A DNA stretch of 64,000 bases from positions 248,001 to 312,000 of the forward strand of contig OZ287700.1 in NCBI GenBank assembly GCA_965649825.1. Reading direction: 5' to 3'. The number at the start of each line of letters is the position of its first letter. Positions within the stretch are counted from its first letter, which is position 1. Of the stretch, positions 1 through 64,000 are shown in pieces. The position numbers were made by a program, and so were the translations under genes. The notes below the pieces were generated by a model that was not told the origin of the DNA, made no database searches, and saw nothing but the letters and a program-made list of their open reading frames with translations. Origin of the DNA: Penicillus capitatus (taxonomy: Eukaryota > Plantae > Chlorophyta).

Positions 1-2491
1 TGGACGTCACATCCGTCAAATCAATTGGAGCACGGACTGGACGAAAAGCGTCGGACTGGAAGGTTTTTTGGGGCATCGATCCCAGAACTTTCTCGAGATC
101 CAAATCCACGGCCGGATCAGGAAGATCAGATTTCAAGACGATGCGGCCTGTCCCAGAGATCTCTCCCAAAACTTGCATGTCACACTTTTCCCTCTCACAG
201 ATCTCACTCAAAAGTTCTCTGTGCTGTGAACGGATGAGCAGACAATCGTTCTCTTGGTACTCGGCACCCCAGATCTCGAGAACAGACATTGTTGGATCAC
301 CAAGGGTAACCTGTCGGATGTCGATGTCGGCACCCTTGGGATAGATAATCTCTTTGACCACATTGCAATTGCCACCTGCCCCCTGATCATGAATCTGCAC
401 GATGGGATTCTCATTGCCCATTTCCACGCAGGCTCGCACCACTCTCCACAATTTCTGAGCCATTTCAGCATCACCTCGCTGCCAGCGAAACGTCACATCA
501 ACATCAAACCAAGAATCTTTGCCATACCTGCACTGCATTGAAATCCAGATCGACTCGATTGGACCCCCCGGGGAGACTGGAGGCGGCGCCGCCACCCATG
601 CCAATGCGATAAGCCGGACCTCCAATCTTGACAACGAGCATGGATACCTCTCCATCGTCCTTCTTGAGATGCTGGTGATCGATGTGACCGATCCCACCGC
701 TAAACATGATCGGTTTGATCCATTCCCGGCGAGACCCGTCTGGCAGACGCTGCCCAAATGTCCGAGTGTAGCCCGCAACAACGGGTTCGCCAAATTTGTT
801 TCCGTAATCCAAGGCGCCGTTGCTGGCTTCGATGAGGATCTGATTCGGCCGGGCGAGATTCTCTGGATAGACGAATGCAGGATCACTCCACTGATGCAGA
901 GTACGATAGGGAGCATCTTCAGGCGACTCCAAGAACTCGAGGTTCCCAACACAGTAACCTGCCGTTGCACCTCCCATGATGGAACCTTTCCCCGTAGCAT
1001 GGGTATCACGAATGCGTCCTCCAGCTCCCGTTTCAGCCCCTAAGGCATTGCCCCGTTGCTGTGCTCTCTGCAAGGATATTGCTAAACCTGGACATGGCGC
1101 AACCGCACAGGGGAAGTTGTGTGTCTCGGCTGTGAACAGAATATCCCAGTCCTGTTCCTTAACCGTCAATGGACTGCATTGCCCGGCTCGAAGAGGGAGA
1201 AGAGGATGGACAGTGCCTCCACGTAATGCCGAAGAATTATCGTCGAATGCAATAACACTATTGTTCGGATGTGCCTTGAGCGGCGCTTGGACCATCTCCA
1301 TCAACGTCTGCGGCATTTGGGTTCCATCAACGACCACTTTACCCTTGAAGTACCAATGCCTAGAGAACAAGCGAAATCTGAGAGAGATCCTGATGATGAG
1401 GGAATAGATAGACCTTGAGTGTTCGCTATTGGACTGGGCGATGTCAAAGAGTTCGACATTTGTGGGATCCCGTTTCATATCGTGTCGAAAGAGTGAGGTG
1501 TAATAATCCAGATCCCATGCATCGAACGCCAATCCCATTTCCTACAGCAGACGTACGGTTTCTTCAAAAGAAGCGTCAGTATTCAGACGTCGTTGATCGC
1601 TTCCAGCGCTGCTCGGCCGTTTTGCATCACAGGAATGGATGTGACAGGACTTGGGGCGAGATCGGAATGCAATGAGACCAACGGTTCAGTGTAGATCTGT
1701 TCCGTCATTCGATCAGAGACCTGAAGACCACAGGTTCGGCGTGATTCTCGGCAATGTGTGTCGACGGACGGCATTGGCGAAGAGGGTGCGATCGGAGGGT
1801 GTCAATGGCGTCGATGTGCCGATGCGATAGCGCACGGATCTTTCGATGCGACGGATGTCATGAAGTCCACAGGCATGACAGATCGAAACGGCATTGGTCG
1901 ACCAGGCCGTCGAAAAATTCAATCGTGGCCCAATCTCCACCACGTCATATGACACGCCATCGTCTCGCACTCCGTTTTCCAGGTCGCTCTCAGAAACGAG
2001 GCTCCCTGTCTCAAACGTCTCTTCTAATAACCACCGCAGCACTGTCATTTGTTCCGCCGCCAAGCCTCCCGTCACCTCAACGTTGAAGCACTACATACAG
2101 GACGCGTTTCAAAAGAGTGAGCACATGTGTGACCGCGAAGTCGTGCCATTTCACGATCGAGGGATCGAAGAGTGGATGGATCAAAGGATCCTGTTTTGAG
2201 TTTGAGCTTCATCGAAAACTCCTCCGCCTCATTGAGCGGAACGCTGCGGTACCATCGCATCACGTGTGAAGCCGTGACAGCTTCCTGAACAAACAAACGC
2301 ATCTCACTCTTGCGCATTCTCTCACACTTTCCCACCGTTTCCGTCGTCGATGCGGACGTCAAAGGCCACATCTTTCGCCATGGTCTCACACACACCGCCC
2401 GAGACGCAGGGCATCGACGGTGCGATCGAATCGATCTGGAAACTGAGCGATCTCGAACAGACGGCGCTCTCCGCTGGCCGAGCCACCTCAT
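1..2491 (-). CDS. purL: Phosphoribosylformylglycinamidine synthase (FGAM synthase), multi-exon, runs off the window start; probable plastid transit peptide
   Basis: Exons encode FDIAQSNSEHSR-HWYFKG, LFTAETHNFPCAV, GAETGAGGRIRD, DYGNKFGEP, REWIKPIMFSGGIG, IGGPAYRIGMGGGAASS and VVEIGPRLNFSTAWSTNAVSIC, all hallmark eukaryotic PurL motifs. The N-terminus is Arg/Ser-rich; ATG at 2491 is tentative. Confidence 0.95.
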
Positions 2492-2651
2492 TACACAACG
2501 CCTTCTCCTCACGCTTCGCGTTTGATCCCGCTCACCGTCGCGGCGCCCATGGTGTCACGTTGCGTCTTGGTATCGACGTCAACCCTTCCAGTATCATCAT
2601 CTCCGACATGTATGTTCGTTCGTGCGTTCGTTCAGTCCTATCCGTTTGTTT

Positions 2652-5604
2652 ATGATGTCAAGTGAAGACGTGTCGAAGTCTCGCCGCGTCACGCGGGAAG
2701 ATACATTGGAAGACGCAAAATTCTTTGATTTCACTGTCTCCACGCCTCTCGTCTTCGCAGCGCAGCCCTCAGACGAGCTCCCCCCTCTCAAAGAAGAAGA
2801 ACTGGTGGACGGGACCATTGAATCGCGCACCGAGTTTCCTGGACCACAAAAATGGGAAGAGACCTATCAGGCTGACCTCCAAGGCGAAGCCGACCGCATT
2901 CTCCAAAACTTCACCAAGACTCCCGTCGACAGCAACTTCGACAGCTCCATGCCACAGACCTCGACCGTGGCCGATGATAATCTCGCCGATCGATTGGGAA
3001 AAGGATTTCTGGATCCGGCGACGCTCATGTTACAGATACAGGAAAACAACGCGCTGCATTTTACGACCTCCGTTCGCCGCTCCCTGGGCGCCACACAGTT
3101 TGCACGGATCACCAGTCGAATGGGATTTCATTCGCGCAGTGCCAGTCGCATACGAGAGGAGCGAAGACGTCAGGAGCTACGTGATCGCGTCCTGCCATCC
3201 AGTTCCAGTTTCAGTCCGGAGTTCTATCTGAGTCATGTCCACGCGGAGACATCCCTGTCGGAGTTGCAGGAAGGCATGCGGTTTCTCGAAGTGGAGCTGT
3301 CCAAACGGACGGGTCAGTTGAAGACGTTAGTCAAGGAGCACTTCGAGGGATTCATCTCCTGTAAAAATTCGATCGATGATGTGCACGTGCGCCTCCGGAG
3401 GAACGAGACACAGAACAGCGGCGCCAATACGGCATCGCTGAAGGCATCCCTTGCCGCTGTACAGACAGAATTGCTGAATTCGTTTTCGCCGATTCTGGAG
3501 AGACAGGACAAACTGGAACAGCTGAAACACGTCATGGAGATTCTTAAGCGATTTCAGTCGTCCTTCAATCTGCCGTCCAATATCCGACAGCTGTCACACA
3601 ACCGCGATTTTCAGCAGGTCGTCAGCGAATACCGCCGGGCGAAATCGACGATGGCAGGGGCGGAGGTGAAGATCTGGCGGAGTCTGTTCGAAGAGGTCAA
3701 GAAAGAGACGACTGACGTGTGCATGAAGATTCATAAGACATTGGAAGATCCCTTACTCGATGTGGACGAAGTACAGGACCTCATCACCTGTCTCTGTCAG
3801 CTGCGAAACGAAGGCTTGGAGTTTGCCTTCACCGTGGAGCCCGTGTCGCTGTGGCTGGTGCATGTGGAGGAGTATGTGCATCAAGAGGTCGATCGACTGA
3901 CAAGACGACACCGTCGCCAGATAGAGAGCGCCGTGCGTTTGGAGGACACGCCAAAAAAGCGTTCCACATTGACAGGGCCTTATGACAGAGATGTCACGAG
4001 GTTGGGCTCGCTGGTCGAAACCCCCTGTGTAGCACAGCAATGCACGGAGTATACGACACGGCTTTGTCTCTTGCTGACGGAACATTTGCCGAAACTGTGG
4101 AAGCTCAAACGCCATCCCCAGCTGCAGAAGATGCCAGACATCGACAACGAGATTCAGAAAGAGATCTGGAAAGAGCTCGACAGTGTGGACGCCATCACCC
4201 GTGGCATCATGGACGCCTTTACAGGCCGAATTGTGCTAACCGTAGAGAACATGCTCATGTCTGACGGACTGCTCTCGCCTTGCGTCTTCACTCTGCTCAA
4301 GGAGCTGCGTCTGTTTGCCTCAGACATGAAAGTCCGCACTCCGTGCCGTCATTGAGCAGACGTATGTATGGATGGTGATGTAGGATTGCCCGACATCGTG
4401 TATGGAGACGTTGACAGATTTGGTCCACGAATGCTTCGAAATGTGCGTCAACTATCTCTGTACCTATCTCAGACAGCAGATGGCGTCTCTGGGCGAATGG
4501 GAGGATTGGAAGATTCGAATCGGCAGTTACTGTCGCGGGCATCCCGTCACGAGCGTCCCTTACAAACTGGGTCAGGCCGTGCGCGATGTCATGGAGCAGT
4601 TTCGTCAGATCAAGTCCGAACAGGACCAGTGGACAGACGTCCGTATCCAAACCGAAGCAAAGAGCCTGAATAATGCATTCAATGAGTGCTTTGAGTCGTT
4701 TGCTATGGCCGTCGAAGGTTTAGCCGTGGAGATCGTCGAACCCCACGATGGCAACGGCCAGCACGATGCGCATGTATGGGCTGTCGGTGTCGAGATCTCA
4801 CTCTTCTCAAAAAGTGTGATGTAGATCCCCGAGATCTCGAAGCTGTTGATTTTGATCAGTAATTCTATGTACATTCGTCAACGCATTGTTCCGGAGCTGA
4901 TGCGACAGTACTCCGAATTTATCAAGGGCCCAGAAGAGAATAACTCCCTGTTGATGCAGTTTCAGAATCTCGAACAGACAATGGTGCAGCGCTTTATCGA
5001 GCACGCCAAGAAAATGACAGAGAAGGCCATCGACGCCACCATCGCCTCCGAAAAAGAATCGCCGCCGATGAAGCTCTCCGAATTTCGCGCCACCGATGCA
5101 CCGTCCACATGGATCGCTGTGATTGCCGATGTCCACAGCGAGTTGATCAAATACGCCCCGTCTAAAGTCGATGTCGTCCTTCCTGCTATGGTGCTGCATC
5201 TGATACGTCGAATAAAGCTCAGGATACAAGATCTGAAACACCTCGGCTTCTTGCTGCAGATGTATATCGATGTGATGTTCGTCGACAATGTCTTCAAAGG
5301 CATCGATCTCCGGGATGTGCACAAAGCCTGGGATGCCATCTATGAGAAACTGAACCATTTGATCTCAGCTCAGATCCGTTTCATGAAGGACATGGATAAG
5401 GATATGGATTATCCAGAAGAGGATACAGGGATGAACGTGCTGAACGTTTTTTCTGACAGTGACCTGGAGGATGTGGTGAAACTGGATAAGAAACTGCAGA
5501 GGCTGTTTAAGGACGGAATCAAAGAGAGCATTCGTGGGATGAGCATGAACCTCGCGTCGATGCGCATCTTTAAAACAAAAGACAAACTGAAATCATCATC
5601 ATAG
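2652..5604 (+). CDS. SEC5: Exocyst complex component SEC5/EXOC2, multi-exon
   Basis: FSPEFYLSHVHAETSLSELQEG...LKTLVKEHFEGFISCKNSIDD and FNLPSNIR...FQQVVSEYRRAKS match the plant Sec5 N-terminal region. ORFs 2622-4355, 4402-4824 and 4846-5604 are linked by short GT-AG introns. Confidence 0.9.
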
Positions 5605-5614
5605 CATGGATCTG

Positions 5615-5660
5615 TGTAATATCGCCCATCATCACTCCGTAGAAGTGCGATTTCGTGTAA
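5615..5660 (+). terminator. Two TGTAA elements downstream of the SEC5 stop (candidate chlorophyte-type polyadenylation signals)
   Basis: TGTAA at 5615-5619 and 5656-5660, 11 and 52 nt after the stop. UGUAA is the established near-upstream poly(A) element in many chlorophytes. Confidence 0.35.
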
Positions 5661-5688
5661 ATAAGAGCATAACCTCCATGGTAATTGC

Positions 5689-7035
5689 TTAAGACTTTAA
5701 TGCGTATGTCTCCTCCAAGTACTTAATGATCTCGGTGCTCTCAAAAATGGCGACGCCTGTGTTGGGATCCTAAAAGTGTGACTAGTCGATAAGAGGGAGA
5801 TGGATAGAGAGAAGCAAACTTCGAGATAAGGAGCTTGGAAGACGCCCACTTTTTCTTTGAGTATTTCTTTCTTTGGACTCCCCCGTGCGCAGCAGATTTG
5901 CAAGAAAGGCAATTCCTAGCGATCGATGATGACGACGGTTAGAAAAAGAGTGAGAAAAGAATGAGATGGCACCAATTCGACGAGACATTCGCGGACGAAT
6001 CGGCTGAAAGGTGATGACTCAAATGCCCAAAACGTCAGCGGCTGATCTGGATACTTCGCCGGTCGATACACTCTTCCCTTGCCAAATCTAAATTCCACTC
6101 TCTCACTCTTTTCGCCAAGCCAAAAGAGTGACATACCTCACCAAGGAAAAGATGCCGCATGTAAAGGTCGTCAGAGGACCCAATCGGAGTGCAAGAGGCA
6201 CCTTGCCGTCTCCATAGTTGCGGAAGAGGTAACGAATAATGTCATTGGATTCGTACATAGAAGTGCCTGTATTGGGATCGATCATATATGGATTGCTAAT
6301 TTTTCCGCCTAGTTCCTGGAGACGTGGTCGATGGCGTGGCCCTCCGACCGGCGTTGGATAGAACATCACATCGAGGTCCAAAATACAGACAGCCTCGCGG
6401 ACTTTCTGGCAAAAGGGACATGCCTGAAACTCGTAGATCTCGATCGGCTGCTCCGGACGCTTGAAGGTCGAGATCTACAAAACCGTGGCCTCCTGTATGG
6501 CATCACACCATCTCACTCTAAGGCGCTCACTTTCGAAGTCGATTCGATGATATTTGGAAATCCTAACGGTTTAAACGGACGATAGGTGGACCCGTCATCG
6601 GGTTCCTAATGTGGCAGAGGGTGTGTAAGAGTGAGAGATGCTGAGGTCACACTTTTGAGAGGCTCAAGGAGTAACCTGCGACCAGCACTCCACTGCCGCC
6701 TCGAAGCGTCGCTGCCACCAATAACCCTATGACCTATGATGACCATCATACCATCACACACCATCACTCCTGTCGACGGAGACGGGCACTTCGAAAAAAC
6801 GTCCTTTGGGAATCTTGTACGCCGCCATCTCTTCCTGCCGAAACTTTACGACTTCGGTCTCCGATGCGACCTCCTTGATGGTCGTTCCTTCACTTGGACC
6901 GCTCGCTGACGGTCGGGCATGAAAGCGACGTCGGAAGGGTCCCTCGCTGCGTCGCGGAACCGAAGCTAAGGGTCGTTGGTTTGCCCAGTGCGCCAGGCCC
7001 TTGGCAGACGTGACAGATATCTTGCCGGAGGACAT
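5689..7035 (-). CDS. Plastid tandem GST-N/thioredoxin-like domain protein (At5g03880-like), multi-exon
   Basis: Two repeated modules, ...PYMIDPNTGTSMYESNDIIRYL...YGDGKVPLAL and FWAFESSPFSRFVRECLVEL...CARGSPK...FQAPYLEDPNTGVAIFESTEIIKYL. Transit-peptide-like N-terminus; TAA at 5689-5691. Confidence 0.85.
6103..6131. repeat. Perfect 10-bp inverted repeat TCACTCTTTT-(9 nt)-AAAAGAGTGA inside a 49-nt intron; type example of a window-wide intronic motif
   Basis: Read directly from the sequence. The intron GTATGTCACTCTTTTGGCTTGGCGAAAAGAGTGAGAGAGTGGAATTTAG on the minus strand splices SLVR|FGKGRVY in frame. Confidence 0.85.
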
Positions 7036-7152
7036 GGTGCTGTGAGATTCCTCGGATTGTTGAAGCCGTACGCGTTCGCGGTTTGCTGTTCGTTTTTTCC
7101 AGATGACTTTGATCGTAATTCTTCAGAAGAATGGAAGGGACGTAACATCATC

Positions 7153-7983
7153 ATGTGGGCGGCGGCAACGTTGAGATCCTCAGCCATCCGTACGGCGACG
7201 ATTCGTGCTGCCTCTCTACGTCGGACAACGTTCCTCCCTCGACGGTCGACCCTCTTCCCACGTCACATCACCACCGTCGACGCCCCCACACGAACTCTGG
7301 CCACCAAAATCACCGTGCGATGGGAGGCCGTCAAAATTATGAAAGACAACGAGGTGTTTAGGCAAGTATGCGAGTCGGAGAGAAGCTCGATGACTATCCC
7401 GAGTACTTCAAGTGTGATACCTCCTATCCTCTGACTAGGGTTAGATATGGCCCTGTAGCAAGGTGACGTCATCTCAGGGGAAGACGGTGTCGCTGTCGAG
7501 CTTCAAGGGCAGAAATCCGGTCGTCCTGTTCTTCTACCCTAAGGCGGGCACACCGGGATGCACGAAACAGGTCTGCATCCGCACTGACGAGGGATGGGTG
7601 ATCACATAGATTGCGTGTGCGTCCGTGCAGGCGCAGACATTTCGAGATCAATACGATCAGTTGACGAAACTGGGGGCCAAAGTATTTGGCATCAGTGGGG
7701 ACACCCTCGATGAGCAGAAATCTTTTGCCGCTGCACAGAATCTCCCCTTCCCTCTACTGGTCGACGCCAACGATGCCTTGCGAAAAGTCCCATCCATTTC
7801 ACTCCATACCTGCGAAACCATCGCCTGTAGGGATTCGGCATTCAAGGAGATCTCTTTGGCGCCCTTCCTGGTCGTCAAACCATCGTGATTGACAAATCGG
7901 GGACATGTATTCTGTCATACAACAACCAATTCAATCCTGAGTCTCATGCGAAAGAGGCCATCAAGGCATTGTCCGACGGTTAG
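7153..7983 (+). CDS. PRXQ: Peroxiredoxin Q (BCP-type), plastid-targeted, multi-exon
   Basis: Spliced product PVVLFFYPKAGTPGCTKQ|ACAFRDQY...VFGISGD...LPFPLLVD...GRQTIVIDKSG...YNNQFNPESH. It has the CxxxxC active site and an Ala/Arg/Thr-rich transit peptide. Confidence 0.93.
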
Positions 7984-8019
7984 CGAACACGCCTGTTTCT
8001 GTAGCGGATTTTGACGCTT

Positions 8020-10264
8020 CTACTGATCGTCTCCTTGCTGTACGACATGCAGCACGGCTAACTCTGCGTTGCCTTCGTGCTGTCTTAGCAGATCGATGAC
8101 GTGCGCCCGTGGAAAATTGAGCACGTCCATGACTTGATTGATCACCATCTCCGAGAGCTCCACCACACTTTCGTCGCTCGTCACACTACGCCAGCCCATA
8201 CTGGCACTGCGTTCGCTCTCTAGATACAGACAACGCACGCTTCAGATGCGATGGCTCGATCGGTGAGCGGCACCTCCGGGAGGGCGTTCGGCTTCTTGCC
8301 CTTCGCCATCGACGGTTGGAGGTATCGTCGGATGCGAGGCCAACTGCACTTCGGAGCTTCCGTGCAGCAGCACATCGATGCCGAGATTCTTAGAGAAGAT
8401 GTCTTGAAAACTGCGCACTCTGACCCACGACTGATGCTCGTCCAACAGAAACTTGATAAAATGAATCAACTGCGGCCCCGGAAGATTCATCGATTCCTGC
8501 AGGGCTGCCTGGAGAGCAGAACAGAGACGAGAGGTCGATGGATACTCAGCCTTGGGCGACATAATCATCGTCAACGTATCCTTCACACAGATCACACTTT
8601 CTCACACATCGACCCTCGATCGCGATCCACCTGCAGCTGCGGAAATAGATCTTCGTGGGATTTGACAATCGGCGTCAGATTTTTGCGCAGCAGCTCCAGG
8701 GCGACGTCGTAGCTTCCGCTCTCGGCCACGCGCAGCACTTCCAATCTCCACAGCTCGAAGAGCACTTGAGGGTATTTATTGTAGAGCTCCACATCGATCT
8801 CTTTCACTTGTTCGATCGTCTCCAAATATTTGCCGTCTTTCACTTTCTTAAGCAGTCGCAGAATGACTTTGAGATTGGGATCGTGTCGGTAGCTGAGTTT
8901 CTTCAGCTTGCGTACAGGGTAGCTTGGCTTATCGGCCTCAGAAAAGCACTTGGAGAGGCCTTCTCCCGATCCCTATGATCATCTCACAGCCACACGACCA
9001 CATACCATCCTCCTTACCTCTGGCTCCGAACCCGTCATCATCTCTGTATCCGATTTGGAATCGTGAAACTCCTCTTTGGCATCGATCTCTTCGGATTCCG
9101 ACTCGGACAGCTGCAGCAATCCTCTGAGAGCACAGGAGATGAGGGAGCAGTGAGTGATGGGACGGCAGTTTGCCTGTAGCCAGCGTATTCCAAGACGAGA
9201 TTGTTCAGTTCTTGTGTGTTGAGTTTCAGTCGACCGATTTCGCTTTCGAATGCCGTCGAGACATCTCCTTTGCTTCGCTGAAGGGCCTTGACTGCATCGG
9301 CCGTCGAAATGTCGAGCGCGTATTCGATGGCGTCGATATCTTTGTCCGAAATCTCGATCTTGGTCTCGTCTCCCATCGCCATGGGGGCCGGCGTTCGTTC
9401 GGCCACGTAGATCTTTTCGATCCATGGCGTCGTCTGCACTTCATCGACGAGCGTCTCCGTATCGCTCGCTCCGACATGCAGCAGCAAATATTTCAATACA
9501 TTAACGAGATCTGGATCTTTGAGACCTAGTGGTCACACATTGTGTTGGCGGCTGAGATGGGGGGCGGCAAAAGTGTGACCAAGAATGGATTTGAGTGTCC
9601 CGCAGATCAGTTCTCCCAAGTAATGACGTGACTCATCGGACCATTCGTATGAGACGGGGCTCTCCGACGCCGTCTCTTCGAAGACGAACATCAGGAGCAG
9701 TTTCTTGAATTCGTTGTAAGCTTCGGGATAGGCGTGTATGGCGGCGGGTGCCAAGACGTCCCGAATCCAGCCTAGTCACATCACTCAGAAATGCGATGCT
9801 TGAAAAAGAGTGAGATACGAAGGGCATCGGCATCGCCGGCAGATGTCTTCTTCCGCAGCATTTCCACCAGTATCTGTTTCTTCAGCAGAAATTGCAGCCG
9901 GCTGTCCTGCGCAGAGTGATGCGTGAGAAAGAGTGACATGCAAAAAGTGTGACTTCAAGGAGTTCAGGACAGAGCTCCCGAATGAGTTCCTTTGCTTTGT
10001 CAATCTCTCCGTCCTTGATAAAATCTTTGATGGCCAAACACTTGCGTTTCATTTCTTTCGTCGATTCGAAAGCGCCAGATTCCTGTACCGAGAGGTCCAT
10101 CATCGAGCAGACAGGTGTATGTTCGTTCGGGGTACCTCTGCGAGACCTTCGCACAGCATGTAGCTGAGGACCATCGAGTCCAGGGCGTTGAGGTTGATTC
10201 CGGTTCCTTGGCGAAGCTCCGGCATCTTTTTCTTTTTGGCCACCTTCGGTCGAAGGCAATTCAT
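8020..10264 (-). CDS. Tandem LisH/CTLH protein with UBA-like domains (resembles plant At5g66810), multi-exon
   Basis: LisH-like INLNALDSMVLSYMLCEGL and LNNLVLEYAGYR; CTLH-like LAIKDFIKDGEIDKAKELIRELCPELL and VLFELWRLEVLRVAESG; UBA-like DAIEYALDISTADAVKALQRSKGDV and NQVMDVLNFPRAHVIDLLRQHEGNAELAV. Start at 10264 or 10225. Confidence 0.7.
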
Positions 10265-10429
10265 GAAAAGCGACGTGGCGCTGCGGACGCGACCGAGACA
10301 GACGGTACGACACTTTCCGCACACATGCGCTGCCAACTCTCCCAAACGCGCTCCCCAATGAAGCACGAATTCACCATACGACGTCTCACACTTCCCATTC
10401 CGCACTTTCTCACTCTTTTGGCTGCCTAC

Positions 10430-10971
10430 GCTGTCGACTCCGATCACTCCCGCTTCATACTGAGGGGTATGTTCGTGCAGATGTTCCATGACTGGGTCAT
10501 CGCTGTCAGTCTGGCCATGGTGTTGCTCGCTTTCTTTGCCCTATCGACAAATCGCGGTATGCAAAAGAGTGACCAGAGTGTGTGAAAAGAGTGAGATTGC
10601 TAGAGTCTTTGACATTACTGTGTGGCGTCGGGATTGTGCTGGAGCGAACATCTCTTCTCTTACGGCAGCGTCAGATCTTTATCGAAATGGAACGCATCGA
10701 GCACATTCTCATTACCGAAGTCTGTCTCATTGACGATCCACACATGGTCACACTTTCGATCAACATTCAGGTCATTGGTTCAACGGATGTCCACTTTCAC
10801 CTCGTCTTCCTTCTGAAAGATCAAACAGATCTAACCGTTGCCTTCGAAGTACGGCATCCAGATCTAATAGATCATCACACCATAGATCTTTTGGATCACT
10901 CCAGGATCTCATGCCTTCGCTAGAGCAGCTGAGACAGATCTACCAATGCCTGCTGCAGTCCTAAGTGCCAT
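10430..10971 (-). CDS. Candidate small spliced gene of unknown function
   Basis: ATG at 10971 opens MALRTAAGIGRSVSAALAK, which resembles a presequence. A downstream exon reads DFGNENVLDAFHFDKDLTLP followed by a GTAAG donor, and an intron-type motif cluster sits at 10563-10595. The model needs GC-AG intron(s); an alternative ATG is at 10912. Confidence 0.3.
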
Positions 10972-10979
10972 CTATCGTC

Positions 10980-12514
10980 TCATCTGTGCTGTTTTCGTTT
11001 CTTTTGGCGTAGGACGGTCTTCATCATCTGCTCTGCTTTGTCCTCGTCCTCCTCCTGCTGTCGTCTCTTCTTCTTATCTTCTGTCTCTTTGATCTCGGAC
11101 AGCGACAGTCGCAGTGCTTCGGTCACACGTTCCAGCATCATCAACACTTCTTCTCTGTCGGTTCGGAACGCATCCATCTTTGTCTGAATGGCGTGTTCGA
11201 TTTTCTGAAAGTTCTCGATGTCGTATTGTGTGACCATCGTGATGGCTCGGCCGCTACGACCGGCGCGGGCTGTTCGGCCGACTCTGTGGATGTAGTCTTT
11301 CGCGTTCTGAGGCACGTCATAGTTGAGAACGACGTCGACAGAAGGGATGTCTAATCCTCGACTGGCAACATCTGTCGCGATGAGAATCGACTGCTCGCCA
11401 GATTTGAACTTGTTCAGAGACGACAGGCGTTTTGGCTGTGCCATCTGGCCATGAATCGGCACGGCACCGAAGCCAAGATGACGCAACATCAAACAGATCC
11501 TCCTCGCACTCTCACACGTTCTGAGAAAGACCTATCGTCGATCGAGTGTCATAATGAGTGAGGTATGAAAAAGAGTGATACGATGAGTGAGAGTCCTGTG
11601 AGATCATTGAGTGCATGCACCAGATAGCATTCCTTGTGCTTTGCTGGAAGGAACATGTATTGCTGTCTGAGGGTGTCCACCGTCGAGTACTTTGGGGAGA
11701 TTTCCACCTGGACAAGTCACATCAACTTAGCAGCAGAAGAGTGAGAATGCGAGGTCACACTTTGACGGGATTCATCAGCGCCGCCCTTTTGAGTTTGTGC
11801 ACTTTCGCCGTCATCGTCGCAGAAAACAGCTGCGTTCTGCGTTGCTTGGGCACCGCTCTCAGAATCTGATCAATCTCTTCTTCGAAATCCATATCCAAAA
11901 GCTTATCCGCCTCATCCAAGACCAGATGCCTAACCGTCCGGACACTGAACCCCTGCCAAGCAGACGGCCTTGTGCGATGGACTGGCTGCACGTTGGTGCA
12001 CTTTGGTATGGCTCAGATGGTCGACGATGCGTCCTGGAGTACCGACAATGATATGCGGCTGTTTACCGATGGCCACCGACTGCTGCATCATATCGACGCC
12101 TCCCACCAGCACGGCACATCGTACGCCAATGCCGGAGCCCAAAGCCTCAAACTGTTCAGCAATTTGCACGGCCAGTTCTCTTGTGGGGGCCATAACGAGA
12201 GCGAAGAAGGGCTTCTGTACATCGAGGAGATCCTGCAGAATGGGCAGAGCAAAGGCACCTGTCTTGCCCGAACCCGTCTGGGCCAAACCGATCACATCTT
12301 GTCCTGCACAGCAAGTGCACGTCGGCTGGTGTGGCGTCGGTATGTGTGATTTGTGTGACCAACCGGCGAGTAGCTTCGGTATCGCTTCCATCTGAATCGG
12401 CATCGGCCTTTTCCAGCCGAGCCGAGCAGCGACTTCCGAAAGCTCACGGCAGACACCGAGCGACGCAAAGGCCGCAGCCGATGCTTCGACGTCTTCTCTT
12501 TCGGCGTCCGTCAT
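10980..12514 (-). CDS. DDX47: DEAD-box RNA helicase RRP3/DDX47 (18S rRNA processing), multi-exon
   Basis: Q motif FASLGV...[10 protein letters not shown], then [39 protein letters not shown] and [33 protein letters not shown] is typical of Rrp3. Confidence 0.93.
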
Positions 12515-12874
12515 CGACGACTGGCGGCGAAGGACGATCGTCTTCTTCTTGACAAGACAGCTCGATTGCTGACTATACTGTTGATCATCGGGATCCAACA
12601 CAAGGCAGAGCTCCAGTGCATCGCCATGTCATCTCAGTGTGCATCTCGGTCACCTTCCATCGCGGCGCACGCTGTCTGCACGTTTTTGGACGCTACGGCG
12701 AACGTGGCGCTGAGAGGGTGATGGTCTGTACATCGACTTGACCGCGGCTCCACTGCCGATTGGACTTTATTGGCGCAGAACTGGCGGTTCCCAAACTCCT
12801 CTCCAACCCGACAGCACAGAGAAGTGACAGAACTCGACTTGCCAAAAAAAGAGAATTGCACGTCGTCTTCCAAA

Positions 12875-15225
12875 ATGAACACCGCGGTGCACCGCAAACG
12901 ATATTTGGCTTTCTTCGCACTCCTGGTCTATCTCTCTCGACTGTCGACAATCGACGGCAAACGTCTGCCGTATCTTGACGGTCGCCAATCATACCCACGC
13001 CCATTCATGCCTTTCTTGACATGGCCATGGTGTAGAAGGAAATAAAATTGCGAAGAAAACAAAGGCAGCTTCTTCTTCGCACGCGTCTGGCGATATCCCT
13101 GTCTTCAAAGGCCGTTTGCGTTACAACCGTTTCTATCGAGGCGTAGTACCACGAAGAAAGAATGTCACGGACGGCGCGGAGACAGTGCCACAAGGTCGCC
13201 TTCTGCACAAGACCATACATCCATCGAACGTGTTTTGACAGGTTGCCGCATCGACGAGGCAGAAATTCAACAAATCTATGACGAAGGTACCAAGACATGG
13301 ACGCTGAGCGACGAGACGCTGAAGAGAAACGCCATGGACGTACAGCGTTTTGTGGATTGCGCGACTGATGACGATACCTTGCTCTTCGTCACGGAATCCC
13401 GTATCCAACCCCATCGCCATATCGTCATCAACAAACGCTTGACACTGACGGGCGCCGCCGTGAATGGCCGCAAGGGCGGCGGCGGCGGCGCGAGGAGATC
13501 AAACTCCGATGTCTCGTTCACCTGTCCATCTGAACTGGAAGGCGTGTTCGTGATTGAGTAATGCAGTTCTCACTCTATTTTGATGTGACAGCTGATGTTG
13601 GGTGTGGTTAGATCTGCCGGTGTGGTGGTGAAGAATCTGATCATCGAGGACTGCAAGCTCGAGAGTCACAGTCCCATTGTGTTTTCCAAATGCAAGACGG
13701 AAACGAAATGGTCGCCCATCGTTCTGTCCAATCTCGTTTTCCGACGAAACAGCAATTTCAATGGTCCAAGCGTCTTGGCTGTCAAGGAGGGATGCTGTCC
13801 GTCACTGTCTCTCGACGATGTGACCCTCCGATCCAACACCTGTTACCAGAACACTGCTGCGATGAATCTCAAGGCACGCTTCGTCGCGCAGGGACAGGAG
13901 TGCGAGGTGGGTGTTTGGTATAGGGAATGGATATTGGCGCGGTGCGTTTTGAAGCGAGCGATAACAAATGCCAGGTGCTGCGGGTCCACGATTGCTACGT
14001 GTCCTTTCGTGACAGCCGATTCATCAAGAACGCCAGCGGCAGAATGTCGGATGGCACTATTCAAGCGACACACTCCGTCCTCAAGATTCGCGAATGTCAA
14101 TTCATCAAGAACAGAGGAACGCAGGCGGGAGCACTCAGCCTTGTCGACGGCGTCGTTGCCAATATCGAATCATCGAAATTTCATCGAAACAGTGCCAGCG
14201 GATCTGGCGGCGTCATCATGCTTATGCACTCCGTTTTGAACGGCAATGAGATCAGCGCCCTGAACAATACGGCGGCGGCGAGTGGCGGCTTTATGATGGC
14301 GTCGTGGGGAAAGATCCATCTGATCAATTCGACCTTCGCTCGACACAGCAGCAACGAAGGGGCCGTGTTTTCGACACTCAACAGCACCTTCGTCGGTGAA
14401 CATCTCACTCTTCAAGACAACGAAGCATCCGGCACGGGCGGGGGACTGTTCTTGGTGGGCGGAACGACAACGCTGAAAAACTCCGTCCTGAAACGAAACG
14501 TCGGCGCTTATGCTGGCGGCGGCGCGTTGAGTGGCATCAACGGAGAGATCACCGTTGAGAATGTCCTGGTGTTGAAGAATCGCGCTCTTGGGAACGGCGG
14601 CGGCGGGATTGAGACGCAGGGCGTGAATATGTATCTGTCCGATTCTGTCTTCCAGTCGAACAAAGGCCCCAGCGGCGGCGCTCTGCGTTTTCACGGAGGT
14701 ATCACCAGAGCTTCTCGCGTGACGCTGGAGAAGAACAAAGCGACGATGCGTGGAGGCGCCATCTATTCCGACACCTGTCACATTCTCTTTCAAGACTCGA
14801 CATTTGCGGAGAACATTGCGATGGAAGGCGGCGCCATCTGTGCCGAGAAGGGGCGGTTTGAAGGAACACAGATCGACATCGTTCGCAACCACGCAACACT
14901 CAATGGAGGTGGAGCGTATTTCTGCACGACAAAGGCACGACTCACGTCCTCCCTTCTCGAAAACAACACCGCCCTCTACGGAGGCGCCATTCACGTGCTC
15001 AACAGTATGTTCTCTGGCCAAGATCTCACCGTTCGACAGAACGCAGCGGAACTGGATGGCGGCGGATTCTTTATTTATCATGCCAGTGCCTTTCTCAGAG
15101 AATCCATCTTTGAGGGGAACCGTGCCGGAGAGAACGGAGATAAGGCCATCACGACAAAGAGATCGAGACTCCGAATGGAGCGCGTCGAAATCGAAGGTGA
15201 AATGGAGAGACCGACGGCATCTTGA
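12875..15225 (+). CDS. Secreted right-handed beta-helix protein with polymorphic-membrane-protein-type GGA(I/L)/FxxNxA repeats
   Basis: Signal-peptide-like RYLAFFALLVYLSRLSTIDG. The last exon (13927-15225) has many repeats such as FHRNSASGSGGVI, NKATMRGGAI, FAENIAMEGGAI and NTALYGGAI. Confidence 0.8.
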
Positions 15226-15688
15226 TGCGATCGGTGTCTCTTTCTAACCGTTCGCCGAAATTCAATGACTGCATTGCCACTTTCACTCCTATTATGCGTC
15301 AGCCGACCACTTTTTGCATCATTTAGTTTTGTGACACTTTTTTCGCGACGATGGATGGTAGGTATTGTGTCTCCTTTATTCTGCTCGACAGTTGTGGCAA
15401 TTGCAATAGATTAAGTATATAACCACTACTGGTAATTGGCAGATGTACGGGTGATTGATAAAAATGACCGTTCAGTTATGATCGTGACAGATGCAACCAC
15501 CAGGAAACCAATCAGGGGATTAGGGACAACACGATAGCGGAATCGAATAGGCGACACTAAACCGATGCCTCGATAGGGAACCCGTCATACTCAAGACTCT
15601 CATGTATGCTGAGCGCACATTCCTTGTTCGACGCATACGGATCTGTCTACTATCCAGATGCTATGAGAGGTGCTCTGCGATGACGACG

Positions 15689-17331
15689 CTACCGCACGTT
15701 GTCTGCGAAGTCCGCCAGAGAGAGCTCCTTATTCTTGTGACGCAATCGCTGTGTCTTTGGCGACATCTCTGGCAGACCATTCGCCTTCCGACTCGGGCAA
15801 CGAGACGTCGTCTCGCCAAATCCGATCCTCTTCTTCCGCGCACATCCACCAGACGCACTCTTTTCGCGCAGCCTCGATAGCAGATCGTTCAAAGCACGGA
15901 GCCGTTGCGATTCAGACAAATCTACCAGACGACCTGTCGCGCACAGAACAGGCCAGAAACCGTCGGCGCCGTTTTATGTACCGTAAGCGAGCGGTGCCTC
16001 AATGGGCGTCTGTCCCGAGTCCTTGTCGGTCTCTACGGTTTCCTTTTTCTTCGTGATGTCCTCCACGCACTGCATAAGGAAGCCAACGACATCGTCCTTT
16101 GTCGCCGCCGCCTCCTGTGTTGATTCTTCCAGATGACGCGCCTGAGCGGCGAGATCTCGTATCGTCTCCTTTTGCTCCTCCGCTGTCATCACCAAACACG
16201 CCATTCTCTCCTTCTCTTCCCGCAGCTGCTCAGACAGCTGCCGTTTCTCACACAAATGCCGTTCCATCTCACTCTTCTCGATCACGATTCTATCCAACTA
16301 CACACAACCCTAACGCAATGAAAGCGCATCAAGCGCGGCGGCGTTGCGGCACCAGTTTCTGCAGAGCGTGTTGGTAGGTCAGATTACGCCGAGCCATTTC
16401 ATCCTGCGCTTCTCTGGCCAGTTGTATCTCCATCTTCATCTCTGCGTTCTCTTCCAGTACTCTATCATGACGATGCAGCATCTTTTCCGTCTGCCTTGAC
16501 TGATATCCCAGCTCCGTCGCCATCTGCTCGTTTTCCAGAATCGTCCGCTTCGTTGTGGACTCCAACTGGTTATCCGTCAACTGTATCATCTGCATCTTCG
16601 CCTCCTTCACTTTCTGCGCCGTCTCGCGCTTCCATGTCTCTCTATTCCGCAAATGGCTTCTCTCCATGTCACTGAAACAGCTGAGTTAATAGATGTACAG
16701 AGCAGTTAGGCACGGACGATAGTTGGATCTGCTGTTCGCGACGTTCTTTTTCGGCCGACGCTTTGAGAGCGGCAAGTTCTGCTTCGAGTCTCTCATTCTG
16801 TTGCAGGTAATCCTGACTGCCCTTGACCTTTTTGTTGTACTTCTGAATCTGCTCTTGCAGCGCGCTCTTCAAACTGGCGTTCTCTTTTTGCAGTCTCTCC
16901 TCGACGGACTGCAGCAGAGCAGCGCATTCCAACGGCGGCTACAGGGACCCGCATACTTTAAACGCACTCTTCGTCTGTTCCAGTTCCTCCTCCAGTGCCG
17001 CTTTGCATTTCTCCAGCTCTTCGATTTTGGTCGTCTTATTCGCGACTTGGCGTTGGAGGTACTCTCGGATGTCAGTGAAGTCTGCTTTCTGGTCGTGGAG
17101 TTCCTTATCGAGTCGGGCGTTTTCGACAGAGAGTCGCTCTTCGGATTCTTGGTATCTGTCAGACGGTATGAGGCTGCCCGTCTCGATGCGGGCGAAGCAC
17201 CTGCTGAGTCGGGATTTGATGTAGCGCACGACGAGTGCATTCTCGACGAGTTGCTTCTCTTCTTCATCGGGTTCGTCACCCGCTGCGACAGGCGATGCGC
17301 TGACGGCTTCTTTGTTCAGTTTCGGCGGCAT
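15689..17331 (-). CDS. CFAP157: Cilia- and flagella-associated protein 157-like coiled-coil protein, multi-exon
   Basis: MPPK start, then IKSRLSR|YQ...ENARLDKELHDQKADFTDIREYLQRQV, then LESTTKRTILENEQMATELGYQSRQTEKML...AQDEMARRNLTYQ, recalling the CFAP157 layout. The 3' end is approximate. Confidence 0.7.
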
Positions 17332-17886
17332 TTCGACGCAGAACGGCAGAAAGTACCAGATCCCCTTCGTGCACTTCGAAGCACAGAAATCGAGGAAAGC
17401 GCTCTTCTAGCATCGCGCCTTGCGCGTTCAATGACATCGAGGCAGAGGGGTGCAGGATTCGACGCCGGCCGTCTTGCTCGAGAGAGACGATGTTTCGCCA
17501 GAATGTCTCCTGTCGTTAAAGGATGCTGCTACTGCAGTGTTTCTAGCGTCCAAACTGTGTTGTGTTGATCAGAAAGGGATGCGTGTATTGTACATGGATG
17601 TCCACTAAGAAAGGCGTAGGCTGTCTGTTTGCTGCACCTTTAGGGTAACGACAGACACAAAAACCGGTCGATTCTTGGAAGGTCTCTTTCTGATTCTTCT
17701 CCCTGGCAAATGCCTGACAGTCTATCTTCTGTTGGATCACACTCTTGAGTCTTTATCTCGTTTCGGAAATTCGAATGGCAAGTGTCTCAAAAACGCGTTT
17801 GAGGCATTTGCGCGAGTCTTCAAAAAACTCTTGAAATGTTCTCCAGAGGCCTCGCAATGATCAAATACACTGGCTCTCAGTATTGC

Positions 17887-19245
17887 TCACCGCTTCCCTC
17901 GTCCGTTCTGCCATCTGGGCTTCCCTCGTCCGTTCTGCCACCTGGGATGTCCTCTGTTCTGCCACCTGGGCTTCCCTCGTCTGTTCTGCCACCTGGGATG
18001 TCCTCCGTGCTGCCACCTGGGATGTCCTCCGTGCTGCCACATGAACTCTTCTCCGTACTGCCATCCGGGATGTCCTCCGTGCTGCCACATGAACTCCTCT
18101 TCTTCTCCGTGCTGCCACATGAACTCCTCTTCTTCTCCGTGCTGCCACATGAACTCCTCTTCTTCTCCGTGCTGCCACATGAACTCCTCTTCTTCTCCGT
18201 GCTGCCATCCGGGATGTCCTCCGTGCTGCCATCCGGGATGTCCTCCGTGCTGCCATCCGGGATGTCCTCCGTGCTGCCATCTTGGTTTCGATTGTGCTTG
18301 CCGCTGTCTCTGCTTTTGCCTCTGCGGCTCTCTTCGTCTGCGATTATTTCTCGATTGAGGCTGTCTTGCTTGCGCACGAGGTGGGGGTGGCGTTGGGTAA
18401 GCACGTGGCAGAAGAGCTAGAGCTTGACGCACTATATCGTCCACGGCACGGCTAACTGATGTATCCACAGTAGGCACAGTGCGTCCTTCTGGCGAATGCA
18501 GCTGCAATCGCCTTGTAGACGCGCATCCGAAACGCATGTATTCATCCTCCAGAGGTGTATCCAGCAAACAACGCATATCGAAGCTCTTACTGTCGTCTTT
18601 CAAGTAACCCATAATCTTATTACCAAATAGGTAAAACACTTGTTGGGCGCTGCTCTTCGCATGGAGGAACTCAGCAGCTCCTGCACGATGATACCTCAGG
18701 CAAAAATCGAACGCAGCATCCGGACGCGCCCCGGGGCAGTTGTCAAGAATCTCTTGAACGCGTGGAAACACCTGCCAGCGCTCCCATACATCTTCCAGCT
18801 TCGTCGCCGGTTTCCACTCTTTCAAGTAGTCTTGGAGAAGGAAGATCATGGCGACTCTCTTGTCTTCGCTCACGAACTCGGCAGGCGTGAGGCCCAACGA
18901 TCTCAATAGTATCTGCCGTCGCTTGTTCAGAATCGACGGCGCCAGTCCGTTCTGCTCCCGCTCTCTCGCATACATCGTCTTGCGCACTTCGCCGTAGCAC
19001 TTTGTCTCTGCGAGAAAGAAGAGACGTGGATGGTGGCCTCGTTTTGTGTGTATTGGCGTTTTGAGGTCGAAGCCTTGTAGATCACCGAATACGCAATAGT
19101 TCTTGTAATCGTGTTTTCTTCCAACGATTGCATGGTTTCCTTTTCGCAACACCTCGCAGCAGCAATCGGCACACCAGACGCTCATACGAATGCCATCAAT
19201 ACAGCTCTGAAACGCGCTGTCGTAAGCGCCGCAGCTACTCGCCAT
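17887..19245 (-). CDS. XPA-like family paralog 1 (intronless) with a C-terminal WQHG repeat tail
   Basis: 452-aa ORF. Degenerate Zn finger (SCGAY...SVWCADCC), RLFFLAETKCY, RRQILLRSL, then CPGARPDAAFDFCLRYHRAGAAEF; ends in 15 WQ-repeat units. Confidence 0.75.
   Translation of the reverse strand: MASSCGAYDSAFQSCIDGIRMSVWCADCCCEVLRKGNHAIVGRKHDYKNYCVFGDLQGFDLKTPIHTKRGHHPRLFFLAETKCYGEVRKTMYAREREQNGLAPSILNKRRQILLRSLGLTPAEFVSEDKRVAMIFLLQDYLKEWKPATKLEDVWERWQVFPRVQEILDNCPGARPDAAFDFCLRYHRAGAAEFLHAKSSAQQVFYLFGNKIMGYLKDDSKSFDMRCLLDTPLEDEYMRFGCASTRRLQLHSPEGRTVPTVDTSVSRAVDDIVRQALALLPRAYPTPPPPRAQARQPQSRNNRRRREPQRQKQRQRQAQSKPRWQHGGHPGWQHGGHPGWQHGGHPGWQHGEEEEFMWQHGEEEEFMWQHGEEEEFMWQHGEEEEFMWQHGGHPGWQYGEEFMWQHGGHPRWQHGGHPRWQNRRGKPRWQNRGHPRWQNGRGKPRWQNGRGKR
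17893..18281. repeat. Coding minisatellite: 15 units of 24/27/30 bp sharing the core TC(C/T)GT(G/T/A)CTGCCA
   Basis: Counted directly. Includes four perfect 30-bp units TCCGTGCTGCCACATGAACTCCTCTTCTTC and three 24-bp units TCCGTGCTGCCATCCGGGATGTCC. All unit lengths are multiples of 3. Confidence 0.95.
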
Positions 19246-20275
19246 TGCTTCGGCCCGTTCGGTGACAACGAAGACGAAAGCGCGCCTTTCGCTTTGACTC
19301 CAAGGGACGGATCATGTCCCATCGTGGACGTGACACTTTAGTCATCTCGACATCGTCGGCGTTCAGACGGTATTGTCATTGACGCCGTCTATTGCGCGTA
19401 ACCATCGAAATCGTTCTAGATTGTGACCATTACCGACGATCAACACCTTCGACGTCCGTCCACCCACCATCATTCGATTGTCGCGGCATCTGTTGTTCCG
19501 TCTAAGGCATTTACTGAACACTGCAGTCTATGCAAAACTCTTCGACGCAACGCGACGGATCGATATTTCTTACGGAAGGAAACGAAACGCCTGCGTCGAC
19601 TCGAACTGTTAAGCGAACGTCTTTTCAGCGACGTTCGTAGGATTCGTTCCTCGCGCTATCGTGTGCACAGGCGCTTTTCGAGGCCGAGACATTCAAGAAA
19701 GACGTCCACACTGCTCAGACAGGTCGTATCACACTCGACATGTCTTTATGCTTTCTCTTCGCGAGTTGGCGGCGGCCGAGTTCGACGTTCTTGCATTGTC
19801 GTTTTAATCGAGTCTTGGCCGAAAGCAAAGATAAATATGTACACGCTCCCGCAGACAATCGGGAAACGACAAAAACAGAGAAAAAACGCGTCTCGTTTTG
19901 AGCTATTCTCCAACGCTCGCGTCGTGTGTTCCAAAATGAAAAGAGATGCAGGAACGTGCCGTGCCGTGCCGTGCATGCAAACACCGTCTCTTCGGCTCAT
20001 AGGCGCTCGTCTGCAGCTTCATGAATGTTACAAAGTTCACAAGGCATTGCTTCCATAACCTCGCTCGGTGCCCCTGTGCTCTTGAAGAGGATGCAGCAAT
20101 GCCATCGAAGTTTGAAATACCGGTCGGTCCCCCCACTGCCACCAACGGAAGCTTGACAATTTCATCACGGTTCGATCCGTTAACCTTATTCTCGATAAGC
20201 TTATACCGGATGTCTAGGCATAACCCGCTGCTCCATTCATCGTTTCCTCGCGGATTGGCTGTCGTTGTTTATGCA

Positions 20276-21250
20276 TCATGATCTCTGCCGCTTCGGCGCA
20301 GATGTCGTTTTCCCTCTGTTGGTCTTTGATCGAGGCCTCTTCCTATGTTCGTGTCGTGTATTCCATGCCTCCAGTAATCTGTCGGCGACCTCAGGTTCGT
20401 GGCGGCCTTGTTGAATGTGTTTCTGAGAGATGGGATGGATCATAATCTCATCAGCAATGACTGGACTCACGCACTTCAACAGATTAAAACGGATCTCCCT
20501 TTTGTATTTCCCTCTGAAATGAACGTATTCGTTTTCCAAAGGCGTGTCCAGCAAATGACGCAGATCGAAATGCAAAGTGGATTCCAAGCCGTTCATGATT
20601 CTGTCACCAAAGAGATGAAACACTTGCTGGACACTCTTCTTCGCATGAAGGAACTCGGCAGCTCCTGCACGACGATACCTCATGCAGAAATCGAAGGCAG
20701 CATCAGGATGGGCTTCAGGGCAGTTCTGGAGGATCTCTTGGACACGGGGAAAGACCTTCCAGCGCTCCTGCACATCCTGCAGCTTCGTCTTCGGCTGCCA
20801 CCGTCTCAGATAATCTCCGAGGAGATAGATCATGGCGATTCTCTTGTCCTCGTCTGCAAACTCGGCAGGCGTGAGATTCAGTGTCTTCAACAGTATCCGT
20901 CTTCTCTTGATCAGAGTCGGTCGCTGTTTCAGTTCTTTCTCGGCTTGAGCTCTCTTGTCCATTTCTCTGCGGACTTGGCCGAGATGCTTCACTTCTGCGA
21001 GAAGATAGAGCTTTGAACGATAACCGAATCGGTTCAGTATCTTCTCCTTTGAGCGAAGCCACGCCAAATCTCTGTTCTTGCAATGAAATTCCTGAACGGC
21101 TCTTTTGCTGACGACTGCATAATATCCTCTGTCCGTTGTCGTCTTCGCACAGCAATCCGCGCAGCAGACACTCAATTCAATGCCGTTAAAGGACCCTTGG
21201 ACCACGTTGTTGCAGGTAGCGCACGTTTGTGGCGGCTCTCTGTCTTCCAT
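20276..21250 (-). CDS. XPA-like family paralog 2 (intronless)
   Basis: CATC-x15-CCADCC, then KRAVQEFHCKNRDLAWL...SKLYLLAEV (XPA_C-like), then CPEAHPDAAFDFC. The ORF is open to 21373; ATG 21250 (MEDREPPQTC) was chosen by comparison with the paralogs. Confidence 0.8.
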   Translation of the reverse strand: MEDREPPQTCATCNNVVQGSFNGIELSVCCADCCAKTTTDRGYYAVVSKRAVQEFHCKNRDLAWLRSKEKILNRFGYRSKLYLLAEVKHLGQVRREMDKRAQAEKELKQRPTLIKRRRILLKTLNLTPAEFADEDKRIAMIYLLGDYLRRWQPKTKLQDVQERWKVFPRVQEILQNCPEAHPDAAFDFCMRYRRAGAAEFLHAKKSVQQVFHLFGDRIMNGLESTLHFDLRHLLDTPLENEYVHFRGKYKREIRFNLLKCVSPVIADEIMIHPISQKHIQQGRHEPEVADRLLEAWNTRHEHRKRPRSKTNRGKTTSAPKRQRS

Positions 21251-22609
21251 GATATTACGGCAGTCGCCGCCCGAATTCACTGTCTGCGAAGGAACGGAAC
21301 GTATGTACTGCAAAGCTGTTGACGCGATATGGCGAAGGCAAGGCGGATGCTCAACCGTTTCGGATTCATACATTCGGTGTGGTCATCTGTGGACCAATAC
21401 GAATGCTCTTTCCTGTCATACCCATCGATGCGTTGTCTATCAGTGAACAGGATTGAAGTGTAGAGAGGAGACTCCGTGTGACGACTGTCGGTAACTCTCT
21501 GCCCATTTCCGGTCCTTGCGCCTTCTGATGCCTCTTTTCGGGAGACTGCCGTTCACTGTATGGCCGTACAAAGCGTAACACGCTGCCTGAGACGTCGACC
21601 TAGACGCATGAAGCTGTTCTTTTGCTTTGGGCGATGCATCTGATGAGCGACGTCTGTCTGTTGGTCATTGCGTTTATCTGGCAGATGACGGTCGAGATTT
21701 GGCGAGACATTTTAGTACGACAAGTCCTTTTCCTAAAGCCTTTGAGTAGAGGTCTTGCGAAGACGTACGATCCGATGATGTATGTGTCTTTGACATCAGG
21801 GTTAAAACCTTGAGATTTTCATTAGTCTAGATTTTTCACGTTTGTTACGAAAGAAAGGAAAGGAAGGTCAAAGTGAACAAGGATGATCTCGACAGGATCA
21901 AGACCAAACTAGCTCTGAAAATCCAAACAAGGGCAGCGTCGAAGATCACACTTTATAGAGATTTGATCAGGAGACTGTTCAGACCACAGCGGTCTGTTGA
22001 CGACAAGAGGGACGAGCTTTGCTCTCAGACTCGACGGTGGCTATAGGGAGAATCATTGTAAATGTCGGCTTTCGTGCGAATCGCTGTCGCAACTCGATTC
22101 TGGACAATAAACTGCAATGTGTATATGACACTCTTTCAACGAGAGCCTTCGTCGGATATGAGTCGTGCGGAAAGCTTTGTAGCAAATCGTCACTCTTGAC
22201 GAATCCACTCACACAACATGTGATGGTTCCATCACCAGGAAAGACAATGAGCGGCAATATCTACACATCAGGAGACGCTCAAAATCTGTTGGTCTTCGGT
22301 TCGGTTCGGTTATGTAAAATCGCGTGTGATGAACTAAGAAAGGTATGTAAAGGACGTTCTGTCGTGTAATGGGGTGTGTTTTTCAGAATCGGTTTCTAAG
22401 AGTCTACGTGCGAACAACAATAACAACACTGGAAATCTAGAATGCGTGATGGGACTAATGTCTAAACATAACTTGTGTGTAGAGACGAGAGGAAACGAGA
22501 ACTTTGGATCTTGGCGACATGAGATGCCACCACGATGTTGTTGATATCCAAATCGAGAACTCGTGGTATCCTTGTAAGATTGATCAAGGATACTTCGTCA
22601 AAGGACTTG

Positions 22610-23772
22610 TCACATTGGAAACTGCCTCCCAAGTTCGGCGTTCACCGAGGCTCGCATCTCTTCGTAACTGTCACATCCCGTGACAGGTTTCGCCACTTCC
22701 ATCCATTTCTCGTGCATCATCTTCTCCGCCCTCTCGCAAAATGCCTCCTCGGACTCGTTCACATGACCGGCTCTGACTTTCTGGGCATTGTGTTCCTTTA
22801 AGCCGGCATCCCTTTCGAGTCCTGCCAACTCGTTCCGATCCATTTTAAGTTTATGAGAATTGAACTTCGTGATATGTTTCTTCATAAAGTCGATGCTCGC
22901 CTAAAGAGAGTAACGAGTACAATAGAGCAGATAGAAGGAGTGAAAACCTGGTGCATGACGATGTCCAGCAACGGCTCATCCAGCGTGACGCCAATGAAGT
23001 CGGCTATCATTCGAATACACTTGGGCAGATCAGCCTTCAGATCCTCATAGTGCAACCACAGAATATTCTTCTCCTTTCTCAGAGGATACCAACTGACTGC
23101 AAGACAGAATCGGCATACGACGCCGATCTCGCAAGAGCGACAGTGCGTTCACCTAGGTGTCGCATCTGATGTGCACTGACGCCAGGGCAGTCCACCGGAA
23201 ACCTGCACTTGTAGAAACACTCAATGAATCCGTCGAGATCCAACTCGTCTGGATGAAACATCCAATCACGATAGTAGTAATAAAGAGACAGCGCAGCGTC
23301 ATTCGGATTCCTAACAGGTGCACCTACCATCCGAGATGTTTTCGGCGAAGACGATGACTTGCCTTGTCACCACGATCGTTTTCTTTGCAGCTGGACACTC
23401 TTCGTGGCAACTGTGCGTCTTGTACAGGGGAGGAAAGAATGCTTTGTTCTTCTCCCTGCCTCCGTATGCAGCGTGTTCGATCACCGGAATGACATCGTGT
23501 ATGTCTTCGTAGTCGAGATGTCCGCGCGATCGAAGTGAGTGGAGGATCTGCGAATGTGTAACGGCAGTGTCACTAAGCAATGAGGAGGCAGGAGCAGTCG
23601 ATATGACCTGCTGCGTCCACGTCGTTCCAGATTTCGGCGCAGAGGCAAGAACGATGTCTTCGTCGGCGAGTTCGACAGCGAGTCCTTTCTCTTGGAGTTC
23701 TGGCACATAGAATTTTATCATGCGATTGTACACGCCCTCGTAAGAAGGAAGACTGTTGCCGTTCTCTGACAT
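22610..23772 (-). CDS. PAPS-dependent sulfotransferase (cytosolic SULT fold), multi-exon
   Basis: 5'-PSB loop DIVLASAPKSGTTWTQQ, LYKTH, 3'-PB region RNPNDAALSLY, LWLHYEDLKADL, and C-terminal FDFMKKH...KVRAGHV. Confidence 0.88.
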
Positions 23773-24177
23773 CGAATAAGAAACCGAAAGCCTCGCGATA
23801 TAAGGAACGGTGTTCGAACGACAGAGTTCGAGAAGATGTCGAACTAGATGAAACGGAATTGAAAATGCGGTGGAGCGTCTCTCTCCAGAAATCCATGTCT
23901 GACATCTCCAAGCACTCGTGTCGGACACGTGGTCCCTCTCCGAGACATGGATCATCCGTTTGACATGGTCATTCATATTATGGCACCCGCGACAGACGGC
24001 TATCGCGACACGAAGTCGAGACAGAGGACAGTTCATTAAGTTGTCTGATGCGACACCGTTACAGTCGCGATAATCCACACCGCTAGATGCATAGGCAAAG
24101 TGTCTTAGACAAAAGTCGTCTTATCAAGACAGTCAGTGTCTATGTAAAAAACAGCAGAGTATCGGGAAATCGGTGGT

Positions 24178-26174
24178 CTAGCTGATCAGATCGATCATCC
24201 AGTTCACATGTGCACGCAGTTGTCGAGCTTCGGGGAACTTCAGATCTCGGGGCACGCCGATACGATCTCTCAGATACCTGACGCACATGACTCCCGTCTC
24301 TAAAGGCGAAGGATTTGACGCATTACCTCAATGAAAGGACGGCATCGGTACTGGGCAGCATGCTGTTTTCGGGTTCTGCCTGTGTGACGATCTTTGAAGA
24401 CTGTGTCTGTTTGTCATCCACTCCAACAAGCAGCGCGTGGGCAATGTGTCTGCAGAAAGCGTCTGGTCTCAGACGCATGATGGATCTCTTTGATCACCTG
24501 ATAGCTGTATCCGTCTCCGTAAAAGCGTGCATTCCAGGTTGTGCTGTCGGATTCGCAAGGGGTGACGTCACCTTGCGATCGATTTCTTTTCCGCATGCCC
24601 TCAGCGCAAATTTCACCACCGCTTCATGATTCGAGATCAGTCTCTTAGCTGAGCAACAGATCGATGCAGAAGGGAAAGAAAAGTGCGAGGAGACACCGGC
24701 ATGGTATCTGTCGCTCCTTGGATTGTCTCCTGGAGAATAGGGCTCGAAAGAATTGGCAGAGAGAGGCTCCAAAGGCAGACTCCATGCGCCGTTCTTTCCA
24801 AAGATGGTCTCCGCAAACTTCTTACCTGTGATGATCACTATCAGAACTATACCCGACTTCTTCCAACAACCACTCTCACCTTCATCCGCGATGGAACTAT
24901 CTTTGAGAAGAGGCAGCACAGTAAAAGCAATCGTGTAGTAGTCGGCCTTGGTTGCTATGTATGTTGGTCTGGCTTCCATGGCGGCGAACCATGCTTCCAC
25001 ATGCGGGTACCTTCCTTCAAAGACGGTAGAATACGATTAGAGGCGGCTAAGTCTCTCTTACCTTCTCCTCGGACTCGAACTCCTTTGTTAAAGACGAGAG
25101 GCACATCCATCAAGCGTTCAAGGAGTACAGCAGAGATATCTGCCAGGGAGAATTGCTCTCCGAGGAAAAAGGGACCACCACGAGATGCCAGTGCCTCTTC
25201 GACTTTCCCTAACGCCTGCTCAAAGTCTTCTTGTTCCTGCTGGGGATCTGACGAACGACACAACCACTGCAACCACGCCTGTCTTACGGTTTCTATCAAG
25301 CGAAACACCTCTTCACATTGACCGCGTTCGACCGTTCCTGTTCAGACTGTCACGCTTTGATCAGTGACAGAAACGACACCTTTCGGTGGGAGAAGAGGGT
25401 TTTCAGGGAACTCGTCTTCCAGTGCCAGAGCGATATCCGTCGAATCCGTTATCACCTGATCCGGTGTCATTGAACACGGAAAAAGGCTGTGCGCACCAAC
25501 CGAACCTTCCCGTCAAGTTCTATCACTGGCACAATACCAGAAGGCGCCTTCTCAAGGAAACTTTCCGATTTTTCTCCGTAAGACTTTAGGTTGGTCATCT
25601 CGACAGTATAAGGAATCTGTTTTTCTTCCAATTGTATCCAAACCTACTCGCAAATGATCATATCAAATCACACAGTGAGTGGTTGTGGATGTACCTTCTG
25701 ACAGAAAGGGCACCACGCGGCCTGATCACGGTAGAGTTTCACTCGGATCGGATCCGGCTTGCCGAACGTCCTCTTCAGAGAAAGAGCGTTCGGAGGACCC
25801 GTCTCCAAATAATCGCTCTGAGAATATCAGAGTCATTCAACGAATCACGCGCTCTGCCGGACTTGTGTAAGGGATGGATCTCCCAGGAGCTCGCCTTCTC
25901 TCTCCATCAGCGTTTTGAGTTCGGTCCACTCGGGAGCATTGTTGGAGAAGTACACGTTTCGTTGTTCCGTTTCGACGCTAGTGTCTTCGAAAGGAACCTC
26001 ATCTCTGACCAGACCCTGACTATATACGGACAGCACATCTCTCGTCCCGACAACACGAACGACGTCAATCTGACGCTTCGTCTGCGTTTGTCCAGGAGTG
26101 GCTGCCGAATCGCGCCGAATGGGAGAGAAACGCACTCCTGCTGCTAGCCGAGAAGAGGGCCGGCACAGCTGCAT
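24178..26174 (-). CDS. Cys-type glutathione S-transferase-like protein (WCPFC active site; cyanobacterial/algal type), multi-exon
   Basis: Spliced RVKLYRDQAAWCPFCQK...QIPYTVE...YGEKSESFLEKAPSGIVPVIELDGK. GST-C region FEQALGKVEEALASRGGPFFLGEQFSLADI; C-terminus LRDRIGVPRDLKFPEARQLRAHVNW, stop at 24178. Confidence 0.85.
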
Positions 26175-26233
26175 GGTTGAAAAGACTTAGAAAGCCACGA
26201 CGCGTCGTCTCAGCCACAAAGAAACGTCAATGC

Positions 26234-26998
26234 TTACGAACTAGATGAACTTAAATGAACACACGCACGTCTGGATGGGGTGTCTCTGGACTCGGTGTCA
26301 CATTCAGTTGGAGTCTTGTCTGCTTTCTTGTCCAGGCCAGCTATCGACGATCGCTGAGCCCATAAGAAGTCATTGGGTCAGGGTGTTGTCTTCCCCACAG
26401 CAAAAGAGTGAGAAACAACTTTGTAGACACCAGAAATCGTCTCACTGCCATGTCCAATGGTCTGACCACATTGAGTCCATCCGGTCGAAAGGTGAATAAT
26501 GAAGAAATCTGTTAGTTTTTCATCTTCCATCTGTGTGACATTTATCTGTTCTGAAGGAGCGAAGTTATCATGCAGGAACACGATCACGCACTCCGCCGTT
26601 GGAGTTCACCGAGTATCGAGGTTCTTCGTGACTCGCGCGTCAAAACCGTGCTGAGTATGTAGGATCGATTCCCGCAATGGGTCGATTAAAAACGTACTGT
26701 TCATAGTCTCATCGTTCAACGTCACTGATTTCATCGAGACTGAAGTGATCGACACAGACTTGGTTCCATTCACCTACAGCGTCCCGCAGATTCTTCTCCA
26801 TTGAGTGATCCATCCAACACTCCTCCAGTTGGACGACGGAAGAGGACGCATCATAAGAGTCACGTTGCTGTTATGACAGATAGCATAAGAAGCCTCCATT
26901 GAGCGATGCACTCTTCTGTTCGGCAGCCTCGCCTTATCCAGACCAAAAAGTAGCGAAAACCGTTCTTCAGCCAATGCCTCATCTTCTGGCATCGTCAT
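26234..26998 (-). CDS. Hypothetical multi-exon protein
   Basis: Consecutive protein-like frames (MTMPEDEALAEERFSLLFGLDK...; TFLIDPLRESILHTQHGFDARVTKNLDT; IVFLHDNFAPSEQ...) are separated by GT..AG segments, one carrying the intronic AAAAGAGTGAG motif at about 26402. No family was recognised. Confidence 0.3.
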
Positions 26999-27124
26999 GT
27001 TTATACATCGCCAAGACGCACTCAAGAGTCATGATACCTCTTCATCGCACTCCCCTCTGCAACATCTAACGGGAGCAATGAGGTATTTATTAAGCGCACG
27101 TTACGGTTACGACTAAAGACAGGG

Positions 27125-28273
27125 CTACAACAGCTTCCAGCTTTCCCCGACTGGCCAATTCAGACCAGGCATCTTTCGACGGGCAAAGGACAACTGGATA
27201 ATTTCCCAACGCTTGTTTTCTATGGATCTCCGTCGATGTTGCTTTCGAGACAGCTTCTCGGAATTGTTGTACATGTCCCTCAGTTCCGAGAGGCCTCGGA
27301 CTTGATGTATGATGACGCGCATAGGCAAATCAACCTCCCCTTTAATGTACAGCTGAATTTCCCAGATGCGATCGGACATAGGAAGACCCACAGCGGCAAG
27401 GGCTCTCGTCACTCTGGCTCTTCGCCTCGTCTCACGATGTCTGTCTTTCCAAAAGAACAGAAGCTTGCGAGCGATCTCCGATTCTTCGCCGCCATACAGT
27501 ATACGCGTCTGGCTCTTGGCATGACGCATGATTTTGTCAGCGAGCGATGGCTGCACCTTCTGAAGCAGATATCCACGAATGAGCTTTCTGGGATCTGCCG
27601 AGGCGAATGCGTTGTAGTCGTCTTCGAGGGGCGTCTTCACCAAAGCACGGCGTTCCGAATCTTTCAGACGGTGCAGAATTCTTCGGCCCTCGAGTCGAAA
27701 CACGGCTTGCATCTTTCTCTTCAGTTCTTGAAACTCGACAGGCCCAGCATCGGGATGTGTCACACAGAAATCGATCGCAGCAGCTGGATGGGCTCCTGGA
27801 CACGCGTTCAGAATATCTCGAACACGGGGCAGCGCTTTCCAACGCGCTCTGATCTCTCTCCAACGAACTTTGCCTGCATTCGGTGCCACGAAATCTCTGG
27901 CGAAGAAAATCTTGAGTGTGCGTTCTCTTTCGATGGCTGACAGTGCGACACTGAGATTCACACGCCACAGCACAATCTCTCTGCTCTTTGACGGTCGCCC
28001 GGCACTGCGTTGCGTTCTCTGTTGCTGCTGTCTAGCTATTCTCCAGTCGTCAAGACAGTTTCGCCGACGCGTCTCGTGACGTAGGCGTCGCGCGTCCGTT
28101 GATTGGCATCGATACATCTTTGCCGCATCCTTTCGTGCTGCGAAGAACGCATTGCCTATTCTGGTATCTTTCTCACAGCAATCCACACAGATGCTGAGTT
28201 CGATTTTTTGCGGCGAACCGTGAACGATTCCATTGCATACCATGCACTTCATGGTATACACGTCGCCTTCCAT
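27125..28273 (-). CDS. XPA-like family paralog 3 (intronless)
   Basis: CMVC...ELSICVDCC, KDAAKMYRC, CPGAHPAAAIDFC...AGPVEFQELKRKMQAVFRLEGRRILHRL, and C-terminal RRARVTRALAAVGL...YIKG. Confidence 0.8.
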   Translation of the reverse strand: MEGDVYTMKCMVCNGIVHGSPQKIELSICVDCCEKDTRIGNAFFAARKDAAKMYRCQSTDARRLRHETRRRNCLDDWRIARQQQQRTQRSAGRPSKSREIVLWRVNLSVALSAIERERTLKIFFARDFVAPNAGKVRWREIRARWKALPRVRDILNACPGAHPAAAIDFCVTHPDAGPVEFQELKRKMQAVFRLEGRRILHRLKDSERRALVKTPLEDDYNAFASADPRKLIRGYLLQKVQPSLADKIMRHAKSQTRILYGGEESEIARKLLFFWKDRHRETRRRARVTRALAAVGLPMSDRIWEIQLYIKGEVDLPMRVIIHQVRGLSELRDMYNNSEKLSRKQHRRRSIENKRWEIIQLSFARRKMPGLNWPVGESWKLL

Positions 28274-29001
28274 CCTCGTGCTATCGGCTATGATATGCTA
28301 GCTGGGGAAAACCAAAGTGTGAGGACTCGTGTCGTACGATTCGGCTTCGTCAGCAATGTCTTGATCATTTTTTCCGCGTGGTTCCTTAACGACGTCTTTT
28401 CAACGGACATCCCTTTTTAAAAATCCGACACGACGATGGGTCACCAAGACGATCTGGGTCAGTGAACCACGGCGGTGACGCCTGTCTTGTCGGGAGTTGT
28501 GAGACGTCCATCTCTCAATAGCTGCTGTCGGATGGCATTTGGCCTTCCATTTCTCCGGCTGCAAAGTAAAGACTTCGTTTGTCGGACTCTGTTACAGTCA
28601 GATGCGTTTTAACAAATCCCCCGATCTCCCCCGATGCGTAAAGAAATCATCACTACTGCTGGACCAAACCATTAAGTCGTCAGAGACGGTAAGTTATCAA
28701 AAATTCGAGACTCCATAAAATGGGAAAGCCTGTTAGCACGGCTTCGAAATCGCCCACGGTCAGCAAAGAATCCGTCAACAATTCCAGCCGCTGTTATGAC
28801 GTTATGAAATCAGCAAGCAAAGAAGTCATAAAAAGCACCACACACGTCCACTCAGCCACCTTCGGGACATAAACCATCCAACAAAAGAAGAAGCTGCCTT
28901 CATCACACTTAAGCTGACGTCTCGAATAACCGTCCTCCAAAACGGGAACAGTTTTATGGGTGTTATCATCGACTGCACTAGTGATAGGGATGTCTATCGG
29001 A

Positions 29002-29904
29002 TCATCGCATTTCCCTTTCTGCCGCTTCGCATCTTTCCGTCCAGAACTCCAGCAGCTTCGTTGCCAGGACCGACGCTTCGCCTCCGCAGTCGATGTATCT
29101 CTGCGAATCGGGATGGGTCATGATCTTATCGGCCAGCGTCACATCGATGTGTTCTGTCAGATGCATTTGGATGTCGATCCTGCCTTCTTCTGTCTGGAAG
29201 ACGTCTCCTTGCAGCGGAGTGTTGCGCAGAGCCAGAGACTCCGCATGACTCAAGTGCCTAAAGATTCTGTGCCCTTCGATGCGGAACACCCTGCGCATCT
29301 TCTCCTTCAGTTCCCGAAACTCGACAGGGCCGGCGGCGGGATACTGAACACAGAAATCGAATGCCGCACCGGGATGCGCACCGGGACACTCGTGGAGGAT
29401 TTCGAGAACACGAGGCAGGACGATCAGACGCATTCTGAGCTCTGTCGATTTCTGCCGCCGCTGTCCACAGAGACAGACGAGTAATACGCGTTTCTTTTCG
29501 CAAATCAACTCGGCATCGGCCATGTGAATGCTCCTCGCGATTTTCTCCGGTCGACTCAGCTTTCGCCGACGTCGCGTTTCGCCGCTCTCGATCACGTGCT
29601 GCTTGGCCAAGTACTCTCCAAAAACTCCCAAACAGCGCACTTCTACGGTGAGGTAGGTCGGAGAGACGCCTCCAATCGTGCGGTCTCGTGTTGGTAGGGA
29701 TGACAGTAGCCGAAGGTGTTTCTCACGACACCTGTAGAAATGAATGGCGTTCGATTTTGGGACAATCGGTAGTTCATGGGTCTTGAGCTTCGTCGAACAG
29801 CAGTCCGTGCAGCACAGATGGACTGTGATACCGAGGATGGACCCCTCAACCTTCCCCTCGCATATGGCGCACTTTCGCGGCGTCGTCATCCGCGCTGTCG
29901 TCAT
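29002..29904 (-). CDS. XPA-like family paralog 4 (intronless)
   Basis: CAIC...HLCCTDCC, KSNAIHFYRCREKHL...YLTVEV, CPGAHPGAAFDFC...AGPVEFRELKEKMRRVFRIEGHRIFRHL. The ORF is open to 30060. Confidence 0.8.
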   Translation of the reverse strand: MTTARMTTPRKCAICEGKVEGSILGITVHLCCTDCCSTKLKTHELPIVPKSNAIHFYRCREKHLRLLSSLPTRDRTIGGVSPTYLTVEVRCLGVFGEYLAKQHVIESGETRRRRKLSRPEKIARSIHMADAELICEKKRVLLVCLCGQRRQKSTELRMRLIVLPRVLEILHECPGAHPGAAFDFCVQYPAAGPVEFRELKEKMRRVFRIEGHRIFRHLSHAESLALRNTPLQGDVFQTEEGRIDIQMHLTEHIDVTLADKIMTHPDSQRYIDCGGEASVLATKLLEFWTERCEAAEREMR

Positions 29905-30510
29905 GCAATCGCTCGAAGAAATCGAAGCGACTGGAAGGAAGTGGATTTTTGACAGATTTGATGGTGCGGTTGCCAGATACGAAATCTGTCCATCACAGGG
30001 CAACGCATCGTACACTCTTGATGTCTGCCAACGCGCCTTGTGAAGGCCATCCATAGACATGGTCCTCTCTCCTCCATACCATTTCTCATTGCTATTCGAT
30101 GCGTTTCAAGGCACGACGAGATCCCCCATCAGTTCCAGAATCGAAAGCTCCTGTGCAGGTGTCCAATCGTGTCCAAGTTCAAAGAGTGAGCAAGTCACAT
30201 CAGTGACACCGCAGATGCTCCGTTTCTGTTCGATGGATGACGTCTGCTGTTCTTGAGTGCGTCATGAGGAAGGGGTCTGCGTTAAAAATCAATGCTCGTT
30301 ATACACACTTGTCCATGACGGACATGAGGGAGGTCAGACTCGGGTGGATTGTTTAGAGGCATTGCTGATGGACCTATTCATCACACCTGAAAACGGATAA
30401 TGGGTATCTTCAGACAGAAAGCATGCTTAGCATGGAAAACGCCAAAAACACGTTTTCTGAGTGAAGCTGTACACGATGTCGAAAAAAATACGACCCAGTG
30501 TTGCCGATCT

Positions 30511-31668
30511 CTAAATCGACCGATTTTCGTGATCAAAGACATCCATGTAGTAACTACGCGTCACGCGTTGCGCTGCAGCAAGGACTCTGTTCCTATACAG
30601 TCTGCGATTATGCTGCACGTGGTAACGCCGATGCACCGCGTCCAGAAGAATGAGCTCTTCGGGGTCGTAATCCACCTTGCCGGAGATGTACCTCTGGCAT
30701 TGGGCCATGTCCAAAGGCATGGATCGTCCCATTTCGGCAAAGGCCGCTTCCAATCTCTCCCTTCGCTTCTCGGGGTCGTGCCTTTCGCTCCAGAACAGCA
30801 GCAGCTTCGTCGCCACTTCTGACGCATCGCCCCCACGATTGATACGTCTCTGGCTGTCCAGGTGTTCCATCATCGCATCTGCCTCTTCTGAATCGACGTG
30901 TTCGGTCAGATAACGTCGAATCAAGTTCCTGCCCTCTTCGCTCTGAAAGACGTCCTCCTGCAGAGGAGTGCCCCACAGATCTCGACGCTCCGATCGAGTG
31001 AGATGGCAGAAGATTCGGTGTCCCTCGATACGGAACGCGCTCTTCATGTTCTCTTTCAACGCTCGGAACTCAGCTGAACCCGCTTTCGGATTCTGGATGC
31101 AGAAATCGAACGCCGCACCAGGATGCGCTCCACGGCAGTTTCTCACAATCTCGCGCACGCGAGACATCGCTGCTCGACGAGCTTTGATCTCTGCCAGGCA
31201 CACCTGTGGATGACTCTGTCGTACATAATCCCCAAGGAGAAAGATCATCAGGGTCTTGTTGTTCTCGCTGGCAAACTCCCCCTTCGTAATGTACAGACGC
31301 TTCAGCGTTTCTTCCTTCCTCTTCATCAGCACCAACCGCCTTTTCTCCTCAAACTCTGTCTGTTTCTTCATTTCTGCTGCTTTTCGGATGTTGCCGAGAT
31401 ATTCGACTTCGGCTGTGATGTAATAGGTCTCGACACAGTCGTCGTCCAGTAACCTTGCTGTCAGATGAGTGAGACGGCTCAAGTCTTCTTCCCTGCAGTG
31501 ATAGTCTATGATAGCGGAGGCCTCACGCACAATGGAAGACTCGTGAACCGTAGACGCTGTGGCGCAGCACTCGGCGCATAACAGAGTTAACCGAAGACCA
31601 GAGTATAGGCCGACGACGTCCACGCCGCACATTGCACATTTTCTTGGCGCCCTTTCCATCGCGTCCAC
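30511..31668 (-). CDS. XPA-like family paralog 5 (intronless; most complete member)
   Basis: CAMC...LLCAECC, ASAIIDYHCREEDLSRL...YYITAEVEYL, CRGAHPGAAFDFC, and RRERLEAAFAEMG...CQRYISG. Confidence 0.82.
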   Translation of the reverse strand: MDAMERAPRKCAMCGVDVVGLYSGLRLTLLCAECCATASTVHESSIVREASAIIDYHCREEDLSRLTHLTARLLDDDCVETYYITAEVEYLGNIRKAAEMKKQTEFEEKRRLVLMKRKEETLKRLYITKGEFASENNKTLMIFLLGDYVRQSHPQVCLAEIKARRAAMSRVREIVRNCRGAHPGAAFDFCIQNPKAGSAEFRALKENMKSAFRIEGHRIFCHLTRSERRDLWGTPLQEDVFQSEEGRNLIRRYLTEHVDSEEADAMMEHLDSQRRINRGGDASEVATKLLLFWSERHDPEKRRERLEAAFAEMGRSMPLDMAQCQRYISGKVDYDPEELILLDAVHRRYHVQHNRRLYRNRVLAAAQRVTRSYYMDVFDHENRSI

Positions 31669-32309
31669 GAAGGAAATTCAGTCCAGAGGGGATGGATACG
31701 GTTGAAGGCCAATGACAATCGATCCGCTTCGGTGATGGCCGTCGTCAGCAAACGAAGTAAATGGCGTTCACACATTACGGCGTCATATGTGTGACCTATT
31801 GCGCTACATCGAATCGCTCACACTATCGCTGTACGCGTAGGAATCTGACGTCGTATGGCTCTACCCTCCTTCCTTAGGACGAATCTGCCAAAAGTCTCCG
31901 TGACCGTAGCAACACACTCTGAGCATCGATGGCGGCGTCTTGAAGGTTCCATGCAGACACGGGACGGCCACTCAAAAACATACATCTATGGCAGGAATCC
32001 ATCCGGAAGGTGCCCCACACATTACTGCTGCTGCAGATCACCTGCGCGTCATGCCCTCCATTGTCCTCGTCGTCTGCCTTTTCTTAAGAGACACTGAAGG
32101 GGCGGAATGCTGAAAATAAGCACGTGGCTTTATTTAAAGGTAAAAGGCATTTGCCCGTGGTGCTCCCCATCAGATCCGCCCGGTTCATCACTATCGCCGT
32201 CGGTACATCTGACATTCCGGATGATCGACCTATTTATTCAGCAAAGTCGAGTCATCCACTTGCGTTGTTCGATAACGACAAGAAAAGAGTTTCGGGTGAT
32301 CTCCTCCAA

Positions 32310-33047
32310 TTATTCACAATCTCGAACTGCGTCTTCGAGAGGAGTGCCTTTCAGCAGATCCACTTCCATCGGACAGAGATGCTGTAGAATTCGCCTTCCT
32401 TCGATTCGGAAGACCCTCCGTATCTTCTGCTTCAATTCCTGAAATTCGGCAGGACCCGATCGAGAATGCATCACACAAAAATCAAAAGCAGCTTCCGGAT
32501 GTGCCCCGGGACACGTTTCCAAAATCTCTTCCACGCGATCCAGGACAGCAACTCGCTTGAAAACATCTTCCAACTTAATCTGCGGCGTCTCGCACTTCAG
32601 GTAGTCGCCGAGAAGAACATTCCACACGACTCTGTTGGATCTATGAATCACTTCAGCCGCCATAACATCCAGTTGTGCCAGAAGGTCATGCCATCGTTCG
32701 ATGAGCAACGCACGTAATGCTTTTTCCTTTTTCGCTTTCTCCCTTCTCTTCAAAGCCTCCCCAAGGCACTGCAGTTCGGCAACGAGATAAAACTGTGCAA
32801 AACGTCGAATGCGAATGCGACTAGAATGCCTTGGACGTGTTGTACAGGAGAGGAGCATCAAATCGCTCTCTGTGAAGTCCGTCAGTTTCAGGACAAGTTC
32901 TTTGGGCAGGAGGAAGGGTAAGGGATGGGATTCCTCTTGTACCTTTTCGCAACACTGGAGGCAGCAAATACTGAGAAGGACGCCACAATGAGATCCTTTG
33001 ACAGGTCTATTGCACGTTACACACGTGTGCGGTTCGTTTTCCTCCAT
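32310..33047 (-). CDS. XPA-like family paralog 6 (intronless, C-terminally truncated; possible pseudogene)
   Basis: CVTC...ICCLQCC, FYLVAELQCL, CPGAHPEAAFDFC. It stops at EDAVRDCE, and a remnant DHPECQMY appears downstream in another frame. Confidence 0.72.
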   Translation of the reverse strand: MEENEPHTCVTCNRPVKGSHCGVLLSICCLQCCEKVQEESHPLPFLLPKELVLKLTDFTESDLMLLSCTTRPRHSSRIRIRRFAQFYLVAELQCLGEALKRREKAKKEKALRALLIERWHDLLAQLDVMAAEVIHRSNRVVWNVLLGDYLKCETPQIKLEDVFKRVAVLDRVEEILETCPGAHPEAAFDFCVMHSRSGPAEFQELKQKIRRVFRIEGRRILQHLCPMEVDLLKGTPLEDAVRDCE

Positions 33048-33899
33048 CCTTTTCTCGCGTCCTTTAGAAAGACGGTCTGTTGTCTTGTGACGGTTTTTGG
33101 TACGAAGGATGGCTAGATGTGAATCGACGGGATGGACATCGAACGAGAAACTCGCCGGTACGTACTGGGATGCATCATCCACCACTTACTGTCAATGTGT
33201 CTACAGCGGCAACGGCCGGTCGATGACACCCCTGCTGCGGCAAGATGGATGCCAAAGAGCTAGCTCCACACGTGGTGCGATTCGGCGAGGGACGGGGGCA
33301 ATGGGTAAAGGAAAGCTTGGTTGGATGTAGGCACGTTTCGTAATACAAACCCGAATGTCAAGGAAGATAGATTCATGAAAACTGAGTGATGTGTTGTTAC
33401 GTACGGCACATCTGGAAATCACTGTCTCGCCTGCAAAGGGCTCAGGCAATCGAATCTTATAATCTCCTCATACGTTAAGATCTTCGGCGAAAAACGAGCG
33501 GCCGTGCCACTCAATTTTTCGATTCAATGCAGATACCTGTCGATACGAAGTCAGCAAGGGGAAAGGTGCTGTTCTGTTGCAGGGGCTTGAACGCAACAAC
33601 TTCGTTCGACGGCATCCGGTTACCAGCGCAAGAAATTTAGCAGAATGATGGATCCCCACCCCCTCTTGCCCGAAATGCTGTTCCAGAATCGATTCATAAC
33701 AAGAAGCGCAGATCATCAGATGGCTGCCGACAAGGACGGTATCCACGTTCACCGCTTCGCTGCATCGTGTCGTTCATGACGCGTCTCACTCCATCGACTT
33801 TATCACACAATAGCACCCCGCTCCACCCACCCACCAGCAACAGCTCGCTTGCACACGCGTCGTTTTCTGCATCGCTTCTGTCGTCGAGGCTGGTGATCC

Positions 33900-34670
33900 T
33901 TATTTCAAAACGGCAACCCAGCGGACCTCAATTTTGCATTCTGCTGATAAAAATGTGTACGGATCGAGATGGGTTCCTCTCAGACAGTAAAGGTCGACCA
34001 CACTGAGATGCTGTACGATACGCTGCCCTTCGATGCGGAAGACTCTTCGCATCTTGTCCTTCATTTCCTGAAACTCGATGAGACCAGCATCCGGGTAGGC
34101 CACACAAAAATCGAAAGCCGCTTGAGGATGAACCCCCAGACATCTGCGCCGAATCTCCCGAACGCGTGGAAGCACGGCAACGCGTTGCTGAATGACATCG
34201 ATCGTCGTTCTCGGCATCTCGCGCTTTAAATAATCCCCGAGAACGGCAATCCACAAAATTCTGTCCTCCTCTTTGGTAAATTCCGCAGTCCCAATCTTCA
34301 GTTTCTTGAGCAGTAACTGCTTTCTCTTGATCATTCTCTTGCGAAATTCTCTATTTTCGGACGTCTGTTGGCGTTTCTCTTGTACAGCTTGATGCAGATG
34401 TGCCACCTCGGCTGTCAAAAAGACCCGTTTGCAATAACGGTTGCGCTCGTCGCCTCTGTGTCTCACATGCGACGAGGACAGCAGCAGTAAATCCATCTGA
34501 TGGTAAGCATAGAGCTGCATCGCCGTTTCCTCAGACGTGTACTTCAAAACGCTTTCGCTTTGCACTTTCTTACAGCATCGAGCGCACAAAATACTTAATG
34601 CGATTCTGTCGATGCTACCTCGTACGGGAAGCTTACAGAGGACACATCTCTTCGGCCTCCATTTCAACAT
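33900..34670 (-). CDS. XPA-like family paralog 7 (intronless, short C-terminus)
   Basis: CVLC...ILCARCC, ETAMQLYAYHQMDLLLL...VFLTAEVAHL, CLGVHPQAAFDFC...VFRIEGQRIVQHL. Confidence 0.75.
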   Translation of the reverse strand: MLKWRPKRCVLCKLPVRGSIDRIALSILCARCCKKVQSESVLKYTSEETAMQLYAYHQMDLLLLSSSHVRHRGDERNRYCKRVFLTAEVAHLHQAVQEKRQQTSENREFRKRMIKRKQLLLKKLKIGTAEFTKEEDRILWIAVLGDYLKREMPRTTIDVIQQRVAVLPRVREIRRRCLGVHPQAAFDFCVAYPDAGLIEFQEMKDKMRRVFRIEGQRIVQHLSVVDLYCLRGTHLDPYTFLSAECKIEVRWVAVLK

Positions 34671-34869
34671 GGCTGCAAATAGACCGCGTGGGATGACAAG
34701 ACGTGATGACAGTCCACGGCCAAACCGAAAGGTCTTCAGGGCAATTGTCCCGTCCGTGTGAGAACAGACGCATTCATTGAATGCTCTTGATGTACGTCAT
34801 TCCATCGATCGAACGCCCATCGATCGTTCTGCAGATTTCGAGCAGAGGCGAAAGAAACCCATTGCCGAC

Positions 34870-37634
34870 ATGGGGTGCTGCGGAGACGGCGATGCGACTG
34901 CGCTCAAACACCACGTGTGTGTATCCCTCCTCGACTCAGACGAAGGTGTCGTTTCAGGGTATCGTCCAGCAACGTCGATGCCGAGATGTGCTGTGGCTAC
35001 TGGTCTTCATTGCGTTTTGGATCGGCATGTTCGCCGTGTGTGGCGTCGGTCTATCCAAAGGCAAGGAACGACGTGCGCTCTTCTGTCAAGGCGCTGCATT
35101 TAGGCAACCTTGAGCGTCTCGTCTATGGATACGATTCGTACGGTTTTCTCTGCGGAACGGATAACAAGGGAGCATTCGGTGAGGAGGATGGACCAGATCT
35201 GAGCGCGTATCCGAAGCTCTATTATCTGAATGCGATTGAGTTGCTGGATTCGATGCATTTCAAAGCGGCTAAGCGCATCTGTGTCAGCGAATGTCCCAGT
35301 GTCGACGATGTCTGTGACGCACTGGCCAATCCTCTCTGTACCGAAGCGAACCGCTTCCGGCAAGGCGACGTTATAACTGAAACCGACAACATCTCATAGA
35401 TCCAACCTGCACAGGTGTCCTTACTACCGAGTCGCCGAGAAAGAAATCTACAACCACCTTCGCGACGTCGACACATGGCATTCGTCTTACTACGCCGAGC
35501 TCGCCACGTTTTCCGACGCCAATCGCTCATGCGACGGAACCTTCGCTGAGGAGGTGTGTGGGTCCTGTGCACCAACGCATGTACTCAATTTAACGGCGCT
35601 TTGAGTAGATCCTCTCGGATTTTGATGATGGAGGGAGCATATGTGGACAGCTCTATCAGGCGGAGAGCGTCTTGCCCGGATCCGGACCATGCTATCCCGT
35701 TTGGACGGAGACAGTTGACTACTTCAACAGGCAAACGATATCTGCCGCAATGTATGCCTTCTGGATATAGCAGTCGCCTGCGTTTTAGGTGCTTTCCAAA
35801 ATTTGATGCCGATCTGCGGCAGAACTTGACGGGTGAACTCGGCAGTAGCTTAACGTCCTCGACGTTCTCGGCAGTGAAAGAAGAGTTCGGTGGAACGGGC
35901 GAACGGGTTCAGCGCTACGTTGCGGATATTACGAAGGGATGGCTGATCATTTTCGTCGGCGGTCTCTGTACCGCCGTCCTCATTGCCATGGTAACCACCT
36001 TCCAGACGACGGATATCGACCATTCGAGTGCACACCTCTCAGATCTGGCTCTTAATCCTGCGGTACTTTGCCGGGCTGATGGCATGGGCGACCATCTTCG
36101 CCGTCAACGCTGCGTTCATCGGATGCACCGTCTTTGCCTTCGCCCGATCTGGAAGATTAGGCGAAATGGGCTCCGTTGGCGCCGTAAGAATTTCCTCCTC
36201 TCGGGCACAACCCCACCCACCCCGTTCGCGTTTCCTAGTCTATCTCGAGCGCCATTCCTAAAGACGAGGACCCGACGGATGACGAGAGGCAGATTTGGTT
36301 CTATGTCTCCATCGTCGCTGCCGTGTTGACTCTTCTCCTTCTTCTCCTCACCCTACTCATGATCAAACGCATTCGGATCGCCGTTGCCATCATCAAAGTC
36401 TCCCCGCATCCATCTGCCACGACCCCTTTGCATCTGGCATCTAGGTTGCCTGTCAAGCCATCAGCACTATGCCCACGCTGCTCTTCTTCCCTCTTCTTCC
36501 TTTTCTGCTGGAAGTCGGACTCGTTCTCTACTTCGTCTTCATCTCTGCCATGCTCTACAGCGCAGGCGATCTCGTGCCGAAGCTCAGCGAGGCGTCTCAC
36601 ACAACCGACATTCGCTTTGGCATCAATACCTCATCTCTTGCCCTGGAGACACCATCGCCAGAGGGGCACAACATCACGGGAGACATCTCCAGGGAAGCGT
36701 GCGCCTTGGATCCGAACTGTTACTATACTGTTGAGTGGGATAACGCTCTCAAGTATATGTTTCTCTATCACCTTTTCGGTCTCCTCTGGACCAATCAGTT
36801 CATCATTGGACTCGGATACGTCGCCATTGCCGGAGCCGTTGCCAATTTCTACTGGTCTCGGGCGGATCCAAGCTCCAGCAGCTTCTCTCCCGTCCCGAGA
36901 TCGATACACAACACCTTCCGTTATCACTTAGGCAAGAAATCCTCGGCTGCGATCGACCACATGCCCTCCTCTGTGTTGTAGGATCCATCGCATTGGGTTC
37001 TCTCATCGTGGCCATCGTTCAGTTTGTTCGTCTGCTTCTCGAGTACATCGATCGCAGGACCAAGAAGATGCAAGAGAAGGGAAATGCCGTTCTCCAGTAC
37101 ATTATGTGCTGCTTGAAGTGTTTTCTGTGGGTACTGGAGAGGATTATCAAGTTCATCAACCGCAATGCTTACATCATGGTCGCCGTCAAAGGCACAGGCT
37201 ACTGCCAGTCTGCCGGAAGGGCCGTTTCTCTCCTCATCTCCAACGCCCTGCGCCTTGTGGCTGTCAATGTCATTGGCGATGTCTTGCTGTGGTTGGGGAA
37301 GCTAACCGTCACCGGCGGCTGTGGCCTGGTTGCCTTTCTCATGTCCAATTCAGACTACTACACCAATGAAGATGCTCATCCTGATACCTACCTCTCCAGT
37401 CCACTCATGCCCATCGTGATCTCGCTGCTGGTTGGATACGTCGTGGCAGAGCTGTTCTTTGAAGTGTTCGAGATGACGATCGATACCGTTCTCTTGTCTT
37501 TCTGCGAGGACTGCGAATCGCATAACGGCATTCCTGTCTATGCGCCGCCACTGCTCATGACGGCCATTGGTCAGTCCAAAGCGTGGCATGAGCGCCGAGA
37601 GATGAAGGGCGGCAACGATGGGGCCCATTTGTGA
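34870..37634 (+). CDS. CTL1: Choline transporter-like protein (SLC44/CTL1 family), multi-exon
   Basis: MGCC start, RRCRDVLWLLVFIAFWIGM, RLVYGYDSYGFLCG, HLFGLLWTNQFI, YHLGSIALGSLIVAIVQFVR, IKFINRNAYIMVA and IDTVLLSFCEDCE. Confidence 0.92.
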
Positions 37635-37707
37635 ACGCCTTAATGACAAGCATTTAATACATTTGTCACGCTCTTCGCTTTCTGTACGGGCGGCGGGCTG
37701 CTTCAGT

Positions 37708-38580
37708 ATGAATGTAAACGAACGCGATGTCTGGCTCCTGGTCGAAATGGTGAATGTGTCATTGAAGGGTCTCCATCGTCTTCAGCGTGCGGCTGCTTTG
37801 CAGGGCTATTCCGAGAACAGGGCCAGAAAGGCTCTGCTATTCTCGCGCCGTGGGACAATTAGCGACGCTGTGGGTTGGTTGGCTGATCACGAAAGCGACC
37901 CAGATATCGATGCCCCCATTTCCGAACAGGACCTCGAACGCGGCCGCAACTACGCTTTGGGAGTGGCGTCATCCAGTACGAGTGGATGCCCTGTCGTGGG
38001 CGTTCCATCTCTCAGCGGTTCCTTGCCACTCGTTGTCCATCCCGACGGTACATCTCCTATGCGATCCACACCATCTGTCTAAGGCATATGCCAGGGGAGG
38101 AATCGGCAGCGCTGGTCATTGGTGTGAGTGGCGAGTGTAAGGTGGTGCTAGTGGTGCCCAGAGAGCTGAATCTGACGCCTGGCAAACTGGGCAGTCAATG
38201 TGCTCACGCCTCAATCGGCATTTATCGAGTTCTCACTCTTTTGGCAATGTGTGAGATGATGACCATTGCGTCCTGTAGTTAATGCTCACGAATCAAGTCC
38301 CGTGGCTGTCCGCTTGGGAGTCGCAGGGAGAGAAGATGGTGATCTTGGGAGTCGAACACGCAAACACATTGGACACATTAATGGAACAGGCATTGACAAA
38401 GACCCTCCTCGTCTACACCGTACCTTCTCACACATCTATAAGAGTGACCGTAACCGTCTGGCACACCAGGTCAATGACGCCGGCCTGACGGAGGTGCAAC
38501 CGGGTACACAGACCGTGTTGGCGATCGGCGGCTTAGCCGAAGTGGTTGATGAAGTGACAGGTCATCTCAGCATCTACTAA
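37708..38580 (+). CDS. PTH2: UBA domain - peptidyl-tRNA hydrolase 2 fusion protein, multi-exon
   Basis: UBA LVEM|GYSENRARKALL...SDAVGWLADHESDPDID, then PTH2 KVVLVVPRELNLTPGKLGSQCAHA...WESQGEKMVIL...DAGLTEVQPGTQTVLAIG. Confidence 0.88.
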
Positions 38581-38845
38581 TCGCACGCATTCAGCTAGAG
38601 GAATTTATCACCGATCACTGTTTTGTCTTCGATGACGTCTCACTCTTTGTGATAGAAACACACATGCGTGCAGCAGAAATGATCATTAGGCTCTTATGGC
38701 GATGTGTCCAAGGCAGCGTCGAAGCATAAATGTGCACAGAAAGAATGAAATAAACAACGAATGGAAACCACGGACGACCACCTCAGTCAGGATCAAAAAC
38801 AATCCAACCCATCCCTCTGCACCACAGCATTGCAGATCATTTTGA

Positions 38846-40557
38846 TCACAGGATGCATCTTACGCTCTTTCTCAGGGCACTGGGTGTTGCATAGCTATAG
38901 CCTTGGAAGGCCTGAAAGACATTCGGATGATTTGGAGTGCTACAAGGACTGTCCACTGCTGGCATGTTTCGAAATCGTTTATCCACGTTGCCTACGGTAT
39001 CACCATCGTCGATATGGTCTGGACAGAAGTGTGACCTCTGTTGCTGTACTTGTGTGCGTTTTTGACTCGGGCTGAAAAGGAGAGGCGACACAGCGCCGTT
39101 CGATCTCATCCCATTTCACTTTCTTAAAGAAAGGATGCGATCGAATCCGCTCTCCATTTCGCTGTCTCTCGGCGGCGTCTTTGCAAAGAAGGCCTTGTAT
39201 CAAACTCCATGCTGGATCACTACAGTATCCTGCGCAACAGACAGCGCGGCTCAGGTGGGGTCAGGGAGGAAGCGGCAGGCACATACGTGGTTTGCGAATC
39301 TTCCCTGCGGTAATTCTGTTCATCAGCTTCTTTCTGTCCGTTTCTGTGATTTCTGTTTTTTTATTGGGGTAATCAAACGGCGGCTCTCCGTTAATCATTT
39401 CGTACACTAAGATCCTGCATGGACAGCAACCGTGTGGTCAGGCACGCTTCCGTTCATGGTGTGATACCCACCCAATGCTCCACCAGTCCACTGCTGCTGT
39501 GTGTTCTTTGCCGTGTATCACTTCCGGTGCCATGTACTGTAAGGTTCCCACAAAACTGCTGGCTCGAGTCTCGCCGTTTTCCACGTTTTCTTTGCTCAAG
39601 CCAAAGTCTGTTACTTTGATGTGACCATCTCGATCCATCAGAACATTCTCCGGTTTCAAATCTCGGTGCAGAATTCTTTGGCCGTGCAAAAAACTGACGG
39701 CCGAAATCAGCTCGGCGGCGTAGAATCGTGTCTGCTGCTCCGTAAAGCATCCCTACATGTCCACACCCACTCACACACCTCCCGGCGCATCCGAGGCCGA
39801 CCTTCTGATAGAGCTGATAGAACAAATGCCCCCCGGTGAGAAACTCCAGAATCAAGTACAGCTTGTGCTTGGTCTGCAACGGCACGATCAGAGAAAGCAA
39901 ACGCGCCGCCGTGGCTGACTTGGAAAGAAAAGTACAGTTGGACAATGTATGGATGCTTGAGGGATGTGAGACAGTCGCGTTCGGACCATACGTACTGAGC
40001 ATGGTCCTTTTCCAAAATGCTTTCTTTCTTCATCACTTTCATCGCGTAGATCTGTCCAGAATCTTTTTTCTTGACTTGAAAAACCTGTCGGACGGGATGC
40101 GGGGAGAGATGGCTTGGTGGGATGGCAGGGGTACTTTGCCGAAGGCGCCTTGTCCAATGACGGCCAGGATTTCGAAATCCGATGGGCCCAGTTTCGCCGC
40201 ACCCGTCTCGGCCTCTTCTTCGATGGTGCAGGAATGTCTGAGAGAGACGCTGAGAGGCTTTTCGGTGGCCGATTGCATCGTCTGTTCTTCTGGGATGTCA
40301 TCAAGACTGATGACGGAACGGCTGCGTCGATGGTCGAAGGAATTTTCGCGCTGCCCGTGTTCAAACACATCGTCGAAGCTCAGCTCATCACCCGCCGAGA
40401 CCACGGTGCCTTGTGTCTCTTCCTTTGGACTCTTGGGAGCCGTTGTGCGAAAAGGCGTGGTGTCGTGGGCTGGAGACGACAGTGGCACAGCCGAGTACCG
40501 ATTCCACGATGCGCCGCCACTTGCATTCTCCCATGGAGACACAGCAGCGTCCGACAT
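38846..40557 (-). CDS. S6K: AGC-family kinase, ribosomal protein S6 kinase-like, multi-exon
   Basis: GPSDFEILAVIGQGAFGKV, YAMKVMKK, HRDLKPEN, DFG, FVGTLQYMAPE, VDWWSI, and an AGC C-tail SPFQP...FQAFQGYSY (hydrophobic motif). Confidence 0.88.
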
Positions 40558-40712
40558 CAGGCTCGATGATAAGAAAGGCAAATTGGGCGTTGCGTTAGGG
40601 ACGCGGTGAGGTGACACATCTCGCTGTCATCGATCACCGTGACGTAACCCTGCCTTCACGCAGTGGACGCTGTTTGCAGTAGTAGGGACGACGCAAAGGA
40701 TACCGTGGCGTC

Positions 40713-41351
40713 ATGCGTGTTGCGTTTCGTTGGTTTGCGGCGTGGTGGTGTCTCTGTGTTGCGACGGTTGTCCAATGCGAGTGGTGTGGGAATGAAGACT
40801 GCTACGATATCCTTAAGTACTACGATAGACGCTCTCCGCTGTGCCGATTCTCTGTGTTGAACGGGTAGAGTGACTCAGAGGGCGACCACTGCCGAAATCC
40901 GAAGCGCCTACAGAAAACTCTCCCTACAGTATCACCCAGTCACGCACTCCACTGTGTGCCGTGCCCATTGAGTGATCGATGGTGTGATGTGACAGGATAA
41001 GAACAAAGCGGCGGGTAACACAGACGACAGGTTCCGTCGCATTGCGACGGCCTATGCCATTCTGAGCGACGAGAGAAAGCGAAGCAGATACGATTATGCC
41101 ATTCGAAATCCTGAGGGATGGATCGACGAGGATGGGAACTATAACGACGAGCCAGGATCGCTCGATTATAATATCGTCTTGGTGTGCATACTTGTGGGAT
41201 GCATGTTCTTTGCCGCCGCAATAAGGTGGATCACATATCAAGTAAGCACCATGGCATATGTGATCTAATTGATCCACCATGGGATCAGGAGTTTTGGGGC
41301 GGCGCTCCAGCGAAGACGAAAAAGAGTAAAAAGAATGGAAAGAAAACGTAA
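40713..41351 (+). CDS. Signal-peptide J-domain protein with TM segment (DNAJC25/ERdj7-like), multi-exon
   Basis: Spliced WCGNEDCYDIL...AEIRSAYRKLSLQYHP|DKNK...FRRIATAYAILSDERKRSRYD, with the HPD motif spanning an intron. Hydrophobic IVLVCILVGCMFFAAAI and a Lys-rich tail follow. Confidence 0.82.
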
Positions 41352-41522
41352 TAATCGTCTTTGCGCTTCATATGCGAAAAAGGTTTCTGACTTCAAGACA
41401 CGCTTAAAATGCATTCTTTTTAACAAAAGAGTATGGCTGTCACATCATTGTCGGATCCGTCTGGAAGGCTTCGATGGCTCAACGGGTGTCATCTTTGTTC
41501 CGAAGAGTGACGTCGTCGCTCT

Positions 41523-42665
41523 TCATCCACTTTGGCGGAAATCGGGCCATTGGAAGACCAGAGCGACTGCGAGAAAGGCTGCCGTATTGACAATGACCGG
41601 CAGACGATCATCCGTTCGTGCGATGATTGGACCCAGTCCCAAATTCACAAACAGAATCAGCCATAGAGGTGAGAAGACCAGAATCCAGCCCAGTCGCTGA
41701 TAGAGAGCCTCTGTCGTACGACACGCGTTCGTTAGTTGGCAGACAGGAGAGAGATTGCCGACCTGCATCTAGTTTGGATGAGAAGCCGAGGACAACGCCT
41801 CCGGCCAGGGATACCCACAGTGTTGCCAGAAACTGATCGGTGGATAGACCGGGAACGACGCCGCAGCCTTCGGGCCGCGCCAGGCACACTTTTAAGCTGT
41901 CGACAATACCATCCACCGCTGCAGCCTCACCCTAGTGTCCAAGACGGCGCTCTGTCAAGCGGTCTCCCTTTGTTGTCGATATAGGTACACCTCTTGGCGA
42001 ACGAAGAAGAGATTTCCGAACCGTGACTGCAGTTCCACCCAAAACGGTCGCTTGAGTTTTGCCTGGATATCATCTCCGATGTACCGGAATGCAACGATGT
42101 TGGGGGATGAAGGATCGAAAGCCACAATCACAGTCTTATCATCTGGCTTCCACGCCTCACTGTGTGACATTCACGACAAAGAGTGAGAAGACGTAGCCGG
42201 GTGACCCACCGGATATCGGATTCCGTGAGACGCAATTCTCCTTGGTATCCAGAAAGGAGACGAATGCGCCATCCCGTATCTCTAGACCGTGTGATCAGAG
42301 AGCAGACGAAAAAAGAGTGAGATACTGTTCGAATTGGATGAGAGCGTCGTTTGTTTGCTGTCTCTTTCCTGTCGGTATCACTTTTGCGGCATCCAACTAC
42401 ACAGCCATCACCTCATATGCCTTCCGGAAGATCTCACTCATCACACAATCGCGTTTTGAGAGGACAGGGCGTCGGTGAGCGATGCCTGGGCATCGACGAC
42501 GTGACAACCGAAAAGCAAGAGACCTGTCAAGCATCCTCCACACAGAGCCCGTCCCCATTCCACGCAGCGCCCTTGCTGATCGTTATGTCGCCGAAGGGCC
42601 GACGCTCGTGGAGCAGAGGGTCGCGTCGGGGCGGCGATCGGAATGCGCGTCGTTGATGCCATCAT
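41523..42665 (-). CDS. Hypothetical multi-pass membrane protein, probably plastid-targeted
   Basis: Transit-like MMASTTRIPIAAPTRPSAPRASALRR. Exons include IQAKLKRPFWVELQSR and hydrophobic FLATLWVSLAGGVVLGF, LGWILVFSPLWLILFVNLGLG and VIVNTAAFLAVALVFQW. Confidence 0.6.
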
Positions 42666-42699
42666 CAAACGCGATTCATCACCGCCGTCGTTCGAAACG

Positions 42700-45600
42700 A
42701 TGCAAGGCGTCTTCTTACCGCAACGCCCTGGCGTCTCCTGTCGCCTCACGCATCGCCGCCGAGTTTCTCGTCGTCGGGCCGCTAAACCTGCACGACGCGT
42801 CGGGCGTTACACCTCTCTCATCCTCCGCGCCAGTGTATCCACCCCTATCCCGTCGCCCACCAACCACCCATTCCTTATCTACTAGGCCGAGCCGAACAAA
42901 CCCGTTCGAATCAACGGATCGGACGATGTCGCGAGTCTGGCGAAGATCGCGGCGGAGTTATCCGTAAAATCGTCGACACCTGTGCGCAAGACGGAAGAGA
43001 AGGTGACGACAGAGAGCAAGCCCGTGTCGACCGATGCGCCTGCCACACCTGCGAAGTCAAAATTTCTCTTCGAGAAGAAGAGTAGCTCCAGTACGGCACC
43101 AAAGGTGGAGCCCGTAGGTACGTTCGCGAACAAACGAACGCAGATCATGGTCGATGGGGTGGACGACGCTGACCGAGTTTCAGAATGGTTTAGGGTCGCC
43201 CTCTGGATCCGGCCATACCTCGCAATGCGTCCGATCCTTGCGAAATTGTTGGCGTCCCTTGAATGCATGCAATGATCTTTTTGATCCATGATCCATATGA
43301 TCCTCAACTGCTCTGTGTTAGTGTCCAAGGACCCGACCTTCACGATCCCGCCTCAATCGATGGACGGAGTCACCGAAGACGTTAAGGGACTGACGCTCAA
43401 AGACATGACACATAAAGACGATGTCTATAACATCGAGCTCAATTGGCTGGCCTTCAATTGGAGAGTGCTCCATATGGCTGCCGAAGTGCGGGTCACTCTT
43501 TTGAGTGAGATGTGTGAGAATCTCTGCGGTATTAGGAATCGATTCCGTTGTTCGAGCGGCTGAAATTCTTGGCCATTACGACGAGCAATTTGGACGAGTT
43601 TTTCTGCAAACGTGTTGGGGGCCTGATGCGACAACGAGCAGCTGGAATGGCCAATCTCGTCAAAATGAAGCAGAGATGGTCACCTACTTACCAACTGGAA
43701 CTCGTCTCCAAAGTCCCATCATATCACACATTGCCCACACGATCTCACACTTTTGCATGATAGGAAGTGCGAAACATGGTGAAATGGCAGACAAACGCCT
43801 TTTTCGAAAAGATTCTGCCGGCCTTTAAAGAGGAAGGCTTTCGCATCTTGAAGCATTCAGACATCAATGCCGAGGGCGCGAAGTGTGTCAAGAGTATTTT
43901 TAAGAATGAGATCGAGTCGCTGTTGACGCCGATTAAACTCGATCCCGGCCATCCATTTCCTATACTTCCTTCCAAGAGTATCAATCTCGCCGTTCTTTTG
44001 GAAGATCCCAGAGACAACGAGCAGAAACTCGAATGTGCGATCGTCAATGTGCCGCAAGGGGCGTTCAAGAAATGGAGAAGGATCAATGAGGAGTACGCAT
44101 TGGAAGACGCGTCGTGGACGAGCGGCTACCTTCCCGTCGAAGAGATCATTACCCATCACATCGGTGAGCTCTTCGGTGGCATGAAGATCATCGGTGTTCA
44201 TCCATTCCGTGTCACACGTAATGCCGACATCGAACGCAACGAAGAGGAAGCGGAAGACCTGCTGGCAATGATCGCTGCAGAGCTACGCGAGCGAAAGTGT
44301 GTGAGAAAGAGTGACCAATAGGCTTTCGATGTCCTTCATGTGTATGTTTCTAGATTTGCTCCGTTCGTGCGTCTGGAAATCAATGAAGGCGCTCCGGATG
44401 ATCTTATTGATCTGCTCACGTCCGAACTGCATTTGGATTTTGATCAGGACGTGTACAAGATTGATCGTCTGGTCGACCAGAGTGATCTCTTTGAGCTCAT
44501 GGCTTTGGCAGAAGAATTCGTGCAGAATACGCTTCTCTACCCTCGAGCTCTGCCACAGAACAACCATCGATTGGCACCGAAGACCCTCAGACGCAAAGAT
44601 CTGAACAGATCTGGATCGAGCTGGAAAGACAGACGCAGCATTTTCTCCATCATCCGGTCTCTGCCTGTTACTGCCTCATGATGTGACAGGTCTGTGGTGC
44701 AGGGATGGGGATATCTTGGTTCATCACCCTTACCAAAGCTTCGACTCCTCGACGCTACGATTCCTGGAAGAATCGGCGAGCGACCCGAATGTCTTGGCTA
44801 TCAAGACAACGGTCTACCGTACATCGACGAACAGTCCTTTCATCGATGCCCTCCTGACGGCGCGCGAAAACGGCAAGACAGTGACGGCATTGGTCGAAAT
44901 CAAGGCCAGATTCGACGAAGCGCATAATATGAACATTGTCAAGACGCTGGAACAGGCGGGATGTCATGTGGCCTATGGACTGGTCGGGGTCAAAACACAC
45001 TGCAAGACGATACTAGTCGTGCGCCGCGAGAAGAATGCGCCCAACGGATTGCGCACGTATGCCCATACAGGCACAGGGAACTATCACCCGTCCACCGCTC
45101 GGCTGTATACCGACTTCGGTTTGCTGACCTGCGATCCGGATCTCTGTCGAGATGTTGTCGATCTCTTCAAGCATCTGACAGGAATGCACAACCAGAAATC
45201 TGTCGGCGGCTTCCGTAAACTCATCGTGTGCAGCGAATTTATGCAGAAGCAGTTCCTCGATCTGATCGATAGCGAGATCGAAAACGCCAAGGCTGGAAAG
45301 CCGGCGGCCATCTGTCTGAAAATGAATGGCCTGGATGAAAGGGTCATGGTTCAGAAACTGTACGAGGCCAGTCAGGCAGGTGTCCGTATCGACTGCATTG
45401 TCCGTGGCATCTGCCGCCTTCGACCTGGCGTCCAAGAGTTCAGCGAGAATATCCGAGTGATCAGTATTCTCGGCAGATATCTGGAGCACGATCGCGTTGT
45501 CTGTTTCCACAACAATGGCGATCCTCTGTACTTTCTTGGATCTGCCGATTGGCTGCCGCGGAATCTTTATGATCGGGTTGAGGTTGTCGCTCCTGTTCGC

Positions 45601-45958
45601 GACGAGAACCTCAAGACAAAGCTACGCGATTACTTGAGCATCTGTCTGTTTGACAAACAGGACGCGTGGGAGCTTCTCCCATCTCAAAGGTGTGACCATT
45701 TGAGTGAGAATGCCGCGGTGAAGTGGCTTTGTGGATAGGTATCAGAAGCCAGCGACACGAACGGAAGAGGCGACACTGGCGGCGCCGCTCATTGGTCACC
45801 CAGAGCCGACGAAGCTGAAGTGCCTGGCGGCGGAGTTAGGAACGCAGGATGCATTGATCCAACTCTACAGCCTGGAAAGCAAGACAGCCGTATCCTGGAG
45901 CAGCGAGAACGCCGACATCGACATCAAGAAAGAAAAGCTCGCCGTCGTCGCAGAATAG
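42700..45958 (+). CDS. ppk1: Polyphosphate kinase 1 (bacterial-type PPK1) with a predicted N-terminal targeting extension, multi-exon
   Basis: [45 protein letters not shown], autophosphorylation site [43 protein letters not shown] and [10 protein letters not shown]. Confidence 0.95.
43493..43508. repeat. Intronic mini-hairpin TCACTC-TTTT-GAGTGA (overlapping forward and reverse copies of the intronic motif)
   Basis: Read directly inside the PPK1 intron GTGCGGGTCACTCTTTTGAGTGAGATGTGTGAGAATCTCTGCGGTATTAG. Confidence 0.75.
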
Positions 45959-46123
45959 AAATGAACTCGTAGGGCACGTCCTCCGCAACGCATTCATTGG
46001 GCTCTTGAATCTTAACTCAGATCGATAGGTGTATCTCTGGCGGTCTTTTGTGGGAAACGGTGAGAAGGGATGCAGGCAACGTTATTTAAGTGTGAGATGA
46101 TGATGACAGAATCTGTCACGTGC

Positions 46124-47019
46124 CTAAAGCGCAGCGGCGTTTTGCACAAACCCACGTCGAATGGCCAAAATGAACGCCTTGAGATTGTTACTCCGCTTGA
46201 GATCTTCCACCAGCGCCTCCACATTGGGCAGAATGGGCTCACACTTGGTCACTGCATCACACATTTCAAAGCCGCGCTGTCGAGTGGTCACACATTTGAC
46301 CTTGATAGGTTTGTTGGTCATCTCCCAGTGTCATAAACAGGGTGAACGTCTCTTGCGGATGGCGCTCCGAGATTCTGTCGAATGCAAAGCGAATCATCGA
46401 CCCCTGCCGTTCAAAATTTAATCCTAATGCCGTACGGTACTTCTCTCTTTTCTTCTCCATCTCCTGCCATCGTCTCTCCCATACCTCTTCTCTCTCTTTT
46501 GCCTCTATCACGCTCCAAAGAATAAGATGGCGTTCTCACTCTTTCTGTGATGTGACATTACTTCTTTGGGTCAGTTCCAACGATCTCTTCAGTTGTGTGA
46601 TCTCACGCTTTTTTTCATCCAAAGCTGCTTGAAGGGAAGGAATCTCGTGCTGGCGCTTATAGGCTGTTTTTTCGAGCTCCTCTTTCTCCAGGTGTCGTGC
46701 ACAGATTTCTGTCAGTAGGCGACATTGGAAACCTCGATGTCAATGTGGGCCTTATACTTTGATGCGTCGCTTCTGCCTCGTCACAGAGAATACGAATCCT
46801 CTCGTCCGCCGTTCGCTGTGTTTCTTCGCATTTGGAACAACCACAAGCGTTTCGCAAAGAGCGTCGAATCGCGAAAGCGGAAGGACCTCGCAGGTGCTGC
46901 AAATTTTTATCATGTTCTTGGAGTAACGCCGTCAAGTCGGTGCGAGATTTCTCAGCGCATGCTTCGATTTCTCGAAGCAATACGCCAGCTTCGTTTTCGA
47001 GAATCGTTCTGTCCAGCAT
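46124..47019 (-). CDS. SPC25: Kinetochore NDC80-complex subunit SPC25, multi-exon
   Basis: Coiled-coil N-terminus followed by the RWD-like Spc25 domain YRTALGLNFERQG..IRFAFDRISERHPQETFTLF...VTKCEPILPNVEALVEDLKRSNNLKAFILAIRRGF. Confidence 0.85.
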
Positions 47020-47043
47020 CGAAGCCACTGGTGTCGAGGATCT

Positions 47044-50000
47044 CTATTGCCGCGCCGTCGCTTTCAATTTCTGGCGGAATTGATGGAGACGTATCTGCAA
47101 AGACGCAGCATCGATGTAACGGCGACGTGAAAGGCATAGAATCATACCTGCGGATTTTTGCGCTGTTCGCGCCACTGCTTCTGTGTGCGTTGTCGACGCT
47201 GTCTTTTCCACGATTTATAATAGTTCTGTGCTGTTTGTTCGTTCTGAAAGCCCCACTGGTCGAGTGACGCCTCGAGAGATGACTCTTCTGCCGGCGGCGG
47301 CGGCGGCGGCGCTTGTGGAGTGGAGGAGCCGGGATTTGAGAAAGTCACATCAATGGGATCTTCTTCCATACATTGCTCCTCGAGCCATGCCATATCTTCC
47401 GATCCAAAATCCATGTCCTGCAGAAAATCGTCCATCGATTGGAGCTGCGCCTCTTGTTGGGCTCTTCTGAGTCGATTGCGCAGGAAATGGCAACGGAAGT
47501 GGCTTTGAATGAGGGTTGCTGCCTTTTCTTGGCGTTCCCTGATCGATCGCCTCTTCTGGAGGAGATAGCGCCGAAAATACCTCTGGATCAGCACAGCCGC
47601 CCATTCCCTGCGTTGCTCGATCTGGAGTCTCTTAGCAGATAGTCGGCATCTCCATCGACGCTGAATGGTCAACACAGCCTCTTTGATTCTCCGGAGATCT
47701 GCCTCGAAGGCCATTCTCCATCTCCGCGTCCTCCATCTGCTTTGTATCACCTTGGCCCAATGTACCAGTTCTTGCTAAACAGCAAACGACAGGCAATGAT
47801 CGGGCGCTAAGGGTGACAGACGGTGGACCTTGATCAATTGCTCGAAGTAGAGGTCGGAGTAGATGATATGGGAGTCGAGTTGAGAAGCGGATGGCGTTTT
47901 GAGCTGCTGAATGGCAGCGCATCGGCGATTTCTCTGTTCTTTCTCGACTCTGGCCTGCAGAGCGCTGTGCGCTGGCATCAGAATCTCGTGAGAAAGACTC
48001 GATGTGCGACTCCGACAGTCCATCTCATTACAGAGCCACAAATTCTGCAGCACCCTCCAGTCCAGTTCTGCATCAAAAGCTGTACGCGAGGCAAGTGTCC
48101 CGCAATGACGCTCCGACGGAAGCCTTGTGGACAAGATCGAGCATTCCTGCTGTTTGGAGTGATACACTCTGTGACGTCTTCGTTGTCTCGATGGAATTCT
48201 CTCATTGTTGAGTGATGTGACCCAAGGACAGAATTCCAGAAGAATGTCAGCGGCATCAGGGTTTTGGATGGTCACTGGATTGTCATTGAAGATGATCGAC
48301 TGCAGAGACGGCATCTGGCGAAGTACGCAGAATCCTTTTACCTCTGTGAAGCCATTGAAAGACAGATCCACGTGCTTCAATCGAAGCATCGCCTCCATTC
48401 CTGTCAGATCGGATACGTGATTGCATCGCAGGGACAGTCGCTCCAGCGAGGGCAAGAAGAAACGGCCGTCGACGGATGACAGAGCATTGTCATTGAGATA
48501 GAGTGTCGTCAAGCAAGGCAACGCAATCTCAGGAAACTGCTCCTCCAGTCCATTACTCGATGCATCAAGCCACTTCAGTTGTGAACACCGGTGCAGATCC
48601 TGAACAGCACCTCCACAACATTGAAGCCTTCAACTGGATAAGGGCACCGTGAGTTGGTGAATGCTGTTGTGACCGATGCTGAGATGCCGTAGCGCCACGA
48701 GTAATGTGATGTCATCCAGCCACTGGAGATCATTGTCCGAGACATCCAGGAATGTCAAGGCTGTACAGGATCCGATGGTATGCTCCAGAGAATCGATACG
48801 ATTTCCAGATAGGTTCAGCCAACGGAGATGGTCCAGATGCCAATGCCCCACTCGCTCAATGTCATTGTTCCCCAAATGCAAACTCTCCAGACGATGCAAT
48901 GGGTTGATCTCAGATGCAACATGTCGAATGGCATTGACCTAGAGACGACGGTGTGGGGTGGCGAGAGTCGATGGTTTAGCGATCGACCTCAGCTGAAAGG
49001 ACCTTCAGGTGCTTTGCTTTTGCGAGTCCCTCGAGCGATGTGAGTTCGTTGTTGCTGATGTTTAGATAACATAGTTTTGGCAGCAGAGCGCCGAGATCGA
49101 CGTCGATGCCTTGGATTTCTTCGGAAGACAAATTCAGATGGGTGATGTTGTGGAAGTTAACAGATTTGCAGTGCCGGATCAGATTCTGCACCGTGAGCGT
49201 GGACGAAAGGCGGACTGGATTTCTGAAGGGTCGCAGAGAAGATGACTCAGAGATCTGAGCAGCAGAAACGCCAGGCGATATATGACCGTCTTCACTTGCG
49301 AGATTTCTCCAAAACTGCAGCCCACTCAAGACAGCCTAAAAAATGCGAGACGGCATGTCTCTCACATCTGGATCCTGTCACCTCTCGCGCCGTATGTTTT
49401 TGTTTGTAGGTGTTTACGGGCTGCACAGGGAAGAGAGCATCACGAAGGGGAGCGTTTCTGTAAGTGTCATGTATTTGGACGCCGGCTCCTGTTGAGTAGT
49501 CTATCCTCATCAACACGAGGCTCTCTGGACAATCGCCTCCTCGATCGTTCTCTCACAAAGAACGGTATCCACCTTTGAGCGCCTGCAGTTTTGCACGTTT
49601 CACAGTCTCCCGTTGTTCTTGGATTTCTCGCTGGATTCGATAAACTCTTTGCTTTGCGATCCATGCCCTGAACATCGATTGGATCGTGATGGCTGCCTTT
49701 GTTCTGAATGCAAAACGCGTCTCAAGTTTCTGCTGGACTGTCACATCGAGTGACCTTTTCTCACAGCGTTCTTTCCAGAACCGCACAACAGCATGGAAGA
49801 TCTTAACAGAGGCACAACGCTTTCGAGCATGCTTTCGAAATGCATGTCGTGCCATCTCTTCTTTCTGCTTGCGCTTTGCCTCTCTGTCCTCGAGCTCTTT
49901 CTCCTGCAGAAAAGACAAGGGGTATGGCTAAAGGCTGGCATGATGTTGCCAACGTTTGAGTGCTGCAGTGCCCTCCATTTCAGCATTGTATCGTCAGGCT

Positions 50001-50403
50001 CGACATCTGCTGTTGTCACTTGGCAATGGTGTCCTCCCAGAACATCCAATTCGCTTGGCCAGTATTCCGTGAAATCTGAGGCTTGATCGTCTGCCAGTGC
50101 GGCGGCAGTCGTTTCTACTGGCGTGCCAGCCTCCAGTTCTTCTTTGTCTTGGATTGGGTATTCCTCATAACCGCCTTCGATGGCAGAACTGCCGATGAGA
50201 TAACTGCTTATCGTTTCTGGACAATCTTCTCCATCTCCGATGTGTTTTTCGTAAACATCTGCGAGGAATGACAGAGTGCTGTTGATCTCTTCAGCAAAAA
50301 CATCAAGGCGTCTTTGTTCTCCCTCAAGCGATGCTCTTAGTGCTTCAAACGCAGGCAAGTGCGACATGATGGTCTCATGTTGTATTTTTAGCTGCGTTGA
50401 CAT
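47044..50403 (-). CDS. Leucine-rich repeat and IQ-motif protein (LRRIQ1-like), multi-exon
   Basis: Four IQ motifs (AAITIQSMFRAW, AVLTIQRRWRC, AAVLIQRYFRR, AATLIQSHFRC), many SDS22-type LRRs (LxxLxLxxN) and C-terminal WGFQNEQTA. A 53-nt intron joins KNPQ to IRLHQFRQKLKATARQ-stop at 47044. Confidence 0.78.
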
Positions 50404-50458
50404 CCGTCAGATCGCCATGGAATTGAAATCGTGCTCATTGACCGACACGGAACCACAG

Positions 50459-51326
50459 ATGCAATCAATTTTCACTCTCATGCGCATTTCGCTTCCGCGC
50501 ACGAAGACCACGACCGGCGTGAGATCGTTACGCCCAACGGCCGGTCTCATCTTTTGTTGTCAGAAAACGGTGTCAAACGGCAAAGGTTTACGAGCAGGGG
50601 TCGATCACGTCACTGAAATGGATGCAGGGAGAAAGGTAACGGCGGGCGATGTTGTCCAGATTCGTTTCTCGTGCAGAGAAGCTGATGATCAGGTTTCTGC
50701 CTTCTCTCTGAGATGATGTTGCCTTCAGAGCGCGGTTTCTAGCGGACAGGCGGGCCGTGGATCAAAAATGAATTGTTGACATTTGAAGTGGGCGCTGGAG
50801 AGTTTGTTGGCAATAAGCTGTTTCAAGTACAGAGCCGTCTGACGTTTCGATCAAATGCCATCGATCGATTCCGCAGGGATTCGACGAAGCAGTTCGTGGC
50901 ATGGAGAAAGGTGAAACCACTGTGCTTGAGGTATGCTCCCCGGGTGGCAGGAAATCCGTCTGTCACATGGTGTCGGCATGGCGTGAAGACGGACGGCGGA
51001 GAGTGGAATGCCGACTTGCTCTTCAAGATTCCTGTTTCGCATCCAGAGATTGAGAGACTCAAAGGCCGCTATCAAAAGTCCGTTCAACAATTTGCCGAGA
51101 TGGACTGTTTATGCGAAAAAACCCCTCTTGCGTTTTTATTAGTCAAGGAGGATTAGAGAAGGGGAGAGTGGTGGAGTTGGTGAACAAGCAACTCGCATTA
51201 GTTGTCGATGTTAATGCAACGCACGTCACACTCGATGCGAATAATATGATGGCAGGGAAGAGGGTTGTTTTTGACGTCTCGCTTGAAGATATTCTCCCAA
51301 CGAGTCCCAAAGAAGAGGACACTTAA
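50459..51326 (+). CDS. SlyD/SlpA-type FKBP peptidyl-prolyl isomerase-like protein, probably organelle-targeted
   Basis: GDVVQIRF, LTFEVGAG, and C-terminal VVDVNATHVTLDANNMMAGKRVVFDVSL (compare SlyD VxxDxNHPLAGKxLxFxV). The start (50417 or 50459) is uncertain. Confidence 0.72.
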
Positions 51327-51741
51327 GAAGAGTGAGAACTAAAACATTGAGAGGTCAAGTTGCGAAGCTCGTCAGGCTGACGACTTCTTCGCCGAAACGG
51401 GGTCTTTATGTGGATGCGTGGAAAACGACCGAAAGAAAAGAATCGTCAAAACAGAAACCTTGGTGATCTGTTAGGAGCAGTTGTCGGCAATTGTCTCCTC
51501 GTGCATGCTTCGATATGAAAGATCGATGGTTAAGTACGTGGTCAGTGAGGTCACTTCGTGCGGGAACAAAACCGTCGTTGTGTGGACGACTTCCACACTC
51601 CACGACATCGCACGCGATGCCAAAAAGACTGTTTCAAAATCTTCCGCGTTTTCGATCAGGACGGCAGTAGATCCGATGTGAAAAAGACAGAAATGCTCAT
51701 CAGATAAAAGAACCGTCCATCCTCAAGACATCCGAGAAACG

Positions 51742-52318
51742 TTATGCATCATTCTCGTCAACGGACTTCGAAGATAATGCGTTTGGCTTCTGATTTCCAT
51801 AACGAGGTGTCTTACACCATCCACGAATACATCCAAGCTCGGTCGTCTGAGATGGAAAGTGTTGGAAACCCCTGCACATGAATGTGGAGTCACACCAGTC
51901 CCATGCGAGAGTGCCTGAATACAGCCAGGCTGTTTGACAGACTGCGGACAGATGGGATGACCTACCCACTCTGCCCAAACAAGAGTGTAGCTGGCATTCC
52001 TCCCAGGTGCCAGTAAGAAATGGATACTGAGGCTCTTCGTCCCATTTTTCTCCCTTTGCGAATCCCTCTACGCCACCACAGTGGAGGGGAGGAGACTTAC
52101 GCTGTATCGTACTTTTATTCGTGTGCGCCTCTGGCAAGACCATTTTGCTGTAGACGAGTTCTTGCTCAACAACAGCTGCTGTTGTGATCTGTCGGTGAGC
52201 ACTTGCCTATCGAGCCGCCGAAAGATCGTCACTGAAGGTTACAAACGTTAGACGAAGAGAGTACCGCGTGGAAGCAGGTAAGAGCGACGAGAGCGAACAG
52301 CGTTGCGTTTATCGACAT
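51742..52318 (-). CDS. Candidate small secreted Cys/Trp-rich protein
   Basis: Signal-peptide-like MSINATLFALVALTCFHAVLSSSN. A 58-nt GT-AG intron joins it in frame to the ORF containing TWEECQLHSC...CQTAWLY...WDWC...C...GC..GWC. Confidence 0.4.
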
Positions 52319-54448
52319 GTTTGTGACAGGCGTTCGAAAAACGTCAGGGGAAGATAGACGCAAGCGCAGCAGAGAAGATCGTAGCGGTCGAGAAATCTGT
52401 TCAGAATTAGGCAATACCGTTGCTAGCGTTTCTATTCCAGGCTGCGAAATGAAAAGATCGCCTGCAGTTGTGGTAGTCCTCCCGTTGGCTGGTGGAAACA
52501 GTTTCCCCTTCGGCTGTTTCCTCAACACATAGATAGTACTGGCAATGCGTTGCCCACGTATGTGGACTTCGAACGCAAAGCTGATTCGAACCAAGACAAG
52601 CGGCAACTTCGACCGACAATAAAGAAAGGTTACTTGAGCTCGAAAGAGTCGACGGCGAAGCTTGATAAACGACGTGACGGGAAATAAAGCTTAAGAAAAC
52701 GGCGGCTGCGTTCCACTGTGTTTTAACTTAGTGCGACATTAAGTCGGACAGACGCTGTCAACGACAGGGCCAAGAATAGAGAAGGCTGGTTTCCTGAACC
52801 ACTTGAGACTCGTCGCTGGACTTCATCGACACGACTGCGAGGAGCAACAGAACCAAATACGGAGGATATCCTCGACTTGTGAAATCCAACGCCACCTTAC
52901 TCCAGACAAACGCAAAGAGCAACGGCGCTGGACGGAACGGAGGCTTCTTGAGCGCGGAAGAATTGTCGGCGATCTTGGTTGGCACGACAGCGACAAGAAC
53001 AGTGTTCGTAGACATGGCGGCTGCATCTACGGGATGAACTCTACGAAGTTGAACGTCGTGTGCTCGGAAATCTCTGAAGAAGCGTGGTCGATTTTGGCGG
53101 TTTGGCCACGGCAGCAGAAACAGCGCAGCCTATCTGGAGGTCTCCGTGTCGGAGAACGACAAGTCCGAGAACGTTGGCGCTGTGTTGCCAAGTCAGATTC
53201 GCTTGTCTCAGCAAAAAGAATCTTTCTATTGTTCACTGCGAGGCGGACCACGACGGCGGTGGTATGGGCAACGCTTCCTCGACCTTTCGACGCGCCCATT
53301 GCATCCTTCGTGCTGACGTGGCTAAAACGGGGGGATAGCGGCGCTGTCTGATTAGAAGCAAGAGGTAATCAGTCGCCGACGGCTCTGCTGCAATTACCGC
53401 GTACTGAACAAGAAAGCAGATATCGGAGGAGAGCATCTGTGACGCTTTCAGCCAAAAGCGACACTGTTTTCTTTCTCACGAGGCTGTCTGTGTTGCACTT
53501 GCGATAGCGAAACGCTTGTCGCATAGCGTGTGCACAGGATTTATTTAGTTACCGCAGAGAATATCGATTCAAAGCGACTGCCGTCGGCACCAACTGCCTT
53601 ATGAAACCGGCGAAAGGAGAGAGGGGTCAGAGAATGGTTCTGTTATTCGGAGGATACATTACAAACGCATGCACGAGAGTCTCCCTGTGCCTCGTGAACG
53701 TACGTCAGTGATTTCACGGAGTTTCATCGAGCGTTGGTCACAAGGGCGTTGCAGCGGTCTGAGTTCGGAAAACGATTCGGATTACGATTAGACTACAGGA
53801 CTGTGACTGTCGACCTTCTTCACAGTCGATTTGCTCCTTGGGATAACGAAATAATTGACTCTGCCCGTCGAATCTTCGTCTTACGGATTCATCCTATGTC
53901 CTCCATGCCGCAAGTCTCTCCAGTTTGTCAACGCGTCTCGAAGAGGTCGGCTTTGGAATTGGAGCCAGCGAACTTCTCTGCTTCCGCAGTAAATTCTGTG
54001 GTCTATTATTCTCTAGTCCCACTCTCCGCCGCTGCCTCGACGCTCCACTGACAAAGAGTGGTCGACGAACCGATCGAAATCCACTTAGAACTCATTTTTC
54101 ACCCGTTCTATGGCTCGTACCCTCGAGTATGTCGAAACCGTTGCGCGATTTGTCGATACCTGGGCGGGGACTAGGTAAAGCGCAGACACGTGAGCCAGTG
54201 TCGGCTACAAGAGTGCGCTCGAAATCCATCGTTTATATGGCTGGCTGGCTCTCAGCACTCCACTGACGGAGGTGGTCGGTCAGTATTTGCAGACGGTGTC
54301 GTACATAATCGGCTAAACCGAGTGGGATGCTTTGTTCTGCATTGAGACGACGACGCAACGTGACACACATTAGACGCGGCGACCACGTGTCTCGGGCCAA
54401 ATCGCGCGGAACCTCGGAAGGAATCGCTTTTCGCCGTTGCAATAAACG

Positions 54449-55270
54449 ATGTCCACATGGCCTCAACGAAAACCGAAGACGTGTGTGCTCTGTGGGCTTG
54501 GCGAAGACGGTTCTTGTGACAACGTCGAGCTTACCGTCCGTCGCGAAGACAGTTGCACTCAAACAGAACCTGACGAAGTTCGTCGCCCCGCGACGCGCGA
54601 GAAGGCGTTGACGGAACGTCGCTGTACAGAGAACGACGTGGCGTTGCCGCACTTCCACATAGACCCGTCGTTCTCAAAACTCTTTCAATTGACTAAAGTC
54701 GAGCACCCGATAGACACAAGGCGGAACGGAGAGCCAAGTGAGGAGAGTGAGATGAAGGGACCGTCTGGGGAACGACCGCTCCTCGTATCCAGTCGCACGT
54801 GGTGCTCCGTCAATATCAGTGGACCGCGTCTGAACAAACTGTGTGATTTATTGGACGAACTCGGTGTGGACCAAGAAACGTGGGACAAAAGGAACAGAAC
54901 TGTATGGTGTTTTATGCTGGGGGACTATCTGAGAACTGTTGGGACGACCCGCATTCAGCGCCAAGACGTCAAAAGGCGTTTCGATGTGCTGAAGCGCGTG
55001 GAAGACATCCTCGAGATCTGCCCAGATGCGCATCCGGAGGCCGCTTTCGATTTGTGTGTGACGCAATCCGATGCCGGACCAGTTGAGTTTCGGGCGCTGA
55101 AGGATAAGATTCGTCAGGTCTTTCGCGCAGAAAGCGGCAGAATTCTGCGTCATCTGACCCGCGCTGAGATGAGAATGCTGGAACGAACGCCTCTGGCAGA
55201 AGAAGCTTGGCCACTTCAGAAACGCGGAATGGGCAGCATGGCATTTTTTGGCTCTCTCCTGAATCTATGA
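54449..55270 (+). CDS. XPA-like family paralog 8 (intronless, dispersed, degenerate N-terminus)
   Basis: CVLC...GSCDNVELTV (second Cys pair eroded), WCFMLGDYLR, CPDAHPEAAFDLC...AGPVEFRALKDKIRQVFRAESGRILRHL...TPL. Confidence 0.75.
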   Translation: MSTWPQRKPKTCVLCGLGEDGSCDNVELTVRREDSCTQTEPDEVRRPATREKALTERRCTENDVALPHFHIDPSFSKLFQLTKVEHPIDTRRNGEPSEESEMKGPSGERPLLVSSRTWCSVNISGPRLNKLCDLLDELGVDQETWDKRNRTVWCFMLGDYLRTVGTTRIQRQDVKRRFDVLKRVEDILEICPDAHPEAAFDLCVTQSDAGPVEFRALKDKIRQVFRAESGRILRHLTRAEMRMLERTPLAEEAWPLQKRGMGSMAFFGSLLNL

Positions 55271-56731
55271 GCGTGCTACACAGTGATCTCTCCCATTTGC
55301 TGAGAACAGAACCTGTCAAGGACAGGACAACCGACGAATCAAACATTATATCTTGGCTGTGATTGAGGGTTTTGGCGATAACAGGGTTTGGCGATCCGTT
55401 TTGGATGTTGGAGACAAGCTTCCGAACGGACAGTGCCGTGCATTAGATGATAGAGTGTGACATCGACATCGCATCACGCTGAGGTTTATTGCGAGCTGAT
55501 GTGGTTCGGCATCGGATGTTCTCGATCTCGACAGCCACATGTATCGCATTGCCTCAGCAAACTAGCTAGTTGTGACCAAATCGAGCACCTTGTGTATCTT
55601 CGCTGTAAAGAAATTTAATGTTTCGGCAGCGCGCCGTCCGACTGTCTTCGACTCCATCGCCTGTGCTGCGGAGAGAGTCATGGGAACGTCGCCATCAGAC
55701 CGACGGCGATCGCTCGATGGTATACAGAGTGGTACGTTTTTGATGAACTGTGACTGAGCACGTGTTTACTTCGTGCTGACTGACTGACTCGACAGGAAAA
55801 ACGAGTAGTGGAGCGCTGTCCGGAATGCTAACCTGGATTGCTGTCTCCTACGTAATTGATAGGCTGCATTTTGCAAAGATATTCAAACTTCTTTGCCTGA
55901 AAAATAATCCGCGGGAGATACGCCGAAAGGTGTTCCATGTTCAAGTTTGGCGTAACTTTCAGCGATGACGACCGACGCATTATGGAGGTCGTTAAGAAGG
56001 CAGAAATCGTCCTTGGTGTCACTAAGCTCGACGTGTGCAGAACAGAGGCACAACAGTGAACAATGTGTCGGACATTGCAAGCAGTGACCCTTGATCCAGA
56101 AGCGAATTGCCGATCATCCCCTCTTAATTCGGATACTTCCCCGAGCGTTTCAGTGCAACGGCGTTATCTCTGATCAGAAAAAGCAGGAGGCTTCAGCAGA
56201 AAAAACACAAACCCTATCACTGTTTGCCGAGCGACTGAACACTCGCGGTCCTGCTCCGTGATCCGCAGTTCGCTATCTTGATGTTCTACACTTGGAGAAT
56301 CGATTCTGAAGCGTCGTTTCGTCCTTTCGTGCATTGTTGTGTGATTCTATGTGCGTGTTAACAAACAAGTGCCGATGACAGATAAACTTCGTTGCAGTAT
56401 GGGTCGAGGCTGTTCATCGCCTTACGACCCCCGAGGCAGGAAGATCAGAGTATATCACCTATCGCGTGGAAACGAGAAGCGAATTCGTTCCTTCGTGTCA
56501 TGCCAATACCGACAAGGTGAAGTTACACGGAAAAGACAGTCTGTTCTAACAATACTGTCTGTCCTCTATAGATTTTGTGATCGACAATGTTCCAGGGCAC
56601 AAGGAAGACAGAGGTCTGAATCCATCGTATCCTCCACAACATACAGACTTCCAACTGTTTTAGACTGCGTCCCAAAAAAAGGCGTGGAAATATTAATGCA
56701 GAATGACGGTGAAAACGACATGACCTCTATT

Positions 56732-58539
56732 CTACTGCAAAACTGCTTCGATCACGAATGGACCCTTATTCGCTTCTAAGGCGGTTCGGAAATAATGCAC
56801 CAGCTCCTGTGTGTTCCGAGCTTTCTCGGCACGAATCCCCATCGACCCCGCGAGTTGCACCCAGTCGATGGCCGGTTTCGAGAGATCGGTCATCTGTGAC
56901 AGTGCCGAGCCCCTAAAATTCTGAATGTTCTGTCGCGCTGTTTCACGTTTGAGTATAGTGTAGCTCCTGTTGGAGCAAATAATGGTGATAATGTTCAGGT
57001 TCTCCTTTGCTTGTGTCCAGAATGCCTGTCGTTATCAGATCGTTCATCGAGAAGCAGAGGGTAAGGGACGGACCTGCGGTGAGAACATGGCACTGCCGTC
57101 GGCTTGAAGATTGATAACGATCCGTTCTGGACAGGCGATGGCTGCACCGACCGACATTGCGGGCCCGCTGCCGATGGCGCCTCCTGTTAGATGCAGATGT
57201 GTAAACGGCGGACATCCCTTTGAGGATTCCCAATAATGCGCTCCGCTGGTCATAGATTCATCGACGACGATGGCGTTCTCTGGCTGGTACCTAGCGACGA
57301 TCGCACAGAGTTGTTGGGCAGTCAGCGCACCCCTCAAAGCCATGCTTGGGTGAGAGGGCGGTACGAACACACCCGAGCAGTTATGCTCAGGAACAATGGA
57401 TTGCGCGTCCGTCTGCGCGAAGAGGTAGCGGATAGCAGCCTTCGTGGCATTGCCAGCTTCAATTCGCCAAATGCAGTCGTCTCCCAGCGAAACCACTTCG
57501 CTGGGTCCATCCTCATAGCCATAGCAGGCAACGGGTACACGACAGTCCAGGGTCACGATGAGCTCAAATGCAGAGAGTTCCTCCTTGGCTTCTTTGGGGT
57601 ATAGCGGGAGTCGACGCATGTGCGGGCGACCGTAGCCGCGATCGATTCGAGAAAACAAGTAGTGGCAGTACAACACGGCTCCGAGCTTTGCGGCGATCTT
57701 TCCAACCATGACAACGGTGTCATCGTCTGCCAGGGTTGCCTGACCGCCCACCAGGATGGCCACCTTTCCCTGCTCTTTCTCACTTATCTTCTCGACGCAG
57801 TTGTCAAGTAGGGTCCGCATCTCTTCGTTGACGCTGTCCTCTGCCTCTGGCAACGGTGAAGGATGAACCTCGGATGACGCTCCGTCGCTGACTTCTTCCC
57901 ATGACAGATCGTGGGGCACGACGAGTGCAGCAATACGACTCTGTGTAAGATTCTCCGGGTAGAAGTCGGCGTCGCGGTAAGTCTCGCTGGCGGCGAGCTT
58001 CAGGTCTTGAATTGTTCTGGGAACGCGGACGGAGCTTGCCACTGTCCTGACCAGACCTAAAAACACGTCCCGTCCGTCGGTCGCGAAAACGCAGAAACCG
58101 CCGCCGTACCTTCGATGTCCATGTTCAGAGGCACGTCCACTCCGGAGTGCCACGTTGCGACATCTCCGACGATAGCGACGACAGGACTGCGCGCTTTCTT
58201 GGCGTTGTGGAAGTTCGCAATACCGTTGGCGAATCCCGGTCCCATGTGCAGGAGACACGCAGCCGGCTTTCTGCGCATCCTCGCATACCCGTCACACGCA
58301 CCGGAGCAGACGGTTTCGTGCAGGGCGAGCACGGACCGAACTCGCGGTTCCGCGGTCAGGGACTTGACGAGCCACATTTCAGTGGTTCCGGGATTGACAA
58401 AGCAAACGTCGACGCCTGCGTCCGCCAGTGTTTCGACGACAACGTCGGATCCAGTCTTCGCCTTCGGCGCGCCAAAACAGTTCGTGAAGGCGGCACAGGG
58501 CACAGAACTGCGACCGTTCGGGGAACCAAAACGCTTCAT
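56732..58539 (-). CDS. Thiamine-diphosphate enzyme of the bacterial acetolactate-synthase-like / benzoylformate-decarboxylase-like group, multi-exon
   Basis: GVDVCFVNPGTTEM, LALHETVCSGACDGYARM, LLHMGPGFANGIANFHNA, VGDVATWH, TGGAIGSG, ThDP motif QADGSAM...SNRSY, ending GPFVIEAVLQ-stop at 56732. Confidence 0.9.
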
Positions 58540-59178
58540 CGTAACAGACACTGTCGAATCGCGAATGTTAACTGGACGAGAGGTTGAGCAATAAACGTGA
58601 ATAACGCCTCTAGAAGAAGAATAAATAGGAAATGTCGCCTCGCGATGCCGATTGAGCGAGAAGCTGCGTTCCAGACCACCGACGCCTTCGGTCGCCATTG
58701 ACTGTCCTGGCCAATGGAAGAACGCGACTGTTTTGATGATCTGTTGGAGCCACAGAAGACTCGACTGAACTGTTAAGCCACGGAGATGAATCCAGTGGCG
58801 ACGAGAGCGTTGCAAGAGAAACTTTTTCCTCTTCCGCTTTGCTGTCTGCCTGTTCTCGGCGCGTCGATACTGTTAGCAGCAAGCGCGCGTCGATATGAAA
58901 CTCGGATTACAGGCGAGTCCGCGTGAAATCGATTGTTTCTTCGCAGCCGAGTCGGTTTGCGCCACCTCGGCGTCCTGTCGTACGTGTTGAGAATTCTGCG
59001 CGTGAGAGACGACGGTGTCACCGAACCTCTCGGCCATTGAATGGAGTTTTGCTGAAGGAGGCGGTCCTGGAACATGAGCAGGCAGGGCGTCGGGTGGCAA
59101 CGCCACGAGTAGAAATGCTTGCCCATCGTCTTGCATGAAATCGATGAAGCGACGTGCGTTTCGACGATTTGTGCGTCG

Positions 59179-60217
59179 ATGGCCGCGGAGCTCGACCCGT
59201 CGACGGCGCTCTTTCAATTCTCGCGCCCCGTCTCGCTGGGCGATACGACGCTGTCGCTGCTGTCTGCCACCGGCGTCGTCGTCGTCCTCATCCCTCTCTT
59301 GCGGGGTCTCCTTGTCTTCACCGTCTTCCGCGTAAGTCAGCCCGCCTGAAGGCACGGCCAAGACGTGTCTGTCCTCTTAGCCCCTCGGCCGATGTCTTCT
59401 GCCGGTTTCTGCACCGAATGGAGCCACGACGAGCAAAAGGCCGCCGATGAGTCTGTTGGAAAAGTGGGAAATGGCATGCTGGTCACTGACCTTTTATGTC
59501 GCGGTGACAGTCGTCGGCCTGGCTGTCACTTCATGTGAGCCTTGGTTCACGAAGCCGGCTCGACTCTGGTACGACTGCGACAGCATCCCGTGCCTGTACC
59601 CCGTGTCCAACGCCTTACTTCTCCAGTACTGTCTGCAACTCGGCTTCTACCTGCAAGCCATCCCAGCGCTTTACATCTGGGACCTAAAGCGGAAAGACTT
59701 CTATCAGATGATGCTGCATCACGTGGCGACGATCGGTCTGATTTGCTATTCGATCCGAACAAACCTCGTCCGAGCTGGCGCGATGATCCTTCTGATCCAC
59801 GACGTGTGCGATGTCCTTATGGAGACGGCGAAGCTTTTCAGGTCCTGTCCCATCAACGACGCCCCTGTGTAGCGCATGGGAAGCGTGTGCTGCAGGTATG
59901 CGCAGTACAACAGACTGGCTGAGGTGACGTTTGGGATCTTCGTGGTGGTGTGGATCGTGCTGCGCATCATCTACTTTCCCTCGCAGCTCATCCGGTCGTG
60001 CCTCGTCGACACCATTGGGTTCATTGCGGTGCCCTACGACATCGAACCGGAGCCGCACTACATCTTCCTGAACGGCCTGCTCTGTCTGCTCTACGTCATC
60101 CACATCTACTGGACGTACCTGATACTGAAGATCGTCTGGTCCGTGCTCGTCGACAGGAAGGAAGTCGACGACGTCCGAGAGGATGAGGAGGACGGAGAGA
60201 CGAAGAAGGACAAGTGA
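59179..60217 (+). CDS. Ceramide synthase (LAG1/TLC domain), multi-exon
   Basis: Lag1p motif KRKDFYQMMLHHVATIGLICYS...GAMILLIHDVCDVLMETAK, then FVVVWIVLRIIYFP and HIYWTYLILKIV, with an acidic tail DDVREDEED. Confidence 0.93.
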
Positions 60218-60295
60218 GGAATGCAGTGTGCTGAGTGATCTGGCTGTTCAGGCGTGTTAAGATCCTGCCCATTCTGATCTTCTATGCTGTCTGTC

Positions 60296-62191
60296 ATGTT
60301 TGGTTCAACCGTTTCGCGTAGGCCGCGTCATGCGTGTGGTCAGAACGATAAAACCCCGCTACACAGATTCACTCGCAAAGTGCAGCAGAACGCAAGCGCG
60401 CTGATTCTGGTCGCCGCCGAAGGTGCCTCAGGAGACTTCATTGCAGCCGCAGGAGTCCCTTTTCCCGACGAGGCAGTCGGACACGAGGCAAGGCGAGGCA
60501 CAGAATCGAGTATCGAATGGCGAATTCTATCCTCTGGCTGTGACACAACGACCACAATTTCTCCCGTTTGCGGTCGATCATGCGTTCAAACCCAGAAGTT
60601 CCCAGGAAGTGTCCGTTCAGGTCGGACTTTGTAACGCGTTCGTTTGCTCGTTTTTTCCCTATTCGTGCGTCAATTCCCAGACGCCTTATACGCTTGGGAA
60701 GGCATTCCTCCCAAACAGTGCTCTCAGCTACGCGGCTCGTCCAGAAAGTTGCAGGTCGTCTATCCATCGACGATCTTCGGGGTCGTTCCTTTTTTTCTGG
60801 TCGTCAGGTGTTAGGCCAAGGAGATGTACAGCGTCAACGACGTCATCGCAGGTCGATACCGCGTTATCGTTGTCCATCCGACCGCACGGGGTCACACGGT
60901 CTGCCACGTAGCAGTTCAGTCGTCTATCGGGCAACCGCATCGGACATTGTTGTGCTGTGGGTCAGTGTGTGCGATTTCCCGACGATGCCATGGCTACAGT
61001 GGAATGCGTCGCATTGAACGGTGCACTGCTGCCCAACGCTCTGGGGCAGTACGAGGCAGCACAGCGCGTAAGTTACCGATGTCTTCATCATATGCGACGT
61101 CGAAGGAACGACGGTCTCATAGGAGATGCTGAAGGCGAATAGCCTCAACCAGCGCGGAGTCGAGTACTTTGAGACGGAATCGAAGAGAGGCAAAGTGTTT
61201 CACGTCGTCAAAGTGAGATTCGCAATGCCGCCGTCGCTCCTCGTTCACTGCGTCGGCCCTAGGCGGTCGAAAGCGTCACCGTTCCATCGACGCCTCTCTA
61301 CAGAGACGTGCTGACGAACAGAGTGGAGTCAGAAGTCGACATTGCCGTCGACGTTGGACTCCCAACAGCAGACCCAGTCGAAACGCCAGTCACACCACAG
61401 GCTTCGAGCGTGAGAGTGATTCGACAGAGAGGACTTCATCTCAATGTCGACGTTCAACCACAGTACTTCTGCAAAGGTACACACCGCACCGCCATTTGGG
61501 ACACACGTGTACACTGCCAATGCTTTCTGGTTCGACAGGCTGGAAGCTGCAGTGGCGTTGGTTGCTCGCGCTCGTGTTGACTGTCATCTGGCTCCTTCTC
61601 ACTGCGGTGTCGACAAAACTCGCGTACCGACGCCTGAAAGAGGGAGGTGTGACATTCGCCGCCCGTAGAGGATGTACTGACACTGCGTGCGTGCTTTGCA
61701 GAGTTCTACATCGTGCAAGCTGTTGTGGTGCCGTGCTGGATCGTCGGCATCTGGCTGCTCTATCTCACCGTATCCAAACCTTTCATCCACGAATACCTCC
61801 AGATCACGGCGACGCATTTTGAATTCATTCGGTGGTTCGAAACCCCCTTTCGGAGGAAGGACTCACCATCCGACTTCGGAGACCCAACACCGACGGCCTC
61901 GTTTATAGACAGATTGCTGCTTGGTCAGCGACGGGGCCGGACAGCGGATCTCGATAAGGCTGAAGTGAGAACACACGCACAGAATCGTGTCCCTCCGGAG
62001 CAGTGTGGCGGCTGTAGATCCATGAGGCCACGAATAACTTCGTCCTGATGGAAGGCAATCGTAGCCTGACGTTCCTCACACCGATGTCAGGAAATGAGCA
62101 GCAATGGTTAGTCACACAGGTAAACACGGTTCTTGAGGACATTCGCAATCTCTGCTTGTCGCCTCTGGACACGATGGAAGAGGCCGTATAG
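60296..62191 (+). CDS. Hypothetical membrane protein, multi-exon (5' model uncertain)
   Basis: The 3' exons splice cleanly into WKLQWRWLLALVLTVIWLLLTAV...|FYIVQAVVVPCWIVGIWLLYLTV...|...FLTPMSGNEQQWLVTQVNTVL, stop at 62191. An upstream exon reads YSVNDVIAGRYRVI. Confidence 0.5.
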
Positions 62192-62384
62192 AACGCTCTC
62201 TACTCTGTCACTTGCGTAGAAGCAATGAGAAGTTTTTGAACGTAAGGCACTGCATTTTTCGTTTCGACCTTCTTAGTGAGAATCGTCAGAATTCCATATC
62301 CTACCTACATCATACTAGATAGATAGGAACGGGACCGGAACTTGCTTTAGGTGGCCCCTTCTTGGCCACAACCATAACGTACGA

Positions 62385-63255
62385 TTAGCATTGCCCAGAA
62401 ATCTGCAGTGTGTGTTTCGGCATTGCATGAACTTGTTGTAACAATTGATCACTTTGGCTTCGATCTCCGACGATCATTTGATCTTCTTTCCATGGTGGAC
62501 GTCGCAGAGATCGGTGAAAAGACCGCTGCGGCATGACGCCCTCGAAGATACCGTCGACGAAACACCTCGCCGAGGACAGAAGCCGTCCAACGGAGAAACG
62601 CGGATCCGATCTGAAGTCGTCTCCGCCGGTGTGCGCTGGTTCGCTCCCTGACGCCTCCGAAGATGACATCTGTTCGGGCTGTCGAATGCAGTACGGTCGG
62701 TACGGCAACCTGAATTCCTCCGTTTGTACACGTCTTGAACGCACTTGCGAGGAGAACGCCGGTCTTGTGATGTGGTCAATACAGAGTGCGTCCGTGGAGG
62801 TGTCGCGATGACGCAAGACAGGTTCCTGTAAACGGTTGGAAGTATTCCACGCAAGGGTCGAGCGGAACCAACTCAAGGCTGTCTTTCGATAACGGTTTCA
62901 TAAGCTTCGTCGGTTCGTCGCTATCTCCTATGGGAACGCATTCCGTGGAGGGCGGAACAGAATCGATGGACCTTGACAGCTGACTGTCTTCACACTCTGA
63001 TCCAAACAAACGCGCCCGAATAGAATCGGCAATCGGCAAAACAACGAGGCGGAGAGGAATTCCCAGAGACGCCGTATCAAGTCGTCGGATTGACGGGGAC
63101 GTGGACGCGCGAAATGAATGGCTTGGTGCTTCTTGCAGAACAGCTCGACAGGACTCGCTGCGCTGACGCCGGTTTGGATCCCTTCGGAGACCAAAAGGCC
63201 TCCGTCGCCCGAATGTTGGGTCGTGAGTGTTGCCAGAAACGTCACATCTTCCCAA
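62385..63255 (-). CDS. Possible hypothetical protein
   Basis: Overlapping ORFs 62776-63255 and 62385-62876 on the minus strand. No family was recognised and the model is unresolved. Confidence 0.2.
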
Positions 63256-63365
63256 CGTCAGTCACGTCCACAGCAGAAGACAAATTCCTTCGCGCGCCGT
63301 CGAATCTGTTGTTTGCGGTTTTCTTTTTTCTCTTTGTGATCTTTTGTGAAAAGGGGATGGACAAG

Positions 63366-64000
63366 ATGAACGAACGGATGCAAACGACGCCACTCTGGAC
63401 CGTCTTGCGTGCGGCGTCGTCATGGATGTCGAAGGTAACCGTCCGGACGTTTCGATTTCCCTTCACCGAGCTTGTGTGCATGAAGGCGCCGGACGGCGTG
63501 GCTTCGGTAGGAAGTTCGCCGAGGAACAACGCGGCAGAGAAGGTACGCCCCGTCGCGAATGCGCCCTCGACTGTCGGTGTTCTGCAGTACGACGCGTTCG
63601 ACAGGGTTGGAATAACGGGGCGCGCCGAGCTCGCTGCCGGACATGTCCTGGATGCAACGAAGGACGTTCTCGCGGATCTGCGCGAGAGAATCGCCGAAGC
63701 CAGAGGCGAGCTGGAGGCCATCGAATCAGAGCTGGCAGAAAGGAAGGCCGAACTCGCAGCAAACGTAGGTGACCAGGCGAGAGGGGACCCTTGCTATCTC
63801 CTTGAGACTGTGCAGGAGAAGGAGGTGGCCGACTCGACACTCCAGAGAGAGATCGCATCGGCGGATGCGGAGTTCCTCGTCTGGCGGAGGCAGGAGTTCG
63901 AACCGCAGCTCGAGAGCATGCAATGGGAGTGGGAGGCGCTGCAGCAAAAGGTGATCCATCCATTCACCAGCCGCCTTACCTCTCCATTCCTTTCTTTCTG
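63366..64000 (+). CDS. Coiled-coil protein, multi-exon, runs off the window end
   Basis: Spliced ...RNNAAEK|YDAFDRVG...DLRERIAEARGELEAIESELAERKAELAAN|EKEVAD...WEWEALQQK| with canonical GT-AG junctions. Confidence 0.6.
   Translation, partial: MNERMQTTPLWTVLRAASSWMSKVTVRTFRFPFTELVCMKAPDGVASVGSSPRNNAAEKVRPVANAPSTVGVLQYDAFDRVGITGRAELAAGHVLDATKDVLADLRERIAEARGELEAIESELAERKAELAANVGDQARGDPCYLLETVQEKEVADSTLQREIASADAEFLVWRRQEFEPQLESMQWEWEALQQKVIHPFTSRLTSPFLSF

Follow-up and report, generated by a model that had tools for sequence, protein, structure and literature searches.

Known intronic enhancers and identity elements compensate for weak splice sites in short introns; examples are the G-runs of short vertebrate introns, which act as intronic splicing enhancers, and the polypyrimidine tracts lying between donor and branch site in short fungal introns. 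The textbook arrangement of branch site and tract is UCAC, with branching at the A, followed by UCUUUU. U12-type introns have a rigid /RTATCCTTT donor together with a TCCTTAAC branch site, and the nonconventional introns of euglenids pair at their ends. In plants, intron-mediated enhancement depends on motifs such as TTNGATYTG in Arabidopsis, which act solely from transcribed sequence in or close to introns, do not occur in upstream promoters and add up in multiple copies. Known introner families are longer than the 45-55-nt introns found here. The introners of Micromonas, Aureococcus and other algae reside in introns and are restricted to gene bodies; some families carry TIRs and are amenable to splicing whichever way round they lie (Gozashti et al. 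2022, PMC9860276). The introner elements of Amoebophrya possess inverted repeats of 8-20 nt varying by family, direct repeats at the junctions and mostly non-GT-AG boundaries (PMC7789003).

The window analysed here, i.e. the whole stretch of 64,000 nt, belongs to an Ostreobium-like bryopsidalean green alga whose introns have shrunk to about 50 nt. Its most over-represented words are the 8-mers of TCACWCTTTT. Both strands together contain 20 exact matches to this 10-mer, compared to 0.47 +/- 0.63 in dinucleotide-preserving shuffles of the window (maximum 2), and the 8-mer TCACWCTT is present 49 times (about 4.4 expected). Of these 49, 27 cluster within the first 12 kb, and from 52 kb onwards there is none. 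The excess noticed in an earlier sequence-only reading of this DNA is therefore beyond chance. The sites were found within 1-5 bases of the positions listed there, and those given as 2305, 4798, 9927, 11740-11760, 42178, 44307, 46533 and 30181 are true matches to the 8-mer. Doublets, occasional hairpins and both orientations were confirmed, too, as were the two inverted repeats quoted, 6103-6131 (10-nt arms, 9-nt spacer) and 43493-43508 (6-nt arms, TTTT loop). The same hairpin pattern also recovered a real repeat family with more than 100 nt of common sequence. A related word, GATGTGAC, occurs in 21 copies (3.5 expected) and lies 2-15 nt upstream of many acceptors. Rfam covariance models gave no match at the gathering threshold in the window and five related loci, and a tRNA search found none.

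By comparison with the sister species 14.4 kb of the window (1-14446) were annotated. The intron models are predictions resting on synonymous-substitution patterns between two species, conserved GT/AG and protein alignments. In this part introns contain 15.5 copies of the motif per kb, coding sequence 0.30 and the remaining non-coding sequence 1.23, and the four matches of the last class all adjoin introns or donors. While the introns hold 21 copies, promoters, divergent intergenic spacers and 3' flanks of the same 14.4 kb contain none. The TCACWC/GWGTGA core was counted 43 times in 49 introns, whereas dinucleotide shuffles of the same introns gave 9.5 +/- 2.8 (maximum 18). The intron bias and the rarity in exons described earlier thus hold beyond what intron composition would give. 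The copy listed near 181, by contrast, is not intronic; it lies in an uninterrupted conserved reading frame of purL. The core is present in 21 of the 43 GT-AG introns, i.e. about half of the introns of some 50 nt bear the motif, with one to four copies each (Table 1). The distribution is gene-specific, and some multi-intron genes, e.g. the choline-transporter-like gene at 35-37.6 kb, have no copy. Since the core is found in only 21 of 43 introns and such genes lack it entirely, it is not required for splicing.

Table 1. Motif-bearing introns and further motif copies in the window
Feature	Position	Strand	Length (nt)	Motif copies and remarks
Exact copy, exonic	180..189	+		purL coding match (...ICEREKCD...), not an intronic element
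purL intron 2	2066..2133	-	68	Starts G/GTCACAC; second sense copy GCTCACTCTTTTG (10-mer 2111-2120); GGTGAC 6 nt before AG
purL intron 1	2285..2327	-	43	Donor is the purine-strand motif (GGGAAA/GTGTGAGA); second purine copy CAAGAGTGAGA 19 nt before AG, then U-rich tract
Sec5 intron 2	4774..4824	+	51	Sense TCTCACTCTTC, then antisense AAAAAGTGTGATGTAG; position common to L003
GST/glutaredoxin-like gene, 3' end of last intron	5772..5781	-		Sense copy TAGTCACACTTTTAG/GATCCC; two sense copies in the L003 orthologue of the intron
GST/glutaredoxin-like gene, intron	5916..5972	-		TTCTCACTCTTTTT directly upstream of CTAACCGT (10-mer 5944-5953)
Intron	6088..6136	-	49	GTATGTCACTCTTTTGG...CGAAAAGAGTGAGAG, perfect 10-bp inverted repeat; sole strongly structured intron (MFE z -3.9); L002 keeps both arms, loop diverged
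GST/glutaredoxin-like gene, probable intron, approximate boundaries	6606..6675	-	70	Antisense CAAAAGTGTGACC, then sense TCTCACTCTTAC (10-mer 6647-6656); block AGATGCTGAGGTCACACTTTTG fully conserved in L002
CTLH-domain gene, intron	8581..8630	-	50	Three purine-strand copies (GTGTGA x3), the last adjoining AG
Intron	9526..9579	-	54	G/GTCACACTTTTGCC...AATGTGTGACCACTAG; W base of 5' copy flipped in L002, no compensating change in 3' copy
Intron	9772..9818	-	47	GTATCTCACTCTTTTT...GAGTGATGTGACTAG
Intron	9907..9953	-	47	Four sense copies (three exact TCACWC and TCTCACG), no antisense copy
Small gene, possible 5'UTR intron	10386..10419	+		Two same-strand copies, TCTCACACTT and TTCTCACTCTTTTG, upstream; kept in L002
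Intron	10557..10603	+	47	Three purine-strand copies, no sense copy (10-mers 10563, 10585); 89% identical to L002
Intron	10720..10770	+	51	GGTCACACTTTC 21 nt before AG
DDX47-like helicase, intron	11532..11581	-	50	GTATCACTCTTTTT...CCTCACTCATT; L003 intron at same position lacks the motif
DDX47-like helicase, intron	11708..11758	-	51	Donor within CAAAGT/GTGACC; TTCTCACTCTTC mid-intron; GATGTGAC 9 nt before AG; position common to L003
Short intron	13558..13591	+		GTAATGCAGTTCTCACTCTATTTTGATGTGACAG
Isolated exact copy, non-coding DNA	26402..26411	-		
Intron	38200..38278	+		TTCTCACTCTTTTGG, then AATGTGTGAGA (10-mer 38233-38242)
Exact copy, unannotated non-coding DNA between conserved minus-strand exons	42311..42320	-		Conserved in L005, as is the copy at 42179
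PPK intron	43486..43535	+		GTGCGGGTCACTCTTTTGAGTGAGATGTGTGAGA...; 6-bp hairpin, TTTT loop; L007 and L129 have introns at this position without the full motif, one GTGTGA core being retained in L129
Next PPK intron region (43716-43799, boundaries uncertain)	43745..43754	+		Sense copy; L005 has GCACTCTTTT there
PPK intron	44297..44353	+		Donor AAA/GTGTGTGAGAAAGAGTGACC; two purine-strand copies; position common to Ostreobium quekettii (after aa 56), L007 and L129
Predicted intron	46252..46300	-		AATGTGTGACC and AATGTGTGATGCAG
Predicted intron	46505..46561	-		GTAATGTCACATCACAGAAAGAGTGAGA...GCGTGATAG

Between the sister species the bases of the motif 8-mers are 92.5% identical, compared to 73.6% for the rest of the intron and 71.7% for four-fold sites (p=6.5e-8). 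The difference persists after removal of CpG (90.0% in the motif, 75.2% elsewhere in the intron, p=9.5e-6), and 13 of 20 8-mers show no change at all, as opposed to 20% of control windows (p=1.8e-5). Copies in both orientations are conserved. Purifying selection thus acts on the motif within introns that otherwise evolve neutrally. In the sister species the motif is enriched in the same way (13 copies against 0.14 expected, and 4 against 0.08). The signal is strong in the window and in L002 and L005, whereas L129, L007, L003 and Ostreobium quekettii show it weakly or not at all; judged from these sequences, it is lineage-specific and confined to a narrow clade. Introns often contain degenerate CT/CA-rich tracts, which the motif resembles. 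An origin by chance or from the base composition of pyrimidine- or CA-rich introns has nevertheless practically no probability in view of both sets of shuffles, the selection specific to the motif and the independent enrichment in the sister species.

Relative to transcription the cores are balanced (22 sense, 21 antisense), in agreement with the orientation independence claimed earlier, while the longer forms lean to the sense strand (8-mer 14 vs 8; 8-mer and 10-mer about 2:1). Both forms share flank preferences and W degeneracy. Their positions differ, however: the mean relative position in the intron is 0.30 for sense and 0.54 for antisense cores (Mann-Whitney p=0.0027), the first 17% of the intron holds 10 of the 22 sense cores, and for about half of the sense copies the distance to the donor is only 2-9 nt. 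UCACWCUUUU(G), the pyrimidine form, is found chiefly in the 5' third of the intron, in many cases adjoining the donor or overlapping with it (G/GUCACAC, GUAUCACUC, GUAUGUCACUC), or alternatively 10-30 nt upstream of AG. AAAAGWGUGA(Y), the purine form, is found chiefly in the 3' half, at 5-20 nt before AG, or else provides the donor (AAA/GUGUGA). Three donors overlap the motif as G/GTCACAC and four or five as AAA/GTGTGA or AAAGT/GTGACC, and several introns end in GTGTGA-N2-7-AG. In about seven of eight introns containing both forms the sense copy comes first and the antisense copy last.

The donors have no consensus beyond GT: among the 43 GT-AG introns, whose median length is 50 nt, none of the positions +3 to +6 has a base that attains 50%, which suggests that an auxiliary signal is needed. 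In relatives that have introns at the same positions but lack the motif the donors are more canonical, most clearly in O. quekettii (GTAAG). U12-type introns of the minor spliceosome were considered and rejected, as the donors GTATCTCACTC and GTATCACTC are merely similar, the spacing from GT to the motif varies from 0 to 4 nt and no TCCTTAAC branch site was found in the introns examined.

We tentatively regard the motif as a lineage-specific splicing or intron-definition element that is under selection and would be read in the pre-mRNA, and give this reading a probability of roughly 40%. Enrichment in introns, selection, orientation-dependent position and overlap with splice sites support such an auxiliary signal. 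A pyrimidine-binding splicing activator of the TIA-1/UBP1, PTB or U2AF kind might bind the pyrimidine form and assist in bringing U1 and U2 together over so short an intron. When situated upstream of AG, the pyrimidine form looks like a branch site with a pyrimidine tract behind it, the UGAY core of the purine form could act as a branch site, and in the minority of introns where both are present the two forms may pair. In the sequence-only reading, strand independence served as an argument against a branch point or polypyrimidine tract. As a case against a role in splicing this is too strong, because a branch-like U-N-A-Y tetramer is present on either strand of the core (UCAC, UGAY) and the purine strand, where W=T, serves as a donor. 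A classic branch site or polypyrimidine tract is rejected all the same, given the two orientations, the 5' position of 10 of the 22 sense cores and the presence in only 21 of 43 introns; many of the 5'-proximal sense copies lie so near the donor that they cannot be branch sites. Moreover, a single RNA-binding reader cannot account for equal numbers of cores on both strands with the same flanking preferences, and the intron-definition model leaves the full 10-nt sequence on both strands, with the same flanks and W degeneracy, unaccounted for.

This symmetry would be expected if a sequence-specific double-stranded-DNA-binding protein recognised TCACWCTTTT in either orientation inside transcribed regions, e.g. 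for nucleosome phasing or chromatin marking over linker-sized introns, or as an element of the intron-mediated-enhancement type. The positional bias would then be a side effect of splicing tolerance, since purine copies resemble donors and the 3' third is reserved for branch site and AG. Equal core orientation, conservation in both orientations, the gene-specific distribution and clusters of one orientation (9907-9953, 10557-10603, 8581-8630) agree with this possibility. In paired copies the W bases agree in only about half of the cases, and one of them is flipped without compensation in L002, so that each copy behaves as an independent site. A binding protein had already been proposed from the sequence, and it would explain strand equality and same-orientation clusters. 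It does not, however, fit the missing promoter and intergenic copies, the dependence of position on orientation, the repeated register with donors and acceptors or the 2:1 sense excess of the longer forms, and on balance we consider it possible but somewhat doubtful. Much the same W data speak against an RNA (or cruciform DNA) hairpin as the functional unit, in which a 5' pyrimidine arm and a 3' purine arm would join the intron ends. The intron at 6088-6136 with its perfect 10-bp stem, that at 9526-9579 with a stem of 8 bp (z -2.3), arms conserved in L002 beside diverged loops and the opposite bias of the two forms fit such a structure. Yet only 5 of the 21 motif introns contain both orientations (folded set, n=43; about 8 of some 25 by hand count over all introns), three of the five are unstructured (z +0.6, +0.3, -0.7), and the mean MFE z of all introns is -0.31, which is not significant. 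Neither is the co-occurrence of 5' TCAC with 3' GTGA (5/9 vs 11/34; hand count), and the W positions agree in about 4 of 8 pairs. As most motif introns have a single orientation and W does not co-vary, the hairpin is not the general function of the motif, and that it should be the functional unit is highly improbable.

Only slightly less improbable is a descent of the copies from short mobile or templated DNA, introner- or MITE-like, with GGTCACWCTTTT terminal inverted repeats, which, in an ancestor shared by the window species and its sister, would have inserted into gene bodies either way round and later been kept in part through overlap with splice signals. The order of sense and antisense copies in mixed introns is as TIRs predict, the same extended sequence stands on both strands, the motif is limited to a narrow clade, and some introns begin with GGTCAC and end with GTGACC, a few bases and AG (9526-9579, 2066-2133). 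However, all seven motif introns tested (two of Sec5, two of the DDX47-like helicase, three of PPK) are at old positions common to relatives without the motif (L003, L007 or L129; two PPK positions also in O. quekettii), rather than at the lineage-specific positions with target-site duplications that an introner origin implies. Such duplications were not found, junction repeats being 1.77 nt compared to 1.74 nt in mismatched donor-acceptor pairs. With the motif masked, local alignment between introns gave a mean of 5.8 (maximum 13), no higher than in shuffles (6.5 and 14). The terminal inverted-repeat score was marginal at 4.00 against 3.61 in shuffles (p=0.07), and clear only in 9526-9579, 2066-2133 and 6088-6136. 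Furthermore, the intron bases outside the motif are neutral while the motif is constrained, and intergenic DNA of 1-14446 is free of copies. The earlier suggestion of eroded TIRs of an introner family did not withstand these comparisons, and an introner origin of these introns appears largely refuted. For introner surveys this is a caution: a short two-orientation motif at intron ends can mimic eroded TIRs without transposon origin.

The favoured splicing reading touches on how very short introns with little splice-site information are recognised and how new splicing signals are born. Introns at the same position in the motif-bearing clade and in close relatives and O. quekettii, where the motif is absent or weak, provide a natural and dated comparison of the states before and after the birth of an intronic signal. 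That both strands are used equally is, to our knowledge, unusual for any splicing element, so the reader of the motif may not be a conventional RNA-binding protein. More speculatively, and with a rather low probability, intron recognition in one young Ostreobium-like clade may partly have been handed to a new 10-nt code word working on either DNA strand. Its reader could be a gene-body-restricted DNA- or single-strand-binding factor marking the cut sites of the spliceosome, or instead a lineage-specific RNA, e.g. an altered stretch of an snRNA, that has the sequence of one form and is complementary to the other. If true, either would explain the precise use of GT-only donors and the spread of the word into many pre-existing introns after the split from motif-less relatives. 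In practice, gene finders trained on canonical donors will mis-annotate such genomes.

Compared to the known systems, the motif shares with Amoebophrya introners and euglenid nonconventional introns the complementarity of 5' and 3' parts within the intron, with hairpins predicted in some; unlike in Amoebophrya, a single motif occurs across unrelated introns with GT-AG boundaries, no junction repeats and mostly one orientation. Like introners it is intron-resident, gene-body-restricted and found in an alga, but it differs in its old shared positions, the absence of TSDs, the lack of family similarity beyond 10 nt and the constraint on the motif. With branch site and tract it has in common the layout of UCAC and UCUUUU and the related word shortly before many acceptors, and it is set apart by the many donor-proximal sense copies, equally common antisense copies and presence in only about half of the introns. 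As in plant intron-mediated enhancement, multiple copies lie inside transcribed sequence of the green lineage and are absent from upstream promoters; the sequence is another one, and copies are not restricted to 5'-proximal introns but occur in 3' introns, too. Known intronic enhancers work in one orientation, whereas the present motif is just as frequent and as well conserved in reverse complement, and a specific 10-mer takes the place of a composition bias. Like intronic splicing enhancers, nevertheless, the motif comes in multiple copies, is not tied to one position and is enriched in introns but depleted in exons, its pyrimidine form lies between donor and branch region as in short fungal introns, and, as in an intron-identity element, it exceeds both exons and intron composition in frequency and is selected within otherwise neutral introns.

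The motif TCACWCTTTT (W = T/A) was found 20 times on the two strands of the window, against 0.47 matches expected. The 8-mers TCACTCTT (30 copies, 2.4 expected), TCTCACTC (29, 2.8 expected) and TCACACTT (19, 2.0 expected) are among the window's most over-represented ones. The 49 copies of the shorter form TCACWCTT are clumped: the first 12 kb holds 27, the 36-48 kb interval 13, and the part beyond 52 kb none. A sister species is likewise enriched, with 13 matches (0.14 expected) at its locus L002 and 4 (0.08 expected) at its locus L005. A chance origin of the enrichment is excluded.

The window is eukaryotic nuclear DNA with a G+C content of 52.1%; the value reported for Ostreobium quekettii is 52.4%. 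Its host is taken to be an Ostreobium-like green alga of the Bryopsidales. The genes and other features recognised are compiled in the table. PPK1, a polyphosphate kinase of bacterial type, is encoded by a spliced nuclear gene in the window, in O. quekettii and in Closterium, and appears to be an old acquisition of the green lineage. For the five paralogous intronless ORFs of the array there was no Pfam match. The ORF at 54.4-55.3 kb looks like an inverted paralogue of the array, as it and the array member located at 27.7 kb have a near-identical 30-nt stretch in common.

Genes and other features recognised in the window
Feature	Position	Strand	Remark
purL/FGAM synthase	window start-2365	minus	best named relatives: land plants
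Exocyst subunit Sec5	2652-5601	plus	best named relative: Caulerpa lentillifera, 53%
GST/glutaredoxin-like gene		minus	
97-nt indel relative to L002	7041-7137		divergent promoter/5'UTR region between GST-like and peroxiredoxin genes
Peroxiredoxin gene			
CTLH-domain gene			
DDX47-like DEAD-box helicase gene			
PMP-repeat protein gene			
Intronless paralogue array	27-34 kb (27125-34670)	minus	five ORFs, 256-385 aa
Polyphosphate kinase PPK1	43.3-45.9 kb (43285-45955)		best named relative: O. quekettii, 65% identity
ORF resembling the array	54449-55270	plus	
TPP-enzyme N-terminal domain	58057-58815	minus	

For comparison we used the two sister-species loci (86-87% nucleotide identity to the window), which are syntenic with positions 6-14446 and 34740-51367; a more distant alga (L003 and L007, Logan run SRR33785045; amino-acid identity 64% for Sec5 and 87% for PPK); an intermediate alga (L129, 89% for PPK); and the PPK locus of O. 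quekettii (L008). Contigs L004 and L006 accompany L002 and L005, respectively, and each pair probably represents both haplotypes of a diploid alga. L002 and L004, at equal coverage (168x) in one sample, have 99.1% identity along 21.7 kb. O. quekettii, with a reported heterozygosity of 1.29%, is likewise described as diploid. Synteny with the sister species stops at position 51367 (compared with L005 16668-21026). Past this point L005 carries a NACHT/HEAT-repeat gene and the window has other content, with a higher G+C of 55-57% and no motif 8-mer from 51367 to 64000.

Introns were predicted from alignments of the two species, in which synonymous and non-synonymous differences gave exons and strand; introns were accepted where GT and AG were conserved and the frame was kept. 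The models for Sec5 were checked against an intronless homologue and those for PPK against the O. quekettii protein. Segmentation by synonymous substitutions together with protein alignments was adopted because simple gene finders proved unreliable: home-made ab initio HMM and dynamic-programming models broke genes at introns under strict settings, fused genes and invented introns under relaxed ones, and served as leads only. This gave 49 introns (24 in 1-14.4 kb, 25 elsewhere), 43 of them with exact GT-AG boundaries and a length of 34-79 nt (median 50 nt). For the second purL intron an acceptor at 2087 was ruled out by an in-frame stop, so that the intron spans 2066-2133. The predicted splice sites carry remarkably little information. 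None of the donor positions +3 to +6 has a base at 50% or more (+3: C 20, A 13, G 8, T 2), and the acceptor signal is confined to T-N-Y-A-G. GTC, GTA and GTG donors are all common, with no consensus beyond GT, and length is kept tightly at about 50 nt.

As proposed in the sequence-only reading, the motif is concentrated in introns. In positions 1-14446 the 8-mer reaches 15.5 per kb in introns (21 matches in 1.36 kb), 0.30 per kb in coding DNA (3 matches) and 1.23 per kb in other non-coding DNA (4 matches in 3.2 kb). Each of the last four lies on or beside a donor or in what is probably a 5'UTR intron. The 8-mer is missing from the region's divergent promoters, its intergenic spacers and its 3' flanks. 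The copy at 180 is exonic: a 36-nt intron around it was ruled out, since the purL reading frame continues uninterrupted and is conserved. The 49 introns hold 43 copies of the six-base core (TCACWC/GWGTGA), compared to 9.5 +/- 2.8 (maximum 18) in dinucleotide shuffles of the same introns, so the frequency is not the one expected from intron base composition. The core is present in 21 of 43 introns, and its distribution is gene-specific. Copies abound in introns of the 5' parts of purL and PPK and in those of the GST-like, CTLH and helicase genes; the five introns resolved in a choline-transporter-like gene, and several others, have none. A clear chromosome-strand (replication) bias was not seen, with 11 plus and 16 minus 8-mers in the first 12 kb. 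Motif introns of the CTLH gene, spaced 135-415 nt apart, showed no nucleosome-like period by eye.

When the window is compared with L002, identity is 71.7% at four-fold degenerate sites and 73.8% at the intron bases that lie outside the motif, so that the latter are effectively neutral. Identity rises to 88.2% for bases of the core (p=2e-5) and to 92.5% for bases of the 8-mer (p=6.5e-8), on a level with coding DNA. CpG decay does not explain this contrast, which persists after removal of CpG positions (90.0% in the motif, 75.2% in other intron bases; p=9.5e-6). Furthermore, perfect conservation was seen for 13 of 20 motif 8-mers, compared to 20% of the remaining CpG-free windows in introns (p=1.8e-5). 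In the alignments motif blocks are kept while the spacers diverged, e.g. at 4774-4824, 6088-6136, 6636-6657 and 9526-9579. The sister species keeps about 7-8 of the 13 copies in the second syntenic block. There the comparison of motif with all "non-coding" bases (0.86 and 0.81) was not significant because the background class still contained unrecognised exons, and this test is uninformative, as distinct from a failed replication. In evolutionary terms the motif is functional, and the finding is both real and significant. Identity to the sister species is only 62% at intron CpG positions in 1-14446, compared to 75% at other intron bases, which suggests CpG hypermutability and hence cytosine methylation of gene bodies.

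We tentatively regard the motif as a clade-specific auxiliary splicing (intron-definition) element that would be read in RNA, with a probability of about 0.4. In predicted transcripts 22 cores are in sense (pyrimidine) and 21 in antisense (purine) orientation, and their mean relative positions in the intron differ (0.30 and 0.54, respectively; p=0.0027). Ten of the 22 sense cores fall within the initial 17% of intron length. Several sense copies touch or share the donor, namely G|GTCACAC (three times), GTATCACTC, GTATCTCACTC and GTATGTCACTC. Other sense copies lie 10-30 nt upstream of the AG, where UCA*C followed by UCUUUU resembles a branch site and tract. Purine copies with W=T form predicted donors, too, as AAA|GTGTGA (2327, 44297) and CAAAGT|GTGACC (11758); others are found 5-20 nt upstream of the AG, where UGAY could serve as branch site. 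The related word GATGTGAC occurs 21 times in the window (3.5 expected), e.g. at 492, 9775, 11716, 13582, 44680 and 47344. As its intronic copies are sense-oriented and precede many acceptor AGs by 2-15 nt, it likely serves this alga as a branch site or 3' element. A copy in reverse complement was seen near a donor at 46549. The pair CTAACCGT/ACGGTTAG (7 copies, 0.9 expected; 4236, 5935, 7976, 10831, 11930, 15244, 37302) may be a second signal, possibly of Myb type or a branch site. The copy at 5935 is intronic, follows a motif copy and contains a branch-site-like CTAAC; some of the others are exonic.

A single RNA-binding protein does not account for the use of both strands. The two orientations have the same extended sequence, the same flanks (TC, GG or TG before TCAC; G after the T-run) and the same degeneracy at W, and both are conserved. 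A DNA-binding factor acting in gene bodies, the other proposal of the sequence-only reading, would account for this naturally, since it would read the duplex. We rank it second to an RNA splicing element, with a somewhat lower probability. It leaves the absence from promoters, the orientation-dependent position and the register with the splice sites without explanation. The strand symmetry may be partly trivial, because the core GTSAC reads U-N-A-C, which is branch-like, on both strands; the T-run and A-run have no such symmetry. An obligatory hairpin as functional unit would join both orientations, but only 5 of 21 motif introns have both, 9 having sense and 7 antisense copies only (43 introns folded). 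Single-orientation clusters are common. The intron 9907-9953 has four sense copies, three of them exact cores, and the introns 10557-10603 and 8581-8630 have three purine copies apiece. The mean folding z-score of all introns is not significant (-0.31), and among mixed introns only 6088-6136 (z -3.9) and 9526-9579 (z -2.3) stand out. The W bases of opposite copies would pair in only about half of the cases; one of the two W bases of 9526-9579 is switched in L002 without compensation in the other arm, and no covariation supporting a hairpin was found. An obligatory hairpin is very unlikely.

The suggestion that the copies are eroded terminal inverted repeats of introners, i.e. of mobile origin, is unlikely as well, because every comparable motif intron sits at an old position common to relatives. 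This applies to both Sec5 motif introns and the helicase introns 11532-11581 and 11708-11758 (common to L003), and to the PPK introns 43486-43535, the 43716-43799 region and 44297-44353 (common to L007 and L129). Another PPK intron, the fourth (44657-44702), has GATGTGAC and no core, and its position is likewise common to relatives; O. quekettii, too, has introns at the positions of 44297 and 44657, following aa 56 and aa 162. The orthologous introns of the compared relatives lack the motif, with one exception: L003 has two sense copies in the final intron of its GST-like gene. Counts in three relatives were not raised (TCACWC 3, 6.5 expected, in L129; TCACWCTT 1, 1.4 expected, in L007, and 0 in 22.9 kb of O. 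quekettii). Terminal inverted complementarity of the introns is marginal (p=0.07). Direct repeats at the intron junctions average 1.77 nt, compared to 1.74 nt in mismatched controls, so target-site duplications were not evident, and with the motif masked introns resemble each other no more than shuffled sequences. A metagenome-wide scan for the hairpin form gave scattered unrelated matches and one unrelated AT-rich repeat family (...AAATTGTCACACTTTTTT-N18-AAAAAAGTGTGACAATTTG...), and no further relatives. This family comes from JGI sample Ga0208946 (L016, L027, L036 and another 14 contigs) and is a MITE-like element of another organism. Unlike the motif introns its copies align over >100 nt of common flanks, which pictures how a mobile element would appear.

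No description of the motif was found in the searchable literature, where motif strings match only primer sequences, and the passages of the Ostreobium genome preprint on introns, GC content and repeats contain no intron motif. No snRNA genes were detected in the 165 kb examined. With canonical segments of U1, U2, U6 and U11 the motif shows partial matches only, e.g. of [A]CACUU to AAGUG of U2. The motif-free loci L007 and L129 have small introns, too, with somewhat more conventional donors. In O. quekettii, also free of the motif, the introns measure 100-420 nt and have GTAAG-type donors, indicating that this algal group has seen its introns shrink and its donors degenerate.
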